This document shows positions 1-64,000 of a stretch of DNA of 64,000 bases, one piece after another. The stretch is taken from contig QPGO01000013.1 in the NCBI GenBank assembly GCA_008632985.1, positions 248,001 through 312,000 of the forward strand. The letters are read 5' to 3'. A program made the translations under genes and the position numbers. Origin of the DNA: Psammoneis japonica (taxonomy: Eukaryota). The notes below the pieces were generated by a model, which ran no database searches, was not told the origin of the DNA, and saw nothing but the letters and a program-made list of their open reading frames with translations. Within the stretch, counting starts at the first letter, position 1; the number at the start of each line of letters is the position of its first letter.

Positions 1-810
1 ATCATACTCGGTCATTGATTCAGAGTTCACCAAGAGATCAACACTTCCAACGATACCGTTCAGGGGAGTTCTGAGTTCGTGTGTGACTCGATGAAGCACA
101 TCGCGTCTTATTTCAGCAAGCTTAGCAGCCGACCGCGAAGCCTGGGCATGCACCAATAGGGAGTTTTGCGACTGTCTTACTATTGACACAAGGACCGCGC
201 TGTTCCCCAAAATCACCATGGCCAGGGGAATGAATCTGTCGGCGAATATTATTCCCTTCTGATGAGGCGCAATCGGTTCTGAAATGCAGTTTCCACTCAA
301 GTCTACAGCGAAAATCACCAACAACCCTGCCATCACACCAGCAGCTGATATCAGAACTGCTTTTGGCGTCCGAAACAAGAATCCACAAGCACATGGAATA
401 AATCCATAGATCGCTGGGACTAACGAAGCTGAGCATCCCTGATGCAAGGAATGTCTCAGAATCGCCAGGATATATGATGCGATGTACCAACCCATTTGTG
501 TCAACAAATCTTCGCAGATAATTGACGTGAACATCCCGAATACTGAAAGAAGCAACGGATCCATGACTGCGTTAAGTTCCTCCCCTCCAATATACCCTAA
601 TAATGCCCCCAGGCCAGCTCCACAAATGAGAACGAGTCGACTCCACCGGCAAGTTTTCATTACCAATTCCAACTCGACTGCGTCGTGTAGCTCCTTCATT
701 TTCTCATCGTTTTTCACTAATTCAAAAAGAGACGGTAACAGACTGCTGCTACTGTCACCTTCTATGCGAGAAGGAATACCGCTGTTGCGGCGCTGATTAG
801 GAAAACCCAT
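1..810 (-). CDS. Hybrid sensor histidine kinase paralog, 5' part (membrane region plus start of HisKA); continues off the left edge
   Basis: Manual translation from ATG at 810 is open to position 1 (MGFPNQRRNS...AEIRRDVLHRVTHELRTPLNGIVGSVDLLVNSESMTEYD). It is colinear with 57642-58452 on the + strand and contains the HisKA H-box THELRTPLNGI. Absent from the ORF track because the window truncates it. Confidence 0.88.
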   Translation of the reverse strand, partial: MGFPNQRRNSGIPSRIEGDSSSSLLPSLFELVKNDEKMKELHDAVELELVMKTCRWSRLVLICGAGLGALLGYIGGEELNAVMDPLLLSVFGMFTSIICEDLLTQMGWYIASYILAILRHSLHQGCSASLVPAIYGFIPCACGFLFRTPKAVLISAAGVMAGLLVIFAVDLSGNCISEPIAPHQKGIIFADRFIPLAMVILGNSAVLVSIVRQSQNSLLVHAQASRSAAKLAEIRRDVLHRVTHELRTPLNGIVGSVDLLVNSESMTEYD

Positions 811-829
811 TGTCAAGCTTGCTCCTCTT

Positions 830-1185
830 TCCTCTTGGACTTGCGGCTTGATGCTTTGCGATGCAGTTCTCTGTTCTATGCGTTCTTTGTGTTCTGCTTC
901 CTGGCTTGCGCGCAGAAAGTTGACATGCCCGCCTGGCTGTCACATTGTCACAACTGGGCGCCGTTCCAGTTCCCGAGCACCTCAACTTGCTCCCAAATTG
1001 AAGGAAGTCCACAACTCGAGTTGTGGACTTTGACGCAAGCTGGGCTGGAAGTTGCTGTGTTGACAGACCAACAACGTGAAGCTGCTTTTTCATGAACAAG
1101 CAAGGTTGTAGTAAAAAATGCCTCCCAAGAGCCGAGTTCAAACAAAGATCAACGGCTGCTTTTTCTGCTTCACACATGGAGCACG
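830..1185. mobile_element. Old degenerate transposon relic; continues at 8306 after the young copia insertion
   Basis: TA-poor sequence. The CGGGG target-site duplication at 1186-1190 and 8301-8305 shows that these flanks were contiguous before the insertion. Confidence 0.55.
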
Positions 1186-1190
1186 CGGGG

Positions 1191-1466
1191 TGACAGAAAA
1201 TGAAGGCAAATGGCAAGAATTCAAACAACAACTCCTTGCTGCTGTCTAAATGGCAGATGAGTCTCCGCTCAGAGACCGTTGCAGGAGCCGAAAGACGTGC
1301 AAGTCGGCACAATCGGGCTGCTGTCATTGTTCTTGTGAGCCTTGTGGCTCGAAAGCAAACCACATCACGCGTGAACGCGCGGAACTAAAGCACACAAAAC
1401 TGTGCACGGTAAACTAAACAGCGCGCGATGCTTCGCGCGCACCTAAATCCTGTTCAAATCCTGTCA
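1191..1466 (-). repeat. 3' LTR of copia copy 1
   Basis: Direct repeat of 8025-8300 with TGACAG...CTGTCA termini; adjacent to the PPT. Confidence 0.97.
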
Positions 1467-4400
1467 CTCCCCAGTTTGCTTGAGGAGCCACAGAAACAGA
1501 TTCGACTTCGGATGGAATGAAGTTCCAGAACATGAGGGGGCGGAGAAGGTCCCAGATTTGGGAGCAACCCCAATGCTTGCTGAGAATGTCAGCAGGGTTG
1601 CGGGAGCCTTCGATGAAGTGGAACTCAAGGTGGCCAGAGGCAATTGCCTCACGCACACGGTGGAACGACAGTGCGGTGTGTCGCTTGTGTAACTTGGAGT
1701 GCGGGATGGTGGCACTGTCTACAACCGACTTGTTGTCACCGAACATGCAACTGACATTACGGATCGGGACGCCAAGGTGGCGCAGGGTGATGCGCAGGTC
1801 GATAATCTGCTCAACACAAGTCCTTGCGGCAACAAATTCAGACCCGCAGGTCGCAGTCTCCACGGTGGCTTGTTTCTTAGAGAACCAATCAGCCGGGAAT
1901 TTGTTGAGGAAGTGGAGCATTCCCATGACAGAGCGTCCGGTGAGCATGCAATGGCACAAGTTTGCATCGACGTAGTGGGTGGCAGTGACGAACTTGCCAA
2001 GGGGCAGTGGAGCGTCCTTCGGGATCATCTCTTCTGCTTCACCATACACGGAATGCATCCATTCATGGGCCGGAGCAGGGAGATCCGAACAGTCGGGCTC
2101 TTCCGTGCGAACGTGGAGAGCACCGTGTCGCATCTTGGAGAGGCACCCACAGACGCGCTTGGCACGATCCAAGTGGCCTTGACGGGGCGCAGCTCGGAAG
2201 CTAGAGAGTGACATGACGGCTGTGGCAATGTCAATTCGACCAAGGGACACTGCCCATTGGAGTGAACCAACAAGAGACTGGAACTTGTGGGTGCCATCGG
2301 GTCCCAGCAGTTCGGAAGTGTCCAGTTCGGGGTGGTCACCCTTCTCTAGAGGTGACAGGGCGTTGGTGGCAGGTTTCTCCCCAAACAGTCGGGCACAGCT
2401 GTCGACCATGCGCTCGATGTACTTGCGCGGAGACAGGCACAAGGTTCCGTCGGGTTCCCAGGAAAAGTCGCAACCCAGATGGAACTCAATGGGTCCCGCA
2501 CCCTTGAGCTTGAACTTGTGCTTTTCCGTGAGGGTGTCGACGAAAGATTGAGGGTCCTTCATGGCAATGGCGAGGTCATCCACATAAACGGCAATGCATT
2601 CACAGTGGTCGCCGTTCCTGCGCATCCAAATGTCGGGTTCGGCGCGGCAGGGGAAGAAGCCTTCAGCTCGCAGGCAGTCGGCGAAGCGCTCGTGCCAGCG
2701 GAGACCGGAGCTGCGCAGTCCATGCAGTGCCTTGTGGATGACAAGGATGTGTCCTTCGAGTTTGCCGAACTCGGGTCCAGCTGCAATGTAAAGCTTCTCC
2801 TTGGTGGTGGCTTCAAGGCAGGCATTGCCAATGTCGGTGGCCCATGTCTCCAACTCGTTGAGTTCGGCCAGGAAAATCATCAGCCGAAGGCCACGGAGGG
2901 AGACTGCTCCGGAGTGGACACTGTCGACAGGTGCGTCCGTGAGGTGCCCGTCGGCTACGAGTCGTGCCTTGTGGCGACCGTCGTGTTTCACGTCGTGCAC
3001 CAGGTGCACTCGGATCTTCTTGTGTCCCGCAGGAGGAGTGGAAGACTTGAAGGGCCCGCAGTCATGGAAGACTTCGTATTCGTCGAGTTGGTCCATCTCG
3101 AGATTAGTTGCGTCTCCCCACTTGCGGTTGCCGTTGCGTTCGTCTGGTGACATGGCGTGTTTGTAGTTCCGGGGAACTTCGCATCCATGCTTGTAGCGAG
3201 GTGCAGTGCGGAAGGAGCGAAGCTTGGCTTGGTTGGCCATGCGAAATGGCTTCTTTTGGCGCCTCGCGATGGTGCGGAACCGCTTCCAGCCATCCGTGTC
3301 GAGGAGTCCGTTCTCTCGTGCATAGATGGCACAGGTGACGGGGTCGTCCTTGGCGATGATGGCAAGAGGCTCGGACGTGATCTCCCCACTTTCCCATTCA
3401 AGCATGATGTTGTAGCTGGAGCCTTTCCAGGTTGGGTCGTGAGGCTTCAGAGGTCCTTCGTGTGACACGATGCGTCGAAATTTCCAAACAGTGGTGTCTT
3501 CGTCTTCTTGCTCAATGTGATTCATGATGTCATTGCAGGCAAGGACTTCCTCGCATTCGTCATTGTTGACAGAGCAGACGAACTCAGTGAGCTCGGGATT
3601 GCCATTCACTTTCCATTCGTGGTCTTCGACGGCCTTGACGATGCGAGCTCTGTGGCGTTGTCCATCCTCTTGTGGCTGCATGAGGAAGGCACGTCCAATG
3701 ATGTCTTGCGGATCGAAAACTGGCATCTTGGGTGTCCTGATCTCCCCATCAGGAGAGTCGACGGGGTTGTCGTCATGGCGAGATTTGATGATGGGTTCAG
3801 GTGGCTCCCCATCAGGAGGATCAAGACGCAGGTTTCGGACAGCAGGATCGGGGGTAGCGGAGCGGACGTTGGACCGGCAGAGGATCTTCTGATTCTTGTC
3901 AGATAGAATCTTGAAGGTCATCTGGTGGCCGACGTGCTCAGCAATGCCAACGAAGCGTCCACGCAACTCACGGGATTCGGACGGCCAATCGGAGTCATCG
4001 AGGTGGAAGCACACGGGTTCCCACCAGTGAAAGCGAAGCAATGGGCTGATGTCCGGGGTGGAGCCAGTGAGAGTCTCAAGGGGCGTGCGCCAGTGGAGAC
4101 GTGGGGACGCTGCATGGTTGAGCATGAAGCACACGCACATGAGCGCCAGCAGCCATGTGTGGGCGGGCGAACCAAAACGATCCATGACAGTGTTCGCCAT
4201 GCGCTTCACGGTCTGGTGTCGACGCTCGGCAAAGTTTTGGTGTTGCTGGTGAGGCTCACTTTGCCAGCTAGAGATGAAGAGGGCACGTAGGATCCCGAGC
4301 ACTTTGTTGCTGATCTCAACTTGAGCACGGTCGCCAATGAGTGTGGATGGGGCACCACGTTCACGGATCTGATCCTCGAGTGTGTTGACAAACTCTTTGT

Positions 4401-7083
4401 CCGTCTCAGTGCCATGGACGTCAGTGACAGTAGACTCGGTGCCAACAAACAGTTGGGCGCTGGTGCAACCAGAGTCGATGGCCGGGGTGTCGGCACAAAC
4501 GGTGTCAGTGGCGACAGGCTCGTTGCGGCGGTGCACATTAAGGGCGGGGTTGGGTGATTTGCAGGCCTTGCGAAGGTGTGCACCAGCGGGCATGCGGGCA
4601 TGCTGCGTGGTGCAGTCAAAAGTACGACGGACCGTGTCGGCAGGCAGGAAGCCAAAGCAAGGCCGAAGAGACTCGAAGGGGGGGTCCTTGGGCTGCACAG
4701 TGCGCTCCGGAGGTGGAACATCATCGCCCTGGGGGCCAATCGCATGCAGATGACACTCGTAGAACACGTCGTCGTTCGGAATGAGGTGATCATCGAGGGC
4801 GGACGCATGATCGGCAGACAAGGAAGCGGACATGATGGTCTCGTTGACAACGACACGATGACGGCAGTTGCCGCATTCGTCAAATGGGTTGGCAGTGGGG
4901 TCGTCCTGTGGGTCAGAGATCGCGTCGTACCACTGGTCGTCGTCAGTGACAGAGTGATCGAGGACGGAAGGGTCCCATGTGTCATCACCGGTGAGGATGA
5001 CATGGGGCAGGGTGTCCCATTCGGCGTCAGTGCAAGGTCGCATGGCAACACAAGGCAGGCCAGCCTTGATGTCAATGGGGATGACATGGCCATCAGGAGT
5101 GGCAATGCGTTGCAAGCCGTTGGGCACCTTGACAGAGCGATCGTTGACATCCTGTTTGTGCCATTCGAGCTGGCCGCAGGAATGGATGGTCTTGCCCTTG
5201 CCCGTGCATGCGTGCTGATGGAGCATGGCGATGACGGGACCACGCTGGGTCTCAACAACGGCACCAGCGGCGACAATGGGGATGTCCACCAATTGATGAT
5301 CGTCAATGCCCTGAACGTCGACTTGGCGAGAGGTGCGTGCAATGACGTGAACGTCGTCGCCAGCAATGCCGCCGTTGGCCCCACGATCGACCAGAGCGCC
5401 AGTGCGTGTGGAGCGATGAGCAGAAGCAGAGCAAATGACATTGTGGTTGTCAACGCGGCGGCAAGTGCGACCGTCAAGTTCCATGTCATCTGCAGAAGCT
5501 GGCGGGGTAGAGGAAGCAGCGGATGGCCCCGGTCGACTGGCATTGGGGGCTTGGTTAGGAGACAACAGACGCTGCAGATCACCGGGTGGCAGCGGCTTGC
5601 GCTTGGTGAGGTGCGCCAGGATGGGATTGTCCGAAGTGGCGTCCACATGTGGAGCGGAGTCACCAGAGTCAGCAGGAGTCGTGTTGGACAAGTTGACATC
5701 ACCGTCACTCCCAAGGCGTTGGTCATGAAGGTTAGCCGCAACAGACTCATGGCAGTTGCTGGCTCGCGGGTTGCGGGGAGGTGGACGAGAATGCTCAAGG
5801 ATGATCGCCTTGGAGGAATCGGGCAACGAATCCCAGAGCCGTTGGTGGTCGGGAGGGAGACGTCTCCATTGGACACCGGTGAGGCTGGGACCGTGGGTGT
5901 GGGCAGCATTGGCTTGAAGGACGTCAATGTCGCTGTCAATGTCGTAGAACACATCGTCGGATGGTTCCTCGGAGCAGACGTCGTGTGCGCATGTGGCGCG
6001 TCGGGGAGCTCAAGGTGTCGTCTTGGGTTGAAACGTGCTGTCGCACTGAGCTGCGGCGGAGAGGAGCAAGCCACAGTGTTGATCGCATGTGAGGCTCTTG
6101 CCACTCTGCGCATGATGCTGATCAGCTTGGTTCTTGACAGCACGGAGTTCCTCGACAGGGTGCACGGCATTCTCGAGCATGACGCGCTTCTGTCCTTCAG
6201 AGAAGTGGTCACTGGCCGGGATGAGTGCCTCGTGCTTGCGCAACTGATCTTGCCAATGAAGGATGAACCCGTGGGTCGGACCTTTCCAAGTGCCATCACC
6301 AAGACGCGCGGTGGTGAGGTGCGTGAGCAGGGTGGAGGACTCGACAGATGCGCGGGTGGAGGCAAGCGCGTGCTCAGACAAGGAGCGGCAGACGGTCTGT
6401 GCGTCAGAAGACCCCACATTTTCGCGAATGAGAGCCTTGCCCTTGTCGGTGAGAAGGATGCGTTCGAAGATGGCGAACATGTGCTTTTGCTGTTCAGCAA
6501 AGAGCAGTTTGTCTTCGGGGCTGGTCGGTTTGTACGACGAGTCTAGAATGCACTCGACGTCTTGGGCACGGGCTTGTGCCACAAGTGAGGTGTGCCAAGT
6601 GTGCCACTGCTTGTTGGATTTGAGAGCCGTGAAAGCGGTGGGATCACGCTTGATGCCTCGCTTGAAGTCCCGCACCGGGTCGCGTGCCTTGGTCGGGTTG
6701 GTGACATGTGGAGGTGCAAGGGGTGAGCTGCCGATGGACACAGAAGACATGTGGTCGGGGCTGAGGCGGCAGGCAAGGAACTCGTCATGCGTGGACAAAG
6801 AGGAGTCATTGGCAACGTCAAGACCTTTGTGTGCTTTGACAATGTACAGACTGACTGGCGCTGCTGACATGTTCTCATGACCACGGGGCAAAGGGATTGC
6901 ATCAGTGCCGTTGTCGCACTCAAGCGAGTCGATTTGGGACGGCATGAACGCGAACAGTTCCTGGTGCGAGTCCGTGCCGTCTTGGGCCAAAGCCAAACGA
7001 AGAGGACTCCCAGCACCTTGGGCAAGCACGGTTCCAACCACGTGCTCGAAACCATCGGTTTGTTGCTGACGAGTGAGAACCAT
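1414..7083 (-). pseudogene. gag-pol of copia copy 1; one in-frame TGA at 6010-6012 and heavy Tyr->His/Cys substitution
   Basis: ORFs 6010-7113 and 1414-5952 are in the same frame. Copy 2 has CGA where copy 1 has TGA. Motifs read KALHGL, NACLEA and VHDVK instead of KALYGL, NAYLEA and VYDVK. Confidence 0.92.
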
Positions 7084-8009
7084 GGTGGACAAAGGTGGTG
7101 TCAGGACAATCAATTCTGGCTGGGAAGCGAGGGTGGACTCGAAACTTGGGTGAGAATGGACTTGACTTGAAATGGACTTGACTTGAAATCTTGAACTATC
7201 TTAAAATCAGAAGTCGCCGGGCTTTGTTGTCCCGTTCGTTGTTGAGTGCCAAACTTCCCATCCGGTCCGCAGAGTTGTGCCGGCACGTCCGAACCCGCAG
7301 CTGGCGGCGCTTTGGGTTGCTTGCGAGCGGAGCAGCGGGTTGTAAACCCCTGCAGGCAAGCTGACTAGAGGTGGACAAGACCCCCGAACCGTTCTTGTTT
7401 TATGTCGGTTGGATTTCCCGATCAGGCTGGCTGGTTGACGCAGGCGTCAGGTGCTGTGGACGAACGAACAAACGCGGGAAAGCACCCTCGCCCCAACGTA
7501 GGCTGCAATCACGGCTGCCTGCTCTCACAGTCGTCCTCGTGGACCTAGTGGAACTGTAGAGCACCAGCAGTCCGGGGTAGATCAGGTGCAATGGACTCGG
7601 TGTGCTTGTAGAGTGGCAGCAAAACCGCAGTCCAAAGAGTGGATAAAGGTTCTTGGCCGTGAAGATATGCATATATATATACATGTCTTCAGCGACGAAG
7701 ATCCTTGAATATGTAGGGTTCTTGACCGTTAACCGAGGAACAGGTATATCAAGGGATGTTGATCAAGGATAGACTTGGATATGACCGTTGAATATAAGTC
7801 TTCAGCGATCAAAGGTAGTATAATCAATCCAGATATCCAGCGGTAAGGAGACTTGACGGTGACGTTAACTTCCTGCCGATGCCCTGGTATTGAATGCGCG
7901 TAGACTTGCCGATGTATGTAGAATATATACGGAGGTCCACGTAGAATTGAAATAGCGTCGTTGGTAAATCAACGACGACGATGGCGGTTGCTCAATGGGT
8001 TGACAATGA

Positions 8010-8024
8010 GCAAGACTGTTAATC
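8010..8024 (-). promoter_or_regulatory. Putative primer-binding site of copia copy 1, complementary to a tRNA-Asn anticodon arm
   Basis: gcaagactgttaatc on the + strand abuts the 5' LTR and contains the GUU anticodon loop CTGTTAA. The same sequence occurs in copy 2. Confidence 0.55.
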
Positions 8025-8300
8025 TGACAGAAAATGAAGGCAAATGGCAAGAATTCAAACAATAACTCCTTACTGCTGTCTAAATAGCAGATGAGTCTCC
8101 GCTCAGAGACCGTCACAGGAGCTGAAAGACGTGTAAGTCGGTATAATCGGGCTGCTGTTATTATTCTTGTGAGCCTTGTGGCTCGAAAGCAAACTACATC
8201 GCGCGTGAACGCGCGGAACTAAAGCACACAAAACTGTGCACGGTAAACTAAACAGCGCGCGATGCTTCGCGCGCACCTAAATCCTGTTCAAATCCTGTCA
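8025..8300 (-). repeat. 5' LTR of copia copy 1
   Basis: Direct repeat of 1191-1466; retains most of its TA sites. Confidence 0.97.
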
Positions 8301-8305
8301 CGGGG

Positions 8306-11300
8306 GGTGCTGACGTGCAAGTCTTCTTCCATTTGGCATTGCACCACCCGGCCAGATGTGGCATTTGAGCTTTTGGTCCACAGCCCACAACACAGTGCTG
8401 TTCTGCTGTGGCATTGCTGCAGCTTTCGCTTGCACCTGTGCTTCTTTTGCTCATCTGCTTCAGCTTCAAAAATGGGTGCCACAGCTTTGAGAGAGTCAGT
8501 TTTGAGGCAGATGACATGTTCTTTGTGCTGCCTCTCCTGCATCTTTCATTGCCGTGGCTTTGCTCTGCAGGTGTGCAACACATGGAAACATCAATGCTGG
8601 TGGCTGCACATGTCAGATGCACGTTTGGGCCAATGCAGCTGAGCATCAATCACGACCTTGCCCCTCTCATCTCTCAGTGGCTGCATGCAGCTGATCTGGC
8701 ATGCACAGTTTTCCAGGTTTTGTTTGCCCAGCAGGCATGCTTCTTGGTCCAGGGCACAAAGTTGCGTGCTTCTGTGTGCTGACTCCTTGGCTTTGCATTT
8801 TTCCTGGCTTGAACAATCACAGAAAGTGATGCTCCTGATGAGTGCCTTGCAGAATGGCAGCTGTCTTGTGTTGTCACAAGTGGGTGGCTCAAGTTCCCAA
8901 GCACTCCACATCCACTTGACCCCAACTTGAAGGGTCCCAATGTGGAGGAGTGAAAAAGAGGAGGATTGAGGAAGTTGTGCACATGAGTGCTCTGCATCAG
9001 TGGTGTGCACCAAATGTGTGCACTGCAGCCAGACTGTTTTGGCAGATGATGGGTCCGACCTCTTTTTAGATGGCCCAGTGGGTCTCGCTGAGATCTGCCT
9101 CTTCTCTCACTCTTTCTTGCCAGTGTGTGCATTGTTGCTGTTGCCAGCTTGCAGGGAGTTCTGTGTTGATTGCTGACTGGGCTCCTGTTGCCGCTCTTGG
9201 CAGGTTGTGGCCTTGTGTTGTGTTGCACTCTTCCACATTGTGAACCCCATCTTGGCTCACCTTGTTTGCAATCCAATCAAGTGTGACTCAAGTTCATGAC
9301 TCTGCAACAAGTGTTTTTTTTTCTTAAAGCCGCGGCATTTTTTGGACTGCACAACAATGCCAGTCTTCTGTGCACTCAGGAACAACTTCTTGGTGCCCTT
9401 GTTTCAACCAAGGTCATGTTTTGGAAAGACCCTTCTGTTCCTTGACGAGCCACAAAGTTCCTTGTCAGCCTCTGCAGTGGAGAGATGTTTGATCTGGGAT
9501 CTTTTGAGGATGAGAAGCACACACAATCAAAACATTGTGTTTGTGAGCTCTTCTCTGAACACATCCTTCACAACCTTGTCATGTGGAGAAGATGATGTGA
9601 GAGGAGCCCCCCACTGTTGGAAAAACTTGGCTTGCCAGAACAACAGAAAGTTGCAGCTCTTACCAACAAACAACAAACAGGAGACAAACTCAGCCACTGG
9701 AATGCCAAATTGATCTGCCACTTGTGTTGTTGGGGTTGTCAGCAGATTGCCATCCCTTTTGGTTGGTCTGGCACAGCTTTTCCCAGCTGGAAACAAAAAA
9801 ACAGGCTTTTGCAAATGCCAGAGCTTGGAAGATTGCTCAGAGCTTGCTGGTGCATTTGATGACATTGAGGGTGAGAAGGATTTTTCACTGACAAAGATGA
9901 AACATGTGCTGTCTGGTGTGTTCCTCAGGGCTCTGCTGGTTGATGGACTTGGTGACAATCCTTTTGCTGACTGATGCTGGCAGTCATCACAGCTGCACAG
10001 ACCAGATGTGTGACATTGCTCTGCTGTCAAGAAACAACTCTGGGAACAGCTCTGCATTCCCCAACATTGTGGCAATGGTGTGGGGATGGTCACCAACAAA
10101 AATGCTTCACAGTTCAGTGCCTCACCTTTGAGACCAAGAAAGGCTGAGCCAAATGAAGAGGCCAGGACATTGTTGTGGATGCCAAGGAACAACCCAATGA
10201 CAGCAGACAGGACTTGTGTGGTGAGTGCATTTTTGGTGTTTGAGAGTGACGACACTTCTCTTGAACATGCCGTTGCACTCTCATGCCTGCATCCAGAAGG
10301 CAGCAACTGCTGGCTGTTGGGCAAAAAGGTTCCTCAAATGTGCCGCTCCCCAGTGGGTTGCTTTCTCCTCCTGCTGCAACCAGCAGCACTGCTGAGAAGA
10401 GACGTCATCTTGCCAACAGGTCCGCCACTTTTTTGCACAAGAATGAGGGCCATTTTCAGCTGCATCTCACCACATCTCATGGTTTCTCACCAAACCTCCT
10501 CCTGATAAAATCTGACTTGTGGTTTCATGCAGTTTTGGGTCCATCAAGGAGATGGTTTCACCAAATTTGGGCTTTCACCCTCCATCTGGAATGATCATCC
10601 TGGTCATCTGCATTCCTTGCCACTTCAATTGTTGCAAACATGAAGCCATCCCATTCCTGTGCCCTCATTTGCCAGAAGTCAAATGTGGCCACAATGACAC
10701 TGGACAACATCCAACAAGACACATTGAGCTCAAAAAATTGACTTGATGCATGGTGCACACAAAGATTCCACTCAGGAGTCTCTGTTCAAATCCAAGTCAC
10801 GGTTCACATGTTTTGGACTTCTTGTCCCTCTCATCCATGGGAGTGACGAGCATGCTTGGTCTTGCCTTTCAAGACATCTGTTGGCCAAGAACCCCAAATG
10901 GCCACCATCATGTCCATGTCTCCACCATCATGTCCATGTCTTTGGGTGAGATGGACAAGTTCATCACCTGGTTTGAATGCAAAAATTGCTTGAAACCCAA
11001 CACACTGGGAATTCCAGCCTTGCAGAAGAACAGTCTGAGTGCTTGCTCAGTGCTTGCAAACCTCCCTCTTGGTGAAGCCTGTGGAACTGTGTTCCGCCAT
11101 TGGTGGGGCCACAGTTCCAGATGTGTGCTCCTCCTCTGTGCTTTTGTCTCTCTTCTTCTTCTTTGACAGCATGCTCACATGCAACTTGCTTTCTTGGAGT
11201 TCTTTGGCATGGTCAAAGAATTTCTGGCTGACACAAAAGCACACAGTCTGATGTCATTGACTCTGAACACCATGACTTTTTTGCCAGTTTTCTCATCTGG

Positions 11301-13880
11301 CTGTTGGAATTTGTCCACCACTTGGCTGTCATGTGTTGCACAGTGCTTGCTCTTCACATTGTCCTTTGAAGTGAGAATGTTTGATGTCATGCTCTTTGTT
11401 CCAAGCTTTGCAACCCTCCCCCCATCCAGGCATGGCACAGTCTTTGTCCAGGGTGTCCACTCCTGTGTTCATGGATGGGTCAACCTTGTTCTTGGCTGGT
11501 CACATGTTGTGTGCCAGTCTCCAGTTTGCTGCCATGCTGAGGGTGGAGCTGTTGTCAACGATGATCTCAATTGTCCATCTTGACTTTTTTCATTGGCTTG
11601 ATTTGTGCTTGTCTCTGGTCTTTCATTTGCCAGTTGCAACCTGTGCCATGCAGTGCTCCTGTTTTAGCTGGAGCAGGCTTTCAGTTGGATCTGGTGGTGT
11701 TGATGCTCACATTGTCACCATCCACCTCAAAAAGTGGTCATCATTCAGAAAGGGGGCTCCACTTTGGCCATGACCTCCTGCAGCAGAGAGGAGCCAGTGT
11801 CTGTGCCAAGAGGAAAAGTGTGACCACAAACAAGGGCTCGGGAGAGGAGCCAATCCTCACAAAGTCTAACAAATTGGAAAAAAAGATTTGTGGGGAAAAA
11901 TGCCAGACAGCAAAAACATTTTGCAGGGGGGGGTTTTCTCTGGCAGTTTTCCCATGAGCAATGTCACAACTCTGGTGCTGGTCCGCTGACCCTGGGGTGC
12001 AGTGTGCACAGACCAATGTCATCAGGGCCATGCAGTTGACAATCAATGTCTCCACTTTTCACATGGCCAGACCATGGCTGAATGCCACATCTTTCCATCA
12101 ATGAATGTGGGCAGATTTGCACTCATGCAAGGACATTGAGTGCTTGGGGTGATGAACACACTGCTCTGATGTGACTGCACAACACATCACATCCAAATTG
12201 CAGCAGCCCTTTCTGCATGATGGTGCGTGCTGGACATCTGAATGGAATGTGAGCACAGACAACATTCACAATTGTGAACAGAATCAGCAACAGCATCATT
12301 GTGTCAACAACAATGCTGGTTTTCAGAGAGTGTTTGTCTGGTTTGATCTGCCTTGCTGAGCTGCTGCACTTGCAAAAAAAATGCAACCTCTCCTGTCCTG
12401 CTGTCCATCACACAGAGATTTGCATGCTCTGCTGCTGCCACCCTGACACCACAAAAGAACTGCACACCAGTTGAGCAACATCCTCAAGAGCCAGGGATTT
12501 GAGACAAATCCACATGACATCTGTGCAGTGAATGAGGTGGTCAATGGAAATCAGTGCTCAGTGAGTGACCTCAAGATCTCTCACAGCATGGACTCTGCTG
12601 TTGTGACAGTTGTTCTGTTGAAGTCTTTGTTGCAGAAGAGTGTGCAGCAAACACTCTGATCTGCTGACCATGGCTCAAGTTGACATTGTCCACAAACATC
12701 TTGGCATGGCTGCTGGCCATGGCAAAAAAAGAGAAAGTGCAAGCTGGGCAGGCTCTTGTGTGTCAATGAAATGAGAGAGCCCCAACCTGCATGTGGTGAC
12801 ACAACCCTCTCCTGTTTGAAGTCAGTGAAGAGCACTCAGTGACTCCATTGGGTGCAGATGAAAAGGATGCAGTCTGCTCCATAAAAGGCTTGGCCAGACT
12901 CAAGCCGCAACTTTGTTTCTGTGCACACAAACCTGGGGCTGAGGAGTGGACATGGGTTGCTCTTGCTGAGCACATTTTGACATGAAAGGTCACATCACAG
13001 TTGCCTTGAGTTCAGGAGGAGGAAAAAATGCCAGACAACAACTTTTCCAAGCAAAAGCTGAGCATGAGGAGTTGCACAGCAACTGAGTTGGCTTGTGTGG
13101 TGGTGCACAATGGCATGCCCACACTTTTTTGTGGACAAGAATCTTTGTGCAGGGCCTGAGGTGATGGGAAACAAAGGAAGGGCAACAACCTCATCAAAAA
13201 AAGACAACAAGAGCATGCTGCTTGGTCTTGGAAGCCCAAAGCATGGGCAAATGTTGAGAGCTGAGCAAACAAAAAGTGCATCAATGTGAGATGCCTTTTC
13301 TTGACTGGCTGCACTCTGAAGGGAGACTTGGCCATAAAGTGTTGTCCAGCTGGGGCAGTGCAATTGGCTTTTTTTGTGCCAAGCTGCTGCAAGAGCTGTG
13401 CGGCTCTTTAGGTTTTAAAAAGTCAGACCATCAAGAACATGTCAAATGATGGCCTGGGTCAATGGGGTGGATGTGCCATCTTGTGAGCATCTGCAACCAA
13501 GAACAGCAACAGGACCAACTGAACAGAAAATGGTGCTGAAGATGATGCCAACTTTGGAGCAAGGTTTGCAAACAAGAACAAGAGTGCTGTGAGGGCAATG
13601 CAAGCTTGTGACAAAAAAATTCTGGACACTGGGCAAAAGAGAACAAAACTGGCAAAGTGAGAAAGAAGAGGGGCAAATGACATTGGCTTGACACTCTAAC
13701 ATGATTGTTTGTCCTGTCACTCATTGGTGCATGCAGCAGCCATTGCACAAGAATGGATCTGTGGTTTTGCATGTCCAGTGCCAAAACTGCCAGAAGTCAT
13801 TGTTTCAATGCAAGGGAAAGAAACCTCTTGCTTCTTCTCCTTCTTTGTCAACAATTTTTTCATGTTGTGCTTCAAAAACC
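8306..13880. mobile_element. Nested, highly decayed copia-type relics on both strands
   Basis: Fragmentary motifs, e.g. GFETNPHDICAVNEVVNGNQC (~12490, + strand; resembles copia RT GFxxNPYDxCV) and integrase-like fragments on the minus strand. Nearly devoid of TA and CG. Boundaries approximate. Confidence 0.6.
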
Positions 13881-13889
13881 AGGACCGCA

Positions 13890-14440
13890 TGCCAGCGGCC
13901 AGACTCTGCTGCAATCACCAGTCATGATGAGAGGCTGTGAACTGCAATGTGCAGAGTTGTGAGGCAGCTCTGGGCCCTTGTCTTATTCTGGATCATTGTG
14001 TGATGGCTGACTGAGGTGTGGAGTCAAAACATGGACCCAGCCAGTGGCCAGACTCTGCTGCAATCACCAGTCATGATGAGAGGCTGTGGGATGCAATGTG
14101 TGGAGTTGAGAGATTGACAGCTGACTGAGGTGTGGAGTCAAAACACAGACCGAGCCAGTGGCCAGACTCTGCTGCAATCACCAGTCATGATGAGAGGCTG
14201 CAGACTGCAATGATCTGTGTGAAGTTGAGAGGAGGAACTGAGCCCTTGTAAACACTGGATCATTGTGTGATGGCTGACTGAGGTGTGGAGTCAAAACATG
14301 GACAGCCAGTGGCCAGACTCTGCTGCAATCACCAGTCATGATGAGAGGCTGTGGACTGCCATGTGTGGAGTTGAGAGGGAGCTTTGGGCCCTTGTGTCAT
14401 GCTGGATCATTGTGTGATGGCTGACTGAGGCATGGAGTCA
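13890..14440. repeat. Tandem repeat, 4 copies of a ~115-150 bp unit
   Basis: Core gccag(t/c)ggccagactctgctgcaatcaccagtcatgatgagaggctg at ~13891, ~14040, ~14154 and ~14305. Confidence 0.9.
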
Positions 14441-14769
14441 TTCTGTTGAACTGCAAGAACACTTGCTTGTCTCATTGGGAAAACCATGACAACATTTGAT
14501 GATGTGAACAGATGTGATCTCTTCTGCTGGCCCTTTGCCCATGCCATCTGCTGCTCCTTCCTGGCAGCTGTGCTTCTGCCCTTTTGGTTCTGCTGATGCC
14601 TTTGCCACTCACCTCATTCAATCTCCCAAATGCACCTCTCTTCTCTGCTGCCACCGCTGGTCACACTTGACCTGCTTGATCATGCCCAGCAGAGAGGAAG
14701 TTCCTGTAAATGAGAAATCAAACTACGTCAAAAGTACAAGGATGAGAAGATGCAGTTATCCAATCGATT

Positions 14770-16086
14770 CTATCTCATGTCATTGTGCGCTTCATCAATC
14801 TTTCGAATGGCCTCGAGACCACCTGACACAATGCCAACAACTTTGCCTGATAAATCTCTGTCGTCTGCAAGAGGATCATCTGGGTTGATTCTGACAAGCA
14901 TTGCTTCACCACCCCTCCTGGTTAGCTGCTCAACTATGGACTCTGACTGACAGCGGGATGTGGGCACATTATGGCCACACCCAATTTCAATGATGCACAC
15001 TTGCATGGGGTCAAGATGACCTCGCTCTATTGCCAGAGAGAAGAGAGCCCTTTTCCACAAGTCAAATCTTTGTTCCTGCGCCTCATTGTCTGACCAATGC
15101 AGGTCTCCAAACATCAAAATTGCCGGTCTTGCGGGTGCTCCGCACTCACCACATTGGGGCCAATTGGGAGAATCAGAGCTCCACCCTTCACCCTCTGCCC
15201 CAATCATGCACTTCAAAGGTGCCTGCCTTTTCCGGCCCACGACATGCCCCACGTGTGTGCCAGTGTCGGCATTGCCACCAGGTTCTTCCTGATTGATGGC
15301 ATTGTCATTTTCATCAGTGGCAGACTTTACAGCAATGGCAGTTTGAGGCGCCAACATTGAGTCTGAATCCACTGCAAAGCGATGGTTCATCGGTGCCTGC
15401 CAGATGTTTGCCGCGCAATTTTTTTGTGGGCCCAACCAACGCTCAACGCCTTCAAGGTTTTGGTTCGACTCAAATCGAAGTCGAGTCTTGGAACACTGCC
15501 AAAGCTCAATGTTGCCGTGACATTCACGCATCTCGTTGGCATCAAATACGTCAAAGCTGTGCGCATCGACGTTGGACGTAAAGGTGAAGAAAGCCCCGGC
15601 ACATCCCTGCACCTCGCATGGCTTGGTGTCAGAGAAATCAACCTTGTCCGAATCATCATCGTGAACAAGAGACGAAGCGGAGACTTGCCCTACTTTGGCT
15701 CGAATCTCATCAGCTGTCGGTTTCTTGTTCTTGTCATCTCGCCACTTGGCAACAATGTGACATCCCTCGTGAGGCTGTGCATCACGACAGTCGTTGAAAC
15801 ATTGCCCCCACCATCCACAAAAAATGCCAGGATCGGTTTGAACCCAGTGCGGCTGACAAATGTCGTGACATTCGAGTCCACGATCCAAGTGCGCCGGGAC
15901 ACGAGCAACGTCCGCACACACGGCCAGCCCACTGTCTGCGCTAAAACCGGCGCCCGTCATGAGAATCAAGACGTGAGCTTGGGCGAGTGCTTCTGCTGCC
16001 ATGACGCAGTTTGCGTTAACGGTGTCTTTGAGTTGTTCCAGTGTTTCAGAATCACGGCTGCGCTGAAAGAAATCTTCGTCAATCAT
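14770..16086 (-). pseudogene. Sir2/sirtuin-family NAD-dependent deacylase; ORF open but hypermutated, function uncertain
   Basis: Motifs TGAGFSADSGL, TSNVDAH, ECHGN, CGECG..RPAILMFGD, EIGCG and RINP. No Tyr in the 454-aa ORF. ATG at 16086 (MIDEDFF). Confidence 0.8.
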
Positions 16087-16207
16087 GATGATGCCTCGTT
16101 CGCTCTTCACAATCAGCCGCACTTTGCAGTGCACTGATTAGATTGAGCATCACATGGAACATCATCGATCCGAAACGCACACGAAATAAAGATCGTAAGA
16201 AGCACGA

Positions 16208-16413
16208 TGGGGGACGTCTTCGGAAGTGAGACTGTCGAAGAAAGTTACGTAGATTTTGCACTAAAACAGTCTGTCAATCAGTGCGATTGGGTGTTTGGGA
16301 CCTCTGGACAGATCCTGCGTGTTTTCTTTTGCGCACAAATTGCACTGGGAAAACCCCAAACGCACTGGCGATCAGACCGCCTTCGACGATCTCACTTCCA
16401 AAGACGCCCCCCA
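16208..16413. mobile_element. MITE with TGGGGG...CCCCCA termini and 4-bp TSD ACGA
   Basis: ~33-bp imperfect TIRs; ACGA at 16204-16207 and 16414-16417; reverse-complement homolog at 63630-63855. Confidence 0.88.
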
Positions 16414-16439
16414 ACGAGGCACTGTGGAGTGAGCAGGAC

Positions 16440-16624
16440 TGGGGGAAGTCTCCAGCCAGCTGCTGGCTGAAGAATTTTGTGTGGAAATTGCACTGAAAGA
16501 TTCTGTCAATCTGTGCGTTAGGGGGTTTTGGTGAACGCTGGACAGACTCGTCTTCTTTTGCGTGCGTAAAAATTGTACTTGCAAACCCCCATTTCAGCCA
16601 GCAGCTGGCTGGAGTCTTCCCCCA
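16440..16624. mobile_element. Related MITE with 4-bp TSD GGAC
   Basis: 32-bp TIR tgggggaagtctccagccagctgctggctgaa with one mismatch; GGAC at 16436-16439 and 16625-16628; interior resembles the adjacent MITE. Confidence 0.88.
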
Positions 16625-16939
16625 GGACGGAAAACCCAAAAACGAAGCGGGATTCAGGATGGAGGCGGATGGCGAACGCGGGACAGACCTCCCTCCAAGC
16701 CGTCAGCGCGCAGCTCGCGCGGCGCTCGCGAGAACTTCGGACTGGTGAGGAGCGCGAGGACCTCGCAGTGACAACGATGACGAACAACAACACCGCACTT
16801 TGAAACATTCAGAACGCGAGAACAAACCTTGAGATCGTTGCAAAAGCAGCTGGAAGAGAAACTGATTCCATATTCATAGATAGAAGAAAGGACGTTTTTC
16901 GTTTACGCTTTGTTTACGGTGATTTTTGAAGCTGCTGTC

Positions 16940-17878
16940 ATGACTCTGTTCAGATTATTGGTGAGGTCTTTTATTCTTTCTTGCACCCTCCTCTTTGGTG
17001 CAGTTTCGGTTTCTCACACGACTGTTCCGCTCTTCTTTTTGAATTTTCAGTTTTTCATCTTGTTATGTACGATTGTACTAGTTGTTTGGGCTGAAAAACC
17101 GGTTCGCAATGTTCGAGTGAGTTTCGGGAATCGAAAAAAGGACTACAAAATATCGGGGGTTTCCACCGTGGGAGAATTACAGCTGCGCATTCAACAAAAG
17201 ACGGGTATAGATCCATTGCAACAGGGCCGAGTCATGTTTGATGGCCGGTCTCTGTCGCCTTTGGATAGGTTGCGTGACGTGGGCGTACGGAGTGGTTCTC
17301 GTATACGCGTCGTCTCGCCGCCAATCGCGCAAAAGTCCATGCCAACAATCACGAGTACTCCATTCACCACGCCAAGCGAGAGTTTTACTCGACTTGCAGA
17401 ATTTGCGGCTGGTTGTTTTTCTCAAATTGAATTTCGAATGAGCGTAGACTACATTTGGGATATATTGAAAGCGTCTCAAAGAGTCTTGAACAGCACAGAA
17501 TTTCAGGAATACATTGCAGACCCAAAGGAACTACTGCACATGTTCGAAGACCTTCGAAAAAGGCTACTGAACGAAATTGATTTTGCCGAAATGCAGGACC
17601 TTCCTATAGACAATGCCTTGTATGATACGTTATTCAAGTCCCTCAACAACTCCGACTCGTGGCGAAGCTTCTTGTTAACTCAAATTGAACAGTTTCGAAA
17701 CATTGATCTCAGCAGCCCGGTAATGTCTCAAGTTAAACGAGAGCTTACAAAGGCGTTTGATGAGGGTATGGATATGCTTCACGACTCGGACTTTCGAGAG
17801 TTCTTGAAGGATGAGGACCCAGGATTCTATGATTTCTTACAGGAGAACCTGGACGACTTTTCAGACAGCAATGAATAA
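16940..17878 (+). CDS. Ubiquitin-like-domain protein with hydrophobic N-terminus and helical C-terminus
   Basis: UBL-like segment VRVSFG...STVGELQLRIQQKTGIDPLQQGRVMFDGRSLSPLDRLRDVGVRSGSRIRVV; normal TA content. A small intron near 17003-17050 is possible. Confidence 0.75.
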   Translation: MTLFRLLVRSFILSCTLLFGAVSVSHTTVPLFFLNFQFFILLCTIVLVVWAEKPVRNVRVSFGNRKKDYKISGVSTVGELQLRIQQKTGIDPLQQGRVMFDGRSLSPLDRLRDVGVRSGSRIRVVSPPIAQKSMPTITSTPFTTPSESFTRLAEFAAGCFSQIEFRMSVDYIWDILKASQRVLNSTEFQEYIADPKELLHMFEDLRKRLLNEIDFAEMQDLPIDNALYDTLFKSLNNSDSWRSFLLTQIEQFRNIDLSSPVMSQVKRELTKAFDEGMDMLHDSDFREFLKDEDPGFYDFLQENLDDFSDSNE

Positions 17879-18167
17879 TGTTAGATGACTTTCATAGTTT
17901 TATCATTTCGTGTTGCCCCTTGGGATGTTATCTTGTTGAATCAGCTAGCTGCTAGTAGCTAGTCTGGAGCTTCGTGGCGACTGAGATGCTTTCGCAACAT
18001 CTTCAGATGAAGCGGACGACGGGTAGACTCCTGCGCCAAAGTTCGGCCTTGCGCGTCTTTTTTGGCGGGACGACGGAAGCGCATGCGAGGAATTTAGGGC
18101 TAGGGCCCTATCTTCATGTTCAATGTTGTGTTGCAGCAAAAAGCAACGCTTCATTCCAACTGACAAA

Positions 18168-21100
18168 ATGAGTTTAGATCATCGCTTTGCAGCGGACTCG
18201 TTTGGTCACGAGTTTGCTCTTGCTCAAAAGGAGGAATGGACCGATTATTACATTGACTATGTCGCCATTATGAATTTTCTAACGGAAATGAAACACAACT
18301 ACCGAGAAGAACCGCGACGACTCACCTACCGCCATCGAATTCGTGCTAGTGCTTCACATTTGCTTGATCTCGTCCCTCAAACAGAGACACGGGAACTGTC
18401 GAGTACGCCAAACAGTGGAGGCTATGCGTTGGTGAAACGAATGAGTGAAGGGGCGCTGTCCTTGTCGAGAAATGTGTTTCATGTTGACAACAGAGAGAGA
18501 CTTGAGGAAGTGCAGGAGGAAGAAGGGAGGTACCGAGAAGCATGGGGATTTGAGTCAAGCGATGGTTCCTTGAATAGTGAAGCTAGCGTTGGTCCGGAGA
18601 GACCGGACAGTGATCAAGCTCGACTATGTGCTATGCTAGATGATGAATTGGAGAAGGTCGGCCTCTTTTTTCTTCAAGAACAGGGGCGAGTGTCACAGAC
18701 TCTTCTCGAGCTGGCAAAACGATACGGAGATCTGCGCTTGAAAATGGATCAATCATATGACCCCGAAGAAGAATTTCAAATTGCTCGTGCCACTGCCGAC
18801 AAGCTTGCCGAGGAATACCGTTTGGCGGGTCGAGCTATCCTGGAACTGTTTCACTTTGTTGCAATCAACATGACTGTTCTTCGTAAGCTATTGAATCGTC
18901 ATGATGCCATTGTCCGAAAGGGTCTGAGAGAAAAGCCTCCTTTGCTGCGTCGATGGTATGTCCTCAGCAGAACCTCGGAGAAGACTCGTCGTGGGTATCT
19001 TGGAACGCTGCTGAGTCATATTGCCTTGGATGCGCTCGAAGGCTCAGGTAGGTGAAATGGGGAGAAAGAATTGAAAAATCAACGTTTTATCATTGGGGTT
19101 CTCACCCGTTGTTTTCGCGGCGCGGACAGTACGACGCAACATTGCGCATGTTATACCATCGCTCCTTCCAATGGAAGAAGCAGCCGAGGTGTACGGACAC
19201 AGCGGTGAACAACACATTGGGGACAGATATCGTGACTTTGACATTGACAGGCTAGTCGAAAATATTGAAGCAGTTGCATCAAAGGTATGAAGGGCGAGAG
19301 CGACATACTGCATTTGTTGAGTCTGTGGTTCACAATCGTGATAGAATCGCTCAGCTTGCCAACTATCTCTGTCTCTTTCTCTTGTCAGATGAAAAGGGCG
19401 GAGAAACGGTCCTTTCAGGATTTTGTCGTTGAAGGCTCACTTGGCAACGACATTAGTTTTGAACCTACCGTACTCGGAAGCAAATTCAACCCTGTCATGG
19501 ATCAAGGTGATGCTGATATGCACTACTATGCGAATTGGCGGAAACGCGAGAGAAGAAAGGCCATCGCCGCCGATGTAGCTTCCTTCAGCGAGGGTAGCAA
19601 GGCAACGGAGGCTGATACGAAGTGGCCTCTTGGATTGTGGCTCAATCTTCTTTCGACATTTTTCTACATGATCAACTACTTTATTGCTGGTCCTACAAGT
19701 GTTAAGTACATCAAAGCACTGGGAGGACATGGCGCGCTTGCTAGTGAGTGAGCTTTCCTTGTATTTCAGGTTCTCAGCGTAGATTGCACGTGCTTCTCTA
19801 ATATTTTTGCCGGTCTCGATGATCAACCGTTCATCCATAGGTATGGTGATTGGCGCGACACCCTGGGCTGTGATGGCATCCACCTTTATTTTCTCTATAT
19901 GGACAAACTATAGTTTCAAGAACCCACTCATCATGTCGGGCTTGCTGCTTTGTATCGGAAACCTCATGTATGCTTCCGCCCTGCATTTCGAATCCATAAC
20001 TTTGGTGATGGTTGGTCGCATGGTCATTGGATTCGGTGGACCGAGATTAATAAATCGTCGCTACATTGCAGACACTGCCACAATACAACAACGAACCGCG
20101 GTTAGCGCTGCTTTTGTGACATTTAGCGCGGCGGGGACAGCGGTGGGGCCAGGCCTTTCCGTCGTTCTACAGCACGTCGACACTATCCTACACGGTATGC
20201 ATCTCTTTTTCGTCGCTTGCTATTCTTGCTTGATCGCCAACTAAATTTGCCGTCTCCCTTTTTGACTTTTAGTTCCAATCCTTGGACCCGTAAAACTGAA
20301 TGGACTGACCGCCCCGGGCTATTTCATGTTGGGACTATGGCTCACCTTTTTTGTAGTCATGATGGTCACGTTTGATGAGCCAGAGAGAACTGGACTGCAA
20401 CAGCAAAAGAACGTAACTGGCCATGTCAAGAAAGAATCGAAGGATGTAATTTGTGCGCCGCACGAAAATGAAAGTTTGGTCAAGTCTCAGTCAAACAAAG
20501 GAAGAGAAGAATACGGGTCTGCGTCATCTGACGAAGACGAATCAGGCAGCTTCGACGTTGAAAAACCAGAAATTGACGACGGATGGTGCTGGATGAAGAT
20601 GACTTGGCCAGTGCTCATGTGCCTTTTGCTCCTCTTTATCGACAAGCTATCGATTGAAGCCTTGATTTCATCGTCGCCAATTATTACTGACAACCGGTAC
20701 GATTGGTCTGTGCACATGATTGGAGAATTGGGAGTCCTAATTGGTCTGTTGGTGATTCCCCTAAGCATCTGTGTTGGATGGCTGAGTCGTCGCATTGACG
20801 ACGGTAAACTACTTCTGTGGCTGTTGTACTTCACGGCATTTGGGTTGATTCTGTTGCTTGACATAAGTGAGCTCGGTGGTGCCGAGCGATCACTAGCGAC
20901 TGAGCGGAGGTTCTTGAGTGGTGTTGGCCCTCATCGGTATGTTTACGGATGCCTTTTCTGCTTCAGCGGACTACAGGCAATGGAGAGCATCATCATGTCG
21001 ACATTGTCCAAGGTTGTGCCTTTCTCGTTAGCCGTCGGTACTTGCAATTCCGGGCTTCTGAATACTGAAATCGGAACTTTCGGAAGAGCTATCGGTGACT

Positions 21101-21228
21101 TGTTGGTCACGCTTATTGGATTCGCTTCCTTGGACAACTTGTTGGACTTGCTTGTGACACCCCTTTTGCTGGCTATGGGGTTTTGCATCATTCTGGTGAC
21201 CATCAACTATGATGTCTTTCGGGTTTAG
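18168..21228 (+). CDS. SPX-MFS (VPT/PHT5-type) phosphate transporter, 5 exons
   Basis: SPX motifs FG...EEWTDYYIDY, LDDELEKVGLFF and AINMTVLRKLL, followed by MFS helices (GRMVIGFGG, RRYIAD). GT-AG introns at ~19048-19129, 19285-19388, ~19745-19840 and ~20195-20272. Confidence 0.88.
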
Positions 21229-21318
21229 CTTTGTTTTGACGCAATCGCGTCAGTTGTTTTTTAAGTAGCAACATGGCCGGTAGAGTAGAAAGCAAAACTT
21301 AAGTATGAAGATGCTAAC

Positions 21319-22240
21319 CTACAAGTCCCCATCTGTACCATTTATAAAGTTGTAAAAGCCCGGAGGCATATCCGTCATCAATCCGCTCGCTTCCAGTGCT
21401 CGGAGATCCTGCAGCAGTCTTTTTCCGTGGGCTCCGTCAAGGTCAAGTTTCTTTATCTCTCGTATGTTCCAGAGAGTAAGCTCCCTCCAAGCGACGGGAT
21501 CATTGAGCGCTCGCTTCATCAAGAGAGGCATGTTTTGCATTGTATTTGTCACTTGCCGCTCGTTTGCAAATTGTCGGAACCGCTCGATTTCCGCGAAAAA
21601 TTCCTTGGGATCTGCCGCCATGTACCGCTCAAAGACAGAACTACGTGTTACCTTCTGAACCAGCATCATGAGATCCACCAGCGCTTGAGGTACATCATTC
21701 TTCCATCTCGTTTTACCTAATCGCCTAGTTTCATCGAAGCAGTCCACTGCAAATGCAACGACTTCGTCCCAACTCGGATTGCTATCTACGTTCTCGCTGG
21801 TTGATTCATTTTCTGGTTTTCGTTTCGCGGTCGGTACAATCTGAATTTCCGAGCCATTGGAAACCCCAACGTCCTTTAACTTATCCATCGGGGACAATCT
21901 TTGTTCACCAAACATTACATTTCCTTGCATGATGGGCTCCATTCCCGTCTCTTGTTGAATCCGCAGTTGCAGCTCCCCCACAGTCGAAACACGCGACACT
22001 GTAAAATCTTTGCCAGACACATTTACTTTGATGTTACGGACTGAACCCCTTTTGGCACGAACAACAGCAATGCTCTTTATAAAGAACAAAGAGAGTCAAA
22101 CAGTAATTTTTAGGTATGAGAAGTCAATGGCATGCTGTGCGTGAATAAATCACGAAGAAACCTGAGCTTTCTCACTGCTTTCTCACCCAAACCCAGAAGA
22201 ACAACAACAACCTGACGATACGACTCCTATGTGACTTCAT
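21319..22240 (-). CDS. Ubiquitin-like-domain protein, paralog of 16940-17878; probable short hydrophobic first exon and intron(s)
   Basis: Shares VSTVGELQLRIQQ.TG..P..QG.VMF...LSP.D.L.DVGV and the C-terminal PGFY motif. Upstream ATG at 22240 (MKSHRSRIVRLLLFFWVW). Exon structure inferred. Confidence 0.72.
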
Positions 22241-23809
22241 GATAAACTGCGTTAAACCTTTCTCTTATCGATTGCAGTCAGTTAGACACAGCGGTTTAGT
22301 CTCTTCGGTACATTGCTTGTGTTTGTTGTCGCATCGATCGCTGCGTTGCTGTTATTTATGAGAAACCCGAAAGGAGAGCGTCTGTCATGCGTTCTCAACA
22401 GTTGTCAATTATTTTGCCCTGGCGATACAATGCACACGCAAGAAGTGTCGTTGAGAGCAGGAATTCACAACCCGAAGCCCTTTTCTGTTCTGATTCGACA
22501 GTCAACAAAAATTTATATGGAAGGAGAAACGCTGCAAGCGCTTCAAGCATTTGTCCTTAAGCGCACGACCACCGTCGCGGATTGCCTGTGACCGACTGCT
22601 CCATGCATGTGGCTGGCCAGCTGCCGGCAGTGCAAATGGCACTTTCTGCTCTGCTTTGGTGGAGTGGAGCACGCACACGATGCCAGTGGTGTGGACAACT
22701 GTCAGCCAACTTTTGCTGGGGCAAGCAACCAATCATCTTGTGAGGAGGCACCCTGGTGCTTGTCGATGAGAACCTGACAAAACATGGCAGCAGCGCTGTC
22801 ATCAAAGAAAGTCACAATGGGGTGGACAGGGGAGGGCAACTGGCACGAGTCACATTGTCAACTGCAACGCAACACTGAGGGAAAACCTTGGATTGGAAAA
22901 GATGCCTTGAAATTGACAAGTGAAAACGCAACAAGTGCGCTTTCGAAAATCTTGTCTCTTCGAGAGAATGAACAAGCAATGATGAAATTTTGTCAACAAT
23001 TGTTTGCCAACATTTGTGGCAATGGGCAGAGACCCTCGTGGAATTTCAATGACAGTGTCTCCCAAGAGTTGTTGGTCATGGAATTGTTGACAGAAACAGG
23101 TGGCATCAACAAATGTTGGCCAACACTTGTTGTTGGTCTCCTCAAGTAGAATGCAAAGCTGGATGGTGTGAAATTCATCTGTCCACAGGTTCCACAAAAA
23201 ATGAAATGATCAAACTGCACAAAGTGAAACAATGAAACTCATCAAGCAAAACCTGTTGTGTGCCTGGATCCTTGCAGCTTCAGCCCTCCTTTGACCCTGT
23301 GAGAAGGTTGAAGTTCTTGCCACGACAGAGCCATTGAACGATGATGTGAGTGCCTGAAAGTGCCTCATGTGTGTCCCCCAAATGTTCAATGCTGCACACA
23401 TGTGAAGCTGATGTTGTCTCCTGCCTTCTGTCCACCCAGGCAATGCCACAAGAAGCAAGCTGTTCCAATGTGCAGCGTCTTCAACCAATGTCAGATGACG
23501 GGGTCCAAGGAGGCACATTTGGATCAGATCATGACAATGAACTCAAGAAGGAGCCACTTTCCACTGGGCACCTCCATCTACAAGCTGCCAGTGGTTCCAG
23601 AAATCCAGAGGAAAAGCCTCTTTCTATGGTGAGTTCTCATTGACGAGCTTTGCACAACAACTGTCATAACGCTGAATTCTTCTTCGCAACTGTTGGCTTC
23701 CGCTTTGGCTGTCAGCGTGTTGCTCCACACAAAGACCCAGACACCAGTGAGGCAGAGGATCAGGACCCTTCCGTTGCAGCACGACATGCTGTTTCTTGCA
23801 AGGATTGCT

Positions 23810-25310
23810 CACTCAGCCTCAGCAACACTCAACTTTTTGATCTTGTGCTTGGTTCAAGCAATGATGAAAGGATCAGCGACTGCCACCACATGGCAGACAA
23901 AACAGACAACCCAACAGCTGTTTGTGATTGTTGTGCCAAGGGGGGCAACCTGGTTTTGGTGGGGATGGTGTTGCTCCAGGTCCCCATGGTCAAGGGACTG
24001 GCTGTGTCAAGAGCAGAAAGAACTTGCATTGCTTTGCAAACACGTGCCCCATTGATTCTCAGCAGTGCAGAGAAGGCATCCATGTGCACCAGCAGAGTGG
24101 AGGTGCTCAAATGTGCTGGGCGATTAAGAACATGACCATTGCACAGATGTTGGAGTTCCAATCAAATGTCCCCAAGAGGAAACATGCAAGGAAAAGTGGC
24201 TTGGGATGAGCAATTTTGTGATTGAATCAAGGATTGGCAACCACTGCCACATGTCAGATGTGACGGCCAATCCAAGAACTTGTTGTGATTGGTGTGCCCA
24301 TGGACAACCTGGTCCCGGTGGGAAAGGTGTCCCTCCATGCATGCATGGCAGTCAACTTGTTGGCTGTGTTGAGGGCAGAAAGGAGCCAAATTGCATCGTG
24401 GGATTGAGCCCTTTTGTCAGCAGTGCAGAGAAGGCATCCATGTGCACCAGTGACTGCAAGCAGAATGGAGGTGCTCAAATGTGCTGGGTGATTGAGAATG
24501 ACCATTGCATGGATGTTGCAGCTCCAATCTTGTGCCCAAGGGATGCACATGCAGCAGAAATGAGTGGCTCATCAGGTTCAGCAACACTGAACTTTTTGAT
24601 CTTGCTCTTGATTCAAGCAAAACTGAAAGGATTGGCCAACACTGCCACATGGCAGAAGAAACGGAGTGACGAGTGACAACCCAAGAGCTGTTTGTGATTG
24701 GTGTGCCAAGGGATGACCTGGTTTTGGTGGGATGGCATTGATCCAGGTCCCCGCGGTCAAGGGACTGGCTGTGTTCTGAGTGGAAAGAACTTGTTTTGCT
24801 TTGTGAACATGCACCCCATTCTCAGCAGTGCGGAGAAGGCATCTGTGTGTGCCAGTGACTGCAAGCAGAATGGAGGTGCTCAAATGTGCTGGGCAATTAA
24901 GGACGGACATTGCATGAATGTTGGAGATCAACTCCCGTGCCCCAAGGATCCATGCAAGGAGAAATTTTACTGAGTCTCAGTGACACTCAACTTTTTGATC
25001 TTGCGCTTTATGATTCGTTCAACAAACAAAGGATTGGCCAATGCCGCTGCACAGGAGATGCAACGGCCAACCCAAGAGCTGGTTGTTCTTGGTGTGCCAA
25101 TGGATGGGGTGGTGGTGTTGCTCCAGGTTGCTGTGAACAAGGAAGTGGCTGTGTCAAGGATGGAAAGAACATGCATTGCTGTGTGGACACGCATCCTTCA
25201 GCAGTGTGGAGAAGGCATCCATGTGCACCCGTGACTGCAAACAGAATGGAAGTGCTCAAGCACACTGGGCAATTGGGAATGACTGCTGCACGGATGTTGG
25301 CATTCCAATC
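23810..25310. repeat. Degenerate tandem repeat, ~4 copies of ~380-400 bp
   Basis: Recurrent cagcaacactcaactttttgatcttg and cagtgcagagaaggcatccatgtgcacc...ggaggtgctcaaatgtgctggg near 23820, 24200-24480, 24580 and 24980. Confidence 0.8.
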
Positions 25311-26867
25311 ACATCTTCACACTGCACTTAGACTGCACTCAGTGGCTTCAAGAACAGTTGCAGCTCACAGACGTCCACATTGACAAGTGATGTGAAATGA
25401 GTCAATCTGTTTCTTGTGCACAAGAAGACACAACTGGGACCAAGCATTTAAAAAAAAAACTTGCAGGCCACTCTTGGAATCTTTTAGTTCAAATTTCTCA
25501 AAATCTCCATTTGCAAGAGCACACAACTGCTCATCAAACAGCTGCTTGCTGCAGGTCCAAACTGCAAGCACGTGTCTGGCTGCAAGCCTTTCTCTTGAGA
25601 AGGTGTGGATGTGAACAGGGAAGTGCACTTTGTTGATGGAATTGCCCAAGGCAAAACACCTTTACAATTGTTGAGGCAGGAACTGTCTGACTGCTTTGAA
25701 TCATCCACCTCACTGAACGTCAGTGTCAAAATTGGTGCCTCTGGTTGACAGGTGGTGGTTGAGCAAGAAGAGCCACATCTCAGCAGATTGTGTGCATGGC
25801 ACCTTCAATCATTGGGCACAAAAAAATTAGCCTGCTCAATGCTGTGAAAAGCTTTAGGATGTAGAGGGATTCAAAATGCACTTGGTTGTCTGAAAGCTCC
25901 TTGCTGTCATCAAAATTTGCAGTGATGCACAATGCTGGGAGAGTGACTTTGTAAGATGCAACAGCCTTCCCAAAGCCTCAACTCATCACAGAGCTTTCAT
26001 GAGTGACTTTGATGGAGTTTTCATTCTGATGGCAACCCAGCAAACCACCAGGGGTTCCAAACTGCAACAAAGCAACAATTGCAACAAGCTGAGGTTGACA
26101 GCATGTTGCAAGGAGTGGCACACATGTGCCCTTGTCTCACAGGTGGGCAGTTGTGGCCAGTGCACTCACAATCAGCTCAAGCTGGGAGGAGAAGGAGGAG
26201 GTGTGAGGTGTGGTGGTGGCTCAGGAACAGCCACTCACCAATGATGGTCACCATGTGTTGCAGATCATCAGTGGAGAAGAAGAGCAAGAGGAGAACAAGC
26301 ATCAAGAGAAAGTTTTGCAAAAAATGTGAAGCTGCTTGCACACCTGCCTGCTGTGATTGCCCACCTCACAACCACTGCAAGGGGGTGCATGTCATTCTTG
26401 GTGGCTGGCTGCTCTCTTTTGTCAAGCAATTTGCCGGCCACACACAGGTTGCTGTGAAACCTCTGGTGTTTGTTGGCACACAACAATGGCCTTCTTTCTC
26501 TCTTTCTTTTTTCTCAGTTGCTGTGCTGAGATGACCCACAGATGCAGGTGGTGCACCCAACTCTTGAGTGCCCAGGGCAGCAGTGTGCCTCAGTCTTGAA
26601 GATTTTTGCATGTGTGCCTGTGTGTTGCAACTTTTTTCTGGGTGTGGCGGTGTGTGCTCTTCTTGCTGTGCTCAAAAAAAGCAACTGCTGTTGAACAAAG
26701 ATTGGGATGGTCAGGTCAGGCTGTGACAATGCCCAGACAGCTTCAGGTGGAATTTGGGAGGCTCTGGCACATGCTTTGTCACAACTCTGCTTCTTCTTGA
26801 GGCTGTTTTCAAGCAGCACATCACTCAGCTGGAGGACCCCACACCCACTGACACCTGCCTGCACTGG

Positions 26868-29800
26868 TGCACTGTGCTCAAAGAACGAGTGTGAATGAAA
26901 GCAGAACAAAGTGCAAAAAGTGAAAATTGTGAGATCAGACTTTGCTCAATCATTTTGGGTTTCTCCGAATGAGTTCTCAATGGCCCAAAGCTTTTGCACC
27001 AGTCCCACGGGCCAAAAGGCCTTTCAGAGAATGCACTTGTGACAGCAGATTGTCCAGATGCAATTGCCATTGACACACAAGATGTCAACATCGTCAAGTG
27101 ATTGCACCTGCAATTTCCAACATCCAATCAATTCTGTGTGACTGATCTGTCCTTTGCACAAACCCACAATTGACATGCGATTGAAACAGAACAATGTAAA
27201 AAGCATGTGTGTGCATGTAAAATGCACTTGACAATGCATGTTGCATTTGCCTTCCCAGTTGCACACTGGGGTCATTTGTCAAACTGCATGATGCCATGAA
27301 TGTTGACAGCATCAATGATGTCACCGCATTCGATCTGCACTGTGTCATCAGTGTGCACTGTTGTCATCACGTGCAGTCCAGCACAGTGCTGTTCTAATTT
27401 TTAGAGTCTTTTTGGAGAAGAATCTTCTCTCCCACTCTGCACGTGTGTGGAGTGCATTGAGCATTCTCTTGAGCTTTGTTTTGTTTGTGATTTCTTGTTT
27501 TTGTTTCTGGGTGAACTTCCAATCCGCAATGTGTTGGATGTTAAAAAGCACATCTCTGTTGAAGACTGGTTGTCCTGGTGTGGCTTGCACAGTGGCATGA
27601 CATGCAGAACACGCAGCAAAGGCCACTGCTGACAGTGTGCCAGAAAATGGATCACATGTGTCCAGGGGTGTGCATTGCAGGTCAAATGTGAACAGCATGT
27701 TGCCCAGTGCTTGGTGCACATGTTCGACAATTGTGTTTGCTTGTGGATTTTGTGTGGTTGTTGGCTTGCACTTTGTGCCACAGTCATCTTGCACCATGTT
27801 TCTAAATTGGTGTCCAATGAACTCACTTTCATGGTCATGTGTGATTGACAATGGCCAAGGACTTCTGCTTTGCCACATCCATTCTTATGGTCCAGCAATG
27901 GTTGTGGATTCCTCATCAGGAATTTCCACAACTTCGAACCATCCATTGATCATTGTCAAGCATTTCAAGACCAGGGGTTTCTTCTTTCTCTTGCAATGCA
28001 CAATGAGATCCACACATGGTCACTCAGATCCACACACACAGTTGTTCCTGTGGCACCGCTTCTGCACACTTGGGGGGCAAATGTCCACATTTTTCTGTTT
28101 CTTTTTAAATTTTTGGCATGCCTCACATTTCGACACCCATTTTCACATGTCATCATGTGAGGCAGACCAACACAAGTGTTGTGAGATTATTTCTTCAGCT
28201 CCATTCATGCCTGGGTGCAGATGACACAAGTGGCGCCAATCTGTTGCCACTTTTTGCAACGTCTTGGGTGCGACAATTTTTCCTTGTGACATGTGAGTGA
28301 TCCGTCTTGCTCACCTCCACAAAAAGTCTTTGTGTGACATGTTGCATCCAACAATTTGGAGAGAATGTCTTTGCCCCACTTTTGTTCAGCATCAAGATCT
28401 TTGTGTGTTGATGGAAAGACATTGTTGTGGGATTCAGGTGCAACTTTCTCAGCCAGATCTTCAATGCTGAGGTTTTCCATGGGTTCAATTTTTTCACAGG
28501 AAGTTGGCTGATTGCGTCTGCAACGACATTCACTTTGCCCTCAAGGCAAATTAATTTGGGACTGCATTCTTCTGTTGTCAGTTGCCAATGCATGACTCTG
28601 ACCATTGTGAAGTTCTTGTGGGTGAGATTCTTGTGATCCATGTGCATTTTAATCTGTTGGCCAAACAGCATTCTGGAATTACTTGGGTGTTTCCATCTTG
28701 GACAGAAGTTCTTTTTCCATTGCAGTGCAGTGCATCTGTGCTCCATCATCTTGCAACTGCAGAAAGCAATGGGTCAATTGCTCTGCACAACAACTGCCCC
28801 CAATTGAGAATTGCTTGCATCCACACACATCTCAAAGGGTTCATTGAAATTCGGGTGTGACAATGACATGTCTTTTGAAGAGGGCTTTTTGTTCCATTTT
28901 GGTCCATTGCCACTTGGCCTTGGATGAGGTGAGTTTGGCCAAAGGAGCAAGAACGTGAGACCGTCAAGGCCACATGTCTTGACAGCAATCAATCACACCA
29001 ACAAATGTTGCAATTCCTTGCAAGATTTAGGAGTTGCAATCAAGTGAGTTGCTTCCACTTTCTTTGGTGTCAGACCAATGCCACTGTGGGTGACATGAAA
29101 GCCCAGACAAAAAAATCAAACCCATTTTTGAGTGCTGTTGCACCTTTGCCCAGCAACACCAGCACTGGCTGACCCACACTTCCGGTGCACCTCATGAGGG
29201 GTGCTGCAGAAGTTGTTGCAATTAGCCTGTTGCGGTGCCCTCTGAAAAGGACGCCCACCTGAGACAGATGGGGGTGACGAAGCAACACTTTGGGGAGCTC
29301 ATTGCTTTCACTTGGACTGCAGACACATCTGCCACACCAGAACAGCAAAGAACAATTGCCCAGGTTTGGGTTCAGGAACAGCAAAGGGAAGTAAGTCAAA
29401 AAATGGTCTCCAAACCACTGGCCTTCACTCATTAAGAAGGGAGACTTGTTCCAACCTCCAAGAAATGTGACAAAGATGGAAAGATCATTGTGTGCAGCAG
29501 GAAGCTTGGTTTGCTGGAAAGTGAGGGAGGGGTCATCAACAACTGGGTGATTGGAAACAGGAGAACTTAATGATGTGATGGGTTGGTCATCAGGAACAAC
29601 ATTTTCCACATGCAGAAAGCATGCTGGACCTTGCGTGGAAATGCCAATGCACACAGCAAATGGAGAACAGTCAATTGATGCCAAAGAAGGGCTCATGCTC
29701 ATGCTCATTGGTGCCACAACTGAAGCAGTGCTTTCACCCCATGGGCCGAAGGACTTGATTGGCTGATGGGAACAAAGAGGATCATTGAGGACAACAGGTG

Positions 29801-32545
29801 TGGGCATGAGAAGCTTGGAGATGTGACAAATTGTTCATCGGTGGTGTTTGCTGAAGCGCGTGGAATTTGTGTCATTGAGAAGGGAACCTTGTTCCAACCT
29901 CCAAGAAATGTGACAAAGATGGAAAGATTGCTGCATGCAGCAGGAAGCTTGGTTTGCCAGAAAGCAAGGGAGGGGTCATCCATGACTGGGAGATTGTTGG
30001 AAACAGGAGCACTTGATGATGTGATGGGTCGGTCATTGGGAATGACATTTTCCAAACACAGAAACCATGACAGATCTTGTGCGGAAATGCTTGCATGGAA
30101 ATGCCGATGCACACAGCAAATGGAGAACAGTCAATTGATGCCAAAGAAGGGCTCATGCTCATGCTCATGCTCATTGGTGCTGCAACTGAAGTGGCGCTTT
30201 CACCCCATGGAGTGAAGGACTTGATTGGCTGACGGGAACAAAGAGGATCATTGAGGACAGACAGGCATGGGCATGAGAAGCTCAGAGATGTGACAAAGCA
30301 TTCATCGGTGGTGTTTGCCAAAGCACACAGAATTTGCACTGAGATCCATGCAGAAAATTTCTTGGATCTGCAGAAAATGATGAAAAAATTGACGAGCATG
30401 CAACCCACAAGGAGTTGATGCCAGTCATTTTCCACTCAACAATGTTGTTAACATGCCAAAACAAGGGCATGCCATTGATGCCAATGGCCAGAATGGTCTT
30501 GAAGAACCAGCAACATGCTGTCTGAAAAGGGCAACATCAGTGCAAGAGTGCATGCAGAAACACACGCAGATGTTTTGAGTGGGTGGCTGCTGCAGAATTG
30601 AGAAAGCCCAGACAGTCCACTTTGGGTTTGGTGAAGAAGAACTTTTCAGTGTTGACCTTCAATCTGGCTTGTTCCAGGCACATGAGCTTTTTGAGATGGT
30701 TGTGAAAACCACCTTTCACAAGGCATGGCATTTTGTCAACATGATTTCTGACAAACTCCAGACCTGCCATGAGCTCACTCGTGTGCACTTGGAAAACATC
30801 TGGAGCTCCACAGATTCCCGCAGGCAGTCTACAGTGCTCATGTTTGCCCCAAGGCATGACAATGGTGCACAACCAACATGCGCGCAGAGTCAATTTGATG
30901 TGACAGCATCCCATGTTTAAGTCAAGGGAAGCAGCACACATGAAACCCTAAAGTTTTTGTGGCATGTCTTGAACATTGGGCAGAGGAAACAGAGCACGCA
31001 TTGGCCTCTCACTCAGATCACGGAAGTCAGACAGAAACCAAACTTGACCATTTTTCTTTGGTTGAACAAAGGTTGGAGCTGACCATTTGGAACAATTTGT
31101 TTTCTCAAGACTTCCAGGTTGCACAGTCCATCAACTTCCTTTCCAGCAGCCACCTTCAAGGCTTGTGGCATGGGAAATGGATTTGCATGATGTGGAGTTG
31201 CATCCAATTTTAACTTGAGATCCACAGGTTTCACAGAAAATTCACCTGGAAAACCATCAAAAAGGTTTTCAAATCTTTCTGGGAGGAAGTTCAGCTGCTT
31301 CTGCTCCTCTGGATTAGATGAGTTGCTGCTGCAGTCACATTGTCAAGGTCAGCAGCTGCGTGACAATCTGAGTCAAGGATTCAATTGACCCTCTCATCAA
31401 GACCAATCATGGCATGAGATTCCTCAATGTGACAGGCAATCAACTGGAACACATCAGCATCAAAGAGTGCATCAACATTCTTTGCAGGTGCAGTTGCTTC
31501 CTCCCATTTGATTTCTTTGTTTGCAAAGTCCAATGTGATCCCAAAACTGGACATCAAATTGCATCCCATGATCACATCATGACAACTCAAGGAAGAAGGG
31601 GTGCTGTCAACATGTGCCGTTGTTTCTGTCATCTTGTGTTTGTCAAATTCAGGTGAAGAGAACTGTGTTGCACAGCAACTGTCAGTCATGAAGAGCCCAC
31701 CCTTTGTTTCTCAAGTTTTGGTGGCAGATTTCTTTGTTCTCAATTTCCACGTGAATTTGTGCAAAATTGTGGTTGACAATGTTCTGCTGTCAAGGAGAAT
31801 GTGCAGAGGCTCATTCTTTGTTTTGCCCGAAGAGGCATTCATGGCTGCAAGCAATGACTGCTGGACCAGCATGAATTGCTTTGACCCTTTTCTGGGCTTT
31901 CTGATGTCCAGTGGCATGCAAGACTCCTCGAGCTGCGCCAGTCATTCTTCAGAACTGCTGAACATCATTTTTTCAAACTGACACTTCTCTTTGCTGAGGG
32001 CATCAGAATCACATTTTTTGCTCTTGCACTTTGCGTCATTGTTCAAAGAACTCATCTTGAGTGCTTTTTGAACTGCCTGAAGAACCATGGCATTCAACCC
32101 TTCTTTGGGAGCAGCGTTTTTGTTGTCACAATGGGACCATGTGCAATTGCCATTCTGATGATGCCATTTTGGATCACATTTGTAATTTCCGTGGCATTCT
32201 TTTGCCAGTCATTTAATGACCCAGCACTTGTCTACATCATGAGTGGGTTTTTTGCAACAATTGCACCGCTTGTTGGACTCAGATTGCTTGGCACCAGATT
32301 GGCGACCATTTTTGGGACCATGATTGGATCCATCTTTTGCTTTTGATCTGGGTTTGTTGCTGGCATTAGCCTTGACATGAGTGGAGTCAAAGATGTCCTT
32401 GCCAACCTCCAGATGCTCTAAAAACTTGACCGGGTTGTTGAAGGTGCACTTCAAAATTTTGAAACCTTCAAGGGTCAACTGGTGCTGCCATTTGTGAGGA
32501 GGTGCAAGGTTGCAAAGGACCAACATCCTTGAGCTCATCCTCCTT
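26868..32545 (-). mobile_element. Decayed Ty3/gypsy element A: 3' LTR (~26868-27230), integrase, RNase H, RT, protease, 3' part of gag
   Basis: QNPQANTIVEHVH (integrase), VDASNSQLGAV (RNase H), SLDLNMGCCHIKL and PWGKHEHCRLP (RT; canonical ..DLxxGYY and GKYEY), in gypsy domain order. Confidence 0.85.
29110..30601. mobile_element. ~1.5-kb insertion in the gypsy A RT region, flanked by a 13-bp duplication and containing an internal ~450-bp duplication
   Basis: GAAAGCCCAGACA at 29097-29109 and 30602-30614. Gypsy B is uninterrupted at the equivalent site (~47038-47050). Confidence 0.7.
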
Positions 32546-33694
32546 GATGCTCTGATCTTGAGCTTCAGAGCCATCCCAGAATTGTCAAGAAATGATTTTA
32601 AGATGCCACTGTTGATCCCAGAGCAGCTTGTTGAGATTGTTGCTCCAACCTCAGCTCTGCTGATGGGATCTTCACCGACTTTGATGAGCGCTTGGAGAAG
32701 GCTCTCTTCGCAGATGAAGGAACTCTGCTGTTGCACTCTCTTTTTGCTCTCAAAAAGCACCACAAAGACTTGCAGATCTCATGTCTGTGACATTGATGGC
32801 TGGCTCATGGCTGGATCCTGCTGCGTTGATTGCATCGTTGACAACTTTGAAGCCAGCAGAGATGCGCTTGCAGTTCCTCCAGAAGGTTGCAGCTCAAACA
32901 TGAAAGGTCTTACCTGTTTGCATTGCAACTGCAAAAAGCTGTCCCATTTGTGCTTGCATTCAACTCTGCAGCGGCAGCTTGCATGCAAAAATGGTTGCAT
33001 CGCAAACATCAATGGCGGTCACCACTCGCATTTCCGTCCAACTGCTGTGTCCTTGAAAAGTTGTCAGATTGATGGAAATCATGAGAACACATTTGATGTC
33101 ACTCAAGAAGCTCAACATGAGAGACTCAAAAAGTTTCTTGACTTTGCTTCATTGTAAATGACCGAAAGTCAGCGGACGCAAACTTGGAGAAGTTGCAATG
33201 CAAGAAAGTGGTGCAAGTGATTTCTCCCATTGGTTGCCCATCTCATCACAAACTCAGCCAGTGTGCTGACACCATTTGCCAAAATCTGGCATTGGTCATG
33301 TTGTTTGGTTGCAGGCAACTGGCAGTCATTCACAGTCAAACGTTCTCTTGAGGCCGCAGCAGACAGTTCAAATGTTTCATTGGTCTGCCTGCCAGCATTG
33401 TACACACCGCTCATGAAGAACTTTTTGAGCTTTTGCACAGTGAATCTCGATGGCTCTGCCTTTCCTTGATCCAAAAATTAAGGGAAAAATAAACCAGGTG
33501 CATCACTTGCCACAATAATTAGATTGTCAAACGCAGCGTAACCAGGCTGGATCAGATCCCAAACAATGGTCACAATGTCTGATCCCAATGTATCCAGCAC
33601 CTCTATGCGGGTGATTCGTTCAAATGTCCACTGATTTGGTGGAACTATAAGGTTAGGTTTAAGAGGGAACAAAAACTGTCGACTTCATTTCGAC

Positions 33695-34765
33695 TCAAAA
33701 CATGCCACATCCTACACGACATAACTGCAAGGATTCTGTCACATCAAGGTCCACCAAGTCATTTTCGGTAGCATCAATGCCATTTTCTAAGGGACCAGTG
33801 ACGTAGACCCATCGATCAATGCCTCTCACAAAATTTGTCTCGGTGATCTCAACGCAGTCTCCATTAGAAACCAAGCTCACGATATGGGCAAGTCCGTCGG
33901 TGCAGCAGCTATTCCACGTCCAGCGAATATTTGTAGTTCCTGTCGTAGCGTTGTACACGTAACGGTCAGCATTCAGGTTTTCGGGTGGGTCGTCTTGCAC
34001 CACAGGATTAGAAAGATCGCCGACAATGGTGAATTCCACCTGACCGCCCGAGCCGTCATCTTGTTCATCATGCAGAATCAAAAGACTGAGTTCACAGTTT
34101 TCACCATTACCGTGGATCATGATTTGACTTGTCTGTGACCGCATTGGAATGACACCTGTCCCAGCAAACGATTGTTGATTATCAACGTAATTGTAGAAAC
34201 GTTCAATGTCATCGACAGTCTCTACTGGTTTCACAATCCCTAGGGATGACCCATCCTGCTGAATGTCAATGCAAACTTCAGAACACCTCCTTGGACCAAA
34301 TGTGGGAGATGTCGTAGGAGCAGCAGGTGTTTCTGGGACAGGTGTGGGAGCAGGAGAAGTTGGAGTGACGGTTGGAGGTGACACCGTGGGAGGACTCCCA
34401 GTTAGAGGGGCGCCTGTTGGCACAGGCTCAAGTGGCACTGACGTTGGAGACGCTGTCGGATCAACTGGCTGTGGCGTCGATGTAACAGGTACTGGCGTAG
34501 GTGGTTGTGGACTCGGCGGGACCGGTTGAGCTGTTGGTATCATCGGCAGCGGCGTAGGCGGTCTCGGCGTCGGAGGAGCAATACTCATTTCCATCAAACG
34601 AGACAAATAGAATTCCTCTTCATCATTCAAAGAAGTAACGTGTTTGATTTCATTCTTTGTCTTTTTCTTTCTTTGACGAAAATGTTCGCCGTAAGCAACA
34701 TTCACCGAGCTCGTGCTTCCTCCCAATGTCAACCAGAACAGTAGTGCGCACGATGGTAGATGCAT
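33695..34765 (-). CDS. Secreted Pro/Thr-rich protein with a C-terminal Cys-containing globular domain
   Basis: Signal-peptide-like MHLPSCALLFWLTLGG, PT-rich stalk, domain containing WTWNSCCTDG; normal Tyr and TA content. Confidence 0.8.
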   Translation of the reverse strand: MHLPSCALLFWLTLGGSTSSVNVAYGEHFRQRKKKTKNEIKHVTSLNDEEEFYLSRLMEMSIAPPTPRPPTPLPMIPTAQPVPPSPQPPTPVPVTSTPQPVDPTASPTSVPLEPVPTGAPLTGSPPTVSPPTVTPTSPAPTPVPETPAAPTTSPTFGPRRCSEVCIDIQQDGSSLGIVKPVETVDDIERFYNYVDNQQSFAGTGVIPMRSQTSQIMIHGNGENCELSLLILHDEQDDGSGGQVEFTIVGDLSNPVVQDDPPENLNADRYVYNATTGTTNIRWTWNSCCTDGLAHIVSLVSNGDCVEITETNFVRGIDRWVYVTGPLENGIDATENDLVDLDVTESLQLCRVGCGMF

Positions 34766-35670
34766 CTCTCGAGTACTCACTTCTTTTCTTTTGATTCGAT
34801 TCAATGCTTAACCACGAACTGTGTTGGTGAGCTAATGCCGAACAACACTTTTGGATGAGCGATTGAAAAATCAAAATACCGATATATATTTGGATATATA
34901 TGATTTAGGCACGACACGCGCGACTTCAGACTGACTCCTTCCATAAACACATCATAGCCGCAGCCAGCGACCCTGAGCAAAAAAACACACGCACGATGAA
35001 CCTCTCTTTCGGCTCCCCGCCCCCATGACAACGCTGCATACATCCCGGCATGGCCTCCCGATCCGCCACAGAACGCATCGTTCCATACGCCTTATCGCAG
35101 CCGTCTACACTGCCATCGTCATCATCGCCGCCATCCCCACTCCTCATCGCTCCTTCCTACTCCTACCTAAGCACTCACCGCCTCCCTATCGCCAACCGCC
35201 ACCACCGCCTCCCCTACTATTGCCCCTCTTACTGCCCCAACGCTCTTGCTCCCGACTCCATCTGTCCCACCCATGCCGCCCAACTCCTTCCTAATGACTC
35301 CGACCTTAAATACTTCGCCAACCGCCACTGCCCTTGCCGTCTTACTGTACCGACATCGCCAACCCGAACATCCAACGCTCACACAATTTCTCGCCCAACG
35401 CTCAACACACAAATAAGCCATGTGCACTGGTACAAAAATCACGTAGAAATTGTACGTAGAAAAATTATAAAAATCAGGGTTTGGGCCGATTTTTTCTCGT
35501 GCTTCTACCGTGCTTCTCCGCTCCACCGACGCCTCAAGGAATCGTTTTCCCCTGAAACCATTGACACTTTACATGATGACTTTTACACAAGCAACACCAT
35601 TCTGTGCATGAACACTTCAAAATTCCATTTTCAGAAAATTCGATCAACACTTCACTGCGGTCCCATTTGA

Positions 35671-37153
35671 GGTTTGTCCACATGTCAGCAGACGAACAAA
35701 CATGAAATGTTAAAAATTGACACGGGCAATCCCTTTGATGGGCCAAAAGTGAGGGAAAACAAAAAATCAAACAACACGCTCTGACATGGTGCCAACACAA
35801 ACTGCACATCTCATGAGAAAAGATGAGCACTTCTTGCCCAGACCAGCTGTGCAGCAACCATGGCTGATCATTTCATCTGCATGTGTGGAGATGACAAATG
35901 CCAGAAAGCAAGACCCAAGCTTCAGATGTGCTGTGTGGTGTCTCGGCGGTGGTGACATTTGGGCCGAGCAACCATGCGCCAATTTTCCTTTGACCCCTTG
36001 ACAAGCACGTCCCTCAACAAGCTCCAGCTGCTGCTCCAGCAGAGAGAAGCTGGCCAGCTGCTCTGGAGAGAGCTCCAATCTCCAGCTGGCAAAAAGAATG
36101 ATTCTGCTTGCCTCAGAGCTAAGCTGGAGCTAGCTCTGCTGGAGGCAAATGGGTGGAGCAGAGAAAAACCTTTGCCACTTGGCAGGACAAGCAGCTGAAC
36201 AAACACACAGTCACAGATTGTTGAATTTTGTGAATGCTTTTGGTCAACTGTGAAAATGAACCATGCTGCCCAAGCTCATTTGCATTGCCACCCAAAAACT
36301 CATTGCACAGAGCCCAGCTGCATCAAATGCAGCAATCTTCCACATCATAAATTGCAGCTCTAATTTTAATTCTGTTTCTTCTCGCTTTTTCTCCCTTGTT
36401 TCTTCTCACTTGTGGCAAGCTTTGATCTGGTCCCATCCTAAGAAGATGCTGCCTCGACCCTTCATGAAACTTTGGGTGCCTCCATTCTTGCTGTGCCAGA
36501 GGCTGTTGTTTCAAACTGCTTTGCATTTGTGAGTTGAGCAGCTCCACACAGAATCGGAGTCATCGTTGCAACCGTCCTCTGGACCATGATTGCCACTTGG
36601 CACTAAATTTGGAACACAATCCAGCTCGGCATCACACGCGTCAGAATTGCATCCACAATCGTCAGCATCGCAATTGTCATTGGAGTCATCCTCTGGACCA
36701 TGATTGCTTCTTGACAGCAACTTAGGAACACCTTCCTTGCCACCATCATTGTCATTGTCCTCAGAATCATGAGGGTTGGAATTGCACTCAGAATCATCCT
36801 TGTTGCAATCAGAGTCTGTGGAACTGCAGTCGTCATCAGAGTGCCACACTGTGCTTCTGGCTGAACATCTGGCAATGGCCCGACCCGCCCATGATGTGTT
36901 TGCATCTTCACCGGAACCAACACATCCATTCTCAGTCGTCATGGTGTTGTGTGGTGGGTCGGGGCAAGGAGTGGTTGTCTTTTTTCACATGCACGCCTGC
37001 GACATGCACTCTTTGTGTTGGTGCCGCATCGCAGCAGTGTGAGGGTTTGATTTTTTGTTCTCCCTCCTCCCTCACTTTTGGCCCATCAAAGGGATTGCAG
37101 ATGTAATTTTTCAACACCACATTTTTCTTTGACTGCAAATGTGTTGACAAACC
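35671..37153. mobile_element. Non-autonomous DNA transposon with ~110-bp imperfect TIRs at a TTAA or TA target
   Basis: ggtttgtc...gcaatccctttgatgggccaaaagtgaggg...aaaaaatcaaac at 35671-35782 is inverted at ~37045-37153. Flanks are TTGA (35667-35670) and TTAA (37154-37157). Confidence 0.75.
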
Positions 37154-37799
37154 TTAAAATCAATGCGAAGGAACCAAGCTCCCTGTGGCCGCCACGCGGG
37201 CATGTCACATCCTGTCTGACTGGAGACACCCGTGTCCCTGGCGCAGCCGCACGTGCTTTTTTTGCATGATGAGCTTGCGCGTTTTTGACACAACTTTGAC
37301 ACAACTTTGACACAACTTTTGACACAAATCAAAGTTGTGCCACAGTTTCAAAAATGCACATCTGGGTGTTTTTAGAATTTTTGCAAGACTTCCAGTGCAA
37401 ATTCCACACAAAAAAACATGACCCGGCGGGTGTGCATTTTGAAAGTTGTGTCACCCATTTTGAAAAATGCACATGCGGGATCTTTTGCATGCAGAAGCCT
37501 GGTGCATTCCCACACAACACAAAAGTTGGGACATTTTTTGTCATGCGCATCAGGGTCTTTGCACAACTTTTTTTATCTCACACAGTTTTTTGCATCAAAA
37601 GTTGTGTCCAAAATGTTTTTTCTGCGAGGTGGTGTTGGCAACAAATTTGTCTTGTCCAACAGATTTTGTGCTGGCAGGTGCAATTCACATCAATTTTGAC
37701 ATGCAGGTGGAGAAAATGGCAATTTCCTGCAGACCCTCCAACATCCAACGCCCAACGACCTCCTCTCAACTGCCCTCCTTGACACACATGCATCGCCAG

Positions 37800-40700
37800 C
37801 CAACCCCGATGCTCCCCATGCATCGACAAATCCTTTCAGCAACACGCCACTGCAACACCAATGGAGTCATCATGCTGATGAATGTCCACACCATTGAATT
37901 CTTCAAGGAGTCCAAGATGCTTGAACAGTGGAGCAGTTTCTGAGGAAAGTTGGGTTGCTGCGCCAATCTTGTCGCAGATCTTGATCGCGTGTGATTCTTC
38001 AGGACATGCAATCAAGAAGTCACAACTTGGCACAATGACAAGATCTTGTGTCCTTCAAACGCAGTGGAGTGGACACATTTGTCATGCACAGCATTGCAAA
38101 ACAACAAGGTCACATCCAACAAAATGGCACTGACATCATTCTCCCAGAGCACATTGGCTTCTGGGTGTGCTTGGAGTGCATGTCTCATCAGCAACACCAC
38201 GCTTCTGTCCAAGTCAACACCAAAGCAGGACTTGCACCATGTTGCATGTGCATCATCCATTGCAACACAGACAGGATGGGATGGCTGGGGGGAGTGCACA
38301 CAGGCATCATGAGCATCACCTCCAAATGTGGGACAGCTCACAGCACTTGCCAAAGCAAAAAACACATGTTGTGCAGGCTGTTCAACACAAGAGGAGTGCG
38401 TTGAATGGAGATGGTGTAGAACAGATGCTGCATGTGGTGAGCCATCACAACATTGTCGAGAACAACATGCACCATCATGCTTGAGATCACATTGCCAATG
38501 GATGACAGCATCTTTGGGATGCTTGATCAGGGCACCAAACATGCCCAACTCATGAAACTGATCCAGTTGCTTGAACTCACCCACACACCATTCAGGGCAT
38601 GCAGACAGCTTCTTGAGACAGTTTTGGGTGAAAGTGCCCAATGCCTGTTCCTTGGGAGTGGCAGTGTGGGAGGATGTCACATGGATGTTAACAACACCAT
38701 TGTCACAACCCACAATCAATGGAGAGAGGATCATTGTGGATGCCAGAGAAATCAATGTCTGGATGACAAATCGTGGCAACAGCATGCACATTGGTGGTTG
38801 ACTCTGGGACATGCTCATCTTCAGGGTCCGGGGTGGGGGAGAAAATGTCATGTTCCACCAGGGCTTGTTGCAAAGATTTAGAATCAAGTTGACGTTCAGG
38901 TGCAAATTCAATTTCAAAATGAGTCTTGCCCAATTCACAGGCCTGCTGCAGACGTTGATGACGTCTTCAGCAGCAAAAACACGTTGATCATCAACCAAGA
39001 CAATGCAAGCACCCATGATCTTGTTGCGCATTGCCTTCAAGGAAGAGAACAGGCAAGCAGCAGGAGTGCCACGTTTGACATCAGAGACAAAGGCTCATTG
39101 GCAGAGTTCATCCACAGCTGAAGACAGACCAAAGTTGGGACCAGTGAAGGGACCCTTCATCATGCGTGTGATGGTCTGGGCAAAAGAGTTGCCACAAAAG
39201 CAAAACTCATCATCAGTCATTTCCTCCATCTCAGCAGGAAATGGCTCACCAGCCTGAGTGTGCTCCAAGTGGACAACATTCATTCCCTCATCGAACCGGA
39301 TGTGTTTGGCAAGCTTGACTTGAGATGTCTTGGTGTCATGCCACAAAATGTTCTTTGTGGTGTCCGGAAGACAGCCCAAGAAAACGCCCTTGCAAGAGTT
39401 GGTCCAGAATTTTGCCGGATGATGATTCGAAGTACAAACCCAAACTCTGCAACCAAAGGTGTGGAAGGCAGCAAAGTCATCCTTTCAACCAGCAGCAATG
39501 GCAATTGGGGCAGCAGTCTGTCCTCTGGATAGCACAGCATTCTTGATGCAAAGGCAATGATGAAAAGCATGCGGCCAAAATTTTGTGCAAATCAGCACCT
39601 GTGAGCATCACCCAAGTTGCATTCGCAATGGTCAAATGTCTCCATTCAACTGGGCCACTCTGGCTTGAAGCATCTTTTCCAGTGGGACAAATTGCACAAT
39701 GAAAGTCATCCTTGAAAAGTTGCCGAGCCTCCGGATTGTTGTGCAGTTTGCCACCTTGATCCAGAAAAACATGTTTGTCTGGACATTTTTGCGAGTGCTT
39801 TCCAGAAAGTGGCAAGTCCAATTCAATGGAGTGGCCTTGGAAACACAAGTGGCACCATGGAGTCTCTTTGCAGCATGGTCACAAATGGTGATCCAACAAG
39901 TCTCCCCATTCAAACCAACACAGTCCTTGGCTCGTTCTTCATTCTCAGAGTGTAAGCCAGAGAAAGAAAAATCTGTCGTGAGGCCTTGGCAGGGTTGGGT
40001 GGCAGTCAAAGCAGTGTTCAGACCACCAGGTTCCTTCGTCTGCTCAGCGCTGATGCAAGTGGGACAAGTGTCAAGGGGAGATGTGCCATGTGCAAACTTC
40101 AGAACACCATCAACATGATCATGGGTGTGATGACAGTGATCACTGGGATGGCCAAGTCATTGATGCCACAGGAGACGTCCCGCATTGGCCTTGAGGGATT
40201 GAACAGGGGCGTTCTTCTTGGCACATTTCTCAAAAGGTGCACTCTGATGATGCCAAGGAATCAACTGTCATTCCACATGCAAAGCATCATGTTGGTGTCC
40301 ATGACATGTTTCAATCATGTGTGCCAAAACTGCTTCACATTCTTCAGCAAAAGATGGATCAGCAGTCTTCAACAATCGTTCAATGGATGCATCAAGTTCA
40401 TCATGAGATTCCAGCAGGACAAGTGGGTGAGTGCAACATTTGCCATTGATCAATTTGCCATGAATGACAATGTCCTGACTGTTGCACAGTCAATCCCGTG
40501 CAACAAACTTGCAGGTGCCAAGGTTGTGAAACTTGAGAATGCAGTCAATGTTGCAACCCGTGTGACGGGCACCGTTCTGGCACAGCAGCAAGCGCTCATC
40601 AACTGGGGCAGACTGAATCTGCAGGTGGCAGCATGCACAGATCTCAACAAAACCATCAGAGTTCTCTGCAGGCATGCAAAGATGTCCAAAGGCAACTGGC

Positions 40701-43200
40701 ACAGCGTCATGTCCAAGAGCTGGGTTGACAGCAAGGGGGCCTGGATTTGTCGGAGTGAATTCTTGATGTTGGTGGAGGAGGTCACGGTCACCAGCACATG
40801 CAATGTCAGCACCAGTGTCTAACTGGGCACACCATTTGTTTGGGGTGAACTTGACAGCATTGACAGAACATGCTGTGCAAACCAATTCTGGTGCATTTGG
40901 TTCACAAACTTGGGATGGGTTGATCGGAGTGACACAGACAGAGTTCACTGTGGCAAAACCATCTTCAACAGCCATGTCATCATGGATGAGATCAATGAAC
41001 TCCACATGATCATGTGTTTTGTGATCATGTCCCTCCCCTGTCCCAAAGGATCTGGAGCAGGATCATCATCCATTGCAATGTGTGGGAGAGTGGGGTTGTC
41101 ATCAGGCAGCTTGGTGACATCCGGAGATGCCATCAGGTCAGGAGCATGAGTGCCACCCACATGAGTCATCGGAGAAAGAGGCGGCACAGCGGTGGGTGAC
41201 AAGATGGTTGGTCCCTCTTTCACAATCACCCTGCTGACACTGGTCTTGTCTTGGTTGACAGAGAATGGGCTGCGTTCGGAGATCCAAAACTGGCTGCGAT
41301 GGCCCGATTGAAAATCCGGAGATTGAGCACCGGGTTCAGGTGGATTGTCCTTGGGTTCCCAATGAGGCGGCAACAAACCTTGGGGTCCTTGGAATTCCAA
41401 AGCTCTCACAGCTACCTCCCATTTCAGAAACTGACAAAAGCAAATGTGGAAGCCCTTGATGCATGGGTTGTCATTCAAGACAGGACAGTCATGAAATGAG
41501 TGCTCATCCAAACATGCAATGCACGGCTTCTTGGAAGCTTCCACTGGGGCAGTCTTCAACTTGTGTGCTGAAGCCGAGTGCACATGATGAAGAAGACAAT
41601 CCTCATCCACAGGTGGCATGTCCATGCCATCCAATTCATCACAAAGAGTGTCAAAAGCATCATCCGGCGGATCATGTGCACCATGTGGTGCCCCAACAGT
41701 GTCATCCTCAACAGGAGGTGTGTCCGGGACAGACAGAGCATTGACATCAAAAACAGTGCACTTGGAATCTTCTTGATGCTGGTCCCATTCACGGCATTGA
41801 TTGTAAGGATTCATGCAAGTGGCAAGCAAAGGACTGTCTGGTTGATGAAGGAAGTCAGAGAGAGTTTCAACAATCTGAGCATTGCTCTGTGCACTTCTTG
41901 AGCACAGCTGGGGACTTCCATTCATCCCTGGTGGTGCAGGACAAGAGCTTTGAGCATCCAGTGTTTTTGATGAAAACGGTCATCTCCCATGGGTCATCTG
42001 ATGTAGAGTCTGCATCAAAGACACAAGCACACAACTGCAGAAAGTCATTGAAAACCAAATGGCAGTTTGTCAATGACAGGTTGCCTTGAGCAGGGTGGGA
42101 ATCTGCTGGTCCAGCAGCTTTGTGGTCAAAAGCTGGATGACTCTCATGTGCAATCTGCTTCAGAGCCTTGTGTCCATTGCCATGGCAGGAGGCAACAATC
42201 TGACGATGCTTGCTGTTCTTGGGAAACATGTCCAACTTGGGCAGAATCTTGTGGAGAGAACTCTGGGCTTCTTTGCAATGGACACACATGCATTGGGGCA
42301 AGTCATCATCCTTGCTGTTTCCAATCATGAGACCCTTCTCACCACCTTGATCCTTGGCGAAACACCACAAAGGATGATGCAGCATCCAGAATTGAAAGAG
42401 AGACGTTGGAAGTTTTGACACCATGCCTGCATCCCAGCAGGAGAATCATCATGACATGTGGGAGGTTCCCTGAACAACATCTTCTGATCAGGAGTCAAGC
42501 TCATTGCAAAGGACATCCCATCATTGAGGATGATGCAGTCTGAGGCATTGACATGATGATGAAAGCCATGGTCACAGTGGACGAGTGAGCTCTTCAGGGT
42601 GGCTGCACCGTGTTCCTTGTGGTTGCGGCATTCTCGCACATCAGTGGGTGGAGTGTTGGGGTGTTGAACAGGCATTTTGATGTGATGGATGATGTGGCAC
42701 TCCCTGATGTTTTGGGAGCAGCAGTGGAAGGCAGAGCATGGCTTGATGCAAACTCATTGAGAGCTGCCACTGAATCATTCAAACCAACTGTCGCAGCACC
42801 TGTGCCAGTTGAGGATGAGGGAGCAGGCGGTTCCTTCTGCTGGCAGGGCTTGAGAGAAAACTCTTTCCAATCCCAACAACTCCACACCACATCTGCAGAT
42901 CAACATGGATGTGTTGCGCAGATGTGATGATGAACAAAGTCTGACAAAGGTTCATCTTGATCATGGGATGATGGAGCTGCAGACGTCAAATGAATCGCAT
43001 GAGGCCTGTTGGGGTCTGCGATGCAGAACAGAGCTTGACCCACAATTGTTTTGATGGATTGCATGTCCATTGGGTCCACCATGCAAGGTGGAAATGCTTG
43101 GTTGATGAGATGATCTCAAAGCAAGTCTGCAATGTTCTTCTTGGGTTGAGCATGCTCTGGATCATCAAAGAGCGGGTCCAGATTGAACATTGAATCTGCA
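37800..43200 (-). mobile_element. Decayed Ty1/copia element of a different family (gag-PR-IN-RT)
   Basis: AQLDTGAD (protease-like), FLDQGGKL (integrase-like), FKQLDQFHELGMFG and SRQCCDGS (RT-like); multiple stops and frameshifts. Boundaries approximate. Confidence 0.75.
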
Positions 43201-44092
43201 CGGAACTTGTTCAGGCACGTGTGGAGATGTGGCATTGTTGCATGTGCTTAGAACTCACAACAGATCTCTGCAACAGTTTGCTTGGTGAAAACATTTTTGG
43301 TCATGCACACGCAGAAACCTGGTGTGTTTCTATGACCATGAAAAATGCTGGGAAAGCAAGAAAAAAATTTGTTTCAGGAACAAAGATGAGGCTTGCTCAA
43401 TCAGCTCACAAAACAGTTGAATCAAAACAGAAAGCATGGCACAGAGTTCTGTGGCACAGTGCAAGGCCATGGCCTGACAGAATGCCAAAGGTCAACAATG
43501 ACAGAGGCATGAAAGACTCCCTGAGCACCAGGACTGTGATGACATGAGCACCAGCAGAAAGAAGTGAGAAGAGATCAGAGAGATCTGGTCGTCCATCTAG
43601 AAGGTCTGTCCATCATCAATGCACAGTCTGTCTGTCACAGAATGGGTGGACTGACAATTTCACGAACTTCATCAAGCAAATGACAAGTTTTCAATGGCGA
43701 CAAGCCCTCTTCCGACTGCATGTCACCAAGAAATTCTTTGTGGTGCACAGCAAGATGTGACTTTTTCACAGCGACATTCATTTTGACACAAAGTGCGGTC
43801 CACTCTGATGCAGTCAATGGACTCATCAACTCCTTGCCCATGTCGGTCCTGTGAAAGTGCAAAAAGAGGCAATCACAATGATCACATTGTTTTCATTCTT
43901 CCTCGTGAAGCACTGGCAACTCTTGCAATGAATCCACAAACACCTCACAATTGTCATCATCTGGAATGACTGAGTGAAGCATCTTGTGCATTGATGCTCC
44001 CAGCAGACGCTCTGCAAATGATGCTGAGAGCATTTGCACTCTCATCAAATGTGACAGTTTTGTCATCTTTCTCAACAGCAAGCCTGTCAGGA

Positions 44093-45025
44093 TGGAGCTT
44101 GAGGTCTTCGTTGACTTCTTGGACCCAAGCAGTGATTTCCCTGATCTTCATGCTCTCTGGTGTCTTGACATCATGCCCGCAAACAATGCTTCTGAATCTG
44201 AAGTGCATTCTTTGGGGAGACATGTCTTGCAAGGCACTGTTGTCATTCATTTGAAGGCTCCTTTGCTTGCTTCATCTTCAACATTCACAGCACCATTCTT
44301 GAATGCACACAGAGTGTCTCCCTGCAACAACACACACATGAGACGGAACTCATCCGCTTGCTTCTTCTTGATGTTCTGACCCACCAAGAGTTGATCACAG
44401 TTCTTTAAGAATTCAGTGCACTTGGGAATGCCATGCTTCTTGTGATGCTCAACATTGATGGTGCAAGTGTGGCCATCTTTCTTTTCTGGGTAAAAGCACT
44501 GCTCCATCTTGAGGCGTTGGCTTGGTTTGAGTGTCTTTGGCTCAGAAATTGATTCCAGCGGTTGTTGAACAATTTTCTCTAACTGCCCAAAGGAAGACTT
44601 GGTGTGAGTGACATGAGGTGCAAGCTTCATGTTCATCTTGTCACCTTCTGTGGTGTGTGGACCATGCACTGTGCTTGAAGAAAAGTGCAAACAAAAGCAG
44701 AGTGAAGTGCAAAAAATGAAAATTGTGAGATTAGATTTTTCTCAATCATGATTTTGGGTTTCTCCGAACAAGTTCTCAATGGCCTGAGGCTTCTGTGCTG
44801 TTTCTGCAGACCAAAGGCCTTTCAAAGAATCTGATCATGACAACAGGTTGTCTGGATGTGATTGCCATTGACACATGAGATGTCATCATCGTCGAGCGAT
44901 TGCATTTGCAATTTTCAACATCTGATCAATTCTGTGTGACAGATCTGTCCTTCACATGAACCCACGATTGATGTGATTGAAATGCAACGACATTAAAATG
45001 TGTGTGTGTAGATGTAAAATGTGCA
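44093..45025 (-). mobile_element. Gypsy 5' LTR (~44665-45025) plus 5' part of gag; probably the displaced 5' end of gypsy A
   Basis: The LTR segment matches 26868-27230 and 56714-57060; the gag part matches ~56140-56713. Confidence 0.75.
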
Positions 45026-48000
45026 CAAAACAACAAACATTGCAAATGTTCCTTTGTGCCTTCCATGAGCAACACTGCCAACAACTTGTTCCTCTCTTTT
45101 CTGGGCATCATCAATGTCTGCGCTGAACCCATCTTCTTTCTTGACAATTTCTTCTGGGACGACTCTGCCACAGGTGGGCCACAGGACCCTTCCACCATGT
45201 CAACAATGTTTGTGAGCTAATTGCAACAATCTTGAAGTGCCTCTCCTCTCATCCTGATGAATGAGTGCAAATTGCCTCCAAGCCTTGACAGCCTGGACAT
45301 GTGAGCAGATTCTCTCATTTGCATCAAACAAGACTGACTTGAGAATTTCCAACATTGCCACCATGTCCCAATCCTTCATGACCCTTGCAAACTCCATCAA
45401 CACTCCTTTGACCTTGTGACAGCAAATTGCCTTCATGCACTGTCCCATGATTGTGTCAAATGCCCTCACCTTCTTCTGTGTCTTGCAGATCACATCCTGC
45501 CTGTTTCGCACAGTGACTGCATTGCTCTCCCCAGATTGCCTTGTCCCTCTCCAATGTGGATGCACCCAATGGATGTTCTGGCTCCTCTGGTGGTTTGTTC
45601 TCCTGCCTCAAAGATGCCAGCACCTGCATCTCCAGCCTGGACACTCTTCCAACAAGCTCACTCATCTGCCTGTCAACCTGACTTGGCAATGGTGTCATGC
45701 ACCCCCACTCCTTCAAATCTTTCACTTCCACACTCTCACCAGTTGCATCTTCACCCAGCATGCCAATGTTTCTCCTGGCTTGACACAACTTTGTTACGTC
45801 CTCATTCAGAAGACCCTTGCAGCTTCCTCACAGCAACAAGGCCCTCTGTTGAGAGACTGTCTCTTTGTTCACTTCATCCAGCCAGCTTGTTTGCCACAAT
45901 CTGCTGACACGAATTGCACCTTTGGATTCTTGATGACTTCCCAGCCAGCTTTTTTGACTCCCATGTTGCTCCTTGGGATTTCGTGGCTTGCCAGCTGATC
46001 TGTGACAGTCTTGCCAATCCCCAAACTTGCCACATGGATCACAAACACTGCTCCATGCTGATTGCCATGCCGCCCTGTTGCAGAAGCTAAAAAGCAAGCA
46101 CGAGACCCACCTTCATGTTGAGTTGCAAAAGCATGGATTTGCCACATCACCAACAGTCATCAGTGTTGCTTGCACTTCAACATTGTCTGTCTGTGCTCCA
46201 AAAACTGCATTGCACCCCGATGTTCCAACACCATTGCACAAGCTCGAAGAGAGAGAAACAATTTGCCCCCAAACACTTCTGCACAATTTCACCAGTTTGA
46301 GCTGTTGTTCAGTGCCAGAGCTCATGTGTCCATCAAAACAACAAGGAGCACCCACAGAGACACACTTCATTTTTCATGTTGTGTTGTGGGAACAAAAATG
46401 CTTGCTTGCTCCAAAGTGCACATGGAAAAATTACAAGGTGGTTGGACTTCTCCTCTTTTGGCTTCAATGCATTTGTGGAACAGTCAGCTCATGGCAGTGT
46501 GTTCTGCATGTGCACACAATGGTGCACATGCACCAATGAAGCAGACAAAGGTGGGGCATCTGCTCTTATTGGAGAAAATGGAGCGGGTCTCTAACTTCTC
46601 TAAAAATTGCCCAGAAAGACACTGATTTTCTGTCAAATGAAGTTTTCATGCTGCAACTGCAGCGCTGTTGAACCGTGGAGTCCAACAACTGCTCACAAGT
46701 GATGACATCCATCTTGCAGTCTTGTGAGGGCCACACAGCAGGTCAGAACACCTGATCATCTGGATCGACTCTGCCAAACTCACTGATGCTTGAAAAGCCA
46801 GATCTGCTCATTTTTCAAAAAAAAACTGAAAGCAAAAGAGACCGGATCAGCTCAGCACGCCAGTGAGGTGAGGCACTGCAAGGACTCCAATTGCTTTGAT
46901 TGGCTCAGTTTAGGAGCAAACAGTGCAGCACACTTGTTCTCTTAAGATCACTTGGTGTCCACAACATGGCTTGAGTTTGCCACAATTGGTCTTCTCAAAC
47001 TTGTGTTCACACATGCCAATGCCATTGCGGGTGATGTGAAAGCCCAGACAGCCGGCTTTGGGTTTGGCAAAGAAGGACTTTTTGGCATTGACCTTCAATC
47101 TGGCTTGTTCCAGGCACATGAGCACCATTTCAAGCTTTTTTGAGATGGTCTTGAAAATCACCTTTTGCAAGGCATGGCATGTTGTCAACATGAGTTCTGA
47201 CAATCTCCAGACCTGCCATGAGCTCACTCATGTTGAAAAACACATGGAGCTCTGCAGATTCCCACAGGCAGTCTGCAGTGCTCATGTTTGCCACAAGGCA
47301 TGACGATGGTGCACAACTGACATGCATGTGGAGAGTCAATTTAATGTGACAGCATCCCATGTTCAAATCAAGGGATGCAGCACACATGAAACCTTGAAGT
47401 TTCTGTGGCATGTCTTGAACATTGGGCGGAGGAAATGGGGCACGCATTGGCCTCTCATTCAGTTCACAGAAGTGTTGGACAGAAACTGAACTCAACCATT
47501 TTTCTTTGGTTGAATGAAGGTTGGAGCTGCCCATTTGGAACAATTTATTTTTCTCAAGACTGTTAACTTGCACAGTCTTTCAACTTCCTTTCTGGCAGTT
47601 GCAAGGCTTGTGGCATGGGAAATGGCTTTGCATGATGTGGAATCATGTCCAATTTTAACTTGAGATCCACAGGTTTCCCATTCCATTCACCAGGAGAACC
47701 ATCAAAAAGGTTTTCAAATCTTTCCGGGAGGAAGTTCATCTGCTTCTGCTCCTCTGGAGTTAGATGAGTTGCTGCTGCAGCTGCATTGTCAAGGTCAGGA
47801 GCTGCATGACAATCTGTGTCAAGGACTCAATTGACCCTCTCATCAAGACCAATCACTGCATGAGATTCCTCAATGTGATTGGCAATCAACTTGAACACAT
47901 CAGCAACAAAGAGTGTGTCAACATTCTTCATGGGTGCAGTTGCTTCTTTCCTTTTGATTTCTTCATTTGCAAAGTCCAGTGTGATTCCAAGACTGGACAC

Positions 48001-48162
48001 ATCAAGTCACATCCCATGATCACACCACAATGACTTGAAGAAGAAGGAGCATTGTCAACACATGCCATTGTTTCTGTCATCTCATGCCTGTCAAATTCAG
48101 GCAAAGAGAACTGTGTTCTTGCACAGTGACTGTCAGGCATGAAGAGTCCACCCTTGGTTTCC

Positions 48163-48438
48163 TGACAGGATTTGAACAGGATTTAGGTGCGCGCGAAGTA
48201 TCGCGCGCTGTTTAGTTTACCGTGCACAGTTTTGTGTGCTTTAGTTCCGCGCGTTCACGCGCGATGTAGTTTGCTTTCGAGCCACAAGGCTCACAAGAAT
48301 AATAACAGTAGCCCGATTATACCGACTTACACGTCTTTCGGCTCCTGTAACGGTCTCTGAGCGGAGACTCATCTGCTATTTAGACAGCAGTAAGGAGTTA
48401 TTGTTTGAATTCTTGCCATTTGCCTTCATTTTCTGTCA
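48163..48438 (+). repeat. 5' LTR of copia copy 2 (the least mutated of the four LTRs)
   Basis: Direct repeat of 55000-55276. Confidence 0.97.
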
Positions 48439-49381
48439 GATTAACAGTCTTGCTCATTGTCAACCCATTGAGCAACCGCCATCGTCGTCGTTGATTTACC
48501 AACGACGCTATTTCAATTCTACGTGGACCTCCGTATATATTCTACATACATCGGCAAGTCTACGCGCATTCAATACCAGGGCATCGGCAGGAAGTTAACG
48601 TCACTCTCAAGTCTCCTTACCGCTGGATATCTGGATTGATTATACTACCTTTGATCGCTGAAAACTTATATTCAACGGTCATATCCAAGTCTATCCTTGA
48701 TCAACATCCCTTGATATACCTGTTCCTCGGTTAACGGTCAAGAACCCTACATATTCAAGGATCTTAGTCGCTGAAGACATGTGTATATATACACACATGT
48801 CTTCACGACCAAGAACCTTTATCCACTCTTCGGACTGCGGTTTTGCTGCCACTCTACAAGCACACCGAGTCCATTGCACCTGATCTACCCCGGACTACTG
48901 GTGCTCTGCAGTTCCACCAGGTCCACGAGGACGACTGTGAGAGCAGGCAGCCGTGATTGCAGCCTGCGTTGGGGCAAGGGTGTTTTCCCGCGTTTGTTCG
49001 TTCGTCCACAGCGCCTGACGCCTGCGTCAACTGGCCAGCCTGATCGGGAAATCCAACCGACATAAAATGAGAACGGTTCGGGGGTCTTGTCCACCTCTGG
49101 TCAGCTTGCCTGCAGGGGTTTACAACCCGCTACTCCGCTCGCAAGCAACCCAAAGCGCCGCTGGCTGCGGGTTCGGACATGCCGGCACAACTCTGCGGAC
49201 CGGATGGGAAGTTTAGCACTTGACAACGAACGGGACAACAAAGCCCGGCGACTTCTGATTTTAAGACAGTTCAAGATTTCAAGTCAAGTCCATTTCAAGT
49301 CAAGTCCATTCTCACCCAAGTTTCGAGTCTGCCTTCGCTTCCCAACCAGAATTGATCATCCTGACACCACTTTTGTCCACC

Positions 49382-52300
49382 ATGGTTCTCACTCGTCAGC
49401 AACAAACCGATGGTTTCGAGCACATGGTTGGAACCGTGCTTGCCCAAGGTGCTGGGAGTCCTCTTCATTTGGCTTTGGCCCAAGACGGCACGGACTCGTG
49501 TCAGGAACTGTTCACGTTCATGCCGTCCCAAATCGACTCGCTTGAGTGCGACAACGGCACTGGTGCAATCCCTTTGCCCCGTGGTTACAAGAACATGTTA
49601 GCAGCACCAGTCAGTCTGTACATTGTCAAAGCACACAAAGGTCTTGACGTTGCCAACGACTCCTCTTTGTTCACGCATGACGAGTTCCTTGCCTGCCGCC
49701 TCAGCCCCGACTGCATGTCTTCTGTGTCCATCGGCAGCTCACCCCTTGCACCTCCACATGTCAACAACCCAACCAAGGCACACGACCCGGTGCGGGACTT
49801 CAAGCGAGGCATCAAGCGTGATCCCACCGCTTTCACGGCTCTCAAATCCGACAAGCAGTGGCACACTTGGCACACCTCACTTGTGGCACAAGCCCGTGCC
49901 CAAGACGTCGAGTGCATTCTAGACTCGTCGTACAAACCGACCAGCCCCGAAGACAAACTGCTCTTTGCTGAACAGCAAAAGTGCATGTTCGCCGTCTTCG
50001 AACGCATCCTTCTCACCGACAAGGGCAAGGCTCTCATTCGCGAAAATGTGGGGTCTTCTGATGCACAGACCGTCTGCCGCTCCTTGTCTGAGTGCGCGCT
50101 TGCCTCCACCCGCGCATCTGTCGAGTCCTCCACCCTGCTCACGTGCCTCACCACCGCGCGTCTTGGTGATGGCACTTGGAAAGGTCCGACCCACGGGTTC
50201 ATCCTTCATTGGCAAGATCAGTTGCACAAGCACGAGGCACTCATCCCGGCCAGTGACCACTTCTCTGAAGGACAGAAGCGCGTCATGCTCGAGAATGCCG
50301 TGCACCCTGTCGAGGAACTCCGTGCTGTCAAGAACCAAGCTGATCAGCATCGTACGCAGAGTGGCAAGAGCCTCACACACGATCAATGCTGTGGCTTGCT
50401 CCTCTCCGCGGCAGCTCAGTGCGACAGCACGTTTCAACCCAAGACGACACCTCGAGCTCCCCGACGCACCACACACGCACACGACGTCTGCTCCGAGGAA
50501 CCGTCCGATGATGTGTTCTACGACATTGACAGCGACGTTGACGTCCTTCAAGCCAATGCTGCCTGCACCCGCGGTCCCAGCCTCGCCGGTGTCCAATGGA
50601 GACGTCTCCATCCCGACCACCAACGGCTCTGGGATTCGTTGCCCGATTCCTCCAAGGCGATCATCCTTGAGCATTCTCGTCCACCTCCCCGCAACCCGCG
50701 AGCCAGTGACTGCCATGAGTCTGTCACGGCCAACCTTCACGACCAACGCCTTGGGAGTGACGGTGATGTCAACTTGTCCAACACGACTCCTGCTGACTCT
50801 GGTGACTCCGCTCCACATGTGGACGCCACTTTGGATAATCCCATCCTGGCGCACCTCACCAAGCGCAAGCCACTGCCACCCGGTGATCTGCAACGTCTGT
50901 TGTCTCCTCACCAAGCCCCCAATGCCAGTCGACCGGGGCCATCCGCCGCTTCCTCTACCCCGCCAGCTTCTGCAGATGACACAGAACTTAACGGCCGCAC
51001 TTGCCGCCGCGTTGACAACCACAATGTCATTTGCTCTGCCTCTGCTCATCGCTCCACACGCACTGGCGCTCTAGTCGATCGTGGGGCCAACGGCGGCATT
51101 GCTGGCGACGACGTTCGCGTCATTGCATGCACCTCTCGCCAAGTCGACGTTCAGGGCATTGACGATCATCAATTGGTGGACATCCCCATTGTCACCGCTG
51201 GTGCCGTCATTGAGACCCAGCGTGGTCCCGTCATCGCCATCCTCCATCAGTGCGCATGCACGGGCAAGGGCAAGACCATCCATTCCTGCGGCCAGCTCAA
51301 ATGGTGCAAACAGGATGTCAACGATCGCTCTGTCAAGGTGCCCAACGGCTTGCAACGTATTGCCACTCCTGATGGCTATGTCATCCCCATTGACATCAAG
51401 GCTGGCCTGCCTTGTGTTGCCATGCGACCTTGCACTGACGCCGAATGGGACACCCTGCCCCATGTCATCCTCACCGGTGATGACACATGGGACCCTTCCG
51501 TCCTCGATCACTCTGTCACTGACGACGACCAGTGGTGCGACGCGATCTCTGACCTACAGGACGATCCCACTGCCAACCTATTTGACGAACACGGCAACTG
51601 CCGTCATCGTGTCGTTGTCAACGAGACCATCATGTCCGCTTCCTTGTCTGCCGATCACGCGTCCGCCCTCAATGATCACCTCATTCCGAACGACGACGTG
51701 TTCTACGAGTGTCATCTGCATGCGATTGGCCCCCAGGGCGATGACGTTCCGCCCCCAGAGCGCACTGTGCAGCCCAAGGACCCCCCCTTCGAGTCTCTTC
51801 GGCCTCACTTTGGCTTCCTGCCTGCCGACACGGTCCGTCACACTTTTGACTGCACCACGCAGTGCGCCCACATGCCCGCCAAGTGCACACCTTCGCAAGG
51901 CCTGCAAGTCACCCAACCCCGCCCTTAATGTGCACCGCCGCAACGAGCCTGTCGCCACTGACACCGTTTGTGCCGACACCCCGGCCGTCGACTCTGGTTG
52001 CACCAGCGCCCAACTGTTTGTTGGCACCGAGTCTACCGTCACTGACGTCTACGGCACTAAGACGGACAAAGAGTTTGTCAACACACTCGAGGATCAGATC
52101 CATGAACGTGGTGCCCCATCCAAACTCATTAGCGACCGTGCTCAAGTTGAGATCAGCAACAAAGTGCTCGGGATCCTACGCGCCCTCTTCATCTCTAGCT
52201 GGCAAAGTGAGCCTCACCAGCAACACCAAAACTTTGCCGAGCATCGATGCCAGACCGTGAAGCGCATGGCGAACACTGTCATGGATCGTTTTGGTTCGCC

Positions 52301-55052
52301 CGCCCACACATGGCTGCTGGCGCTCATGTACGTGTGCTTCATGCTCAACCATGCAGCGTCCCCACGTCTCCACTGGCGCACGCCCCTCGAGACTCTCACT
52401 GGCTCCACCCCGGACATCAGCCCATTGCTTCGCTTTCACTGGTGGGAACCCGTGTACTTCCACCTCGATGACTCCGATTGGCCGTCCGAATCCCGTGAGT
52501 TGCGTGGACGCTTCGTTGGCATTGCTGAGCACGTCGGCCACCAGATGACCTTCAAGATTCTATCTGACGAGACTCAGAAGATCCTCTGCCGGTCCAACGT
52601 CCGCTCCGCTACCCCCGATCCTGCCGTTCGAAACCTGCGTCTTGATCCTCCTGATGGGGAGCCACCTGAACCCATCATCAAATCTCGCCATGACGACAAC
52701 CCCGTCGACTCTCCTGATGGGGAGATCAGGACACCCAAGATGCCAGTTTTCGATCCGCAAGACATCATTGGACGTACCTTCCTCATGCAGCCACAAGAGG
52801 ACGGACAACGCCACAGAGCTCGCATCGTCAAGGCCGTCGAAGACCACGAATGGAAAGTGAACGGCAATCCCGAGCTCACTAAGTTCGTCTGCTCTGTCAA
52901 CAATGACGAATACGAGGAAGTCCTTGCCTGCAATGACATCATGAATCACATTGAGCAAGAAGACGAAGACACCACTGTTTGGAAATTTCGACGCATCGTG
53001 TCACACGAAGGACCTCTGAAGCCTCACGACCCAACCTGGAAAGGCTCCAGCTACAACATCATGCTTGAATGGGAAAGTGGGGAGATCACGTCCGAGCCTC
53101 TTGCCATCATCGCCAAGGACGACCCCGTCACCTGTGCCATCTATGCACGAGAGAACGGACTCCTCGACACGGATGGCTGGAAGCGGTTCCGCACCATCGC
53201 GAGGCGCCAAAAGAAGCCATTTCGCATGGCCAACCAAGCCAAGCTTCGCTCCTTCCGCACTGCACCTCGCTACAAGCATGGATGCGAAGTTCCCCGGAAC
53301 TGCAAACACGCCATGTCACTAGACGAACGCAACGGCAACCGCAAGTGGGGAGACGCAACTAATCTCGAGATGGACCAACTCGACGAATACGAAGTCTTCC
53401 ATGACTGCGGGCCCTTCAAGTCTTCCACTCCTCCTGCGGGACACAAGAAGATCTGAGTGCACCTGGTGTGCGACGTGAAACACGACGGTCGCCACAAGGC
53501 ACGACTCGCAGCCGACGGGCACCTCACGGACGTACCTGTCGACAGTGTCTACTCCGGAGTAGTCTCCCTCCGTGGCCTTCGGCTGATGATTTTCCTGGCC
53601 GAACTCAACGAGTTGGAGACATGGGCCACCGACATTGGCAATGCCACCTTGAAGCCACCACCAAGGAGAAGCTTTACATTGTAGCTGGACCCGAGTTCGG
53701 CAAACTCGAAGGACACATCCTTGTCATCCACAAGGCACTGTGTGGACTGCGCAGCTCCGGTCTCCGCTGGCACGAGCGCTTCGCCGACTGCCTGCGAGCT
53801 GAAGGCTTCTTCCCCTGCCGCGCCGAACCCGACATTTGGATGCGCAGGAACGGCGACCACTGTGAATGCATTGCCGTTTATGTGGATGACCTCGCCATTG
53901 CCATGAAGGACCCTCAATCTTTCGTCGACACTCTCACGGAAAAGCACAAGTTCAAGCTCAAGGGTGCGGGACCCATTGAGTTCCATCTGGGTTGCGACTT
54001 TTCCCGGGAACCCGACGGAACCTTGTGCCTGTCTCCGCGCAAGTACATCGAGCGCATGGTCGACAGCTGTGCCCGACTGTTTGGGGAGAAACCTGCCACC
54101 AACGCCCTGTCACCTCTAGAGAAGGGTGACCACCCCGAACTGGACACTTCCGAACTGCTGGGACCCGATGGCATTCACAAGTTCCAGTCTCTTGTTGGTT
54201 CACTCCAATGGGCAGTGTCCCTTGGTCGAATTGACATTACCACGGCCGTCATGTCACTCTCTAGCTTCCGAGCTGCGCCCCGTCAAGGCCACTTGGATCG
54301 TGCCAAACGCGTCTGTGGGTGCCTCTCCAAGATGCGACACGGTGCTCTCCGCGTTCGCACGGAAGAGCCCGACCATTCGGATCTCCCTGCTCCGGCCCCA
54401 TGAATGGATGCATTCCGTGCATGGTGAAGCAGAAGAGATGATCCCAAAGGACGCTCCACCGCCCCTTGGCAAGTTCGTCACTGCCACCCACTACGTCGAT
54501 GCAAACTTGCACCATTGCATGCTCACCGGACGCTCTGTCATGGGAATGCTCCACTTCCTCAACAAATTCCCGGCTGATTGGTTCTCTAAGAAACAAGCCA
54601 CCGTGGAGACTGCGACCTGCGGGTCTGAATTTGTTGCCGCAAGGACTTGTGTTGAGCAGATTGTCGACCTGCGCATCACCCTGCGCTGCCTTGGCGTCCC
54701 GATCCGTAACGTCAGTTACATGTTCGGTGACAACAAGTCGGTTGTAGACAGTGCCACCATCCCGCACTCCAAGTTACACAAGCGACACACCGCACCATCG
54801 TTCCACCGTGTGCGTGAGGCAATTGCCTCTGGTTGCCTTGAGTTCCACTTCATCGAAGGCTCCCGCAACCCTGCTGACATTCTCAGCAAGCATTGGGGTC
54901 ACTCCCAAATCTGGGACCTTCTCCGCCCCCTCATGTTCTGGAACTTCATTCCATCCGAAGTCGAATCTGTTTCTGTGGCTCCTCAAGCAAACTGGGGAGT
55001 GACAGGATTTGAACAGGATTTGGGTGCGCGCGAAGCATCGCGCGCTGTTTAG
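49382..55052 (+). pseudogene. gag-pol of copia copy 2; frameshifts at ~51880, ~53645 and ~54399, and TGA at 53454-53456
   Basis: Four ORF pieces colinear with the copy 1 polyprotein. The terminal TAG lies inside the 3' LTR. Confidence 0.92.
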
Positions 55053-55276
55053 TTTGCCGTGCACAGTTTTGTGTGCTTCAGTTCCGCACGTTCACGCGCG
55101 ATGTAGTTTGCTTTTTGAGCCACAAGGCTCACAAGAATAATGACAGTAGCCCGATTGTACCGACTTACACGTCTTTCGGCTCCTGCAACGGTCTCTGAGC
55201 GGAGACTCATCTGCCATTTAGACAGCAGCAAGGAGTTGTTGTTTGAATTCTTGCCATTTGCCTTCATTTTCTGTCA
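55000..55276 (+). repeat. 3' LTR of copia copy 2
   Basis: Direct repeat of 48163-48438 with 12 substitutions and 1 indel. Confidence 0.97.
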
Positions 55277-57635
55277 TTTCCCAAGTTTTGGTGGTGGATT
55301 TCTTCATTCTCATTTTCTGAGTGAATTTGCACAAAATTGTGGTTGACAATGTTCCACTGTCAAGGACAGCATGCAGAGGCTTCTTCTTTGCTTCACCCAA
55401 GCAGGCATTCATGCAAGCGATGACTGCCAGACTGGCGCAAATTGCTTTGGCCCTTTTTCTGGGCTTCCTGACATGTCCAGCGGCGTGTGAGACTCCTCGA
55501 GCAGTGCCAGTCATTCTTCAGAATTGCCGCACATCATTTTTTTAAATTGACAATTCTCCTTCTTGCTGATGGCAACAGAGTTGCATTCTTTGCTCTTGCA
55601 CTTTGTGTTGTTGTTCAAAGATCTTGCCTTGAGTGGTGCTTTTTGAATTGCCTGGACCACCATGGCATTGAACTCTTCTTTGCGAGCGGCATTTCCATTG
55701 TTGTGACATGACCGTGTGCAATTGCCATTTGAATGACACATTTTTGGATCACGTTTGCAGCTTTCATGGCACTCTTTTGCCAGTTGTTTAATGGCCCAGC
55801 ATTTGTCTGCATTGCGATTGGATTTCTTGCAATGATTGCACCGCTTGTCAGACTCACATCATTTGGCACCAGATTGGCAACCATCATTGGAACCAGGGCT
55901 GGATCCATCCTTGTCTTTTGATCCAGGTTTGTTGCTGGCATCAGCCTTGACATGGACAGCATCAAAGATGTCCTCAGAAACCTCCAGACACTCTAAAAAC
56001 TTGACCAACTCATCGAAGGCATGTTTCAAAATCTAGAAACCTTGAGCTGTCGACTGGTGCAGCCATTTGCAAGGTGCAAGATTGCAGAGGATGTCCTTGA
56101 GCTTGTCCTCCTCAATCTTCTAACCTTCCTCAAAGGGAGGACAAAGCTTGAGGTCTTCTTTGTCTTCTTGTGGCCAAGCAGCGATTTTTTGAATCTTCAT
56201 GCTCTTCGGCTTTTGAGATCATGCCACAAACAACGCCCCTGAATCTGAAGTGCGTTCTTTGGGAAAACATGCCTGGTGAGGCACTGTTGACACTTTTCAA
56301 AGGCTCCTTTGCTCTCTTCATCTTCTACATTTGCAGCCCCATTCTCAAAAGCACACAGAGCATCTCTCCCTGAAGAAGTGACACACGCACAAGACAGAAC
56401 TCACCCGATTTCTTCTTGACGTTCTGACCCGCCAAGAGTTGCTCGCAGTTCTTTGAGAACATGATGCACTTGCAAATGCCTTGCTTCTTGCAATGCTCAA
56501 CATTGATGGCACAAGTGTGACTGTCCTTCTTTCCTGGGTGAAAACACTGCTCCATTTTGAGGTGTTGGCTCGGTTTGAGTGTCTTTGGCTTGAAAATTGA
56601 TTCCAGTGGTTGTGGCGCACAATTTTTTCCTGCTTGAAGGAAGACTTGGCATCAGCAACATGAGATGAGAGCTTTATTTTCATCTTGACACCTTCTGTGG
56701 TGTGCACACACAATGCACTGTGCTTGAAGAATGAGTGCAAACGAGCGCAGAACAAAGTGCGAAAAGTGAAAATTGTGAGAGAGGTCAGATTTTGCTCAAT
56801 CATTTTTGGGTTTCTCCAAATGAGTTCTCAATGGCCCAAAGCTTTTGCACCAGTCCTGCAGACTAAAAGGCCTTTTGGAGAACATCTTCGTGACAGCATG
56901 TTGTCCGGATGCGTTTGCCGTTGACACACAGGATGTCAACATCGTCAAGCGATCGCATTTGCAATTTCCGACATCCGATCAATTCTGTGTGACTGATCTG
57001 TCCTTCGTGCGAACCCACGATTGGCGTGCAATTGAAACAGAACAACATTTTAAAAAGTGTGTCAATCGAACCCCACCCATCCAGACCATTTGCCTGCCGA
57101 CAGTCCACAGAGATCACTGATGCAACGCCTGGAAAGACAACAAAAACCCATCATCACACTGAACATGGTGCCAGATTCAGTTCAAAATTCACACGCACTG
57201 CCCACGAAATTGTGCGCGTCAACCACCCCTTGCTCGCACGACTGCACCAACTGCACAACATCCATTTCCCACAACGTGCATGTAAAATGCACTCCTGCAT
57301 GACAGCGCATGTTGCACTGGCCGCATTCTTTGGTGCACTTCCTCCATGCACAGCACCACTACCACATGAAGGATTGTTCACAGCTGCAGCAGGTGGATGC
57401 TTCGATCTCTCTCCAACAGACAGCAGTTGCCCGTCGCCATGCTGTCTGCACTCTCCACCGACTCCTCACTGTCGCCGTGTTGTTTCAGTCAAGTAGAAGT
57501 TAGTAGCCGTACAGCACATGCCAGACATGACGTCACCAGCAATTCCGGCCATAAGTAAGTTCAGAAAGCCGACACAAGGTGTGTCACCCGCAGAGCACGA
57601 AGAAGAACGCAACTTCTCGTTTCTCGTACAACAAC

Positions 57636-60390
57636 ATGACAATGGGCTTCCCAATTTCGCGCCGCAACAGCAGCGTTTCATCTTGCATGGCAGGTGACAG
57701 CAGCAGCAGTCTATTACCGTCGCTTTTCGAATTGGTGAAAAATGATGAGAAAATGAAGGAGCTGCACGACGCAGTCGAGAAGGAGTTGGTAATGAAGACA
57801 TGCTGGTGGAGTCGATTGGTTCTCATTTGTGGCGCAGCCTTGGGAGCCCTGTCGGGCTATCTTGGAGGGGAGGAAATGAACTCAGTGATGAATCCGTTGC
57901 TTGTTGCTGTATTTGGGATCTTCACATCGATTATGTGCGAAGATTTTTTGACACAAATGGCGTGCTTCATCGGTTCGTGTACTCTGGCGATTCTCAGGCA
58001 CGCCTTGTATCAGGGATGCTCGGCTTCATTAGTCCCAGCGATTTATGGATTTATCCCATGTGTTTGTGGATTCCTATTTCGGACGCCAAAAGCAGTTCTG
58101 ACATCGACAGCTGGTGTGATGGCTGCTTTGTTGGTAATTTTCGCGGTAGACTTGAGTGGAAACTGCATGTCGGAACCCCTTGCGCCTCATCAGAAGGGAA
58201 TCATTATCGCCGACAGATTCATTCCTTTAACCATGGTGATTTTGGGGAATAGCGCGGTCCTTGTGTCAATAGTACGACAGTCGCAAAACTCTTTATTGGT
58301 GCATGCCAAGGCTTCGCGGTCGGCTGCTAAGCTTGCTGAAATCAGGCGGGGACGTGCTCCATCGAGTCACACACGAACTCAGAACGCCCCTGAACGGTAT
58401 CGTTGGAAGTGTTGATCTCTTGGTGAACTCTGAATCAATGACCGAGTATGATATGGAGAATGCATTGACTTTGAAAAGATGTCTTGACAGCATCTTGGGT
58501 ATATGTGATGACGTTTTGATGGCGGCGAAGGAGGATCTAGTGGCAATGGAGAGACCGTTTCGATTAGCATCCTGCATTGATGACGTTGCAGAGATCTTTG
58601 CAGCGACGGTAGAAGCCAAGGGCATCAAGCTCAAAGTGGAGTTTAATGGAGACACTACAGTCGAAGTTAGGGGTATGGCAGTGAAGCTCAGACAAGTACT
58701 CCTCAATCTAGTCGGAAATGCCTTGAAGTTCACCGAAACGGGAAGCATCACAATCCGGGTAAAAGTTTCTCCTCCAACAGTATCTGGTATGGTGACTTGT
58801 GACTTTGAAGTCGAAGATACCGGCGTCGGTGTACATGAACAAGACCGAGAAATGTTGTTTGAACCATTCCACCAGGTTGAGCAGGGGGCAGTTTCGCGTC
58901 GTCATAAGGGCACTGGTCTCGGGCTTACTATTTGCAAAGATTTGGTGCAGATGATGGGAGGAAAGATTGGAGTAGACGGCGCCCCTGGTCGTGGTACTCG
59001 ATTCTACTTTACTCTCGAGTTTAAGAAGGAGGAACAGAACATCGACTCGGAAGCGTTGAACCTTAACGCACCTGCGTGTCGAATAGTTTTATGGGACTCG
59101 GAACAGGAGTCCCGGACCTCCTGTGAAAGCCTTGTCAGATCAATGGCACCGTTAAATGCAAACATACACGTTGTTCAATCACGCATGGAATTGACCAATG
59201 TTGTTGAACGCGAGGACCGCGCGACAAATGAATGTCGTCGAGTTGCGTTTCTCCAGTATGATCGCAAGGATTCTGGCTTCCAATCCATGGTATCGCAAAT
59301 GAAGCAGTCGGGGTGGCTAGTGTTTGTCTATTGTTGCCATGATGTGTTTCCAAATCTTTTGGCAGAGTTAAAGGATGCACATGCAGTCTTTCGACGACCT
59401 CTTCCGCTGGTCAGGATGGGGGAAGCATTTCGGGCTGCACTTGCTAGTCCACAGCATTCTACTACCGTACCAGATTCCACTCCAATTTCGCCCTCTTCCC
59501 TTGGTGACGCTGTGACAAGCGCTCCAATCTTTCCTCCAAAAGTAGTGAAGCCTATCGAAATTGAGAGAATAACGAACACAAACATCGATAGGATCTGTAC
59601 TGTCGGCACAGCTAGAGTGCACGGCGTAAGGAGACCAATCTTGGCGCCTGCTGCTGATGGTGCCACGTCGTGTGGACGCAAAAGAACCCATAATGAATTC
59701 AATAGCAACGACGACATCGATGTAAAGTTAAAAAAGGAGAGACGTGATAGTTCGGGATCTCTGCTCGCTGGAACCAAGAGAAAAATTGCTACGCCTGAAG
59801 AGGTCACCGCTCGCGGTTCCAAAGTCATCGTAGTAGACGATACTGCTGTAAATGTCAAGGTGATGGTGAAAATGCTGTCTCGATCCACATCATTGCCCAT
59901 TCACTCTCTTTCCGATGGTCAGGCCGCTATCGAAATGGTGGAGGCGGCGACACCTAATGATGTGTTGCTGTTTTTGATGGATTGGCACATGCCAGGAGTC
60001 TGTGGTCTCACAGCTACACAATCTATTCGAAGAATAACTCAACAACGCGGCGGTCGCCCAAAGGTTTTTATCTGCATGACTACAGCCGATATCGAAGGTC
60101 TGACTACAGAAATGAAACGCAAAAAGATGGCGTCGAATGGGACTGTTGTGAACGGGCAGCTCAATAATACCACGACTACTGGGTCAGATGAAGAAGCATC
60201 GTCGAGTTTCAATAGTCACGAGGAGTACGCCCTTGTTGATATTGTGGCTGGGAAACCAATCACCTTTCTAAGCATTCATGAAATACTGAAATGGTTTCGA
60301 GAGCAGGTCAAAGTCAACAGCAGCTCCAATCCAGACACAATCCATGGAGCCCCGACAAAATTCACCAGAGTCACAGACACGCTATTCTAG
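57636..60390 (+). CDS. Membrane-bound hybrid histidine kinase (TM-HisKA-HATPase_c-degenerate REC-REC) with a +1 G frameshift at 58348-58351
   Basis: Motifs THELRTPLNGI, LRQVLLNLVGNALKFT, VEDTGVG, GTGLGL, VIVVDD, LMDWHMP and KP. The paralog at 1-810 is exactly 1 nt shorter over the same span and stays in frame. Confidence 0.88.
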
Positions 60391-60499
60391 CTCTATTCAC
60401 AGACGTATTGATGGGGTCTGCGGCACTACTACGGTTCCGGTCAGCGTCACTCGATTGCTGCTGTTCATAGAGACGTGTACGACGGCTCGTGTAGAATCC

Positions 60500-61360
60500 T
60501 TGTTTCCATATCTTTTGCCAGAGTTATGGGATGCACATGCAGTCTTTCGACGACCCCTTTTGCTGGTCAGGTTGGGGGATAAGCGTTTCGGGCTGCACTT
60601 GCAAGTCTACAGTCTTCTACTACCGCATCAGATTCCACGCCACTTTTGCCCTCTTCTTATGGTGACACACCGTGACAAGCTCTCGAATCTTTCCTCCAAA
60701 AGAGAAGTGAAACCCATCGAAATTGAGCGAATGGTGAACGCAAAAACAGATAGTCTAGCTAGGATTTCTGGCCGGGGCGGCACAGGTAGAGTGGACGACG
60801 TAAGGAGACCAACGTTGAAAGCTTTTGCGGATGGCGCCACGTCGTGTGGACGATACTCCTACAAATAGGTAATGGTGAAAATGACTGCTGCACATATACC
60901 AGGAGCAGTTTGGTCTCACAGCATGGAAATCGATTCATGACCACAGCCAATATACATCGAAGGTCTAACTACAGAAATGAAACGAAAAAGAAATGACGTC
61001 GAATGGGACCGTTGTGAATCGGGAGCTCAATACTACTACGACCACTACTGGGTCGTCAGATGAAGAAGCATCGTCGAGATTCAATAGTCACGAGGAGTAT
61101 GCCCTTGTTCACATTGTAGCTGGGAAACCCAATCACCTTTCTAAGCATTCATGAAGTACTCAAATGGTTTCGAGAGAAGGACAACAACTCCGAACCAGAC
61201 ACAATCCATGGAGCCCCGACAAAATTCACCAAGAGTGTAACACGCTACTTTAGCTATCTACAGTATTCACAATGGGTCTCCTACTAATGCGATTCCGGTA
61301 GTCAGCGTCACTACTCAATTGCTGCTGTCCATAGAGACGTGTAGGACGGCTCGTGTAAAT
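60500..61360 (+). pseudogene. Degraded tandem partial duplicate of the kinase 3' half and 3' UTR (source ~59345-60497)
   Basis: gatgcacatgcagtctttcgacgacc, tcagatgaagaagcatcgtcgag and catggagccccgacaaaattcacca are repeated, with deletions and frameshifts. Confidence 0.85.
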
Positions 61361-61361
61361 T

Positions 61362-62338
61362 TCACCACCTTTCATGCTGAATCAGTCCATGGGCCGTAGT
61401 GAGTATCGTTCTACTTGTTTCGACACCGACATATTGCGCAATTTGCTCCAAAATACCAGGATAACCATTGAGCACTTGCAAGGGCGATGCCGTTTTTTGG
61501 AGAAATGCGGCTAATTTTGCTTCGGAAATGTCCTCGAGTAGAAACGAAATGGCATCCGAACAATGCAATCCGTAGATATTGTTCAACGTGTCCTGAATGC
61601 TTTTGCGAGGGCCATCCTTGGTGCGTGTCCGGGTGCCAGCTGAAAATAGTAAAAAGGAGCTTCTCGTCGAAACCACTTGTTCGGCCCACGCAAAAATCTT
61701 GCGATGAATACGATTGGCCGTCACCTGCTCCAGCTCGTACCCATACGAGGGCAAGTCTCGTTTGGCCAGCTCCACATGAAAGGATCCGGTGCAGCCCTCC
61801 AAAAGCGCCCCGGCCGACAACAACCACAGTGCCACGTTTTCAAAGCCCACAGACACGCCCGACTCAATGGACTCCACTCCCTACCGACTCGTTGCTTGAC
61901 GTCCGCTCCTTGACGAACAAGCCATTGACAGACTGTCAACACTTCCTTTTCCGTCGGACCTTTGGAAATGGCGGCATAGAGCGGAAAGAGACCGTATTCA
62001 TCCGTCTTATTCAGTTCACCGGCGTCGCTGTTTTGCAAAATGTAGCCAAGCATGGGAAGGTCCGACAGATGAGAAAAGATAATCATGGCTCTTGATTCTC
62101 TCTTGCCATAGTTGATATTACTCGAACCAAGTATCGACGATTCATACCATTGGCTGCTGGGCTTGGAAACATCGTTGGGATCAAATCCCCATTCCTCAAG
62201 TTTCCGTCGAGCGACGGACTCGCATTCGATTTTATCGGAAATGTTGGAAAGTGAAAACAAAGATGATGATGAGACTTGTCGACAGTCCACAGGAGCGGCT
62301 GCTGAGGAGTTATCGTCGTTTGGATCATAGGGGTTCAT
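61362..62338 (-). CDS. Ankyrin-repeat protein with a -1 frameshift in the C run at 61846-61848
   Basis: DEYGLFPLYAA...LVRQGADV...SPLSRACLW|GFENVALWLLSAGA; adding one G joins ORFs 61721-62338 and 61362-61877. Confidence 0.75.
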
Positions 62339-62610
62339 CGTATTAGCACAGCATTGGAATGTGTTTGTGGGCTTGTGATGTTATTTTTGTGCACACCGCA
62401 TCGGTACGCAAAAGAGCCTTCTTCAAGGCTCTTTGTGGCTATTTTTAGGCTTTGACACCAATAAACAGCCTAAAAGAATCCAGAATCACCCACATGATCG
62501 CCAAGGCCATCCGTCCATCCCCAAATAAACTCCAACCATTCGAATTCGACACATACACCTATTCAAGTACCTGCTTCTGGTTATGCTAGGGCCCCTACAA
62601 TATCATCATC

Positions 62611-63138
62611 ATGACATCGGAGAGGCAGACTGGAACTGTCACAAAGTGGCTCAATCATCGCGGGATTGGATTCATAACTCCCAAGGGAGATGTGTCTGAG
62701 ATTGGCAAGGATATTCTGGTTCACTACTCCAACATTAAACAAGATACCGATGCCGGCACGGATACCTTTAAATCGCTCGCCGTCGGCAGTACCGTTGAAT
62801 ACGATACCATGACGGATCCCAAGAATCCCGACAAGTTGGTTGCCATCAATGTCACGGGAGTCGGTGGTGTCGATTGCGAAAAGCGCCGTATCCACAGGCC
62901 TCCTCGCAACAACGATAGTACCTTTCAGCTGGAGGTGAGCAACATGAGCGACAAGACGTCTTGGAAGAAACTCAAGGACCTCTTTCGTCAGTGTGGCTAC
63001 GTCGAATGGGTCGATGTCAAGGATGGTCGAGGCGTTGTCAGTTACTCCAAGGCCGAAGAAGCTCAAGCCGCTGTGGAGCGTTTTGATGGATACGAACTGG
63101 ATGGTCAAGAAATCAAGGTGGAACAAATGTCTGGTTAA
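62611..63138 (+). CDS. Cold-shock domain plus RRM RNA-binding protein
   Basis: CSD motifs GTVTKW...GIGFITP and ILVHYSNI; RRM with an SR-type SWKKLKDLFR motif. Confidence 0.9.
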   Translation: MTSERQTGTVTKWLNHRGIGFITPKGDVSEIGKDILVHYSNIKQDTDAGTDTFKSLAVGSTVEYDTMTDPKNPDKLVAINVTGVGGVDCEKRRIHRPPRNNDSTFQLEVSNMSDKTSWKKLKDLFRQCGYVEWVDVKDGRGVVSYSKAEEAQAAVERFDGYELDGQEIKVEQMSG

Positions 63139-63629
63139 GAAATGATTTTTGCATGATATGGCTTTTTGGGTTTCCAAACAACATACTCATGTCAGCCTCT
63201 GGCGTGTGTGTGTTGGGGGACTTTAGCCTGTTTGATCCACTCTTTTGTTTGGCCCAACGCCTACATTTTTGCTTCCATCAGGATGATTCTTTTTTGCTGT
63301 TTCTATGTCGTATTTCTAAATCAAGTTTAATGTGCAGTTAACAATTTTTTTCTCTCCGTTTCAACTTCCTCTCCGAATTTTTCATCGTCTTGTGTGTGTC
63401 TTGTAGCTTGTAGTGCTGTGCAGTCTAGAGTGCACCCAGCACGGTGGCCTCTCTACTGTTATCCTCTACTACTAGCTAGAGTAGAAAGAGCTTCTCTAGA
63501 GTCAAAGTTGCGGAGAAAACCAATTGACCTCTCTAGAGCAAGTGGTACTCTACTCTAGGCCCAAGGAGTAAAGGACAACAGCGGCGGCTCGCGGCTCGCT
63601 GACTACTTCTCTATATGATGTGAGCGTGC

Positions 63630-63855
63630 TGGGGGGGTCTTTGGAAGTGGGCAATCGTCGAAGACGGTCTGATCGCCAGTGCGTTTGGGGGTCTTCCCAG
63701 TAAGTACAATTTGTACGCAAAAGAAAACACGTACAGTACAGTACAGTAGGATCTGTCAGCGTTCCAAATACTCCAATCGCACTGATTGACAGACTTTTTC
63801 AGTACAAATTCTACGTAACTTTCTTCGACAATCTCACTTCCAAAGACGTCCCCCA
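63630..63855. mobile_element. MITE of the same family as 16208-16413 (inverted), 4-bp TSD GTGC
   Basis: TGGGGG...CCCCCA termini; GTGC at 63626-63629 and 63856-63859; TA sites intact. Confidence 0.88.
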
Positions 63856-64000
63856 GTGCGTGAAAGCAGACGCGCGTTGTCTGTCAGGCTAGGGCCCTAT
63901 AATTATCCTTCAGCAATGAGGGTTTCGATTTTGGCGGTCACTTCGCTGTATCCGTTGAGGACATTATAATGGTTGAAAATTATATATTCAATGATGGAGT

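Follow-up and report, generated by a model that had tools for sequence, protein, structure and literature searches.

The repeat-domain DNA of the window (the whole 64-kb stretch of Psammoneis japonica DNA analysed here) has very probably undergone a real, region-targeted mutation process after integration, in which TpA was changed to TpG or CpA by transitions, nearly to saturation and over a slower decay of CpG.

TA depletion and its borders

Dinucleotide counts were expressed as observed/expected ratios (o/e) computed within the window, with TA profiled in 250-bp steps. Four domains are nearly free of TA: domain A (8302–16100; 29 TA observed, 505 expected), domain B (22581–33470; TA 48/767, CG 126/598), domain C (35561–48162; TA 49/878, CG 174/702) and domain D (55277–57490; TA 11/154, CG 59/121). 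Pooled, these 33.5 kb have 137 TA against an expectation of 2305 (o/e 0.06); CA is at o/e 1.82 and TG at 1.77. AT is at 0.85–0.97 in the same sequence. CpG is also scarce in these old domains (460/1892, o/e 0.24).

The gene islands (16101–22580, 33471–35560 and 57491–64000) do not have this depletion, as had been predicted: their TA o/e is 0.51–0.60 against 0.06 in the domains, their CG o/e is 0.95–1.02, and CA and TG are at about 1.17. The first island (TA 0.51, CG 1.02) has Pfam matches to ubiquitin-like genes and an SPX-MFS transporter with GT-AG introns, and its splice sites are backed by a spliced X2 contig. The second has TA 0.60 and CG 0.95, as does the third, which encodes a hybrid histidine kinase (58273–60390) and a CSD+RRM protein. 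Domain borders are resolved to 250–500 bp and leave the islands unaffected. At the left border of domain B the TA count per 250 bp goes from 9 to 3 to 0 (22.25–22.75 kb), and at the right border from 3 to 11 (33.25–33.5 kb). The flank between a histidine-kinase fragment and the first Copia copy (820–1190) is TA-poor, with 7 TA in the 250-bp windows at 751–1250, compared to 8–12 per 250 bp at 1–750.

A mass balance of the old domains was reckoned against gene-island composition. They have lost 1163 TA and 1387 CG (2550 in total) and gained 1288 CA and 1326 TG (2614 in total). About half of the CA/TG excess is supplied by ordinary CpG decay. CpG is low in repeats only, the pattern that methylated-CpG-type decay would be expected to leave. 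The saturation in TG and CA described in the original prediction is thus present (o/e about 1.8), but roughly half of it comes from CpG loss, to which it had not been attributed.

By sequence, the transposon nature of the old domains is only weakly discernible. Of their 86 ORFs with a length of 110 aa or more, 1 has a retroelement Pfam domain, and a Copia profile search of these domains gave no match. Domain A proper (8302–14772) is TA-free and CpG-poor, with 0–3 TA and 0–4 CG per 250 bp over 8501–14750 and tandem repeats of 100–150 bp at 13852–14440. Domain B has tandem duplications of ca. 400 bp and ca. 450 bp. Domain C, also CpG-poor, holds the one retroelement remnant that can be recognised in the old domains (39098–39484, minus strand; SH3_retrovirus match, E 1.9e-9). 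The original prediction had placed the changes in transposon domains. They are indeed limited to repeat domains, with the islands spared, but the old domains are hard to recognise as transposons and a host-type gene copy was also hit. The ranges claimed as almost free of TA hold for domains A–D; they also include two Copia copies that are only partly depleted.

Two young Copia copies

Both copies are LTR retrotransposons of 7.1 kb. Copy 1 (1191–8301, minus strand; 3’ LTR 1191–1467, 5’ LTR 8025–8301) has the target site duplication CCCCG and an RVT_2 match (E 2.6e-25). Copy 2 (48163–55276, plus strand; 5’ LTR 48163–48438, 3’ LTR 55000–55276) has the duplication TTTCC – the two duplications are perfect and different. 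Copy 2 sits inside an older TA-free repeat, with flanks (47035–48161 and 55277–56112) that are homologous to and colinear with 30599–32544 in domain B. The copies are 96.85% identical across 7115 bp. TA depletion is partial in both, with o/e 0.28 in copy 1 (97/342) and 0.33 in copy 2, and CpG is normal (0.92 in copy 1, 502/549; 0.94 in copy 2). As judged from composition, TpA loss outpaces CpG loss.

Of 218 substitutions between the copies, 209 are transitions and 184 exchange one YR dinucleotide for another. By class there are 28 TA/TG, 25 TA/CA, 35 CA/TG and no CG/TA differences, and changes of the CG to TG/CA type account for 61 sites. A control duplicate, the kinase fragment at 1–815 and its partner at 57637–58452 (86.6% identical), has an ordinary spectrum without TpA hypermutation: 58 of 108 changes are transitions and 31 of 108 are YR to YR.

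The body and the 3’ LTR of copy 1 are hypermutated at TpA. In both copies the 5’ LTR and about 0.5 kb of leader (ca. 7500–8301 in copy 1, 48163 to ca. 49000 in copy 2) have normal TA, 14–23 per 250 bp compared to 0–4 in the body. By the author's reading of the 5’/3’ LTR alignment of both copies, there were 19 TA losses in the two 3’ LTRs and 1 in the two 5’ LTRs (binomial p 4e-5). The changes therefore arise once the element is integrated and leave the 5’ LTR and leader alone; this sparing, and the sharp regional limits, are demonstrated at the level of sequence comparison. All LTR substitutions lie within YpR dinucleotides, and one site runs the opposite way, with CA in three LTR copies and TA in one. 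Six TA losses are common to both 3’ LTRs, with the same product, and could be due to gene conversion between the inverted copies instead of parallel hits. TAA and TTA are the contexts that persist best.

Direction of change

Polarity was established from 17 alignment columns with Tyr in 60% or more of 23 outgroup Copia proteins. Six of these columns are still Tyr in copy 1, five are Cys, three His, two Phe and one Ile, and all of the His and Cys codons there are CAY or TGY (Tyr is TAY). Other conserved residues were retained at 150 of 178 positions, compared to 6 of 17 for Tyr (Fisher p 3e-5). Position 1096, which is Tyr in all 23 outgroups, is encoded as CAT in copy 1 and as TGT in copy 2. 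Over the whole of copy 1 Pol, Tyr makes up 0.8%, His 5.2% and Cys 2.9%, while Tyr is 2.8–5.3% in 23 of 23 homologs.

Eighteen nucleotide changes between the copies, in 17 codons, could be polarised. Ten are TA to CA or TG (4 to TG, 6 to CA), four are CG to CA or TG, and one is a transversion. One codon with two changes is discordant (CTG/CCA at a Leu position), and there is one weak reversal, TG to TA (outgroup support 0.30 vs 0.09). All but one of the 11 polarised A-to-G or T-to-C changes are at TpA; the eleventh is in the discordant codon.

The sirtuin-type gene copy at the edge of domain A (14773–16137, minus strand) is likewise hypermutated at TpA, with normal CpG. It has 885 homologs at E ≤ 0.001, the best at 48–49% identity, and those named include the diatoms Seminavis, Cylindrotheca and Ditylum. 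Its 455 aa contain no Tyr, while 40 homologs average 3.0%. None of the 8 conserved-Tyr columns retains Tyr (Cys 6, His 1, Phe 1), compared to 149 of 173 retained among other conserved residues (p 4e-7), and the conserved start Met is GTG, preceded by T. The copy is probably a pseudogene. An RNA-like X2 contig spans 14765–16164 with 60 differences, and represents an expressed relative 95.7% similar to the copy; at least 40 of the 60 differences have C or G in the window and T or A in the contig. The Phe or Ile at 3 of the 17 Copia columns and 1 of the 8 sirtuin columns are not TpA transitions.

By these alignments, the change runs from TA to both CA and TG, with A:T to G:C confined to TpA and both strands hit equally. 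This agrees with the original prediction: both products arise (TA/TG 28 vs TA/CA 25, and similarly for the CA and TG gains in the mass balance), the polarity is opposite to that of RIP, and the outgroup Copia and sirtuin proteins have Tyr, not an ancestral CA/TG or CG state, where the window has His or Cys.

Alternative explanations

A real process that is triggered by duplication, as RIP is, and not guided by chromatin or foreignness, is unlikely, though it survives best of the alternatives. Evidence on a duplication trigger is mixed. The affected sirtuin copy has its expressed relative, and the Copia family is highly repeated in run X1, a sequencing run assembled into k-mer contigs at a word depth of ca. 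30–60 (summed word depth 70,000–120,000, which is not copy number, compared to ca. 63). However, the 5’ LTR is spared although it is no less repeated than the 3’ LTR, and the duplicated kinase fragment is untouched. Most of domain A has a word depth of ca. 32–72, near the ca. 63 of unique flank, and a hypermutated virus region in Bigelowiella natans is single-copy according to the main text of a preprint (10.64898/2026.01.13.699255).

Editing of retrotransposon RNA or single-stranded cDNA before integration, by an ADAR-like or APOBEC-like enzyme and fixed by reverse transcription and integration, is very improbable. LTR retrotransposons are the best-documented targets here. Retroviral cDNA editing leaves gradients, and the few changes beside the primer-binding side resemble these. 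ADAR enzymes also prefer a 5’ U, as stated in the same preprint (10.64898/2026.01.13.699255). Such editing, however, predicts one direction, while the sense strand shows both. The LTRs of an element are identical at integration, yet TA losses differ greatly between them; the sirtuin-type copy and sequences not recognisable as retroelements are also affected; and in B. natans the mutations are described as arising in DNA already integrated (10.64898/2026.01.13.699255).

Still less credible is the absence of any special mutator, with repeats TA-poor from their origin (because of codon usage, or because TA-rich signals or insertions that target TA were selected against) and with CpG decay as the sole source of the extra CA and TG. 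The low CpG of the old domains fits this, as does a TA content that is low even in genes. On the other hand, 79 of 80 related metagenomic Copia loci have TA o/e of 0.33–1.02, homologous proteins have ordinary Tyr, His and Cys replace conserved Tyr, GTG replaces a conserved start ATG, CpG loss explains only about half of the CA and TG gain, and the young Copia and sirtuin copies are TA-depleted with CpG still at about 0.9. The one exceptional locus, L079, has 3 TA in 2766 bp, and of 35 positions that align with Tyr it retains one, with 12 now His, 7 Cys and 9 Phe; three other loci sharing its accession prefix have TA o/e of 0.58–0.70.

Least probable of all is a base-calling artefact, in which G or C is called in place of a modified base (5-hydroxymethyluracil or a modified adenine, for instance) at TpA in silent chromatin. 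The pattern is limited to domains whose DNA probably bears chemical modification, and neither the assembly nor X1 has its platform on record. However, X1 contigs repeat the TA-free sequence at 10441–11179, 12006–12549 and 12827–13266 (739, 544 and 439 nt) with no differences, with the same one of CA and TG at every site, misreads from two strands would be expected to clash and not give so clean a choice, the fixed CA or TG states differ between copies, and L079 comes from an unrelated metagenome assembly that has normal relatives alongside it. Support from X1 is not fully independent, because the run stems from one sample, perhaps the very one behind the assembly, and was made on an unrecorded platform.

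Proposed process

In the preferred reading, a targeted TpA process acting after integration, A:T would be changed to G:C on either strand at the self-complementary TpA step, yielding TpG or CpA, on top of a slower CpG to TpG/CpA decay of the ordinary methylation type. Targeting would follow a silent-chromatin state that also bears CpG methylation, and promoter-proximal chromatin would be excluded. If the process is real, a TadA/ADAT2-like enzyme that deaminates adenine in a T-A context to inosine has somewhat less than an even chance of being responsible; oxidation or modification of the TpA thymine to a G-pairing base is a weaker candidate. The two are inseparable by sequence because TpA is its own complement. 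The genome-defence role put forward in the original prediction is likewise a hypothesis. Among Pfam matches within the 64-kb window there is no deaminase domain, in line with the original prediction that no candidate enzyme is encoded there. The process may be extinct in this organism.

Genes would be inactivated by Tyr to His or Cys missense changes, by loss of ATG starts preceded by T, and by ruin of TA-rich signals. Given the genetic code, a TpA process is unable to create stop codons; TAA and TAG are erased, and therefore dead elements retain long open frames.

Comparison with known systems

RIP is a C-to-T process, mostly at CpA; TpA and stop codons are its products, and GC falls. As in ascomycete RIP, the changes here are regional, near-saturating, dinucleotide-specific transitions in repeated or mobile DNA, which ruin coding and make copies diverge fast. 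Fungal RIP itself was rejected on polarity: its C:G to T:A changes enrich TpA, while here TpA is destroyed, GC rises with each event and stop codons are impossible. Duplication also may not be the trigger here, as the spared 5’ LTR and kinase duplicate suggest. In the old domains, decay by 5-methylcytosine deamination would account for the CpG loss and for roughly half of the gain in CA and TG, but removal of TpA, with TAY becoming CAY or TGY, is beyond the reach of CpG decay.

TadA-derived adenine base editors have a 5’ T preference. These editors and the footprints of ADAR and APOBEC share with the process here an A-to-G change, a preference for 5’ T or U (for ADAR, as given in the main text of the preprint) and deaminase-type chemistry. 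Their substrates are RNA or single-stranded DNA and they leave marks on one strand, while here both strands are hit and LTRs diverge after integration. Pre-integration editing of the ADAR/APOBEC type was rejected on the lack of strand bias and on the LTR losses.

The closest likeness is in the main text of Mettrop et al. (bioRxiv 10.64898/2026.01.13.699255), who describe TpA to TpG/CpA hypermutation in B. natans, where the DNA of integrated giant viruses and virophages is affected. Mutations in their accumulation lines arose de novo, were exclusively A:T to G:C at TpA, and occurred at ca. 6e-7 per site per generation; the original prediction's view that no named eukaryotic pathway was known to produce this pattern is superseded by them. 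The B. natans genome also has TpA-depleted, CpA+TpG-enriched clusters rich in reverse-transcriptase and DDE domains (10.64898/2026.01.13.699255). Common to both, as far as that text goes, are the targeting of TpA alone, the products TpG or CpA by strand, the GC-enriching polarity, and discrete regions of non-host-like DNA – here with normal gene islands, though a host-type gene copy was hit.

There are also differences. The host here looks like a diatom-type stramenopile, and B. natans is a chlorarachniophyte. Depletion here reaches o/e 0.06 over tens of kb, compared to a Rho of 0.45 reported for the B. natans virus region, and the targets that stand out most clearly are LTR retrotransposons together with a copy of a host gene. 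CpG decay accompanies the process here, while “CpG” is absent from the preprint's main text. Set against that main text, the sparing of the 5’ LTR and leader and the survival of TAA and TTA contexts are particular to the window. De novo events were observed in B. natans; here the process is read from contigs, LTR pairs and two young copies that differ almost only at YpR. On these sequence grounds the process appears to be of the same kind as the TpA hypermutation of B. natans and not unprecedented, and no alga other than that unrelated one has so far been reported to carry the signature of this targeted process.

TA depletion and composition of the repeat domains

The depletion of TA in the repeat domains is real and far beyond chance. 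In 1-kb windows, the observed/expected ratio (o/e, from base composition) is 0.00–0.16 for TA and 1.6–2.2 for CA/TG across approximately 8.3–15, 23–33, 36–48 and 55.3–57 kb, compared to a TA o/e of 0.44–0.71 in the gene islands. The four old domains – TA-free, CpG-poor stretches at 8302–16100 (domain A), 22581–33470, 35561–48162 and 55277–57490, 33.5 kb in all – contain 137 TA where base composition predicts 2305, and 460 CG where it predicts 1892. Counted per domain, the three gene islands (16101–22580, 33471–35560 and 57491–64000) have a TA o/e of 0.51–0.60 and a CG o/e of 0.95–1.02. The domain edges are sharp, with TA density switching within one or two windows of 250 bp. The original prediction described domains nearly devoid of TA and saturated in CA/TG next to gene islands of ordinary TA content, and these counts agree with it. 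It left the share of CpG unstated; CpG is depleted at the same places. In a mass balance that takes gene-island composition as the starting point of the old domains, losses (TA −1163, CG −1387) match gains (CA +1288, TG +1326), and about half of the CA/TG excess derives from CpG. Because the TpA and CpG processes offset each other, the GC content of the old domains holds at 0.47–0.49.

The old domains carry dispersed and tandem repeats, 69–97% identical in self-comparison, and are poorly identifiable by homology. Among the 86 old-domain ORFs that reach 110 aa, just one carries a retroelement Pfam domain (SH3_retrovirus, 39098–39484). No Copia remnants were found in the old domains by tblastn with nine outgroup Copia proteins or by searching a 23-outgroup Copia profile against the six-frame translation; both matched the two young Copia copies alone. 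Weak Pfam matches below the cut-off (SIR2, BRCT_3, DUF441; C1_1, Ank_2) were disregarded, except for SIR2, which was confirmed by homolog search. Rfam and tRNA scans of the 64-kb window each gave no matches.

Three tandem repeats lie inside TA-free domains, with units of ~114–150 bp (13852–14440), 380–405 bp (23807–25314) and 443–466 bp (29429–30336). Differences between units are largely CA-versus-TG alternatives. A short dispersed repeat is present at 16208–16411 and, inverted and 82% identical, at 63631–63855; its word depth in X1, a sequencing run compared as k-mer contigs, is ~7,900 versus ~63 in the flanks. It is possibly a miniature mobile element at gene-island edges.

Direction of change

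A HMMER search with the Copia polyprotein found 47,805 relatives, and 23 of the best 150, covering most of the query, were used as outgroups. Tyrosine makes up 2.8–5.3% of all 23 outgroup proteins, compared to 0.8% in the window Copia, which has 5.2% His and 2.9% Cys. At the 17 columns with Tyr in at least 60% of outgroups, Copia copy 1 has Tyr at 6, Cys at 5, His at 3, Phe at 2 and Ile at 1, and the His and Cys codons are all CAY or TGY. Conserved His (8/8), Arg (21/22), Trp (8/9) and Gly (33/36) residues were kept. Overall, copy 1 kept 6 of 17 conserved Tyr versus 150 of 178 other conserved residues (p = 3e-5). Position 1096 is Tyr in all 23 outgroups and is encoded by CAT in copy 1 and TGT in copy 2; the ancestor of this CA-versus-TG site was therefore TAT, not CGT. 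When differences between the copies were polarised by the outgroups (18 nucleotide changes in 17 codons), ten were TA to CA/TG, four were CG to CA/TG, one was TG to TA (weakly supported) and one was a transversion; the remaining codon, with two changes, lies at a Leu position and is discordant (CTG/CCA).

A second case is the sirtuin-type ORF at 14773–16137 (− strand), at the edge of domain A. It is TA-poor with normal CG, which places it in the same intermediate class as the Copia copies, and it has many algal homologs; the best named is from the diatom Seminavis (43%), with dinoflagellates, a green alga and a pelagophyte close behind. There is no Tyr in its 455 residues, compared to an average of 3.0% across 40 homologs. 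The eight conserved-Tyr columns hold Cys (6), His (1) and Phe (1), while 149 of 173 other conserved residues were kept (p = 4e-7). At the position of the conserved start Met the codon is GTG, preceded by T. One contig of X2, a second run of the same sample, spans this ORF with 60 differences. X2 looks RNA-derived because introns with GT-AG ends are spliced out of its contigs. Summed over the X2 contigs, 48 sites have C/G in the window and T/A in the contig, and 11 the reverse; it follows from these totals that at least 40 of the 48 are in the sirtuin-spanning contig. An expressed relative has kept T/A that is lost from the window copy.

From these alignments, the ancestral state was TA, with changes to both TG and CA. 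The Copia and sirtuin outgroups bear out the proposed direction and speak against CA/TG or CG ancestry.

Copia copies and their LTRs

The two Copia copies, at 1191–8301 (copy 1, − strand) and 48163–55276 (copy 2, + strand), are 7.1 kb each and 96.85% identical in self-comparison. Both have an RVT_2 reverse transcriptase domain and 277-bp LTRs with TG...CA ends (1191–1467 and 8025–8301 in copy 1; 48163–48438 and 54999–55276 in copy 2). Their perfect 5-bp target duplications differ (CCCCG in copy 1, TTTCC in copy 2), so they are independent insertions. The host site of copy 2 is an older TA-free repeat, with both flanks colinear with 30599–32544. TA o/e is 0.28 and 0.33 in the two copies, and CG o/e 0.92 and 0.94. 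Most TA is gone from this young class, which includes the sirtuin-type ORF, yet its CpG is nearly intact; TpA is therefore lost much faster than CpG.

In both copies, the 5' LTR and approximately 0.5 kb of leader have 14–23 TA per 250 bp, and the body and 3' LTR have 0–7. With TA taken as ancestral, TA losses number 10 and 9 in the two 3' LTRs, and 1 and 0 in the two 5' LTRs (p = 4e-5). The 5' and 3' LTRs of an element are identical at integration, and therefore the process acted on integrated DNA and is dependent on position, not on sequence. Six losses, each with an identical product, are common to the two 3' LTRs; context may determine the outcome, or the inverted copies may have undergone gene conversion. 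Every substitution in the LTR alignment is at a pyrimidine-purine (YpR) dinucleotide, TpA or CpG, so the 4.7% LTR divergence within one element reflects hypermutation rather than age. In the Psammoneis japonica genome, LTR divergence would greatly overstate the age of elements.

Spectrum, strand and context

Transitions account for 209 of the 218 substitutions between copies 1 and 2, and 184 are changes from one YR dinucleotide to another: TA/TG 28, TA/CA 25, CG/CA 36, CG/TG 25, CA/TG 35 and CG/TA 0. TG and CA products of TA are equal in number, so both strands were hit, as proposed. The 35 discordant CA/TG sites compare to about 5 under a uniform-rate model (arithmetic from the class counts), an excess indicating that some of the element is close to saturated. 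In three pairs of old TA-free repeats, 75–80% of substitutions are transitions, and each pair has 25–33 discordant CA/TG sites.

A duplicate outside the domains served as a control. The segment 1–939 (− strand) is a histidine-kinase 5' fragment with a HisKA domain that duplicates, in inverted orientation, the beginning of the hybrid histidine-kinase gene (57555–60390, + strand), with 86.6% identity over 816 bp. Here 58 of 108 substitutions are transitions and 31 of 108 are YR changes. Each kinase locus has a Copia-family copy upstream with its 3' LTR toward the kinase, though the target duplications of the two insertions differ.

Most residual TAs of the old domains (111 of 137) are in TAA/TTA, compared to 35% in genes; a share of about 48% would be expected if residual TAs newly arose from CA/TG. 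The most thoroughly removed contexts are ATAT (none left), ATAC (one left) and GTAC (three left). A simple flanking-base rule was rejected – the LTRs suggested TTA to TTG, yet the residual TAs show survival of TAA/TTA – and the survival ranking alone is reported. Neighbours of the differences between copies, as counts not normalised, are C 26, G 14, A 7 and T 6 on the 3' side, and C 19, T 12, A 11 and G 11 on the 5' side.

Sequencing runs and metagenomic relatives

X1 contains 85% of sampled words of 8302–18300. Its contigs over domain A are in pieces, with a word depth of about 30–60, and have zero differences from 10441–11179, 12006–12549 and 12827–13266. This agreement is supportive and not independent, because the sample may be the assembly source and the platform is not on record. 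None of the data sets listed as covering the stretch is RNA. Two further runs of the sample were added: X3 gave Copia-like contigs only, and the RNA-like X2 has no contig on 8.7–14.7 kb or the Copia body, which is not to be read as silence. The X1 contigs of domain A (8672–16008) have two word depths, ~30–37 and ~60–65, some with small indels; the repeat domain may exist as two diverged alleles.

Metagenomes offered a separate comparison. Among the best 80 of 536 confirmed loci encoding Copia relatives, 79 have a TA o/e of 0.33–1.02, three of them (L012, L041 and L039) being partly TA-depleted (0.33–0.43). The exception, L079, has 3 TA in 2766 bp (TA o/e 0.02), a CG o/e of 0.44 and 61% protein identity to the window Copia. 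It keeps Tyr at 1 of 35 positions with Tyr in its closest outgroup, with His at 12, Cys at 7 and Phe at 9. Three loci with the same accession prefix are normal (TA o/e 0.58–0.70). L079 and its normal relatives, as sequenced, provide independent support against an artefact.

Open reading frames and relatives of window proteins

By the genetic code, no stop codon can arise from a change of TpA to TpG or CpA, and TAA and TAG are lost through it. Where TA is absent TAA and TAG are impossible, which leaves TGA as the sole stop. This explains the open frame at 1414–6009 (− strand), 1531 codons long in a copy with most tyrosines of its protein lost, and the many long frames of the old domains. The stops that are present come by other routes, e.g. 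CGA to TGA in copy 2. ORFs in TA-free DNA have 0–0.4% Tyr. Dead hypermutated elements thus keep kilobase-long open frames that annotators could take for genes (8.3–57.5 kb). Homology searches fail on the old copies.

No protein near-identical to those of the window was found in a collection of 5.8 billion; the best matches are 52–55%. For the SPX-MFS transporter, every named relative is from a diatom (Thalassiosira, Cyclotella, Fistulifera, Amphora, Rhizosolenia and Proboscia); among named Copia relatives, that of the diatom Fistulifera solaris is closest (56%). In the protein atlas the kinase matched bacterial-type kinase clusters only. The kinase's best relatives by homolog search are 52–55% identical. 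Introns are about 80–100 bp with GT-AG ends. Together these features point, with moderate confidence, to a diatom-type stramenopile alga; the window is not from B. natans, whose public proteome should have given a match. An ORF at 62590–63135 (+ strand) joins a cold-shock domain to an RNA-recognition motif.

Mechanism and comparison with known systems

The process in the window is a TpA-specific transition that is strand-symmetric, post-integration, regionally bounded and faster than CpG decay. Any mechanism must explain why TpA alone is hit, on either strand of integrated DNA, along with the sharp domain edges, the sparing of the Copia 5' LTR and leader, and the relative resistance of TAA/TTA contexts. 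Guidance could come from a silent-chromatin state that also brings CpG methylation, and exclusion from approximately the first 0.8 kb of Copia (5' LTR and leader) would cover a span like promoter-proximal active chromatin. As to chemistry, adenine deamination to inosine is a serious candidate, at a little short of an even chance, and a thymine derivative that pairs with G is rather improbable; sequence cannot separate the two. A natural enzyme making A:T to G:C changes in duplex chromosomal DNA would interest base-editing research.

The process runs opposite to fungal RIP (repeat-induced point mutation) in polarity, as originally predicted, and also in dinucleotide, GC effect and stop-codon effect. 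RIP is triggered by duplication, and the window process seems not to be.

The original prediction knew of no named eukaryotic pathway that produces such a pattern. This kind of process is in fact already known, from one preprint on one species: TpA hypermutation of integrated viral DNA is reported in Bigelowiella natans (10.64898/2026.01.13.699255). Of the 302 nuclear single-nucleotide mutations in the 15 mutation-accumulation lines, 231 lay in integrated giant-virus and virophage regions; all 231 were on TpA, and all but one were A to G or T to C, at a rate of ~6e-7 per site per generation. TpA-depleted, CpA+TpG-enriched clusters number 124 in that genome, and the authors propose an ADAT2-like deaminase. 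The main text of the preprint does not contain the word CpG and is silent on flanking bases and diatoms. Apart from this preprint, no account of the TpA signature, from diatoms or any other organism, came up in a literature search or when two papers on diatom transposons (PMC2806351 and 10.1101/2025.10.24.684338) were checked for its terms.

A TpA mutator common to diatom-type stramenopiles and the rhizarian B. natans could, on a speculative and somewhat doubtful reading, be an old defence of SAR (the supergroup of stramenopiles, alveolates and rhizarians). On this reading, a naturally occurring adenine deaminase that acts on DNA, drawn to methylated silent chromatin and shut out of promoter-proximal chromatin, would be the main killer and eroder of transposons and the occasional gene copy in these genomes, leaving their frames open. 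If the process is the same in both, a hypermutation defence opposite to RIP is not one alga's curiosity – it would extend to a second major lineage, one of great ecological weight, in which transposons would be hit at saturating intensity. Relative to B. natans, the window adds a different major lineage, a much more extreme form and several new anatomical details.

Follow-up and report, generated by a model that had tools for sequence, protein, structure and literature searches.

The window, the whole stretch of 64,000 nucleotides of Psammoneis japonica DNA that was analysed (contig QPGO01000013.1), was found to contain two copies of a Ty1/copia LTR retrotransposon, several long domains nearly devoid of TA and a copy of a sirtuin-like host gene. 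The features are as follows.

1191..8300, minus strand: copy 1, a full-length Ty1/copia LTR retrotransposon (self-BLAST, LTR alignment, tblastn, RVT_2)
1191..1467, minus strand: 3' LTR of copy 1 (LTR alignment), with 5 TA left
1417..7113, minus strand: gag-pol frame of copy 1, 1899 codons with 15 Tyr; Cys or His in place of conserved Tyr
7301..8300, minus strand: spared zone of copy 1, consisting of the 5' LTR and most of the ~940-nt leader
8025..8300, minus strand: 5' LTR of copy 1 (TG...CA), with 14 TA still present
8301..8305 and partner 1186-1190, minus strand: target site duplication (TSD) of copy 1, CCCCG in element orientation
8501..14500: erased domain, 13 TA (400 expected), 27 CG (350 expected), 1390 CA+TG
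14770..16134, minus strand: sirtuin-like host gene copy, 454 aa with 0 Tyr, at the edge of an erased domain
23001..33000: erased domain, 46 TA (705 expected), 103 CG (548 expected)
35501..48000: erased domain, 50 TA (868 expected), 179 CG (698 expected)
48158-48162 and 55277-55281: TSD of copy 2, TTTCC
48163..55276, plus strand: Ty1/copia copy 2, 96.85% identity to copy 1
48163-48438 and 55000-55276, plus strand: LTRs of copy 2, with 17 and 7 TA, respectively
55501..57000: border domain adjoining copy 2, 8 TA (110 expected), 32 CG (77 expected)

The four LTRs were 276-277 bp each and formed direct repeats (TG...CA) with TGACAGG as the first and TCTGTCA as the last letters. The insertion flanks of the two copies were unrelated, and each copy had a separate 5-bp TSD (CCCCG and TTTCC). 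Copy 1 was aligned with an intact homolog in one tblastn HSP from 7083 to 1504, the gag homology beginning at 7083. RVT_2 (Pfam PF07727) was found at ORF residues 974-1185 (E 2.6e-25), which places the RT in the last third of the ~1900-aa frame, and PF07727 was present in 120 of 120 relatives among the matches listed. Pfam detected no integrase family, neither in the copy nor in two intact homologs, and ORF residues 300-900 gave 0 matches when compared with PDB sequences. The frame of copy 1, from 7113 to 1417, contained one in-frame stop, TGA at 6010-6012 (CGA in copy 2); with this single stop the frame stays open, as had been claimed originally. The frame of copy 2 was interrupted by one CGA>TGA stop and was shifted near 51.88, 53.65 and 54.40 kb.

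The alignment of copy 1 with copy 2 (7116 columns, 7 gap columns) contained 218 mismatches, of which 209 were transitions and 9 were transversions. At 184 of the 218 mismatches a YR step was present in both copies, whereas such steps cover 50.5% of the columns (binomial p ~1e-25). Adjacent mismatch pairs numbered 41, including 35 of CA versus TG, whereas in 2000 trials of random placement 218 mismatches averaged 6.65 adjacent pairs and never exceeded 16. The CA:TG outcomes in the two copies were 38:33 and 22:30; they are balanced and interspersed, and by a runs test their order was indistinguishable from shuffles in 13 of 13 sequences. Both strands are equally affected, site by site. In the 1899-codon gag-pol frame, the codon differences were C/H at 22 sites, C/Y at 6 and H/Y at 5; these 33 sites compare with the about 30 given originally. 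All four A/V codon differences were GTA/GCA and three of the six L/P differences were CTA/CCA, in line with the view that GTA and CTA codons behave alike. The GC content of the copies was 0.56 versus 0.48 in the background.

The direction of change was read from 60 intact homologs. At the 24 positions of the pol ORF where the copies differed within Tyr, His and Cys, the commonest homolog residue was Tyr at 16 and F, M, L, A or N at the remaining 8; Arg was commonest at 0 of 24, and its highest count was 6 of 60 at one site. An ancestral TAY codon, not an Arg CGY codon, had been proposed for these sites, and the homologs agree with it: most of the sites did not carry Arg, His or Cys in them. 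Because the 60 homologs carry Tyr, and almost never Arg, at the His/Cys sites, the change runs from TAY to CAY or TGY. Most of the peptide pairs quoted earlier, two gag pairs aside, could be placed in the pol ORF and given a direction there (e.g., KALHGL/KALCGL at ORF residue 1077). The 1512-aa ORF contained exactly 13 Tyr, the number estimated before, which is 0.9% versus 3.1-4.4% in the 60 homologs. At 39 conserved positions, with Tyr in at least 70% of the 60 homologs, copy 1 carried 15 Cys, 11 His, 10 Tyr, 2 Phe and 1 Trp, and copy 2 carried 15 Cys, 14 Tyr, 6 His, 2 Phe, 1 Trp and 1 X. Only 10 of the 39 Tyr were kept, whereas of the conserved Arg 55 of 60 survived, as did 661 of the remaining 746 conserved residues (Fisher p 3e-18). 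Positions of conserved Arg, His, Gln, Cys and Trp were kept in the copies; conserved His became Arg at 0 of 30 positions and conserved Gln at 0 of 20, so that CA does not change onward to CG. Where both copies had changed at a Tyr site, concordant outcomes (9 C/C and 3 H/H) were more frequent than discordant ones (7). Part of the damage is thus older than the split of the two copies, and elements that were already damaged still transposed.

A second, unrelated copia family was represented by 37 copies from microbial-mat metagenomes (Illumina-era contigs), compared over one 1083-nt segment. The number of TA in the segment fell from 67 to 3 while that of CG stayed roughly level (28-54), and the GC content rose from 0.45 to 0.51 as TA was lost. 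The most mutated copies were polarised against 9 TA-rich copies at 43 TA sites; in these copies 36-40 of the 43 sites had become CA or TG, and in copy L018 the outcomes were 22 CA, 18 TG, 1 kept and 2 other. The CA sites were kept at 83-98% (50-59 of 60) and the TG sites at 88-98% (56-63 of 64), with 18-45 non-YR changes among ~587 positions. The rate per A at TA was 0.085, 0.204 and 0.376 in the groups of low, mid and high TA loss, respectively, versus 0.02-0.05 at AA, CA and GA, and the CpG rate across the same groups was flat (0.10-0.13). The highest context rates were 0.37 at T[A]T and 0.34 at T[A]C, versus 0.16 at T[A]A and 0.13 at T[A]G; TAY is the preferred target context. The outcome at a given TA site was not fixed: some lineages had CA there and others TG, although certain sites showed a strong outcome bias.

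About 30 kb of the window had been almost stripped of TA and, at a slower pace, of CG, and CA and TG remained. The TA O/E was 0.02-0.2 in the domains and element bodies, and 0.44-0.65 where the window is genic; the domain 35501..48000 contained 6.2 TAA+TAG per kb versus 36.7 in genic DNA. The losses of TA and CG occupied the same domains, with graded borders, and in the border domain 55501..57000 the loss of CG lagged behind that of TA. The original prediction spoke of tyrosine erasure in the copia element. The loss of Tyr codons stood, but it is special neither to tyrosine nor to the element, as TpA was erased window-wide. In the sirtuin-like gene copy, for which a diatom placement was obtained, the conserved Tyr were replaced at 7 of 7 positions (6 Cys, 1 His) whereas other conserved residues were kept. 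The word depth at this copy and in unique flanks was ~63, the single-copy level. A transcript-like contig 96% identical to the sirtuin-like copy exists, and the copy may itself be a duplicate, so that this example alone is no proof of spread into unique DNA.

The 5' LTRs of copies 1 and 2 kept 14 and 17 TA, respectively, versus 5 and 7 in the 3' LTRs. The two LTRs of a retrotransposon are identical at integration. Those of copy 1 differed at 13 positions, 13 of 13 in YR steps. In the first 1000 aligned nt, 49 intact TA were common to both copies, and 11 TA/x and 3 CA/TG sites had been altered in one copy or both. That the 5' LTR and leader are spared and the 3' LTR is mutated argues for action on integrated DNA. 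From the divergence of each copy's LTRs and the strand symmetry, we only infer a de novo origin in chromosomal DNA. Six of the 5'-versus-3' LTR differences were common to both copies with the same outcome, which fits independent mutation after insertion only if there are strong site biases or gene conversion between copies. In principle, the leader might also be spared because selection preserves cis-acting signals when copies are mobilised in trans.

These comparisons show that two recently inserted Ty1/copia elements, with much of the surrounding DNA, are subject to TpA-specific hypermutation. The probability that such hypermutation acts on integrated DNA is put at about 0.75, a figure that excludes the enzyme. 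In this process TA is changed to TG or CA, that is, A to G on one strand or the other, at a rate one to two orders of magnitude over that of any other change. Tyr is lost (TAY to TGY or CAY), GTA becomes GCA and CTA becomes CCA, and the reading frames stay open because TAA and TAG can no longer arise. A separate, slower decay of CpG to TpG/CpA comes after the loss of TA, and leaves CA and TG as the sole YR steps of old sequence. We infer with good support that the process acts on integrated chromosomal DNA, on both strands and site by site; that its target is silenced or foreign DNA and not a sequence family; that it follows the element layout, with the 5' LTR and leader spared and the body and 3' LTR mutated; and that adjacent unique DNA is within its reach. 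The chemistry is tentatively suggested to be enzymatic adenine-to-inosine deamination in 5'-TA-3', preferentially TAY. A putative ADAT2/TadA-like deaminase, brought to silent chromatin, could carry it out, in line with the proposal made for Bigelowiella natans.

The main alternative differs in the chemistry only and is somewhat less likely than deamination. A symmetric TpA modification (e.g., an oxidised thymine such as 5hmU/5fU, or a modified adenine) in silenced chromatin would mispair at a high rate, like 5mC at CpG, without a dedicated mutator enzyme. The sole targets, TA and CG, are self-complementary YR steps whereas the non-palindromic CA and TG are sinks; the losses of TA and CG share domains with graded borders, and the promoter-proximal zone is spared, as unmethylated promoters are. 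Sites and strands change independently and without runs, and slow decay per site fits the absence of strand-coherent runs at least as well as a deaminase does. In dinoflagellates, 5hmU is found preferentially at TpA. However, a TpA mark is not known in diatoms, a literature search having no diatom paper in its top 20 matches, and in the metagenome family the CpG decay did not rise as TA fell. The process in B. natans, as given in the preprint, is episodic (11 of 15 lines, 2-45 mutations each), a better fit to a switched enzyme than to steady chemistry (bioRxiv 10.64898/2026.01.13.699255).

Replication-linked editing, in which an ADAR-/ADAT-like A-to-I activity on element RNA or a context-specific RT error is fixed in each round of retrotransposition, is improbable. 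Some changes are common to both copies and hence older than the insertion, so that a contribution linked to replication keeps some room; the family is present in great abundance, with a summed word depth over the element of 70,000-120,000 versus ~63 in flanking DNA, and UA is a favoured ADAR context (cited in bioRxiv 10.64898/2026.01.13.699255). However, editing of RNA or minus strand predicts a single sense-strand outcome, whereas CA and TG are mixed in equal measure. The LTRs of each copy differ, the 3' LTR being more mutated, and the leader and 5' LTR were spared despite being copied by the same polymerase. Erased domains, the host gene copy and unique flanks were also affected, and in B. 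natans the mutations are described as arising de novo in single-copy integrated DNA (bioRxiv 10.64898/2026.01.13.699255).

Methyl-CpG decay, by which an ancestral Arg CGY would become CAY (His) or TGY (Cys), with TA reached by a second step, is refuted as the cause of the His/Cys conflicts and holds only as a second, slower process. The copies do differ at 61 CG/x sites (36 CG/CA and 25 CG/TG) and in 11 H/R codon pairs, and CpG was lost from the old domains. However, Tyr and not Arg stands in the homologs at the sites concerned, conserved Arg were largely intact where Tyr were not, and the metagenome family lost TA at a level CG count. The copies shared 472 intact CG versus only 79 intact TA, and no CG/TA pairs were found in the 7116-column alignment. 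Methyl-CpG deamination is likewise a strand-symmetric, site-by-site loss of a self-complementary YR step to TG/CA in silenced DNA, but it cannot change TA, whose loss here is faster and ahead of CG loss at domain borders; it covers the 61 CG/x sites and not the 53 TA/x sites or the Tyr-derived CA/TG conflicts. A sequencing or assembly artefact, such as miscalls at modified bases with TA and CG retained in the true DNA, would give changes confined to two motifs and to repeat-rich DNA, which is the pattern observed, but it is hardly credible, because over 739 and 544 nt (records 3 and 4) k-mer contigs of a public run (X1, ~60x word depth) matched the TA-/CG-free stretches letter for letter yet differ elsewhere, the graded TA series recurs in independent metagenome assemblies, and Tyr is replaced by Cys or His also in database proteins from other sources (15 of 17 in P0458). 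The run differed from the window by 14 letters in another record, of 1668 nt, and thus is not simply the same consensus.

The TpA-hypermutation signature has so far been reported only in one unrelated alga, B. natans, and the Psammoneis japonica window is a further case of TpA to TpG/CpA hypermutation, in a probable diatom. Two integrated viral regions gained 231 new mutations in mutation-accumulation lines of B. natans, and all but one of these (230) were A>G or T>C, at TpA (Mettrop et al., bioRxiv 10.64898/2026.01.13.699255, 2026). According to the preprint, as here, the changes are almost only A>G and T>C at TpA, with the strand deciding between TpG and CpA; the effect stays within foreign or silent DNA, next to genes that mutate normally; TpA depletion with CpA+TpG enrichment in clusters is the long-term footprint; and single-copy DNA can be targeted. 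It also reports TpA-poor CDS to be enriched in reverse-transcriptase and DDE domains. The host here is probably a diatom (stramenopile) whereas B. natans is a chlorarachniophyte, and diatoms are unmentioned in the preprint text. An LTR retrotransposon family of very high abundance and long anonymous domains are hit here, versus viral regions in B. natans, and the erasure is near saturation (TA O/E 0.02-0.09) versus the Rho of 0.45 given for the B. natans viral region. Unlike in B. natans as described, CpG erasure accompanies TpA loss here. Three further features of our data, namely a preference for TAY, outcomes without strand runs and a spared 5' LTR and leader, do not figure in the preprint's Results and Discussion. 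De novo events were observed in B. natans according to its authors, whereas the evidence in the window is a sequence footprint.

Fungal RIP is likewise a host process of context-specific transitions in repeated or foreign DNA by which transposons are killed. RIP changes C to T (typically CpA>TpA), lowers GC, creates new TA and stop codons and leaves strand-coherent runs. In our study the change was from A/T to G/C, GC was raised, TA was destroyed, TAA/TAG were not made and runs were lacking; RIP was rejected, its direction being opposite. Diatoms are reported to have DNMT4 enzymes, related to the RIP factor RID (PMC9998398). Unlike with ADAR/APOBEC, both strands were affected here without clustering, the LTRs diverged after integration, and non-retroelement DNA was included. 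The substrate of ADAR/APOBEC is RNA or single-stranded cDNA, and the clustered one-strand signatures are fixed at integration. The likeness is in the deaminase-type transition hypermutation of parasitic nucleic acids, and ADAR prefers a 5' U (cited in bioRxiv 10.64898/2026.01.13.699255).

More speculatively, chromatin- or RNA-guided TpA-specific DNA editing might be a major and ancient defence by which distant SAR algae, diatoms as well as chlorarachniophytes, kill transposons. Such editing would mirror RIP, with GC up, frames open and the promoter-proximal kilobase excluded, and a natural enzyme or mark would turn A:T to G:C at TA in double-stranded chromosomal DNA. If this is true, the agent would be either a new heritable TpA base modification or the first DNA adenine editor known in nature to serve genome defence. 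The slower CpG erasure, the spared 5' LTR and leader, and the previous publication of the signature for another alga lay beyond the original prediction.

Two full-length Ty1/copia elements were found in the window. Self-BLAST of the window gave 96.85% identity between them over 7115 bp, and their coordinates are as follows.

1191-8300, minus strand: copy 1, full-length LTR retrotransposon (self-BLAST)
8025-8300 (5') and 1191-1467 (3'): LTRs of copy 1
48163-55276, plus strand: copy 2, full-length LTR retrotransposon (self-BLAST)
48163-48438 (5') and 55000-55276 (3'): LTRs of copy 2

The LTRs of both copies were 276-277 bp long, with TG at the start and CA at the end. The copies were separate insertions, since each possessed its own 5-bp target duplication (CCCCG in copy 1, TTTCC in copy 2) and the flanks were unrelated. 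The long frame contained a copia-type reverse transcriptase (PF07727, E 2.6e-25), and tblastn of an intact 1859-aa homolog against copy 1 gave one segment, from 7083 to 1504. The frame of copy 1 contained 1899 codons and a single stop, the TGA at 6010-6012, where copy 2 reads CGA; copy 2 contained three frameshifts and one CGA>TGA stop. No integrase domain was found by Pfam or PDB sequence search, intact homologs included, and therefore the gene order typical of copia was not directly shown. Upstream of the gag homology, both copies contained an unusually long leader of about 940 nt after the 5' LTR (7084-8024 in copy 1, 48439-49381 in copy 2), and this leader was TA-rich, with 33-36 TA per 500 nt. 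In the public sequencing run X1, the word depth summed over copy 1 was 70,000-120,000, a summed depth that is not equal to copy number, and 13,136 contigs were found. The contig variation over copy 1 comprised 64 A>G, 87 C>T, 74 G>A, 57 T>C and 46 transversions; CA/TG double changes were polymorphic among the contigs at several sites. The summed depth and the contig variation indicate that this copia family is very abundant and diverse. A second run, X2, which looks like RNA, gave no cover on copy 1 and carries no weight on expression.

The two copies differed in 218 of 7116 columns, by 209 transitions and 9 transversions. As many as 184 of the 218 differences were located at pyrimidine-purine (YR) steps in both copies, such steps making up about half of the columns (p about 1e-25). 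The paired YR steps were CA/TG (35), CA/CG (36), CG/TG (25), CA/TA (25) and TA/TG (28), with CG/TA absent (0). CG was intact in both copies at 472 steps and TA at only 79. Double mismatches at neighbouring positions numbered 41; random placement gave 6.65 on average and 16 at most. There were 96 non-synonymous and 43 synonymous codon differences. The His/Cys conflicts described in the original prediction were real (22 C/H, 6 C/Y and 5 H/Y codon pairs), its figure of only about 13 Tyr in the 1512-aa ORF was reproduced exactly (13), and its statement that CTA and GTA codons behave alike was borne out by the A/V pairs, all four of which were GTA/GCA, and by the L/P pairs, three of six being CTA/CCA.

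The direction of change was read from the first 60 of 78 homologs with at least 1700 aa, among 120 listed, which showed 66-75% identity in the searched part. At 39 positions with Tyr in at least 70% of the 60 homologs, copy 1 contained C15, H11, Y10, F2 and W1, and copy 2 contained C15, Y14, H6, F2, W1 and X1. Other conserved positions were largely kept in the same comparison (Arg 55/60, His 29/30, Gln 19/20, Trp 19/20; all residues other than Tyr pooled, 661/746, Fisher p 3e-18). The homologs contained 3.1-4.4% Tyr and 0.5-1.3% Cys, and copy 1 contained 0.9% and 2.8%, respectively. It had been proposed that Tyr was the ancestral state, to be abandoned if the homologs carried Arg, His or Cys at the majority of the sites. 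The copies split within Y, H and C at 24 pol positions; Tyr was the commonest residue of the homologs at 16 of these and Arg at none, and the proposed polarity from Tyr to His or Cys was correct. The Tyr of the homologs, the retention of Arg, His, Gln and Trp and the Tyr/Cys composition together identify TAY as the ancestral codon. TA was changed to either CA or TG, and neither of these moved on to CG; where the copies differ by CG/CA or CG/TG, the cause is ordinary CpG decay. The Tyr sites were C/C at 9, H/H at 3 and discordant at 7 between the copies. Part of the damage predates the split of the copies, so damaged elements were still mobilised.

The outcomes CA and TG were found in similar numbers (38:33 in copy 1, 22:30 in copy 2 and 126:92 at sites flanked as R-TA-Y), which shows that both strands were targeted. 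No strand-coherent runs like those of RIP or APOBEC were found, the runs of like outcomes equalling those of shuffles in 13 of 13 sequences, and a single site can have gone to CA in some lineages but to TG in other lineages; each TA site was thus resolved independently. The flank preference was 0.34 for T[A]C and 0.37 for T[A]T, against 0.16 for T[A]A and 0.13 for T[A]G. In the window, G was commonest 5' of the changed T (24/48), which is the TAY preference on the other strand. The first 1000 nt of the element, comprising the 5' LTR and most of the leader, contained 49 TA intact in both copies and 14 changed sites, and the part from nt 1000 to the 3' end contained 30 intact and at least 73 changed sites. 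The LTRs of one insertion are identical when it integrates; the 5' LTRs now contained 14 TA (copy 1) and 17 TA (copy 2), and the 3' LTRs 5 and 7. The spared zone of copy 1 adjoined a fully erased domain and its altered 3' LTR adjoined a normal gene flank, so the element's own layout, and not its neighbourhood, sets the targeting.

The LTRs of copy 1 differed at 13 of 277 positions, 13 of 13 in YR steps, and all but 34 of the 218 mismatches between copy 1 and copy 2 were likewise in such steps; by ordinary substitutions the insertions are very young. Because all 13 LTR differences of copy 1 were of the hypermutation type, LTR divergence overstates the age of insertion. At six positions, all in its 3' half, the LTR read TA at the 5' end of both elements, and at the 3' end the two elements agreed with each other on CA or TG. 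Differences of this kind between 5' and 3' LTRs cannot be passed on by normal retrotransposition. These six differences reflect either parallel hits with a strong per-site bias or gene conversion between the copies; a strong outcome bias was seen at some sites across lineages, and the copies lie in inverted orientation, 40 kb apart.

The erasure of Tyr in the copia copies thus stood as originally described, and its scope proved far wider than claimed, extending to long domains outside the copies and to a copy of a host gene.

8501-14500: erased region, TA 13 (expected 400), CG 27 (expected 350)
23001-33000: erased region, TA 46 (expected 705), CG 103 (expected 548)
35501-48000: erased region, TA 50 (expected 868), CG 179 (expected 698)
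14770-16134, minus strand: sirtuin-type host gene copy, an ORF at the border of an erased domain, still open

In about 30 kb of the window outside the copies, TA and CG were almost gone, and in the erased regions CA and TG were found at 1.8-1.97 times expectation. In the genic stretches at 16.5-22 kb and 58-64 kb, TA reached 0.53-0.62 of expectation and CG about 1.0. Older repeat pairs within the erased domains also contained CA/TG conflicts, for example 29 per 1136 columns. At the borders of the domains the loss of TA extended 0.5-1 kb beyond that of CG, and in one repeat pair the member at 56.7 kb was without TA and kept CG that its partner at 26.9 kb had lost; TA was therefore lost first and CG later. 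For annotation, TA-free DNA contains few stop codons, so that long but spurious ORFs appear in each of the six frames, the local GC content goes up, and random CA/TG outcomes make a family diverge so fast that old repeats seem unique. Pfam search of 57 stop-to-stop ORFs of at least 130 aa from the erased domains gave no family above threshold (DUF441 appeared once, below it), and tblastn of the window with two intact copia homologs matched only copies 1 and 2. Contigs of run X1 reproduced erased stretches of 739 and 544 nt without a single differing letter. Another record of 1668 nt differed from the window by 14 letters and 3 gaps, so the run is not a mere repeat of the assembly consensus. 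The word depth of X1 was about 63 on single-copy DNA. At 10441-13266, in an erased domain, it was 28-36, about half of the neighbouring 60-65, which suggests two strongly different haplotypes or a hemizygous region.

The sirtuin-type ORF contained no Tyr among 454 residues. Seven positions are Tyr in 60% or more of the 58 homologs; the ORF reads Cys at six of them and His at one, and other conserved classes were nearly intact (for example, A 19/19, R 9/10, W 8/9). A transcript-like X2 contig of 1400 nt, 96% identical to this ORF, contained 60 other letters, of which 30 were C in the window and T in the read and 18 were G in the window and A in the read; this is consistent with an un-erased expressed allele or paralog. 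In the tree of sirtuin-like genes the ORF was placed inside a clade with 100/98 support, all named members of which are diatoms. The host is accordingly a probable diatom, not a certain one, since the placement comes from a single gene tree and a mutated ORF.

Four of the 150 top-ranking cluster representatives for pol were Tyr-poor, with conserved Tyr now Cys or His at 15/17 (P0458), 10/15 (P0413), 4/7 (P0510) and 2/9 (P0498) positions. From the database protein P0413 we reached a different copia family, with 80 metagenome loci, most of them in microbial-mat assemblies. In these loci the observed/expected ratio per locus ranged from 0.82 to 0.08 for TA and 0.43-0.99 for CG, with GC rising from about 0.45 to 0.51. 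The 37 loci with a full 361-residue match at about 77% identity or above were used, and 43 partial or more distant loci were omitted; in their common 1083-nt segment TA ranged from 67 to 3 and CG from 28 to 54. The majority state of nine copies with at least 60 TA served as the polarity reference, which left 120 of 1083 columns without a state. At 43 reference TA sites, locus L018 contained 1 kept, 22 CA, 18 TG and 2 other, and locus L007 contained 7 kept, 19 CA and 17 TG. Reference CA (50-59/60), TG (56-63/64) and CG (11-20/21) sites were retained, and about 587 non-YR positions showed 14-37 transitions and 3-14 transversions. Rates were taken from 22 of the 28 non-reference copies, after six near-identical twins were dropped. 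The rate per adenine at TA was 0.085 in the low group, 0.204 in the mid group and 0.376 in the high group, with 0.02-0.05 in AA, CA and GA contexts. The CpG rate was steady at 0.10-0.13 over the three groups. The TA rate climbs and the CpG rate is flat, so the loss of TA is a process of its own and not a by-product of age or CpG decay. No LTR pairs were found in the seven long metagenome loci checked. Nearly all of the 80 loci had in common only a 2.2-kb unit with fixed ends (3009-5243 of locus L006), outside which the contigs were unrelated.

The strand balance, the independence of sites, the flank preference, the element layout and the LTR features favour action on integrated DNA, and the target would be double-stranded chromosomal DNA. 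The chemistry that we tentatively favour, at a probability of about 0.4, is enzymatic deamination of adenine at 5'-TA-3'. In its preference for TAY the process is similar to TadA-type enzymes, whose context is UAC. TpA hypermutation has been described once before, in another supergroup lineage. In mutation-accumulation lines of Bigelowiella natans, according to a 2026 preprint (bioRxiv 10.64898/2026.01.13.699255), two integrated viral regions took up 231 of the 302 single-nucleotide mutations of the nuclear genome. Of these 231, 230 were A>G or T>C on TpA, and the rate per site and generation was about 6e-7. Clusters with little TpA and much CpA and TpG were found genome-wide, TpA-poor CDS were enriched in reverse-transcriptase and DDE domains, an ADAT2-like candidate was proposed, and the process was on in only some lines (same preprint). 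The ADAT2-like proposal and the on/off state among these lines, as reported there, are what favour a deaminase. The main rival is a symmetric, mutagenic mark at TpA, in our judgement somewhat less likely than a deaminase. It agrees with changes that come site by site, with a target limited to self-complementary steps and with CpG decay in the same places. Editing of RNA or cDNA, or polymerase error, explains neither the balance between strands and the asymmetry of the LTRs nor the sparing of the leader, the damaged host gene copy and the saturated domains.

Set against what the preprint reports for B. natans, the case in the window agrees on all testable sequence criteria, whereas the host is a probable diatom, the targets are a very abundant copia family and long anonymous domains, the degree is near saturation, and CpG is lost alongside TpA. 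Compared with fungal RIP, the process is a mirror image in direction and consequences. Among the papers listed by full-text literature searches there was no report of TpA hypermutation in diatoms, diatoms are not mentioned in the B. natans preprint (bioRxiv 10.64898/2026.01.13.699255), and a search by term of Maumus 2009 (PMC2806351) found nothing on a mutation bias of diatom copia elements. If a chlorarachniophyte and diatoms have the same TpA editor, marine algae would possess a widespread defence of their genomes and not a curiosity of one species. Under the same condition, this defence would include a natural activity that turns A:T into G:C at a defined dinucleotide of chromosomal DNA.

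Genic DNA of the window provided an internal control. Two histidine-kinase fragments (1-815 and 57637-58452), from a gene without a named close relative (best identity 52%), were 86.7% identical to each other and differed by 58 transitions and 50 transversions, an ordinary spectrum; duplicated genic DNA is thus not automatically targeted. Tandem or near-tandem local duplications of 82-90% identity were found by self-BLAST at 13875-14440, 29429-30318 and 60075-61360. In the SPX/MFS-type gene at 18137-20000, an X2 contig skipped 19045-19126, 19283-19386 and 19744-19840, three short introns; because this contig aligns as spliced, run X2, listed as 'DNA?', looks like RNA. At 16009-16675, within single-copy genic DNA, the summed X1 word depth was 7896, against about 63 around it, and several contig joints and loose ends of the same run were found at 16208-16531. 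The stretch 16009-16675 is probably a small high-copy repeat or an insertion-polymorphic element.

What the first reader, a model, noticed from the sequence alone, without database searches (positions are those of the whole stretch)
14770..16086. Host-type Sir2 gene with zero tyrosines: apparent spread of the mutator into a neighbouring gene
The 454-aa ORF is open with sirtuin motifs intact, but has no Tyr. Cys or His occupies positions where Tyr would be expected (LAVCAD, IFCGWWG, NDCRD, HEGCHIV). It abuts the repeat domain, and TA content recovers gradually over ~16,130-16,900. This suggests that the process spreads in cis into a non-retroelement gene and could generate Cys/His-rich alleles or cryptic pseudogenes.
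Basis: partly seen in the sequence, partly recalled or inferred. Interest (0 to 1): 0.8.

Follow-up and report, generated by a model that had tools for sequence, protein, structure and literature searches.

The report
Hypermutated tyrosine-free allele of sirtuin gene
One of the two copies of an ordinary sirtuin-type gene in what looks like a diatom has had about four in five of its TA steps rewritten to CA or TG, which removed every tyrosine codon, by the same process that scars the neighbouring repeats, while the other copy is intact.

Summary
The ORF at 14770-16134 (minus strand, 454 aa; 438 aa from the ATG at 16086) has no Tyr, while 18 aligned homologues have 8-16. All 7 conserved Tyr columns are Cys (6) or His (1) here; only 9 of 136 other conserved columns differ. 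The gene has 12 TA against about 46 expected.

Contigs of a public run from the same organism hold a second form at about half depth. At 25 of 26 sites where the window has C/G and the other form T/A, the other form reads TA. It has Tyr at codons 116, 125, 173 and 309, as the orthologues do. So the window allele is derived and was mutated in place, on both strands. It also lost CG in the part next to a TA- and CG-free repeat domain.

These transitions cannot create stop codons, so the open frame says nothing about function. A transcript-like assembly holds only the intact form.

A TpA-only mutator of this kind is in print only as a 2026 preprint on the chlorarachniophyte Bigelowiella natans. 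New here are a diatom-like host, spill-over into a single-copy host gene, and restriction to one allele.

The parts
14770..16134 (-). Hypermutated allele of a single-copy sirtuin-family gene. It is 454 aa from the GTG, or 438 aa from the homologue-aligned ATG at 16086. It has 0 Tyr and 12 TA, and ends in a TAG stop at 14770-14772.
   Evidence: The model has a sirtuin fold.
14770..15400 (.). The 3' part of the gene, where CG is also depleted (rho 0.33-0.51). All 5 in-gene allele differences of the opposite direction (15258, 15307, 15398, 15624, 15645) read CG in the other allele and TG or CA here.
8500..14700 (.). Repeat domain almost free of TA and CG and rich in CA/TG (rho 1.8-2.0). It lies next to the 3' end of the gene. 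It holds tandem repeats (13872-14440) and a remnant of a copia-like polyprotein (8251-8613). None of the 17 stop-to-stop frames tested hit Pfam at E below 0.03.
16205..16416 (.). MITE-like element with 36-nt terminal inverted repeats, just upstream of the gene start. It is a high-copy family (contig depth about 16,000 against 63 in the flank). At 4 places it reads CA or TG where the copy at 63631-63855 reads TA.
16439..16625 (.). Second MITE-like element with 33-nt terminal inverted repeats. The allele-specific differences end inside this pair of elements: from 16598 onwards a single contig matches the window with 0 differences.
16910..17878 (+). Neighbouring ubiquitin-domain gene with normal TA, which marks the far edge of the affected tract. 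One contig of run X2 lacks 90 nt with GT..AG ends (16960-17049).
1191..8300 (-). Full-length copia-type LTR retrotransposon with 277-bp LTRs, a 1512-aa polyprotein containing RVT_2, and a CGGGG target-site duplication. TA is depleted but CG is normal. The 5' LTR and about 0.9 kb of leader keep their TA.
48163..55276 (+). Second copy of the same copia element, 96.85% identical, with a TTTCC target-site duplication. It sits inside an older TA- and CG-free repeat. It shows the same TA-only depletion and the same difference between its two LTRs.

Best explanation
The window carries one of two alleles of an ordinary single-copy sirtuin-family gene of a diatom-like alga. This allele was hit in place, on chromosomal DNA, by a mutational process specific to the TA dinucleotide. 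The process turns TA into TG or CA (A-to-G on either strand). It also marks 88 of the 128 500-bp bins of this window, including two copia retrotransposons and older repeat domains. Roughly 44 of about 56 TA sites in the gene were converted.

Tyr is the only amino acid whose codons must contain TA, and TAT/TAC is a favoured context, so every Tyr codon was lost, mostly to Cys (TGT/TGC). A-to-G and T-to-C changes can never create a stop codon, so the frame stays open without any selection. In the 3' 600-900 bp, next to the repeat domain, the allele also lost CG by CG-to-TG/CA changes, the usual trace of cytosine methylation. This suggests that silent chromatin had reached into the gene on this chromosome.

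Shown: the direction of change, the TA specificity, action on both strands, restriction to one allele, and single-copy status. Inferred: that the hit came through silent chromatin or its targeting signal extending from the flanking repeats, that this allele is silent and non-functional while the intact allele does the work, and that the chemistry is enzymatic deamination of adenine in DNA.
For: (1) Polarity. All 7 conserved Tyr columns are Cys or His in the window, against 9 of 136 other conserved columns changed. The other allele has TAT/TAC at codons 116, 125, 173 and 309. It matches the orthologue consensus at 6 of the 9 deviating conserved columns in the visible range (116, 119, 125, 173, 246, 433).

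(2) Spectrum. There are 35 visible differences inside the CDS. At 26 the window has C/G and the other allele T/A, and 25 of these 26 read TA in the other allele (16 CA, 9 TG in the window). Five run the other way and all 5 read CG in the other allele. Four are transversions. The tally for run X2, window to other form, is C>T 29, G>A 18, T>C 9, A>G 2, transversions 9.

(3) No sign of selection. Of the 25 TA-type changes, 14 are non-synonymous and 11 synonymous, and they hit invariant residues. Y73 aligns with the Phe of the GIPTF cofactor loop of Sir2-Af2.

(4) Allelic, single-copy. The two forms have contig depths of 36.8 and 26.5, and 33.8 of 65, while the unique flank has 63.2. No other copy is in the window.

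(5) Same signature around it. The two copia copies differ by 209 transitions and 9 transversions. These include 34 CA-versus-TG double differences and 52 TA-versus-CA/TG sites. Three pairs of old repeats show 27, 30 and 21 such doubles. Three pairs of normal duplicates show 0, 0 and 2, with many transversions.

(6) Context. Surviving TA in the depleted DNA are enriched in TTAA (3.4x) and CTAA (2.8x). ATAT is absent (0 of 220 against 57 of 662) and ATAC is rare (0.19x). This fits the 8 Cys to 1 His outcome at Tyr codons.

(7) Gradient. CG rho is at most 0.51 up to about 15400, and TA is depleted up to about 16600.

(8) Precedent. TpA-only A/T-to-G/C hypermutation has been measured in mutation-accumulation lines of Bigelowiella natans (bioRxiv 10.64898/2026.01.13.699255; I read the abstract, Results and Discussion).
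Against: The other haplotype seems to carry the same repeat right up to the gene: one contig at full depth covers 14322-14775. Yet its gene is intact, so lying next to the repeat is not sufficient. The 5' LTR and leader of the left copia (about 7200-8300) keep normal TA although mutated tracts flank them on both sides. Within the gene, surviving TA are denser at the repeat-proximal 3' end (6 in 14770-15030) than in the middle, so there is no simple TA gradient away from the repeat. Only 35 of the 60 differences in the 1400-nt contig were displayed; codons 73-106 of the other allele were not seen. Depths come from contigs, which the tool warns are not copy numbers. The library type of run X2 is not on record, so expression of the intact allele alone is an inference. 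Contigs also drop rare variants. No genome was held, so a paralogue elsewhere cannot be strictly excluded. No enzyme was identified.
Confidence: 0.8

Rival explanations
1. The origin is the same TpA mutator, but it did not arrive by linear spreading from the adjoining repeat. It was aimed at this allele by a sequence- or transcript-based signal. Candidates are small RNAs from the high-copy MITE-like elements in its promoter, or antisense read-through from the repeat domain that produces double-stranded RNA over the gene. It could also reflect a chance epigenetic switch of one allele.
For: The other haplotype appears to share the adjoining repeat but is not mutated. The affected tract matches the transcription unit plus the two MITE-like elements (14770 to about 16600). 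The TA-normal copia leader sits between mutated tracts. In B. natans, hypermutation switched on in only 11 of 15 lines, which its authors read as a regulated or epigenetic trigger.
Against: The loss of CG graded from the repeat side looks like encroachment from the 3' flank. No small-RNA or antisense data exist here. Whether the MITE-like elements are also present on the other haplotype could not be seen.
Confidence: 0.25
2. The gene is cargo of a transposable element or a multi-copy sequence, and was hit as a repeat in the way RIP hits duplicated DNA.
For: It is boxed in by repeats on both sides. It appears intronless, since the transcript-like contig aligns with no gaps.
Against: Its depth is like that of the unique flank and unlike that of the MITE-like elements. 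There is no second copy in the window. Orthologues occur widely as ordinary expressed genes of diatoms and other algae. The intact form is collinear with the window allele over 1400 nt with 0 gaps.
Confidence: 0.05
3. The editing took place on RNA or cDNA: ADAR-like editing of a transcript, or deamination of single-stranded cDNA, followed by reverse transcription and integration. The window gene would then be an edited retrocopy.
For: Copia elements are the other TA-only targets. Their sense strands are rich in C and His (His 79, Tyr 13 in 1513 aa). ADARs prefer a 5' U (stated in the preprint's Discussion).
Against: Both outcomes occur in the gene (16 CA, 9 TG). The intact form lies at what looks like the same locus. 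The mutated tract runs past the transcript into the MITE-like elements. Each copia has its own target-site duplication, yet its two LTRs differ; the two LTRs are identical at insertion (recalled, textbook), so these changes came after integration.
Confidence: 0.04
4. The Tyr-free protein is a working sirtuin that selection shaped to do without tyrosine.
For: The frame is open. The GAG loop, the TSNVDAH motif, the catalytic His of ECHGN and the four Zn cysteines are all kept. 127 of 136 conserved non-Tyr columns are kept.
Against: TA is also lost at synonymous and cross-codon sites (11 of the 25 TA-type changes are synonymous). Seven Tyr that are invariant or nearly so from diatoms to green algae are replaced. 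The intact allele persists. These transitions cannot create stop codons, so an open frame is expected without selection. The high retention elsewhere fits a recent event.
Confidence: 0.03
5. The pattern is a sequencing or assembly artefact, for example modified bases in silent DNA misread as C or G.
For: The window differs from the run's contig at 14322-14775 by 5 substitutions and 3 small indels, so the assembly is not perfect.
Against: Contigs of run X1 reproduce the window allele exactly (for example 15484-15696 with 0 differences at depth 36.8) beside the other form. However, that run may be the very data the window was assembled from. The same signature appears as fixed differences between repeat copies.
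Confidence: 0.02

Closest known systems
TpA-specific hypermutation of integrated viral DNA in Bigelowiella natans (Mettrop et al., bioRxiv 10.64898/2026.01.13.699255; abstract, Results and Discussion read)
   Same: The changes are almost only A-to-G and T-to-C, confined to TpA, and give TpG or CpA depending on the strand. The long-term trace is TpA depletion with CpA+TpG gain, clustered along the genome and enriched in reverse-transcriptase and transposase genes. The process acts on chromosomal DNA and is not always switched on.
   Different: The host here groups with diatoms, not with a chlorarachniophyte. The target is a single-copy host gene, and only one of its two alleles. The depletion is far deeper (TA rho 0.01-0.17 against 0.45 for the NCLDV region). 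In older repeats it is coupled to CG loss. I found a flanking-base preference (TAT favoured, TAA spared) that the parts of the preprint I read do not mention. No de novo mutation rate was measured here.
[quoted passage not shown]
   Same: A mutator aimed at repeats spills a kilobase or so into adjacent single-copy genes. The result is heavily mutated alleles beside intact ones in the population.
   Different: RIP changes C to T, mainly at CpA, so it creates TA and stop codons (recalled). The process here runs the opposite way: it destroys TA and cannot create stops. RIP needs duplicated DNA and a sexual phase (recalled). Nothing is known about the timing here.
Editing of retroelements by APOBEC (C-to-U on cDNA) or ADAR (A-to-I on double-stranded RNA) that becomes fixed in genomes (PMC4866542, search listing only)
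   Same: Context-specific transition clusters in retrotransposons, read as host defence. ADAR shares the preference for a 5' U/T.
   Different: Those routes need an RNA or cDNA stage and leave a strand-specific trace. The sirtuin allele has no such stage and was hit on both strands.
Methylation-driven CpG decay in diatom transposable elements (DNMT5a-dependent CG methylation of TEs in Phaeodactylum, PMC9998398, passages read)
   Same: CG-to-TG/CA loss in the old repeat domains and in the 3' part of the gene.
   Different: It accounts for only a minority of the changes in the gene (5 of 35 visible). It cannot explain the loss of TA.

Membership tests
Sir2 / sirtuin superfamily | Match to the Pfam SIR2 model (PF02146) above its gathering score | tested here: not met
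   The window protein scores 19.3 bits against a cut-off of 24. Many homologues carry a precomputed PF02146 hit. A profile of the 19 aligned sequences hits the Sir2-Af2 structure 1ma3 at E 5e-5.
Sir2 / sirtuin superfamily | Sirtuin fold: a Rossmann domain plus a small zinc-binding domain | tested here: met
   The AlphaFold model has mean pLDDT 68 and pTM 0.71. All listed Foldseek PDB matches are sirtuins. The best are 1ici at E 3e-8 and SirTM 5a3a with target-normalised TM-score 0.74.
Sir2 / sirtuin superfamily | GAG nucleotide loop, catalytic His, and four Zn-binding Cys (motif roles recalled, not taken from a call) | tested here: met
   TGAGFSADSG, TSNVDAH, H206 in ECHGN, and C214, C240, C328 and C331 are invariant in all 19 sequences, the window allele included.
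Sir2 / sirtuin superfamily | NAD-dependent deacylase or ADP-ribosyltransferase activity | not testable with these tools
   This needs an enzyme assay of both alleles.
TpA-specific hypermutation (B. natans type) | Changes are almost only A-to-G and T-to-C | tested here: met
   Polarised by orthologues and the other allele, 26 of the 35 visible in-gene differences are T/A-to-C/G in the window. Five are CG-to-TG/CA and four are transversions.
TpA-specific hypermutation (B. natans type) | Changes are confined to TpA and give TpG or CpA | tested here: met
   25 of 26 fall on TA (16 CpA, 9 TpG).
TpA-specific hypermutation (B. natans type) | The target is foreign or repeated DNA | tested here: not met
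   The gene is a single-copy host gene. The surrounding copia elements and repeat domains do meet this feature.
TpA-specific hypermutation (B. natans type) | A measured local rise in the de novo mutation rate | not testable with these tools
   This needs mutation-accumulation or pedigree sequencing.
Fungal RIP | C-to-T transitions, mainly at CpA, that create TpA | tested here: not met
   The direction is the opposite: TA is destroyed, and the orthologues show that TA (Tyr) is the ancestral state.
Fungal RIP | Dependence on duplicated sequence and on a RID/DNMT4-type enzyme | not tested
   No genome is held. Diatom DNMT4 proteins are reported to be related to RID, with function unknown (PMC9998398, passages).
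RNA- or cDNA-stage editing (ADAR / APOBEC type) | A strand-specific trace acquired during a reverse-transcription cycle | tested here: not met
   Both strands of the gene were hit (16 to 9). Within each independently inserted copia the two LTRs differ.

The most novel reading that the evidence does not exclude
Diatoms, or a diatom-like lineage, have a chromatin-coupled DNA editing system that converts A to G at TpA, preferring TAT/TAC, directly on silent chromosomal DNA. It is a mirror image of fungal RIP. Together with the Bigelowiella case, it may be an ancient genome defence of the SAR lineages. Because it never creates stop codons, it leaves long open 'ghost' reading frames and Tyr-free, Cys/His-rich alleles. 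It can also switch on, allele by allele, in host genes next to repeats, turning a reversible epigenetic silencing event into a permanent genetic one.
Probability: 0.45. Interest if true: 0.9.

Novelty: new variant of a known kind. Interest (0 to 1): 0.78.

Why it matters
A natural process that edits adenine, or its partner thymine, in chromosomal DNA at one specific dinucleotide is in print only once, as a 2026 preprint on another algal group (as far as six literature searches show).

This locus adds several things. It points to a second, ecologically dominant lineage. It shows the process acting in place on a non-mobile single-copy gene, which rules out an RNA or cDNA route there. It provides an internal control, because the intact allele is present in the same organism. 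It links the process to CG loss typical of methylated DNA. It reveals a flanking-base preference that explains why tyrosine codons vanish.

For genome annotation it is a warning. Because these transitions cannot create stop codons, heavily mutated dead genes and dead transposons stay open and will be called as proteins. For evolution, it shows how a repeat-directed defence can erode or diversify the host genes beside repeats. For technology, the enzyme behind it would be a natural DNA A-to-G editor.

Tried and rejected
- No whole genome is held for this window. The proteome-wide screen for Tyr-free ORFs and a genome-wide search for paralogues could not be run.
- No RNA holder was listed among the sequencing runs. 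Expression rests only on the transcript-like behaviour of run X2, whose library type is not on record. Run X3 laid nothing.
- The read-laying output showed 40 of 122 differing places, and its cap is one call. The other allele's state at codons 73, 82, 89 and 106 was therefore not seen.
- The intact allele's protein is not in the protein collection; the best hit is 48% identical by the search's BLASTP figure. Cluster look-ups gave no organism names for the closest homologues.
- Pfam scans found no family below E 0.03 in 17 frames of the adjoining repeat domain and none at E 0.01 in 13 frames of other TA-depleted stretches. What those repeats once were stays unknown, apart from a copia-like remnant at 8251-8613.
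- The histidine-kinase paralogues (1-815 against 57637-58452) were checked as a possible second case of spill-over. They show ordinary divergence with many transversions and serve only as a control.
- The 3' neighbour of the mutated A among the 123 recent events between the two copia copies showed no clear TAT preference (C 58, G 26, T 22, A 17). The context preference therefore rests on the surviving TA and is provisional.
- A strand bias in the gene is weak: 29 to 18 over all sites (p 0.14) and 8 Cys to 1 His at Tyr codons (p 0.04).
- A phmmer search of the single protein against PDB sequences found nothing.
- Earlier findings of this scan held nothing on this genome or sequence. The word hits were unrelated phage cases.
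- Six literature searches found no report of TpA-directed hypermutation in diatoms. The library lacks most subscription journals.
Full report
**1. The observation**

The minus-strand ORF 14770-16134 encodes 454 aa from a GTG.

The ORF has no Tyr, 20 Cys and 17 His. I aligned 18 of the 120 listed homologues (511 had E<=0.001). They have 8-16 Tyr each, mean 11.7. In all 7 columns where at least 80% of the homologues have Tyr, the window has Cys (6) or His (1). Only 9 of the 136 other conserved columns differ (Fisher p 5e-8). Two less conserved Tyr positions (codons 309 and 395) are also Cys.

At the DNA level the CDS has 12 TA. Base composition predicts 79. The TA ratio of undisturbed genes in the same window (rho 0.588, 40 TA per kb) predicts about 46 (Poisson p 2e-9). 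One of the 12 is the TAG stop.

**2. What the gene is**

The single sequence scores below the Pfam SIR2 cut-off (19.3 against 24 bits). Three lines of evidence still place it in the sirtuin superfamily:
- Many homologues carry PF02146.
- A profile of the alignment hits archaeal Sir2 structures.
- An AlphaFold model (pLDDT 68, pTM 0.71) finds only sirtuins in the PDB listing. The best are 1ici at E 3e-8 and SirTM 5a3a with target-normalised TM-score 0.74.

The nucleotide loop, the catalytic His and the four Zn cysteines are intact.

Homologues are ordinary genes of diatoms, dinoflagellates, a pelagophyte and a green alga. In a tree of 34 rows (the window, P0001-P0023 and the named hits; the other listed homologues were left out), the window falls in a clade of 28 rows with support 99/95. 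That clade holds all five named diatom species and excludes the other groups. The named hits to the neighbouring SPX-MFS transporter gene are all diatoms. The nearest relatives of either gene are only 48-54% identical, so the species itself is not in the protein collection.

**3. The surroundings**

By TA and CG content the window falls into three states.
- Normal genes have TA rho about 0.6 and CG rho about 1.
- TA-only depletion marks two copies of a copia LTR retrotransposon (1191-8300 minus strand, 48163-55276 plus strand; 96.85% identical) and the sirtuin gene.
- Depletion of both TA and CG, with CA/TG at 1.7-2.1 times expectation, marks 8500-14700, 22500-33500, 35500-48000 and 55300-57500. 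These are made of old repeat families 78-85% alike.

TA rho is below 0.25 in 88 of the 128 500-bp bins, and 54 of those also have CG rho below 0.4.

The sirtuin stop codon lies about 70 bp from the first TA- and CG-free domain. Two MITE-like elements with terminal inverted repeats (16205-16416 and 16439-16625) lie directly upstream of the gene's start. They belong to a very high-copy family (contig depth about 16,000 against 63).

**4. The mutational signature is real and specific**

The two copia copies differ by 209 transitions and 9 transversions. About 146 of the roughly 183 events fall on pyrimidine-purine steps:
- 34 sites read CA in one copy and TG in the other;
- 52 read TA against CA or TG;
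- 60 read CG against CA or TG.

A CA-versus-TG pair is what independent conversion of one ancestral TA on opposite strands would leave. Three pairs of old repeats show 27, 30 and 21 such doubles. Three pairs of duplicates in normal DNA show 0, 0 and 2, with transversions common. So the signature is not the general mutation spectrum of this genome.

**5. The decisive evidence: a second allele**

Contigs of a public run from the same organism (X1, genome-like) hold two forms of the gene. For 15484-15696, one contig is identical to the window (depth 36.8) and one carries 10 differences (depth 26.5). Elsewhere the alternative letter has 33.8 of 65 or 28.9 of 62.8. The unique flank 16598-18000 is one contig at 63.2 with 0 differences. 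The tool warns that contig depth is not copy number, but the halves add up to the flank, as two alleles of a diploid would.

A second run of the same sample (X2) has a 1400-nt contig covering 14765-16164. It differs from the window at 60 places with no gaps, and it holds only the alternative form.

The table displayed 40 of 122 places. It is complete up to 15788, because the displayed sites equal the difference counts of contig records 4 and 5. Of the 35 displayed differences inside the CDS:
- at 26 the window has C/G and the other form T/A, and at 25 of these the other form reads TA (window CA 16, TG 9);
- 5 run the other way, and in all 5 the other form reads CG;
- 4 are transversions.

The other form encodes Tyr at codons 116, 125, 173 and 309. 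It restores the orthologue consensus at 6 of the 9 deviating conserved columns in the visible range. None of the 35 alternative codons is a stop.

The direction is therefore settled: the window allele is derived. About 44 of about 56 TA sites were converted. This estimate uses the X2 tally (C>T 29, G>A 18), which includes a few places outside the gene. The other allele's TA density, about 41 per kb, equals that of normal genes.

**6. Why every tyrosine, why mostly cysteine, and why the frame stays open**

Tyr is the only amino acid whose codons must contain TA. Among the 220 TA that survive in depleted DNA, compared with 662 TA in normal DNA:
- TTAA is enriched 3.4-fold and CTAA/TTAG 2.8-fold;
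- ATAT is absent (0 against 57) and ATAC/GTAT is 0.19-fold (all four p < 1e-6).

Read as A-to-G in 5'-TAN-3', TAT is the best substrate and TAA the worst. A Tyr codon offers TAT or TAC on the coding strand, which predicts TGT/TGC, that is Cys. That was the outcome at 8 of 9 positions. The surviving TA in the gene are mostly of the TAA and TAG kind, including the stop codon.

By simple codon logic, no stop codon contains C, and a G that came from an A can arise only from another stop (TAA to TGA or TAG). These transitions therefore never create a stop. The open frame, and the many long ORFs in the TA-free domains, are no evidence of selection. Fourteen of the 25 TA-type changes are non-synonymous, and they hit invariant residues. 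Y73 aligns with the Phe of the cofactor-binding loop of Sir2-Af2. The allele is probably crippled, but this was not tested.

**7. How the gene came to be hit**

CG is depleted (rho 0.33-0.51) from the repeat boundary to about 15400 and normal beyond. TA is depleted through the whole gene and partly through the MITE-like elements, and is normal from about 17200. At other domain borders in the window, TA loss likewise reaches about 500 bp further than CG loss. The young copia copies have lost TA only. This fits a fast TA process and a slow, methylation-type CG decay, both working in the same silent chromatin (diatom TEs are CG-methylated: PMC9998398, passages).

My reading is that silent chromatin, or its targeting signal, came to cover this allele between the repeat domain and the MITE-like elements, and that the mutator followed it.

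Three results count against a simple distance rule:
- The other haplotype seems to have the same repeat up to the gene, yet is intact.
- The 5' LTR and leader of each copia keep their TA while the body and the 3' LTR lost theirs.
- Surviving TA in the gene are densest at the repeat-proximal end.

An allele-specific, possibly chance or RNA-guided switch is therefore a serious variant (rival 1). It would echo the on/off behaviour among the B. natans lines.

**8. Expression**

No run is on record as RNA, so expression is an inference. Three observations support it:
- X2 covers the two genes but not the repeat domain.
- One X2 contig lacks a 90-nt GT..AG segment of the neighbouring gene that X1 retains.
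- The X2 contig for the sirtuin gene spans just the transcription unit.

If X2 is a transcript assembly, the intact allele is expressed and the mutated one was not assembled. Contigs drop minor variants, so the mutated allele's silence is not shown.

**9. Comparison with what is known**

The signature matches the TpA-only hypermutation measured in mutation-accumulation lines of Bigelowiella natans: 230 of 231 changes A-to-G or T-to-C, all on TpA, in two integrated viral regions, in only some lines, with an ADAT2-like deaminase proposed (supplements not seen).

The spill-over resembles RIP leakage into single-copy genes in fungi (PMC2973834, passages), but with the opposite chemistry. RNA- or cDNA-stage editing is excluded for this gene. 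An artefact is unlikely, because short contigs reproduce both forms.

Six literature searches found no report of such a process in diatoms.

**10. Verdict**

The case is strengthened by the discovery of the intact allele. The finding is a new variant of a very recently described kind of process: a different lineage, a host-gene target, restriction to one allele, coupling to CG loss, and a flanking-base preference. The enzyme, the trigger and the silence of the mutated allele remain inferences.

Noticed in passing
window 1191-1467, 8025-8301, 48163-48438, 55000-55276: The two copia copies have different 5-bp target-site duplications (CGGGG and TTTCC), so they are independent insertions. Yet both 5' LTRs (and about 0.9 kb of leader) keep their TA, while both 3' LTRs lost 9-11 TA. 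Six of those sites are shared, with the same outcome. Parallel hot spots, gene conversion between the copies, or editing of a late single-stranded cDNA end could each explain part of this. None explains all of it.
   Followed up: partly
window, all TA-depleted stretches: The TA that survive the process are mostly TTAA and CTAA/TTAG. ATAT is absent (0 of 220 against 57 of 662 in normal DNA). This suggests a preference for TAT and avoidance of TAA. The preference was not seen among the recent differences between the two copia copies.
   Followed up: partly
window 16205-16416 and 16439-16625; related copy at 63631-63855: Two MITE-like elements with 36- and 33-nt terminal inverted repeats lie side by side in the sirtuin promoter. 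Contig depth there is about 16,000 against 63 in the flank, so the family is present in hundreds of copies.
   Followed up: partly
window 13515-13817: The TA- and CG-free repeat domain also exists in two forms at about half depth each: one with 0 differences, one with 36 differences plus 6 gap letters in 303 nt. The two haplotypes therefore seem to have diverged by about 12% there, far more than in normal DNA.
   Followed up: no
window 14322-14775: The only contig of run X1 covering this stretch has full depth (62) but differs from the window by 5 substitutions and 3 small indels. The cause is either errors in the window assembly or a filtered-out contig.
   Followed up: no
window about 15420-15490 (codons about 216-238 of the ORF): The protein has a 21-residue insertion (after WQCSK) that none of the 18 aligned homologues has. 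It is CG-rich and in frame. The transcript-like contig aligns across it without a gap, so it is probably not an intron.
   Followed up: no
window 1-815 and 57637-58452: This is an inverted pair of histidine-kinase gene segments, 86.6% identical. Each lies on the 3' side of one of the copia copies. Their divergence is ordinary, with many transversions, and they served as a control.
   Followed up: yes
window 1414-5952 (minus) and 49352-55052 (plus): The copia polyprotein frames are rich in His and C on the sense strand (Tyr 13, His 79, Cys 42 in 1513 aa; C 1503 against G 1117). This hints at extra T-to-C pressure on the sense strand of the retroelement beyond the loss of TA.
   Followed up: no
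window 8500-14700, 22500-33500, 35500-48000: With TAA and TAG nearly gone, these domains are full of long open frames on both strands (up to 360 aa) that match no Pfam family. A gene caller would probably annotate them as proteins.
   Followed up: partly

Follow-up and report, generated by a model that had tools for sequence, protein, structure and literature searches.

Genome defence by a mutator that strips TpA from DNA hundreds of times faster than background is known so far from a single 2026 preprint. In this work, Mettrop et al. describe TpA-targeted AT>GC hypermutation in Bigelowiella natans, acting on NCLDV and virophage DNA that has integrated into the genome. In mutation-accumulation lines, 230 of 231 changes were A>G or T>C, all on TpA (bioRxiv 10.64898/2026.01.13.699255). 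Two integrated viral regions held these changes, at a rate ~1000-fold over background, with only some lines active; the long-term footprint is a clustered TpA depletion with an excess of CpA+TpG, and TpA-poor coding sequences are enriched for reverse-transcriptase and DDE domains (bioRxiv 10.64898/2026.01.13.699255). The same source notes that ADAR prefers U or T before the target A. A literature search for TpA hypermutation, covering sources outside subscription journals, matched only this preprint and papers on fungal RIP. A modified base offers another point of comparison: 5-hydroxymethyluracil in Crypthecodinium DNA reportedly favours TA and TC steps, and in dinoflagellates this base is concentrated on transposable elements (the interior of LTR elements among them) and linked to their silencing, although chemical mapping in Breviolum gave no sequence motif (PMC11572971, PMC11071213).

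LTR retrotransposons provide a natural before-and-after experiment for such processes, the LTRs being identical at insertion. Here, we analyzed two copies of a copia element in the window (the whole 64-kb stretch of DNA under study). Our best explanation, to which we assign a probability of roughly 0.8, is that both copies are independent, recent insertions on which a locally targeted mutator is acting within the chromosome, degrading them by conversion of TpA to TpG or CpA.

Structure of the two copia copies

Both elements have direct LTRs with TG..CA ends (TGACAG...CTGTCA) flanked by 5-bp target-site duplications, as in Ty1/copia elements. The polyprotein contains a copia-type reverse transcriptase (RVT_2, Pfam PF07727; 89.9 bits against a cut-off of 31.6), the sole domain reported in a Pfam scan of the decayed polyprotein, and is 60–71% similar over its full length to polyproteins of 1,800–1,930 aa that bear PF07727. 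A purine-rich GGGGAG precedes the 3' LTR. The features of the two copies and of the related empty site are as follows.

48158..48162, + strand: upstream target-site duplication of copy 2 (TTTCC), single at the empty paralogous site near 31706
48163..48438, + strand: 5' LTR of copy 2, 276 bp with 17 TA and 20 CpG; spared, every TA retained
48439..48792, + strand: first ~350 bp of the copy 2 leader; spared, with no TA loss before element position 630
48793..54999, + strand: remaining leader and gag-pol body of copy 2; hypermutated
55000..55276, + strand: 3' LTR of copy 2, 277 bp with 7 TA left; 10 TA and 2 CpG lost, 1 insertion gained
55277..55281, + strand: downstream target-site duplication of copy 2 (TTTCC), a perfect 5-bp match to the upstream copy
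1191-8300, - strand: copy 1, whole element; target duplication CCCCG
8025..8300, - strand: 5' LTR of copy 1, 14 TA left; mostly spared, target-site duplication CCCCG at 8301-8305
1467..8024, - strand: leader and gag-pol of copy 1; spared to about element position 630, hypermutated past there
1191..1466, - strand: 3' LTR of copy 1, 5 TA left (12 of 17 lost); target-site duplication CCCCG at 1186-1190
31700..31712, + strand: empty paralogous site of the copy 2 insertion, an older repeat without copia and with a single TTTC(T/C)

Because the target-site duplications differ (TTTCC vs CCCCG), the two copies are separate insertions. The gag-pol of copy 1 comprises 1,928 codons with one in-frame TGA at the position of a copy 2 CGA, and the leader and gag-pol body of copy 2 carry a single CGA>TGA stop as well as three indels that shift the frame. 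All stops created in the copia copies are CGA>TGA, with no TAA or TAG.

TpA loss between LTRs

A MAFFT alignment of the copy 2 LTR regions (48140-48460 vs 54977-55300) reproduced exactly the substitutions listed in a sequence-only reading of this DNA. From the 5' to the 3' LTR there are five A>G (tttAgg, tttAcc, aatAac, attAta, gttAtt) and five T>C changes (aagTat, cttTag, ctgTaa, tgcTat, cagTaa), all within TA, together with two CpG changes (GCGCG>GCACG, TTCGA>TTTGA), one single-base indel, and no transversions. The 17 TA steps occupy 34 of the 276 LTR positions, and the probability that at least 10 of 12 substitutions fall in them is 4e-8. In addition to what the earlier reading had reported, all 10 TA states are in the 5' LTR (two-sided P = 0.002). 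Copy 1 has the same bias: its LTR pair differs at nine single TA sites, always with TA in the 5' LTR, at one TG-versus-CA site and at two CpG sites, and nowhere else. When the two pairs (one family, both within the 64-kb window) were pooled, TA was in the 5' LTR in 19 of 19 single TA differences, and 3/34 TA were lost from the 5' LTRs vs 22/34 from the 3' LTRs (Fisher P = 3e-6). Among the four LTRs, 15 of the 17 TA steps are variable, and no column outside TA and CpG varies. Seven TA losses are common to both 3' LTRs, with a chance expectation of 10 x 12 / 17 = 7.1.

Both LTRs of a retrotransposon are copied from one minus-strand template. Since the LTRs differ inside elements with intact target duplications, the changes arose in DNA after reverse transcription, and the before-and-after comparison shows that the process acts on chromosomal DNA and on both strands. 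The post-integration timing is drawn from these LTR-to-LTR differences; differences between the bodies of the two copies could partly predate integration. The apparent divergence of the copy 2 LTRs is 4.3%, with 0/276 positions changed outside TA and CpG. The earlier warning that LTR dating is unreliable is thus well founded where the process acts, and its extension to the genome as a whole is too broad, the process being limited to repeat domains.

Direction, strand, and rate of change

A metagenome scan returned 50 relatives with 39–77% protein identity, none from the same copia family, and without close outgroup copies the changes were polarized by protein conservation. We used 41 columns where 80% or more of 40 homologous polyproteins have Tyr. 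Tyr was present in both copies at 8 columns and Phe in both at 4; 13 columns had concordant His or Cys, 8 had His in one copy versus Cys in the other, 7 had lost Tyr in only one copy, and 1 was at a gap. Other conserved residues were retained in both copies in 69–100% of columns (lowest for Thr, 27/39, then Lys, 35/42, with the remaining residues at 81% or more). Conserved Tyr codons (TAY) that now read CAY (His) or TGY (Cys) establish the direction as TA to CA/TG, i.e., loss and not gain, and the replacement often differs between copies, implying independent hits in each. Among the concordant columns, Cys/Cys (10) exceeds His/His (3), and some Tyr losses may therefore come from the source element. 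The eight Tyr codons surviving in both copies all lie between codons 1262 and 1742. They are more numerous than a uniform rate predicts, which implies site or regional heterogeneity.

Over the whole elements, TA is present in both copies at 79 sites and in one only at 53, with 35 TG-versus-CA sites; CpG is present in both at 472 sites and in one only at 61. There are 34 other substituted positions over 7.1 kb. The changes are almost only A>G and T>C, each on TpA, and both strands are used about equally (62 TA>TG vs 58 TA>CA). The claims that the changes are post-insertion and double-stranded, and that their symmetry speaks against sense-strand RNA editing, are therefore borne out by the LTR differences within intact target-site duplications, the Tyr codons, and these counts. 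The A of TA was altered more often before C or T (0.31) than before A or G (0.18–0.19). Runs tests for clustering of the losses (by copy, P = 0.21; by strand, P = 0.09) gave no direct sign of processive bursts.

TA to CA/TG loss greatly exceeds the background substitution rate and runs several-fold ahead of CpG decay. Per site, TA loss in the LTR is 10/17 vs 2/20 for CpG, so that the five-fold excess proposed earlier is about right, and over the whole element it is at least 31–43% vs 5–6%. The CpG changes represent a second, slower decay (2 of the 12 LTR changes; 61 sites between copies) of the methylation-deamination type, in which the methylation is presumed from the sequence pattern.

Spared 5' zone

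At element positions 0–630, 3/47 TA sites are changed, compared to 85/120 elsewhere (P = 6e-15). The 5' LTR and leader of the two copies retain 44 shared TA, whereas the 3' LTR loses 10–12 of 17. The boundary between spared and hypermutated DNA is at the same place in both copies (~630 bp), and the spared zone of copy 2 stops where a (TA)n run lies (element position ~620-630); beyond position 630, with the 3' LTR included, copy 2 has TpA odds of 0.23. Substitutions outside TA and CpG are equally dense in both parts (4/627 [0.64%] in the spared zone; 30/6,482 [0.46%] elsewhere), showing that the 5' end is not younger. CpG decay did not differ significantly between the spared zone and the rest (1/39 vs 60/494, P = 0.11). 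Given that an identical 3' LTR was hit while the 5' LTR was spared, targeting follows position in the element and not sequence. The sparing may arise because the promoter-proximal part of an element that was active recently resists the mutator until silencing is complete.

Restriction to repeat domains

Stretches of the window with host genes mostly have 1-kb TpA odds of about 0.44–0.71 and CpG odds of about 1, whereas repeat stretches have TpA odds of 0.00–0.16, CpG odds of 0.03–0.5, and CA+TG odds of 1.7–2.05. The transition between domains is sharp, taking no more than about 200 bp, and non-coding DNA is included. In the old repeats, CpG odds are mostly 0.03–0.3, and 1-kb windows go down to 0–5 TA. 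Paralogue pairs in the repeat domains have 184 TG-versus-CA double differences, compared to 0 in four alignments in or mainly in host-gene stretches (1-815, 16208-16411/63631-63855, 59345-59678, 60075-60493). Within the 64-kb window, the process is thus restricted to mobile or foreign regions and the rest is normal. TA loss is not the genome-wide property that the sequence-only reading had assumed: only repeat domains are affected, and within these the 5' LTR and leader escape. The window is repeat-dense, and its host-gene stretches have long uninterrupted ORFs. The host genes include a histidine kinase, for which a protein atlas returned bacterial histidine-kinase clusters only. A Pfam scan of 36 of the 59 long ORFs from the TA-free repeats gave no family at cut-off, with one weak match to DUF441 (17 bits against a cut-off of 26.5).

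Relatives and read-derived copies

TpA odds are 0.07–0.26 in the copia bodies of the window and 0.5–1.0 in most metagenomic relatives. Three of the 50 relatives (L014, L029, and L036) combine low TpA odds with the same Tyr to His/Cys decay (13/25, 13/17, and 11/16, respectively). As a control, two signature-free relatives with non-identical terminal repeats had 2 TA-type changes among 24 differences. Contigs from sequencing run X1 contain the copia family at very high summed depth; the listed variants, 31 in number, comprise 19 TA-type events, including 9 TG-versus-CA swaps, alongside 9 CpG-type and 3 other events.

Alternative explanations

Retroviral cDNA editing produces gradients along the element, and the 5'-spared polarity, alike in both copies, resembles them; the differences between copies on a very low background divergence would also fit a burst. 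This could point to editing before integration, with RNA, an RNA:DNA hybrid, or cDNA deaminated during reverse transcription by an ADAR-, ADAT- or APOBEC-like enzyme. We consider it unlikely: edits in RNA or early cDNA give identical LTRs, and 10 TA sites differ in each copy, whereas late edits of the displaced minus strand, which could be limited to the 3' LTR, give plus-strand T>C only, and the copy 2 3' LTR has five T>C and five A>G. Moreover, unrelated old repeats are TA-free with TG-versus-CA swaps that followed duplication, and the B. natans signature arises in chromosomal DNA in real time (bioRxiv 10.64898/2026.01.13.699255). Two specific candidates were rejected, ADAR-type RNA editing fixed by retrotransposition (58/120 events are sense-strand T>C, and the LTRs are not identical) and APOBEC-type cDNA hypermutation, which would give plus-strand G>A in GG/GA (G>A and C>T are almost entirely at CpG). 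A TpA mutation bias across the whole genome, with TA kept in host genes by selection, would account for the mild TpA deficit of host-gene domains (odds 0.5–0.7), and yet is very unlikely given edges sharp within about 200 bp that include non-coding DNA, the contrast of 0 TG-versus-CA swaps in host-gene-stretch paralogues with 184 in repeat domains, and the 44 shared TA that two dead elements keep in their 5' LTR and leader, which are under no selection, while the 3' LTR loses 10–12 of 17.

It is more improbable still that the differences are a base-calling or assembly artefact, in which a TpA modification of silenced repeats is read as CA or TG. The limitation to repeat domains, where DNA modification is expected, agrees with an artefact, but the contigs of the sequencing run (which may be the source of the window) contain 73% of sampled 31-letter words of a TA-free stretch and, with the same proviso that they may be the window's source, carry the alternative TG and CA forms as distinct contigs. 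In addition, Tyr to His/Cys decay of this kind is also seen in three metagenome contigs from other assemblies, and the B. natans signature comes from Illumina data (bioRxiv 10.64898/2026.01.13.699255). Renewal of the 5' ends by recombination or gene conversion, or GC-biased conversion between copies as the origin of the differences, merits hardly any weight: the two 5' LTRs are closer to each other than either is to its own 3' LTR, but both elements retain perfect target duplications, differences outside TA and CpG are 0.64% in the 5' 630 bp vs 0.46% in the rest, the boundary is identical in both copies, and biased conversion has no TpA specificity. The opposite direction, RIP-like or methylation-driven C>T at CpA and CpG with the TA-rich 5' LTRs as the mutated ones, has next to no probability. 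Fungal RIP does turn CpA into TpA on both strands of repeats, and the TA states are all in one LTR of each pair; this reading is nonetheless refuted by the Tyr test, conserved Tyr having become His or Cys and not the reverse. New stops are CGA>TGA without TAA or TAG, the repeats become TA-free and not TA-rich, and the same 13 TA would have to be gained independently by both 5' LTRs from ~50 CA/TG sites.

Proposed mechanism and implications

Under the locally targeted mutator, the A of 5'-TA-3' would be changed to G on either strand, or the T of TpA read as C. The chemistry is probably, by a narrow margin, deamination of adenine in DNA, with an ADAT/TadA-like enzyme responsible, as has been suggested for B. 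natans; such deamination would agree with the modest bias towards TA steps that precede a pyrimidine. A modified thymine that miscodes at TpA would be the alternative. Recruitment may depend on mobile DNA being silenced, at the chromatin or transcript level, and not on sequence or repeat homology. It could, for example, be guided by nascent transcripts, or the mutator could be excluded from a live promoter. After full silencing, virtually all TA would disappear from repeats, as would all CpG by way of cytosine methylation. We tentatively propose, at slightly less than even odds, a silencing-coupled DNA-editing defence outside B. natans that acts on retrotransposons with a polarity opposite to RIP and reads element state instead of sequence, with recruitment following transcription or chromatin polarity. 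As part of the same tentative proposal, the three of 50 environmental relatives with Tyr to His/Cys decay suggest a system distributed across marine and freshwater protists.

Position-dependent targeting constrains any model of enzyme recruitment. In genomes of this kind, LTR dating is inflated more than ten-fold, and because TA-free DNA keeps only TGA stops, long false ORFs result; domain searches miss decayed elements. Elsewhere, the system can be traced by a simple marker, Tyr to His/Cys decay, which could also serve in metagenome surveys.

Comparison with known systems

A modified T that miscodes at TpA would yield this same strand-symmetric signature, but the passages on 5-hydroxymethyluracil in dinoflagellates describe no mutational consequence (PMC11572971, PMC11071213). 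A dinoflagellate spliced-leader motif had 0 matches in the window at up to three mismatches, and the dinoflagellate/5-hydroxymethyluracil idea is a lead without support.

U33-A34 is the natural context of ADAT/TadA. The A>G outcome and the U or T before the target A are shared with ADAR and ADAT (TadA-type) enzymes, and the TA-pyrimidine preference is compatible with them; their known roles are on RNA, whereas here both DNA strands are changed and the LTRs of one element differ.

Like RIP in ascomycete fungi, the process is a both-strand DNA hypermutation of one dinucleotide that inactivates mobile DNA, leaves a dinucleotide footprint, and makes divergence-based dating unreliable. The polarity is opposite (CpA>TpA [C>T] in RIP; TpA>CpA/TpG here), and neither C>T changes that create TA and stops nor mutation over the whole duplicated segment were found: RIP mutates the whole duplicated length, whereas 630 duplicated bp are spared here. 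No reliance on repeat pairing or the sexual cycle is apparent in the copia data.

The process is a further case of B. natans-type hypermutation and hence not unprecedented. It shares with B. natans the near-exclusive A>G and T>C changes on TpA, which give TpG or CpA depending on strand, the limitation to regions of foreign or mobile origin with a normal remainder (here within the window), and the lasting footprint of depleted TpA with excess CpA+TpG. The B. natans rate was measured in lines, whereas here the signature is known from sequence alone. A repeat-dense window with long uninterrupted host ORFs appears unlike B. natans, for which 8 introns per gene and 12.9% repeats are reported (PMC13746701). 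The targets are LTR retrotransposons and repeats of no identifiable type instead of giant-virus or virophage inserts, and the depletion is complete (0–5 TA per 1-kb window) and comes with CpG loss. The main text of the preprint, as far as available, contains no description of a spared zone and does not use the terms LTR, copia, or retrotransposon (bioRxiv 10.64898/2026.01.13.699255). In the present elements, by contrast, the LTR pairs serve as an internal clock, and they bring out a spared zone that is polar along the element (the 5' LTR and a further ~350 bp).

Terminal repeats of the two copia copies

Two copies of one copia family lie in the window:

48163-48438 and 55000-55276, + strand: 5' and 3' long terminal repeats (LTRs) of copy 2, with TG...CA ends and flanked by a perfect TTTCC duplication
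1191-8300, - strand: copy 1, the second copia copy, with its own target duplication (CCCCG)

The unlike duplications indicate two separate insertions, and an older repeat near 31706 retains the empty site of the copy 2 insertion. Alignment of the copy 2 LTRs gave 12 substitutions, one single-base indel and no transversions. Ten substitutions fall within TA steps (5 A>G and 5 T>C, read from 5' LTR to 3' LTR) and the other two at CpG; given that the 17 TA steps occupy 34 of 276 positions, the chance of placing at least 10 of 12 substitutions there is 4e-8. These counts reproduce the sequence-only reading, all ten of whose TA to CA/TG triplets were correct.

In the alignment of all four LTRs, 22 columns vary: 16 at TA steps (15 of the 17 steps), four at CpG, one flank base and one indel, with none outside these classes. 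The 5' LTRs retain 17 and 14 TA steps and the 3' LTRs seven and five (pooled loss over both copies: 3/34 vs 22/34, P = 3e-6). Single TA differences between paired LTRs always have the TA state in the 5' LTR (10/10 in one pair, 9/9 in the other), and one additional site is a TG-vs-CA difference. Seven losses are common to both 3' LTRs, compared to 7.1 expected if 10 and 12 of 17 steps were lost independently. Despite an apparent divergence of 4.3-4.7%, no LTR position changed outside TA and CpG, and therefore LTR-based dating is inflated more than 10-fold, in line with the earlier warning that such dates are unreliable here.

Direction of change in the polyprotein

The open frame of copy 1 spans 1,928 codons, interrupted by a single in-frame TGA, and encodes a polyprotein with a copia-type RT (PF07727, 89.9 bits) that is 60-71% identical to metagenome polyproteins of about 1,850-1,930 aa. 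We examined 41 alignment columns with Tyr in at least 80% of 40 homologues. Tyr is retained by both copies in only eight; 13 columns are concordant for His/His or Cys/Cys, eight are discordant (His vs Cys), seven have lost Tyr from just one copy, four have Phe in both and one falls at a gap. Other conserved residues are retained in both copies at 69-100% of columns (Thr 27/39, Lys 35/42, others at least 81%). Because Tyr (TAY) to His (CAY) or Cys (TGY) corresponds precisely to TA>CA or TA>TG, the direction is TA loss, and the discordant columns show that each copy was struck independently. A RIP-like gain of TA, our first suspicion, is ruled out by this coding-region pattern. New stops are limited to one CGA>TGA change per copy (copy 1 codon 396; copy 2 codon 1396); since the other copy keeps CGA at each, these stops are products of CpG decay, not of TpA loss. 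Three frameshifting single-base indels are further present in copy 2.

A second anchoring used 38 Tyr columns, at which copy 1 carries Tyr in 10, His in 10 and Cys in 15, and copy 2 in 13, 6 and 15, respectively; 47 of 50 copia relatives fetched from metagenomes have at most three His or Cys at these columns, and TpA odds are 0.5-1.0 in most of the relatives. The remaining three loci (L014, L029 and L036) show the same kind of Tyr to His/Cys decay, with low TpA odds (0.31, 0.27 and 0.13) alongside normal CpG, and thus the process is present in organisms sampled elsewhere. In two signature-free relatives with non-identical terminal repeats, 2 of 24 differences are of the TA type.

Size, symmetry and context of TA loss

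The two copies align over 7,116 columns with 218 substitutions. They share 79 TA steps, a further 53 occur in just one of them, and 35 sites show TG in one copy and CA in the other; for CpG, 472 are common and 61 are in one copy only. Just 34 substituted positions lie beyond TA and CpG. CpG loss is 5-6% per copy, at which double CpG hits predict about one of the 35 swaps, so the TG-vs-CA sites represent TA lost twice. Per site, TA was lost about 6x faster than CpG, a lower bound, making the proposed five-fold ratio a fair one. Over both copies, 62 TA>TG changes compare to 58 TA>CA. The target A changed at a rate of 0.31 per opportunity before C or T and 0.18-0.19 before A or G, and this preference explains why Cys exceeds His at Tyr codons.

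Public sequencing-run contigs with this DNA contain the copia family at very high summed depth. The 31 listed variant events comprise 19 of TA type (nine of them TG-vs-CA), nine of CpG type and three others; the run may be the source of the window, and these variants are accordingly not independent of the assembly.

A spared zone at the 5' end

A feature missed by the sequence-only reading is a zone spared from TA loss, comprising the 5' LTR and about 350 bp of the 940-bp leader, to element position ~630 (counted from the 5' end). Before this point 44 TA steps are common to both copies and three are lost, all in copy 1, whereas 85 of 120 recognisable TA sites from position 630 onward are changed (P = 6e-15). 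In both copies the onset coincides with a (TA)n run at element position 620-636. Other substitutions are equally dense in the spared zone and the remainder (0.64% vs 0.46%), which shows that the 5' end was not recently replaced; recombination is disfavoured by the intact target duplications. Both 5' LTRs adjoin TA-free DNA; the sparing therefore does not stem from the flanking sequence and instead tracks element polarity. The zone has also undergone less CpG decay, a difference short of significance (P = 0.11).

The spared leader (48440-48800; copy 1: 7665-8024) is unusually TA-rich, with TpA odds of roughly 1.0 across the first 630 bp, and contains a ~125-bp imperfect internal repeat terminating in the (TA)n run exactly at the onset of TA loss.

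Host-gene and repeat domains

TA loss is restricted to repeat domains, and the window divides as follows:

about 16-22 kb, 33.4-35.6 kb and 58-64 kb: host-gene stretches, for the most part with TpA odds 0.44-0.71 and CpG about 1
8300-15000, 23000-33000, 36000-48160 and 55280-57000: repeat stretches, nearly without TA and CG

The host-gene stretches contain ubiquitin-like, SPX-MFS, histidine-kinase and cold-shock/RRM genes. The repeat stretches have TpA odds of 0.00-0.16 (0-10 TA per kb), CA+TG odds of 1.7-2.05 and CpG odds mostly of 0.03-0.3, and alternate with the normal host-gene domains at sharp borders (within about 200 bp). TG-vs-CA double differences number 184 in paralogous pairs inside repeat stretches, and none was found in all four alignments in or mainly in host-gene stretches. 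The process is thus not genome-wide, which corrects the scope of the earlier reading. The repeat domains retain only TGA stops, which produces long false ORFs in all six frames. A Pfam scan of 36 of the 59 long ORFs in old repeats gave no match reaching cut-off; these repeats have decayed past recognition.

Several other regions were recorded. The stretch at 14770-16137 (- strand) holds a 455-codon, Cys/His-rich open frame that matches Sir2 weakly, at 19.2 bits against a cut-off of 24; the stretch is TA-poor (1-2 TA per 200 bp) and still CpG-rich, resembling the young copias, and is possibly a captured fragment or a gene lately exposed to the mutator. The ~375 bp past the 3' LTR of copy 1 (816-1190) are TA-poor (about 3 TA) with normal CpG, and normal DNA resumes from about 815; leakage of the mutator beyond the end of the element could explain this, as could target DNA that is older. 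The beginning of the histidine-kinase gene region is duplicated in inverted orientation (1-815 and 57637-58452, 87% identity); the pair serves as an internal control, its differences being ordinary, with 50 transversions, 27 other transitions and zero TG-vs-CA swaps. Tandem arrays occur in TA-free domains at 13850-14440 (~150/414 bp), 23800-25310 (380-405 bp) and 29430-30340 (443-466 bp).

Mechanism and comparison with known systems

TA loss in this window took place in DNA after integration; it is specific to TpA, symmetric between the strands and targeted locally. The LTR alignments, Tyr test and strand counts confirm the original observation and support its interpretation as post-insertion, double-stranded change, with each copy altered separately. 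Editing before integration is unlikely, as the 3'-LTR-specific changes divide 5 to 5 between strands. For the chemistry, we prefer adenine deamination by a putative ADAT/TadA-like enzyme, at a probability of roughly 55%; alternatively, a miscoding, 5hmU-like modified thymine at TpA might be responsible. Dinoflagellate 5hmU is reported to favour TA and to mark transposons (PMC11572971, PMC11071213).

The mutator may be recruited to mobile DNA according to its silencing; in an element active until recently, the end nearest the promoter would stay exempt until the element dies. Silencing-linked recruitment agrees with the complete absence of TA from old repeats and with the transcriptionally silent target reported for Bigelowiella natans in a 2026 preprint (bioRxiv 10.64898/2026.01.13.699255). 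The preprint describes mutation-accumulation lines whose two integrated viral regions acquired 231 mutations, 230 of them A>G or T>C and all on TpA, at ~1000x the background rate and in some lines only. Clusters there are poor in TpA and rich in CpA+TpG, reverse-transcriptase and DDE domains are enriched among TpA-poor genes, and the authors name an ADAT2-like enzyme as candidate deaminase; LTRs, copia and retrotransposons go unmentioned in the main text. A literature search beyond this preprint found fungal RIP alone. With its long uninterrupted host ORFs and dense repeats, the window appears unlike B. natans, for which one source gives 8 introns per gene and 12.9% repeats (PMC13746701). The copia TpA loss belongs with the very recently described B. 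natans-type process, to which the element-polar spared zone adds a new, mechanistically informative feature.
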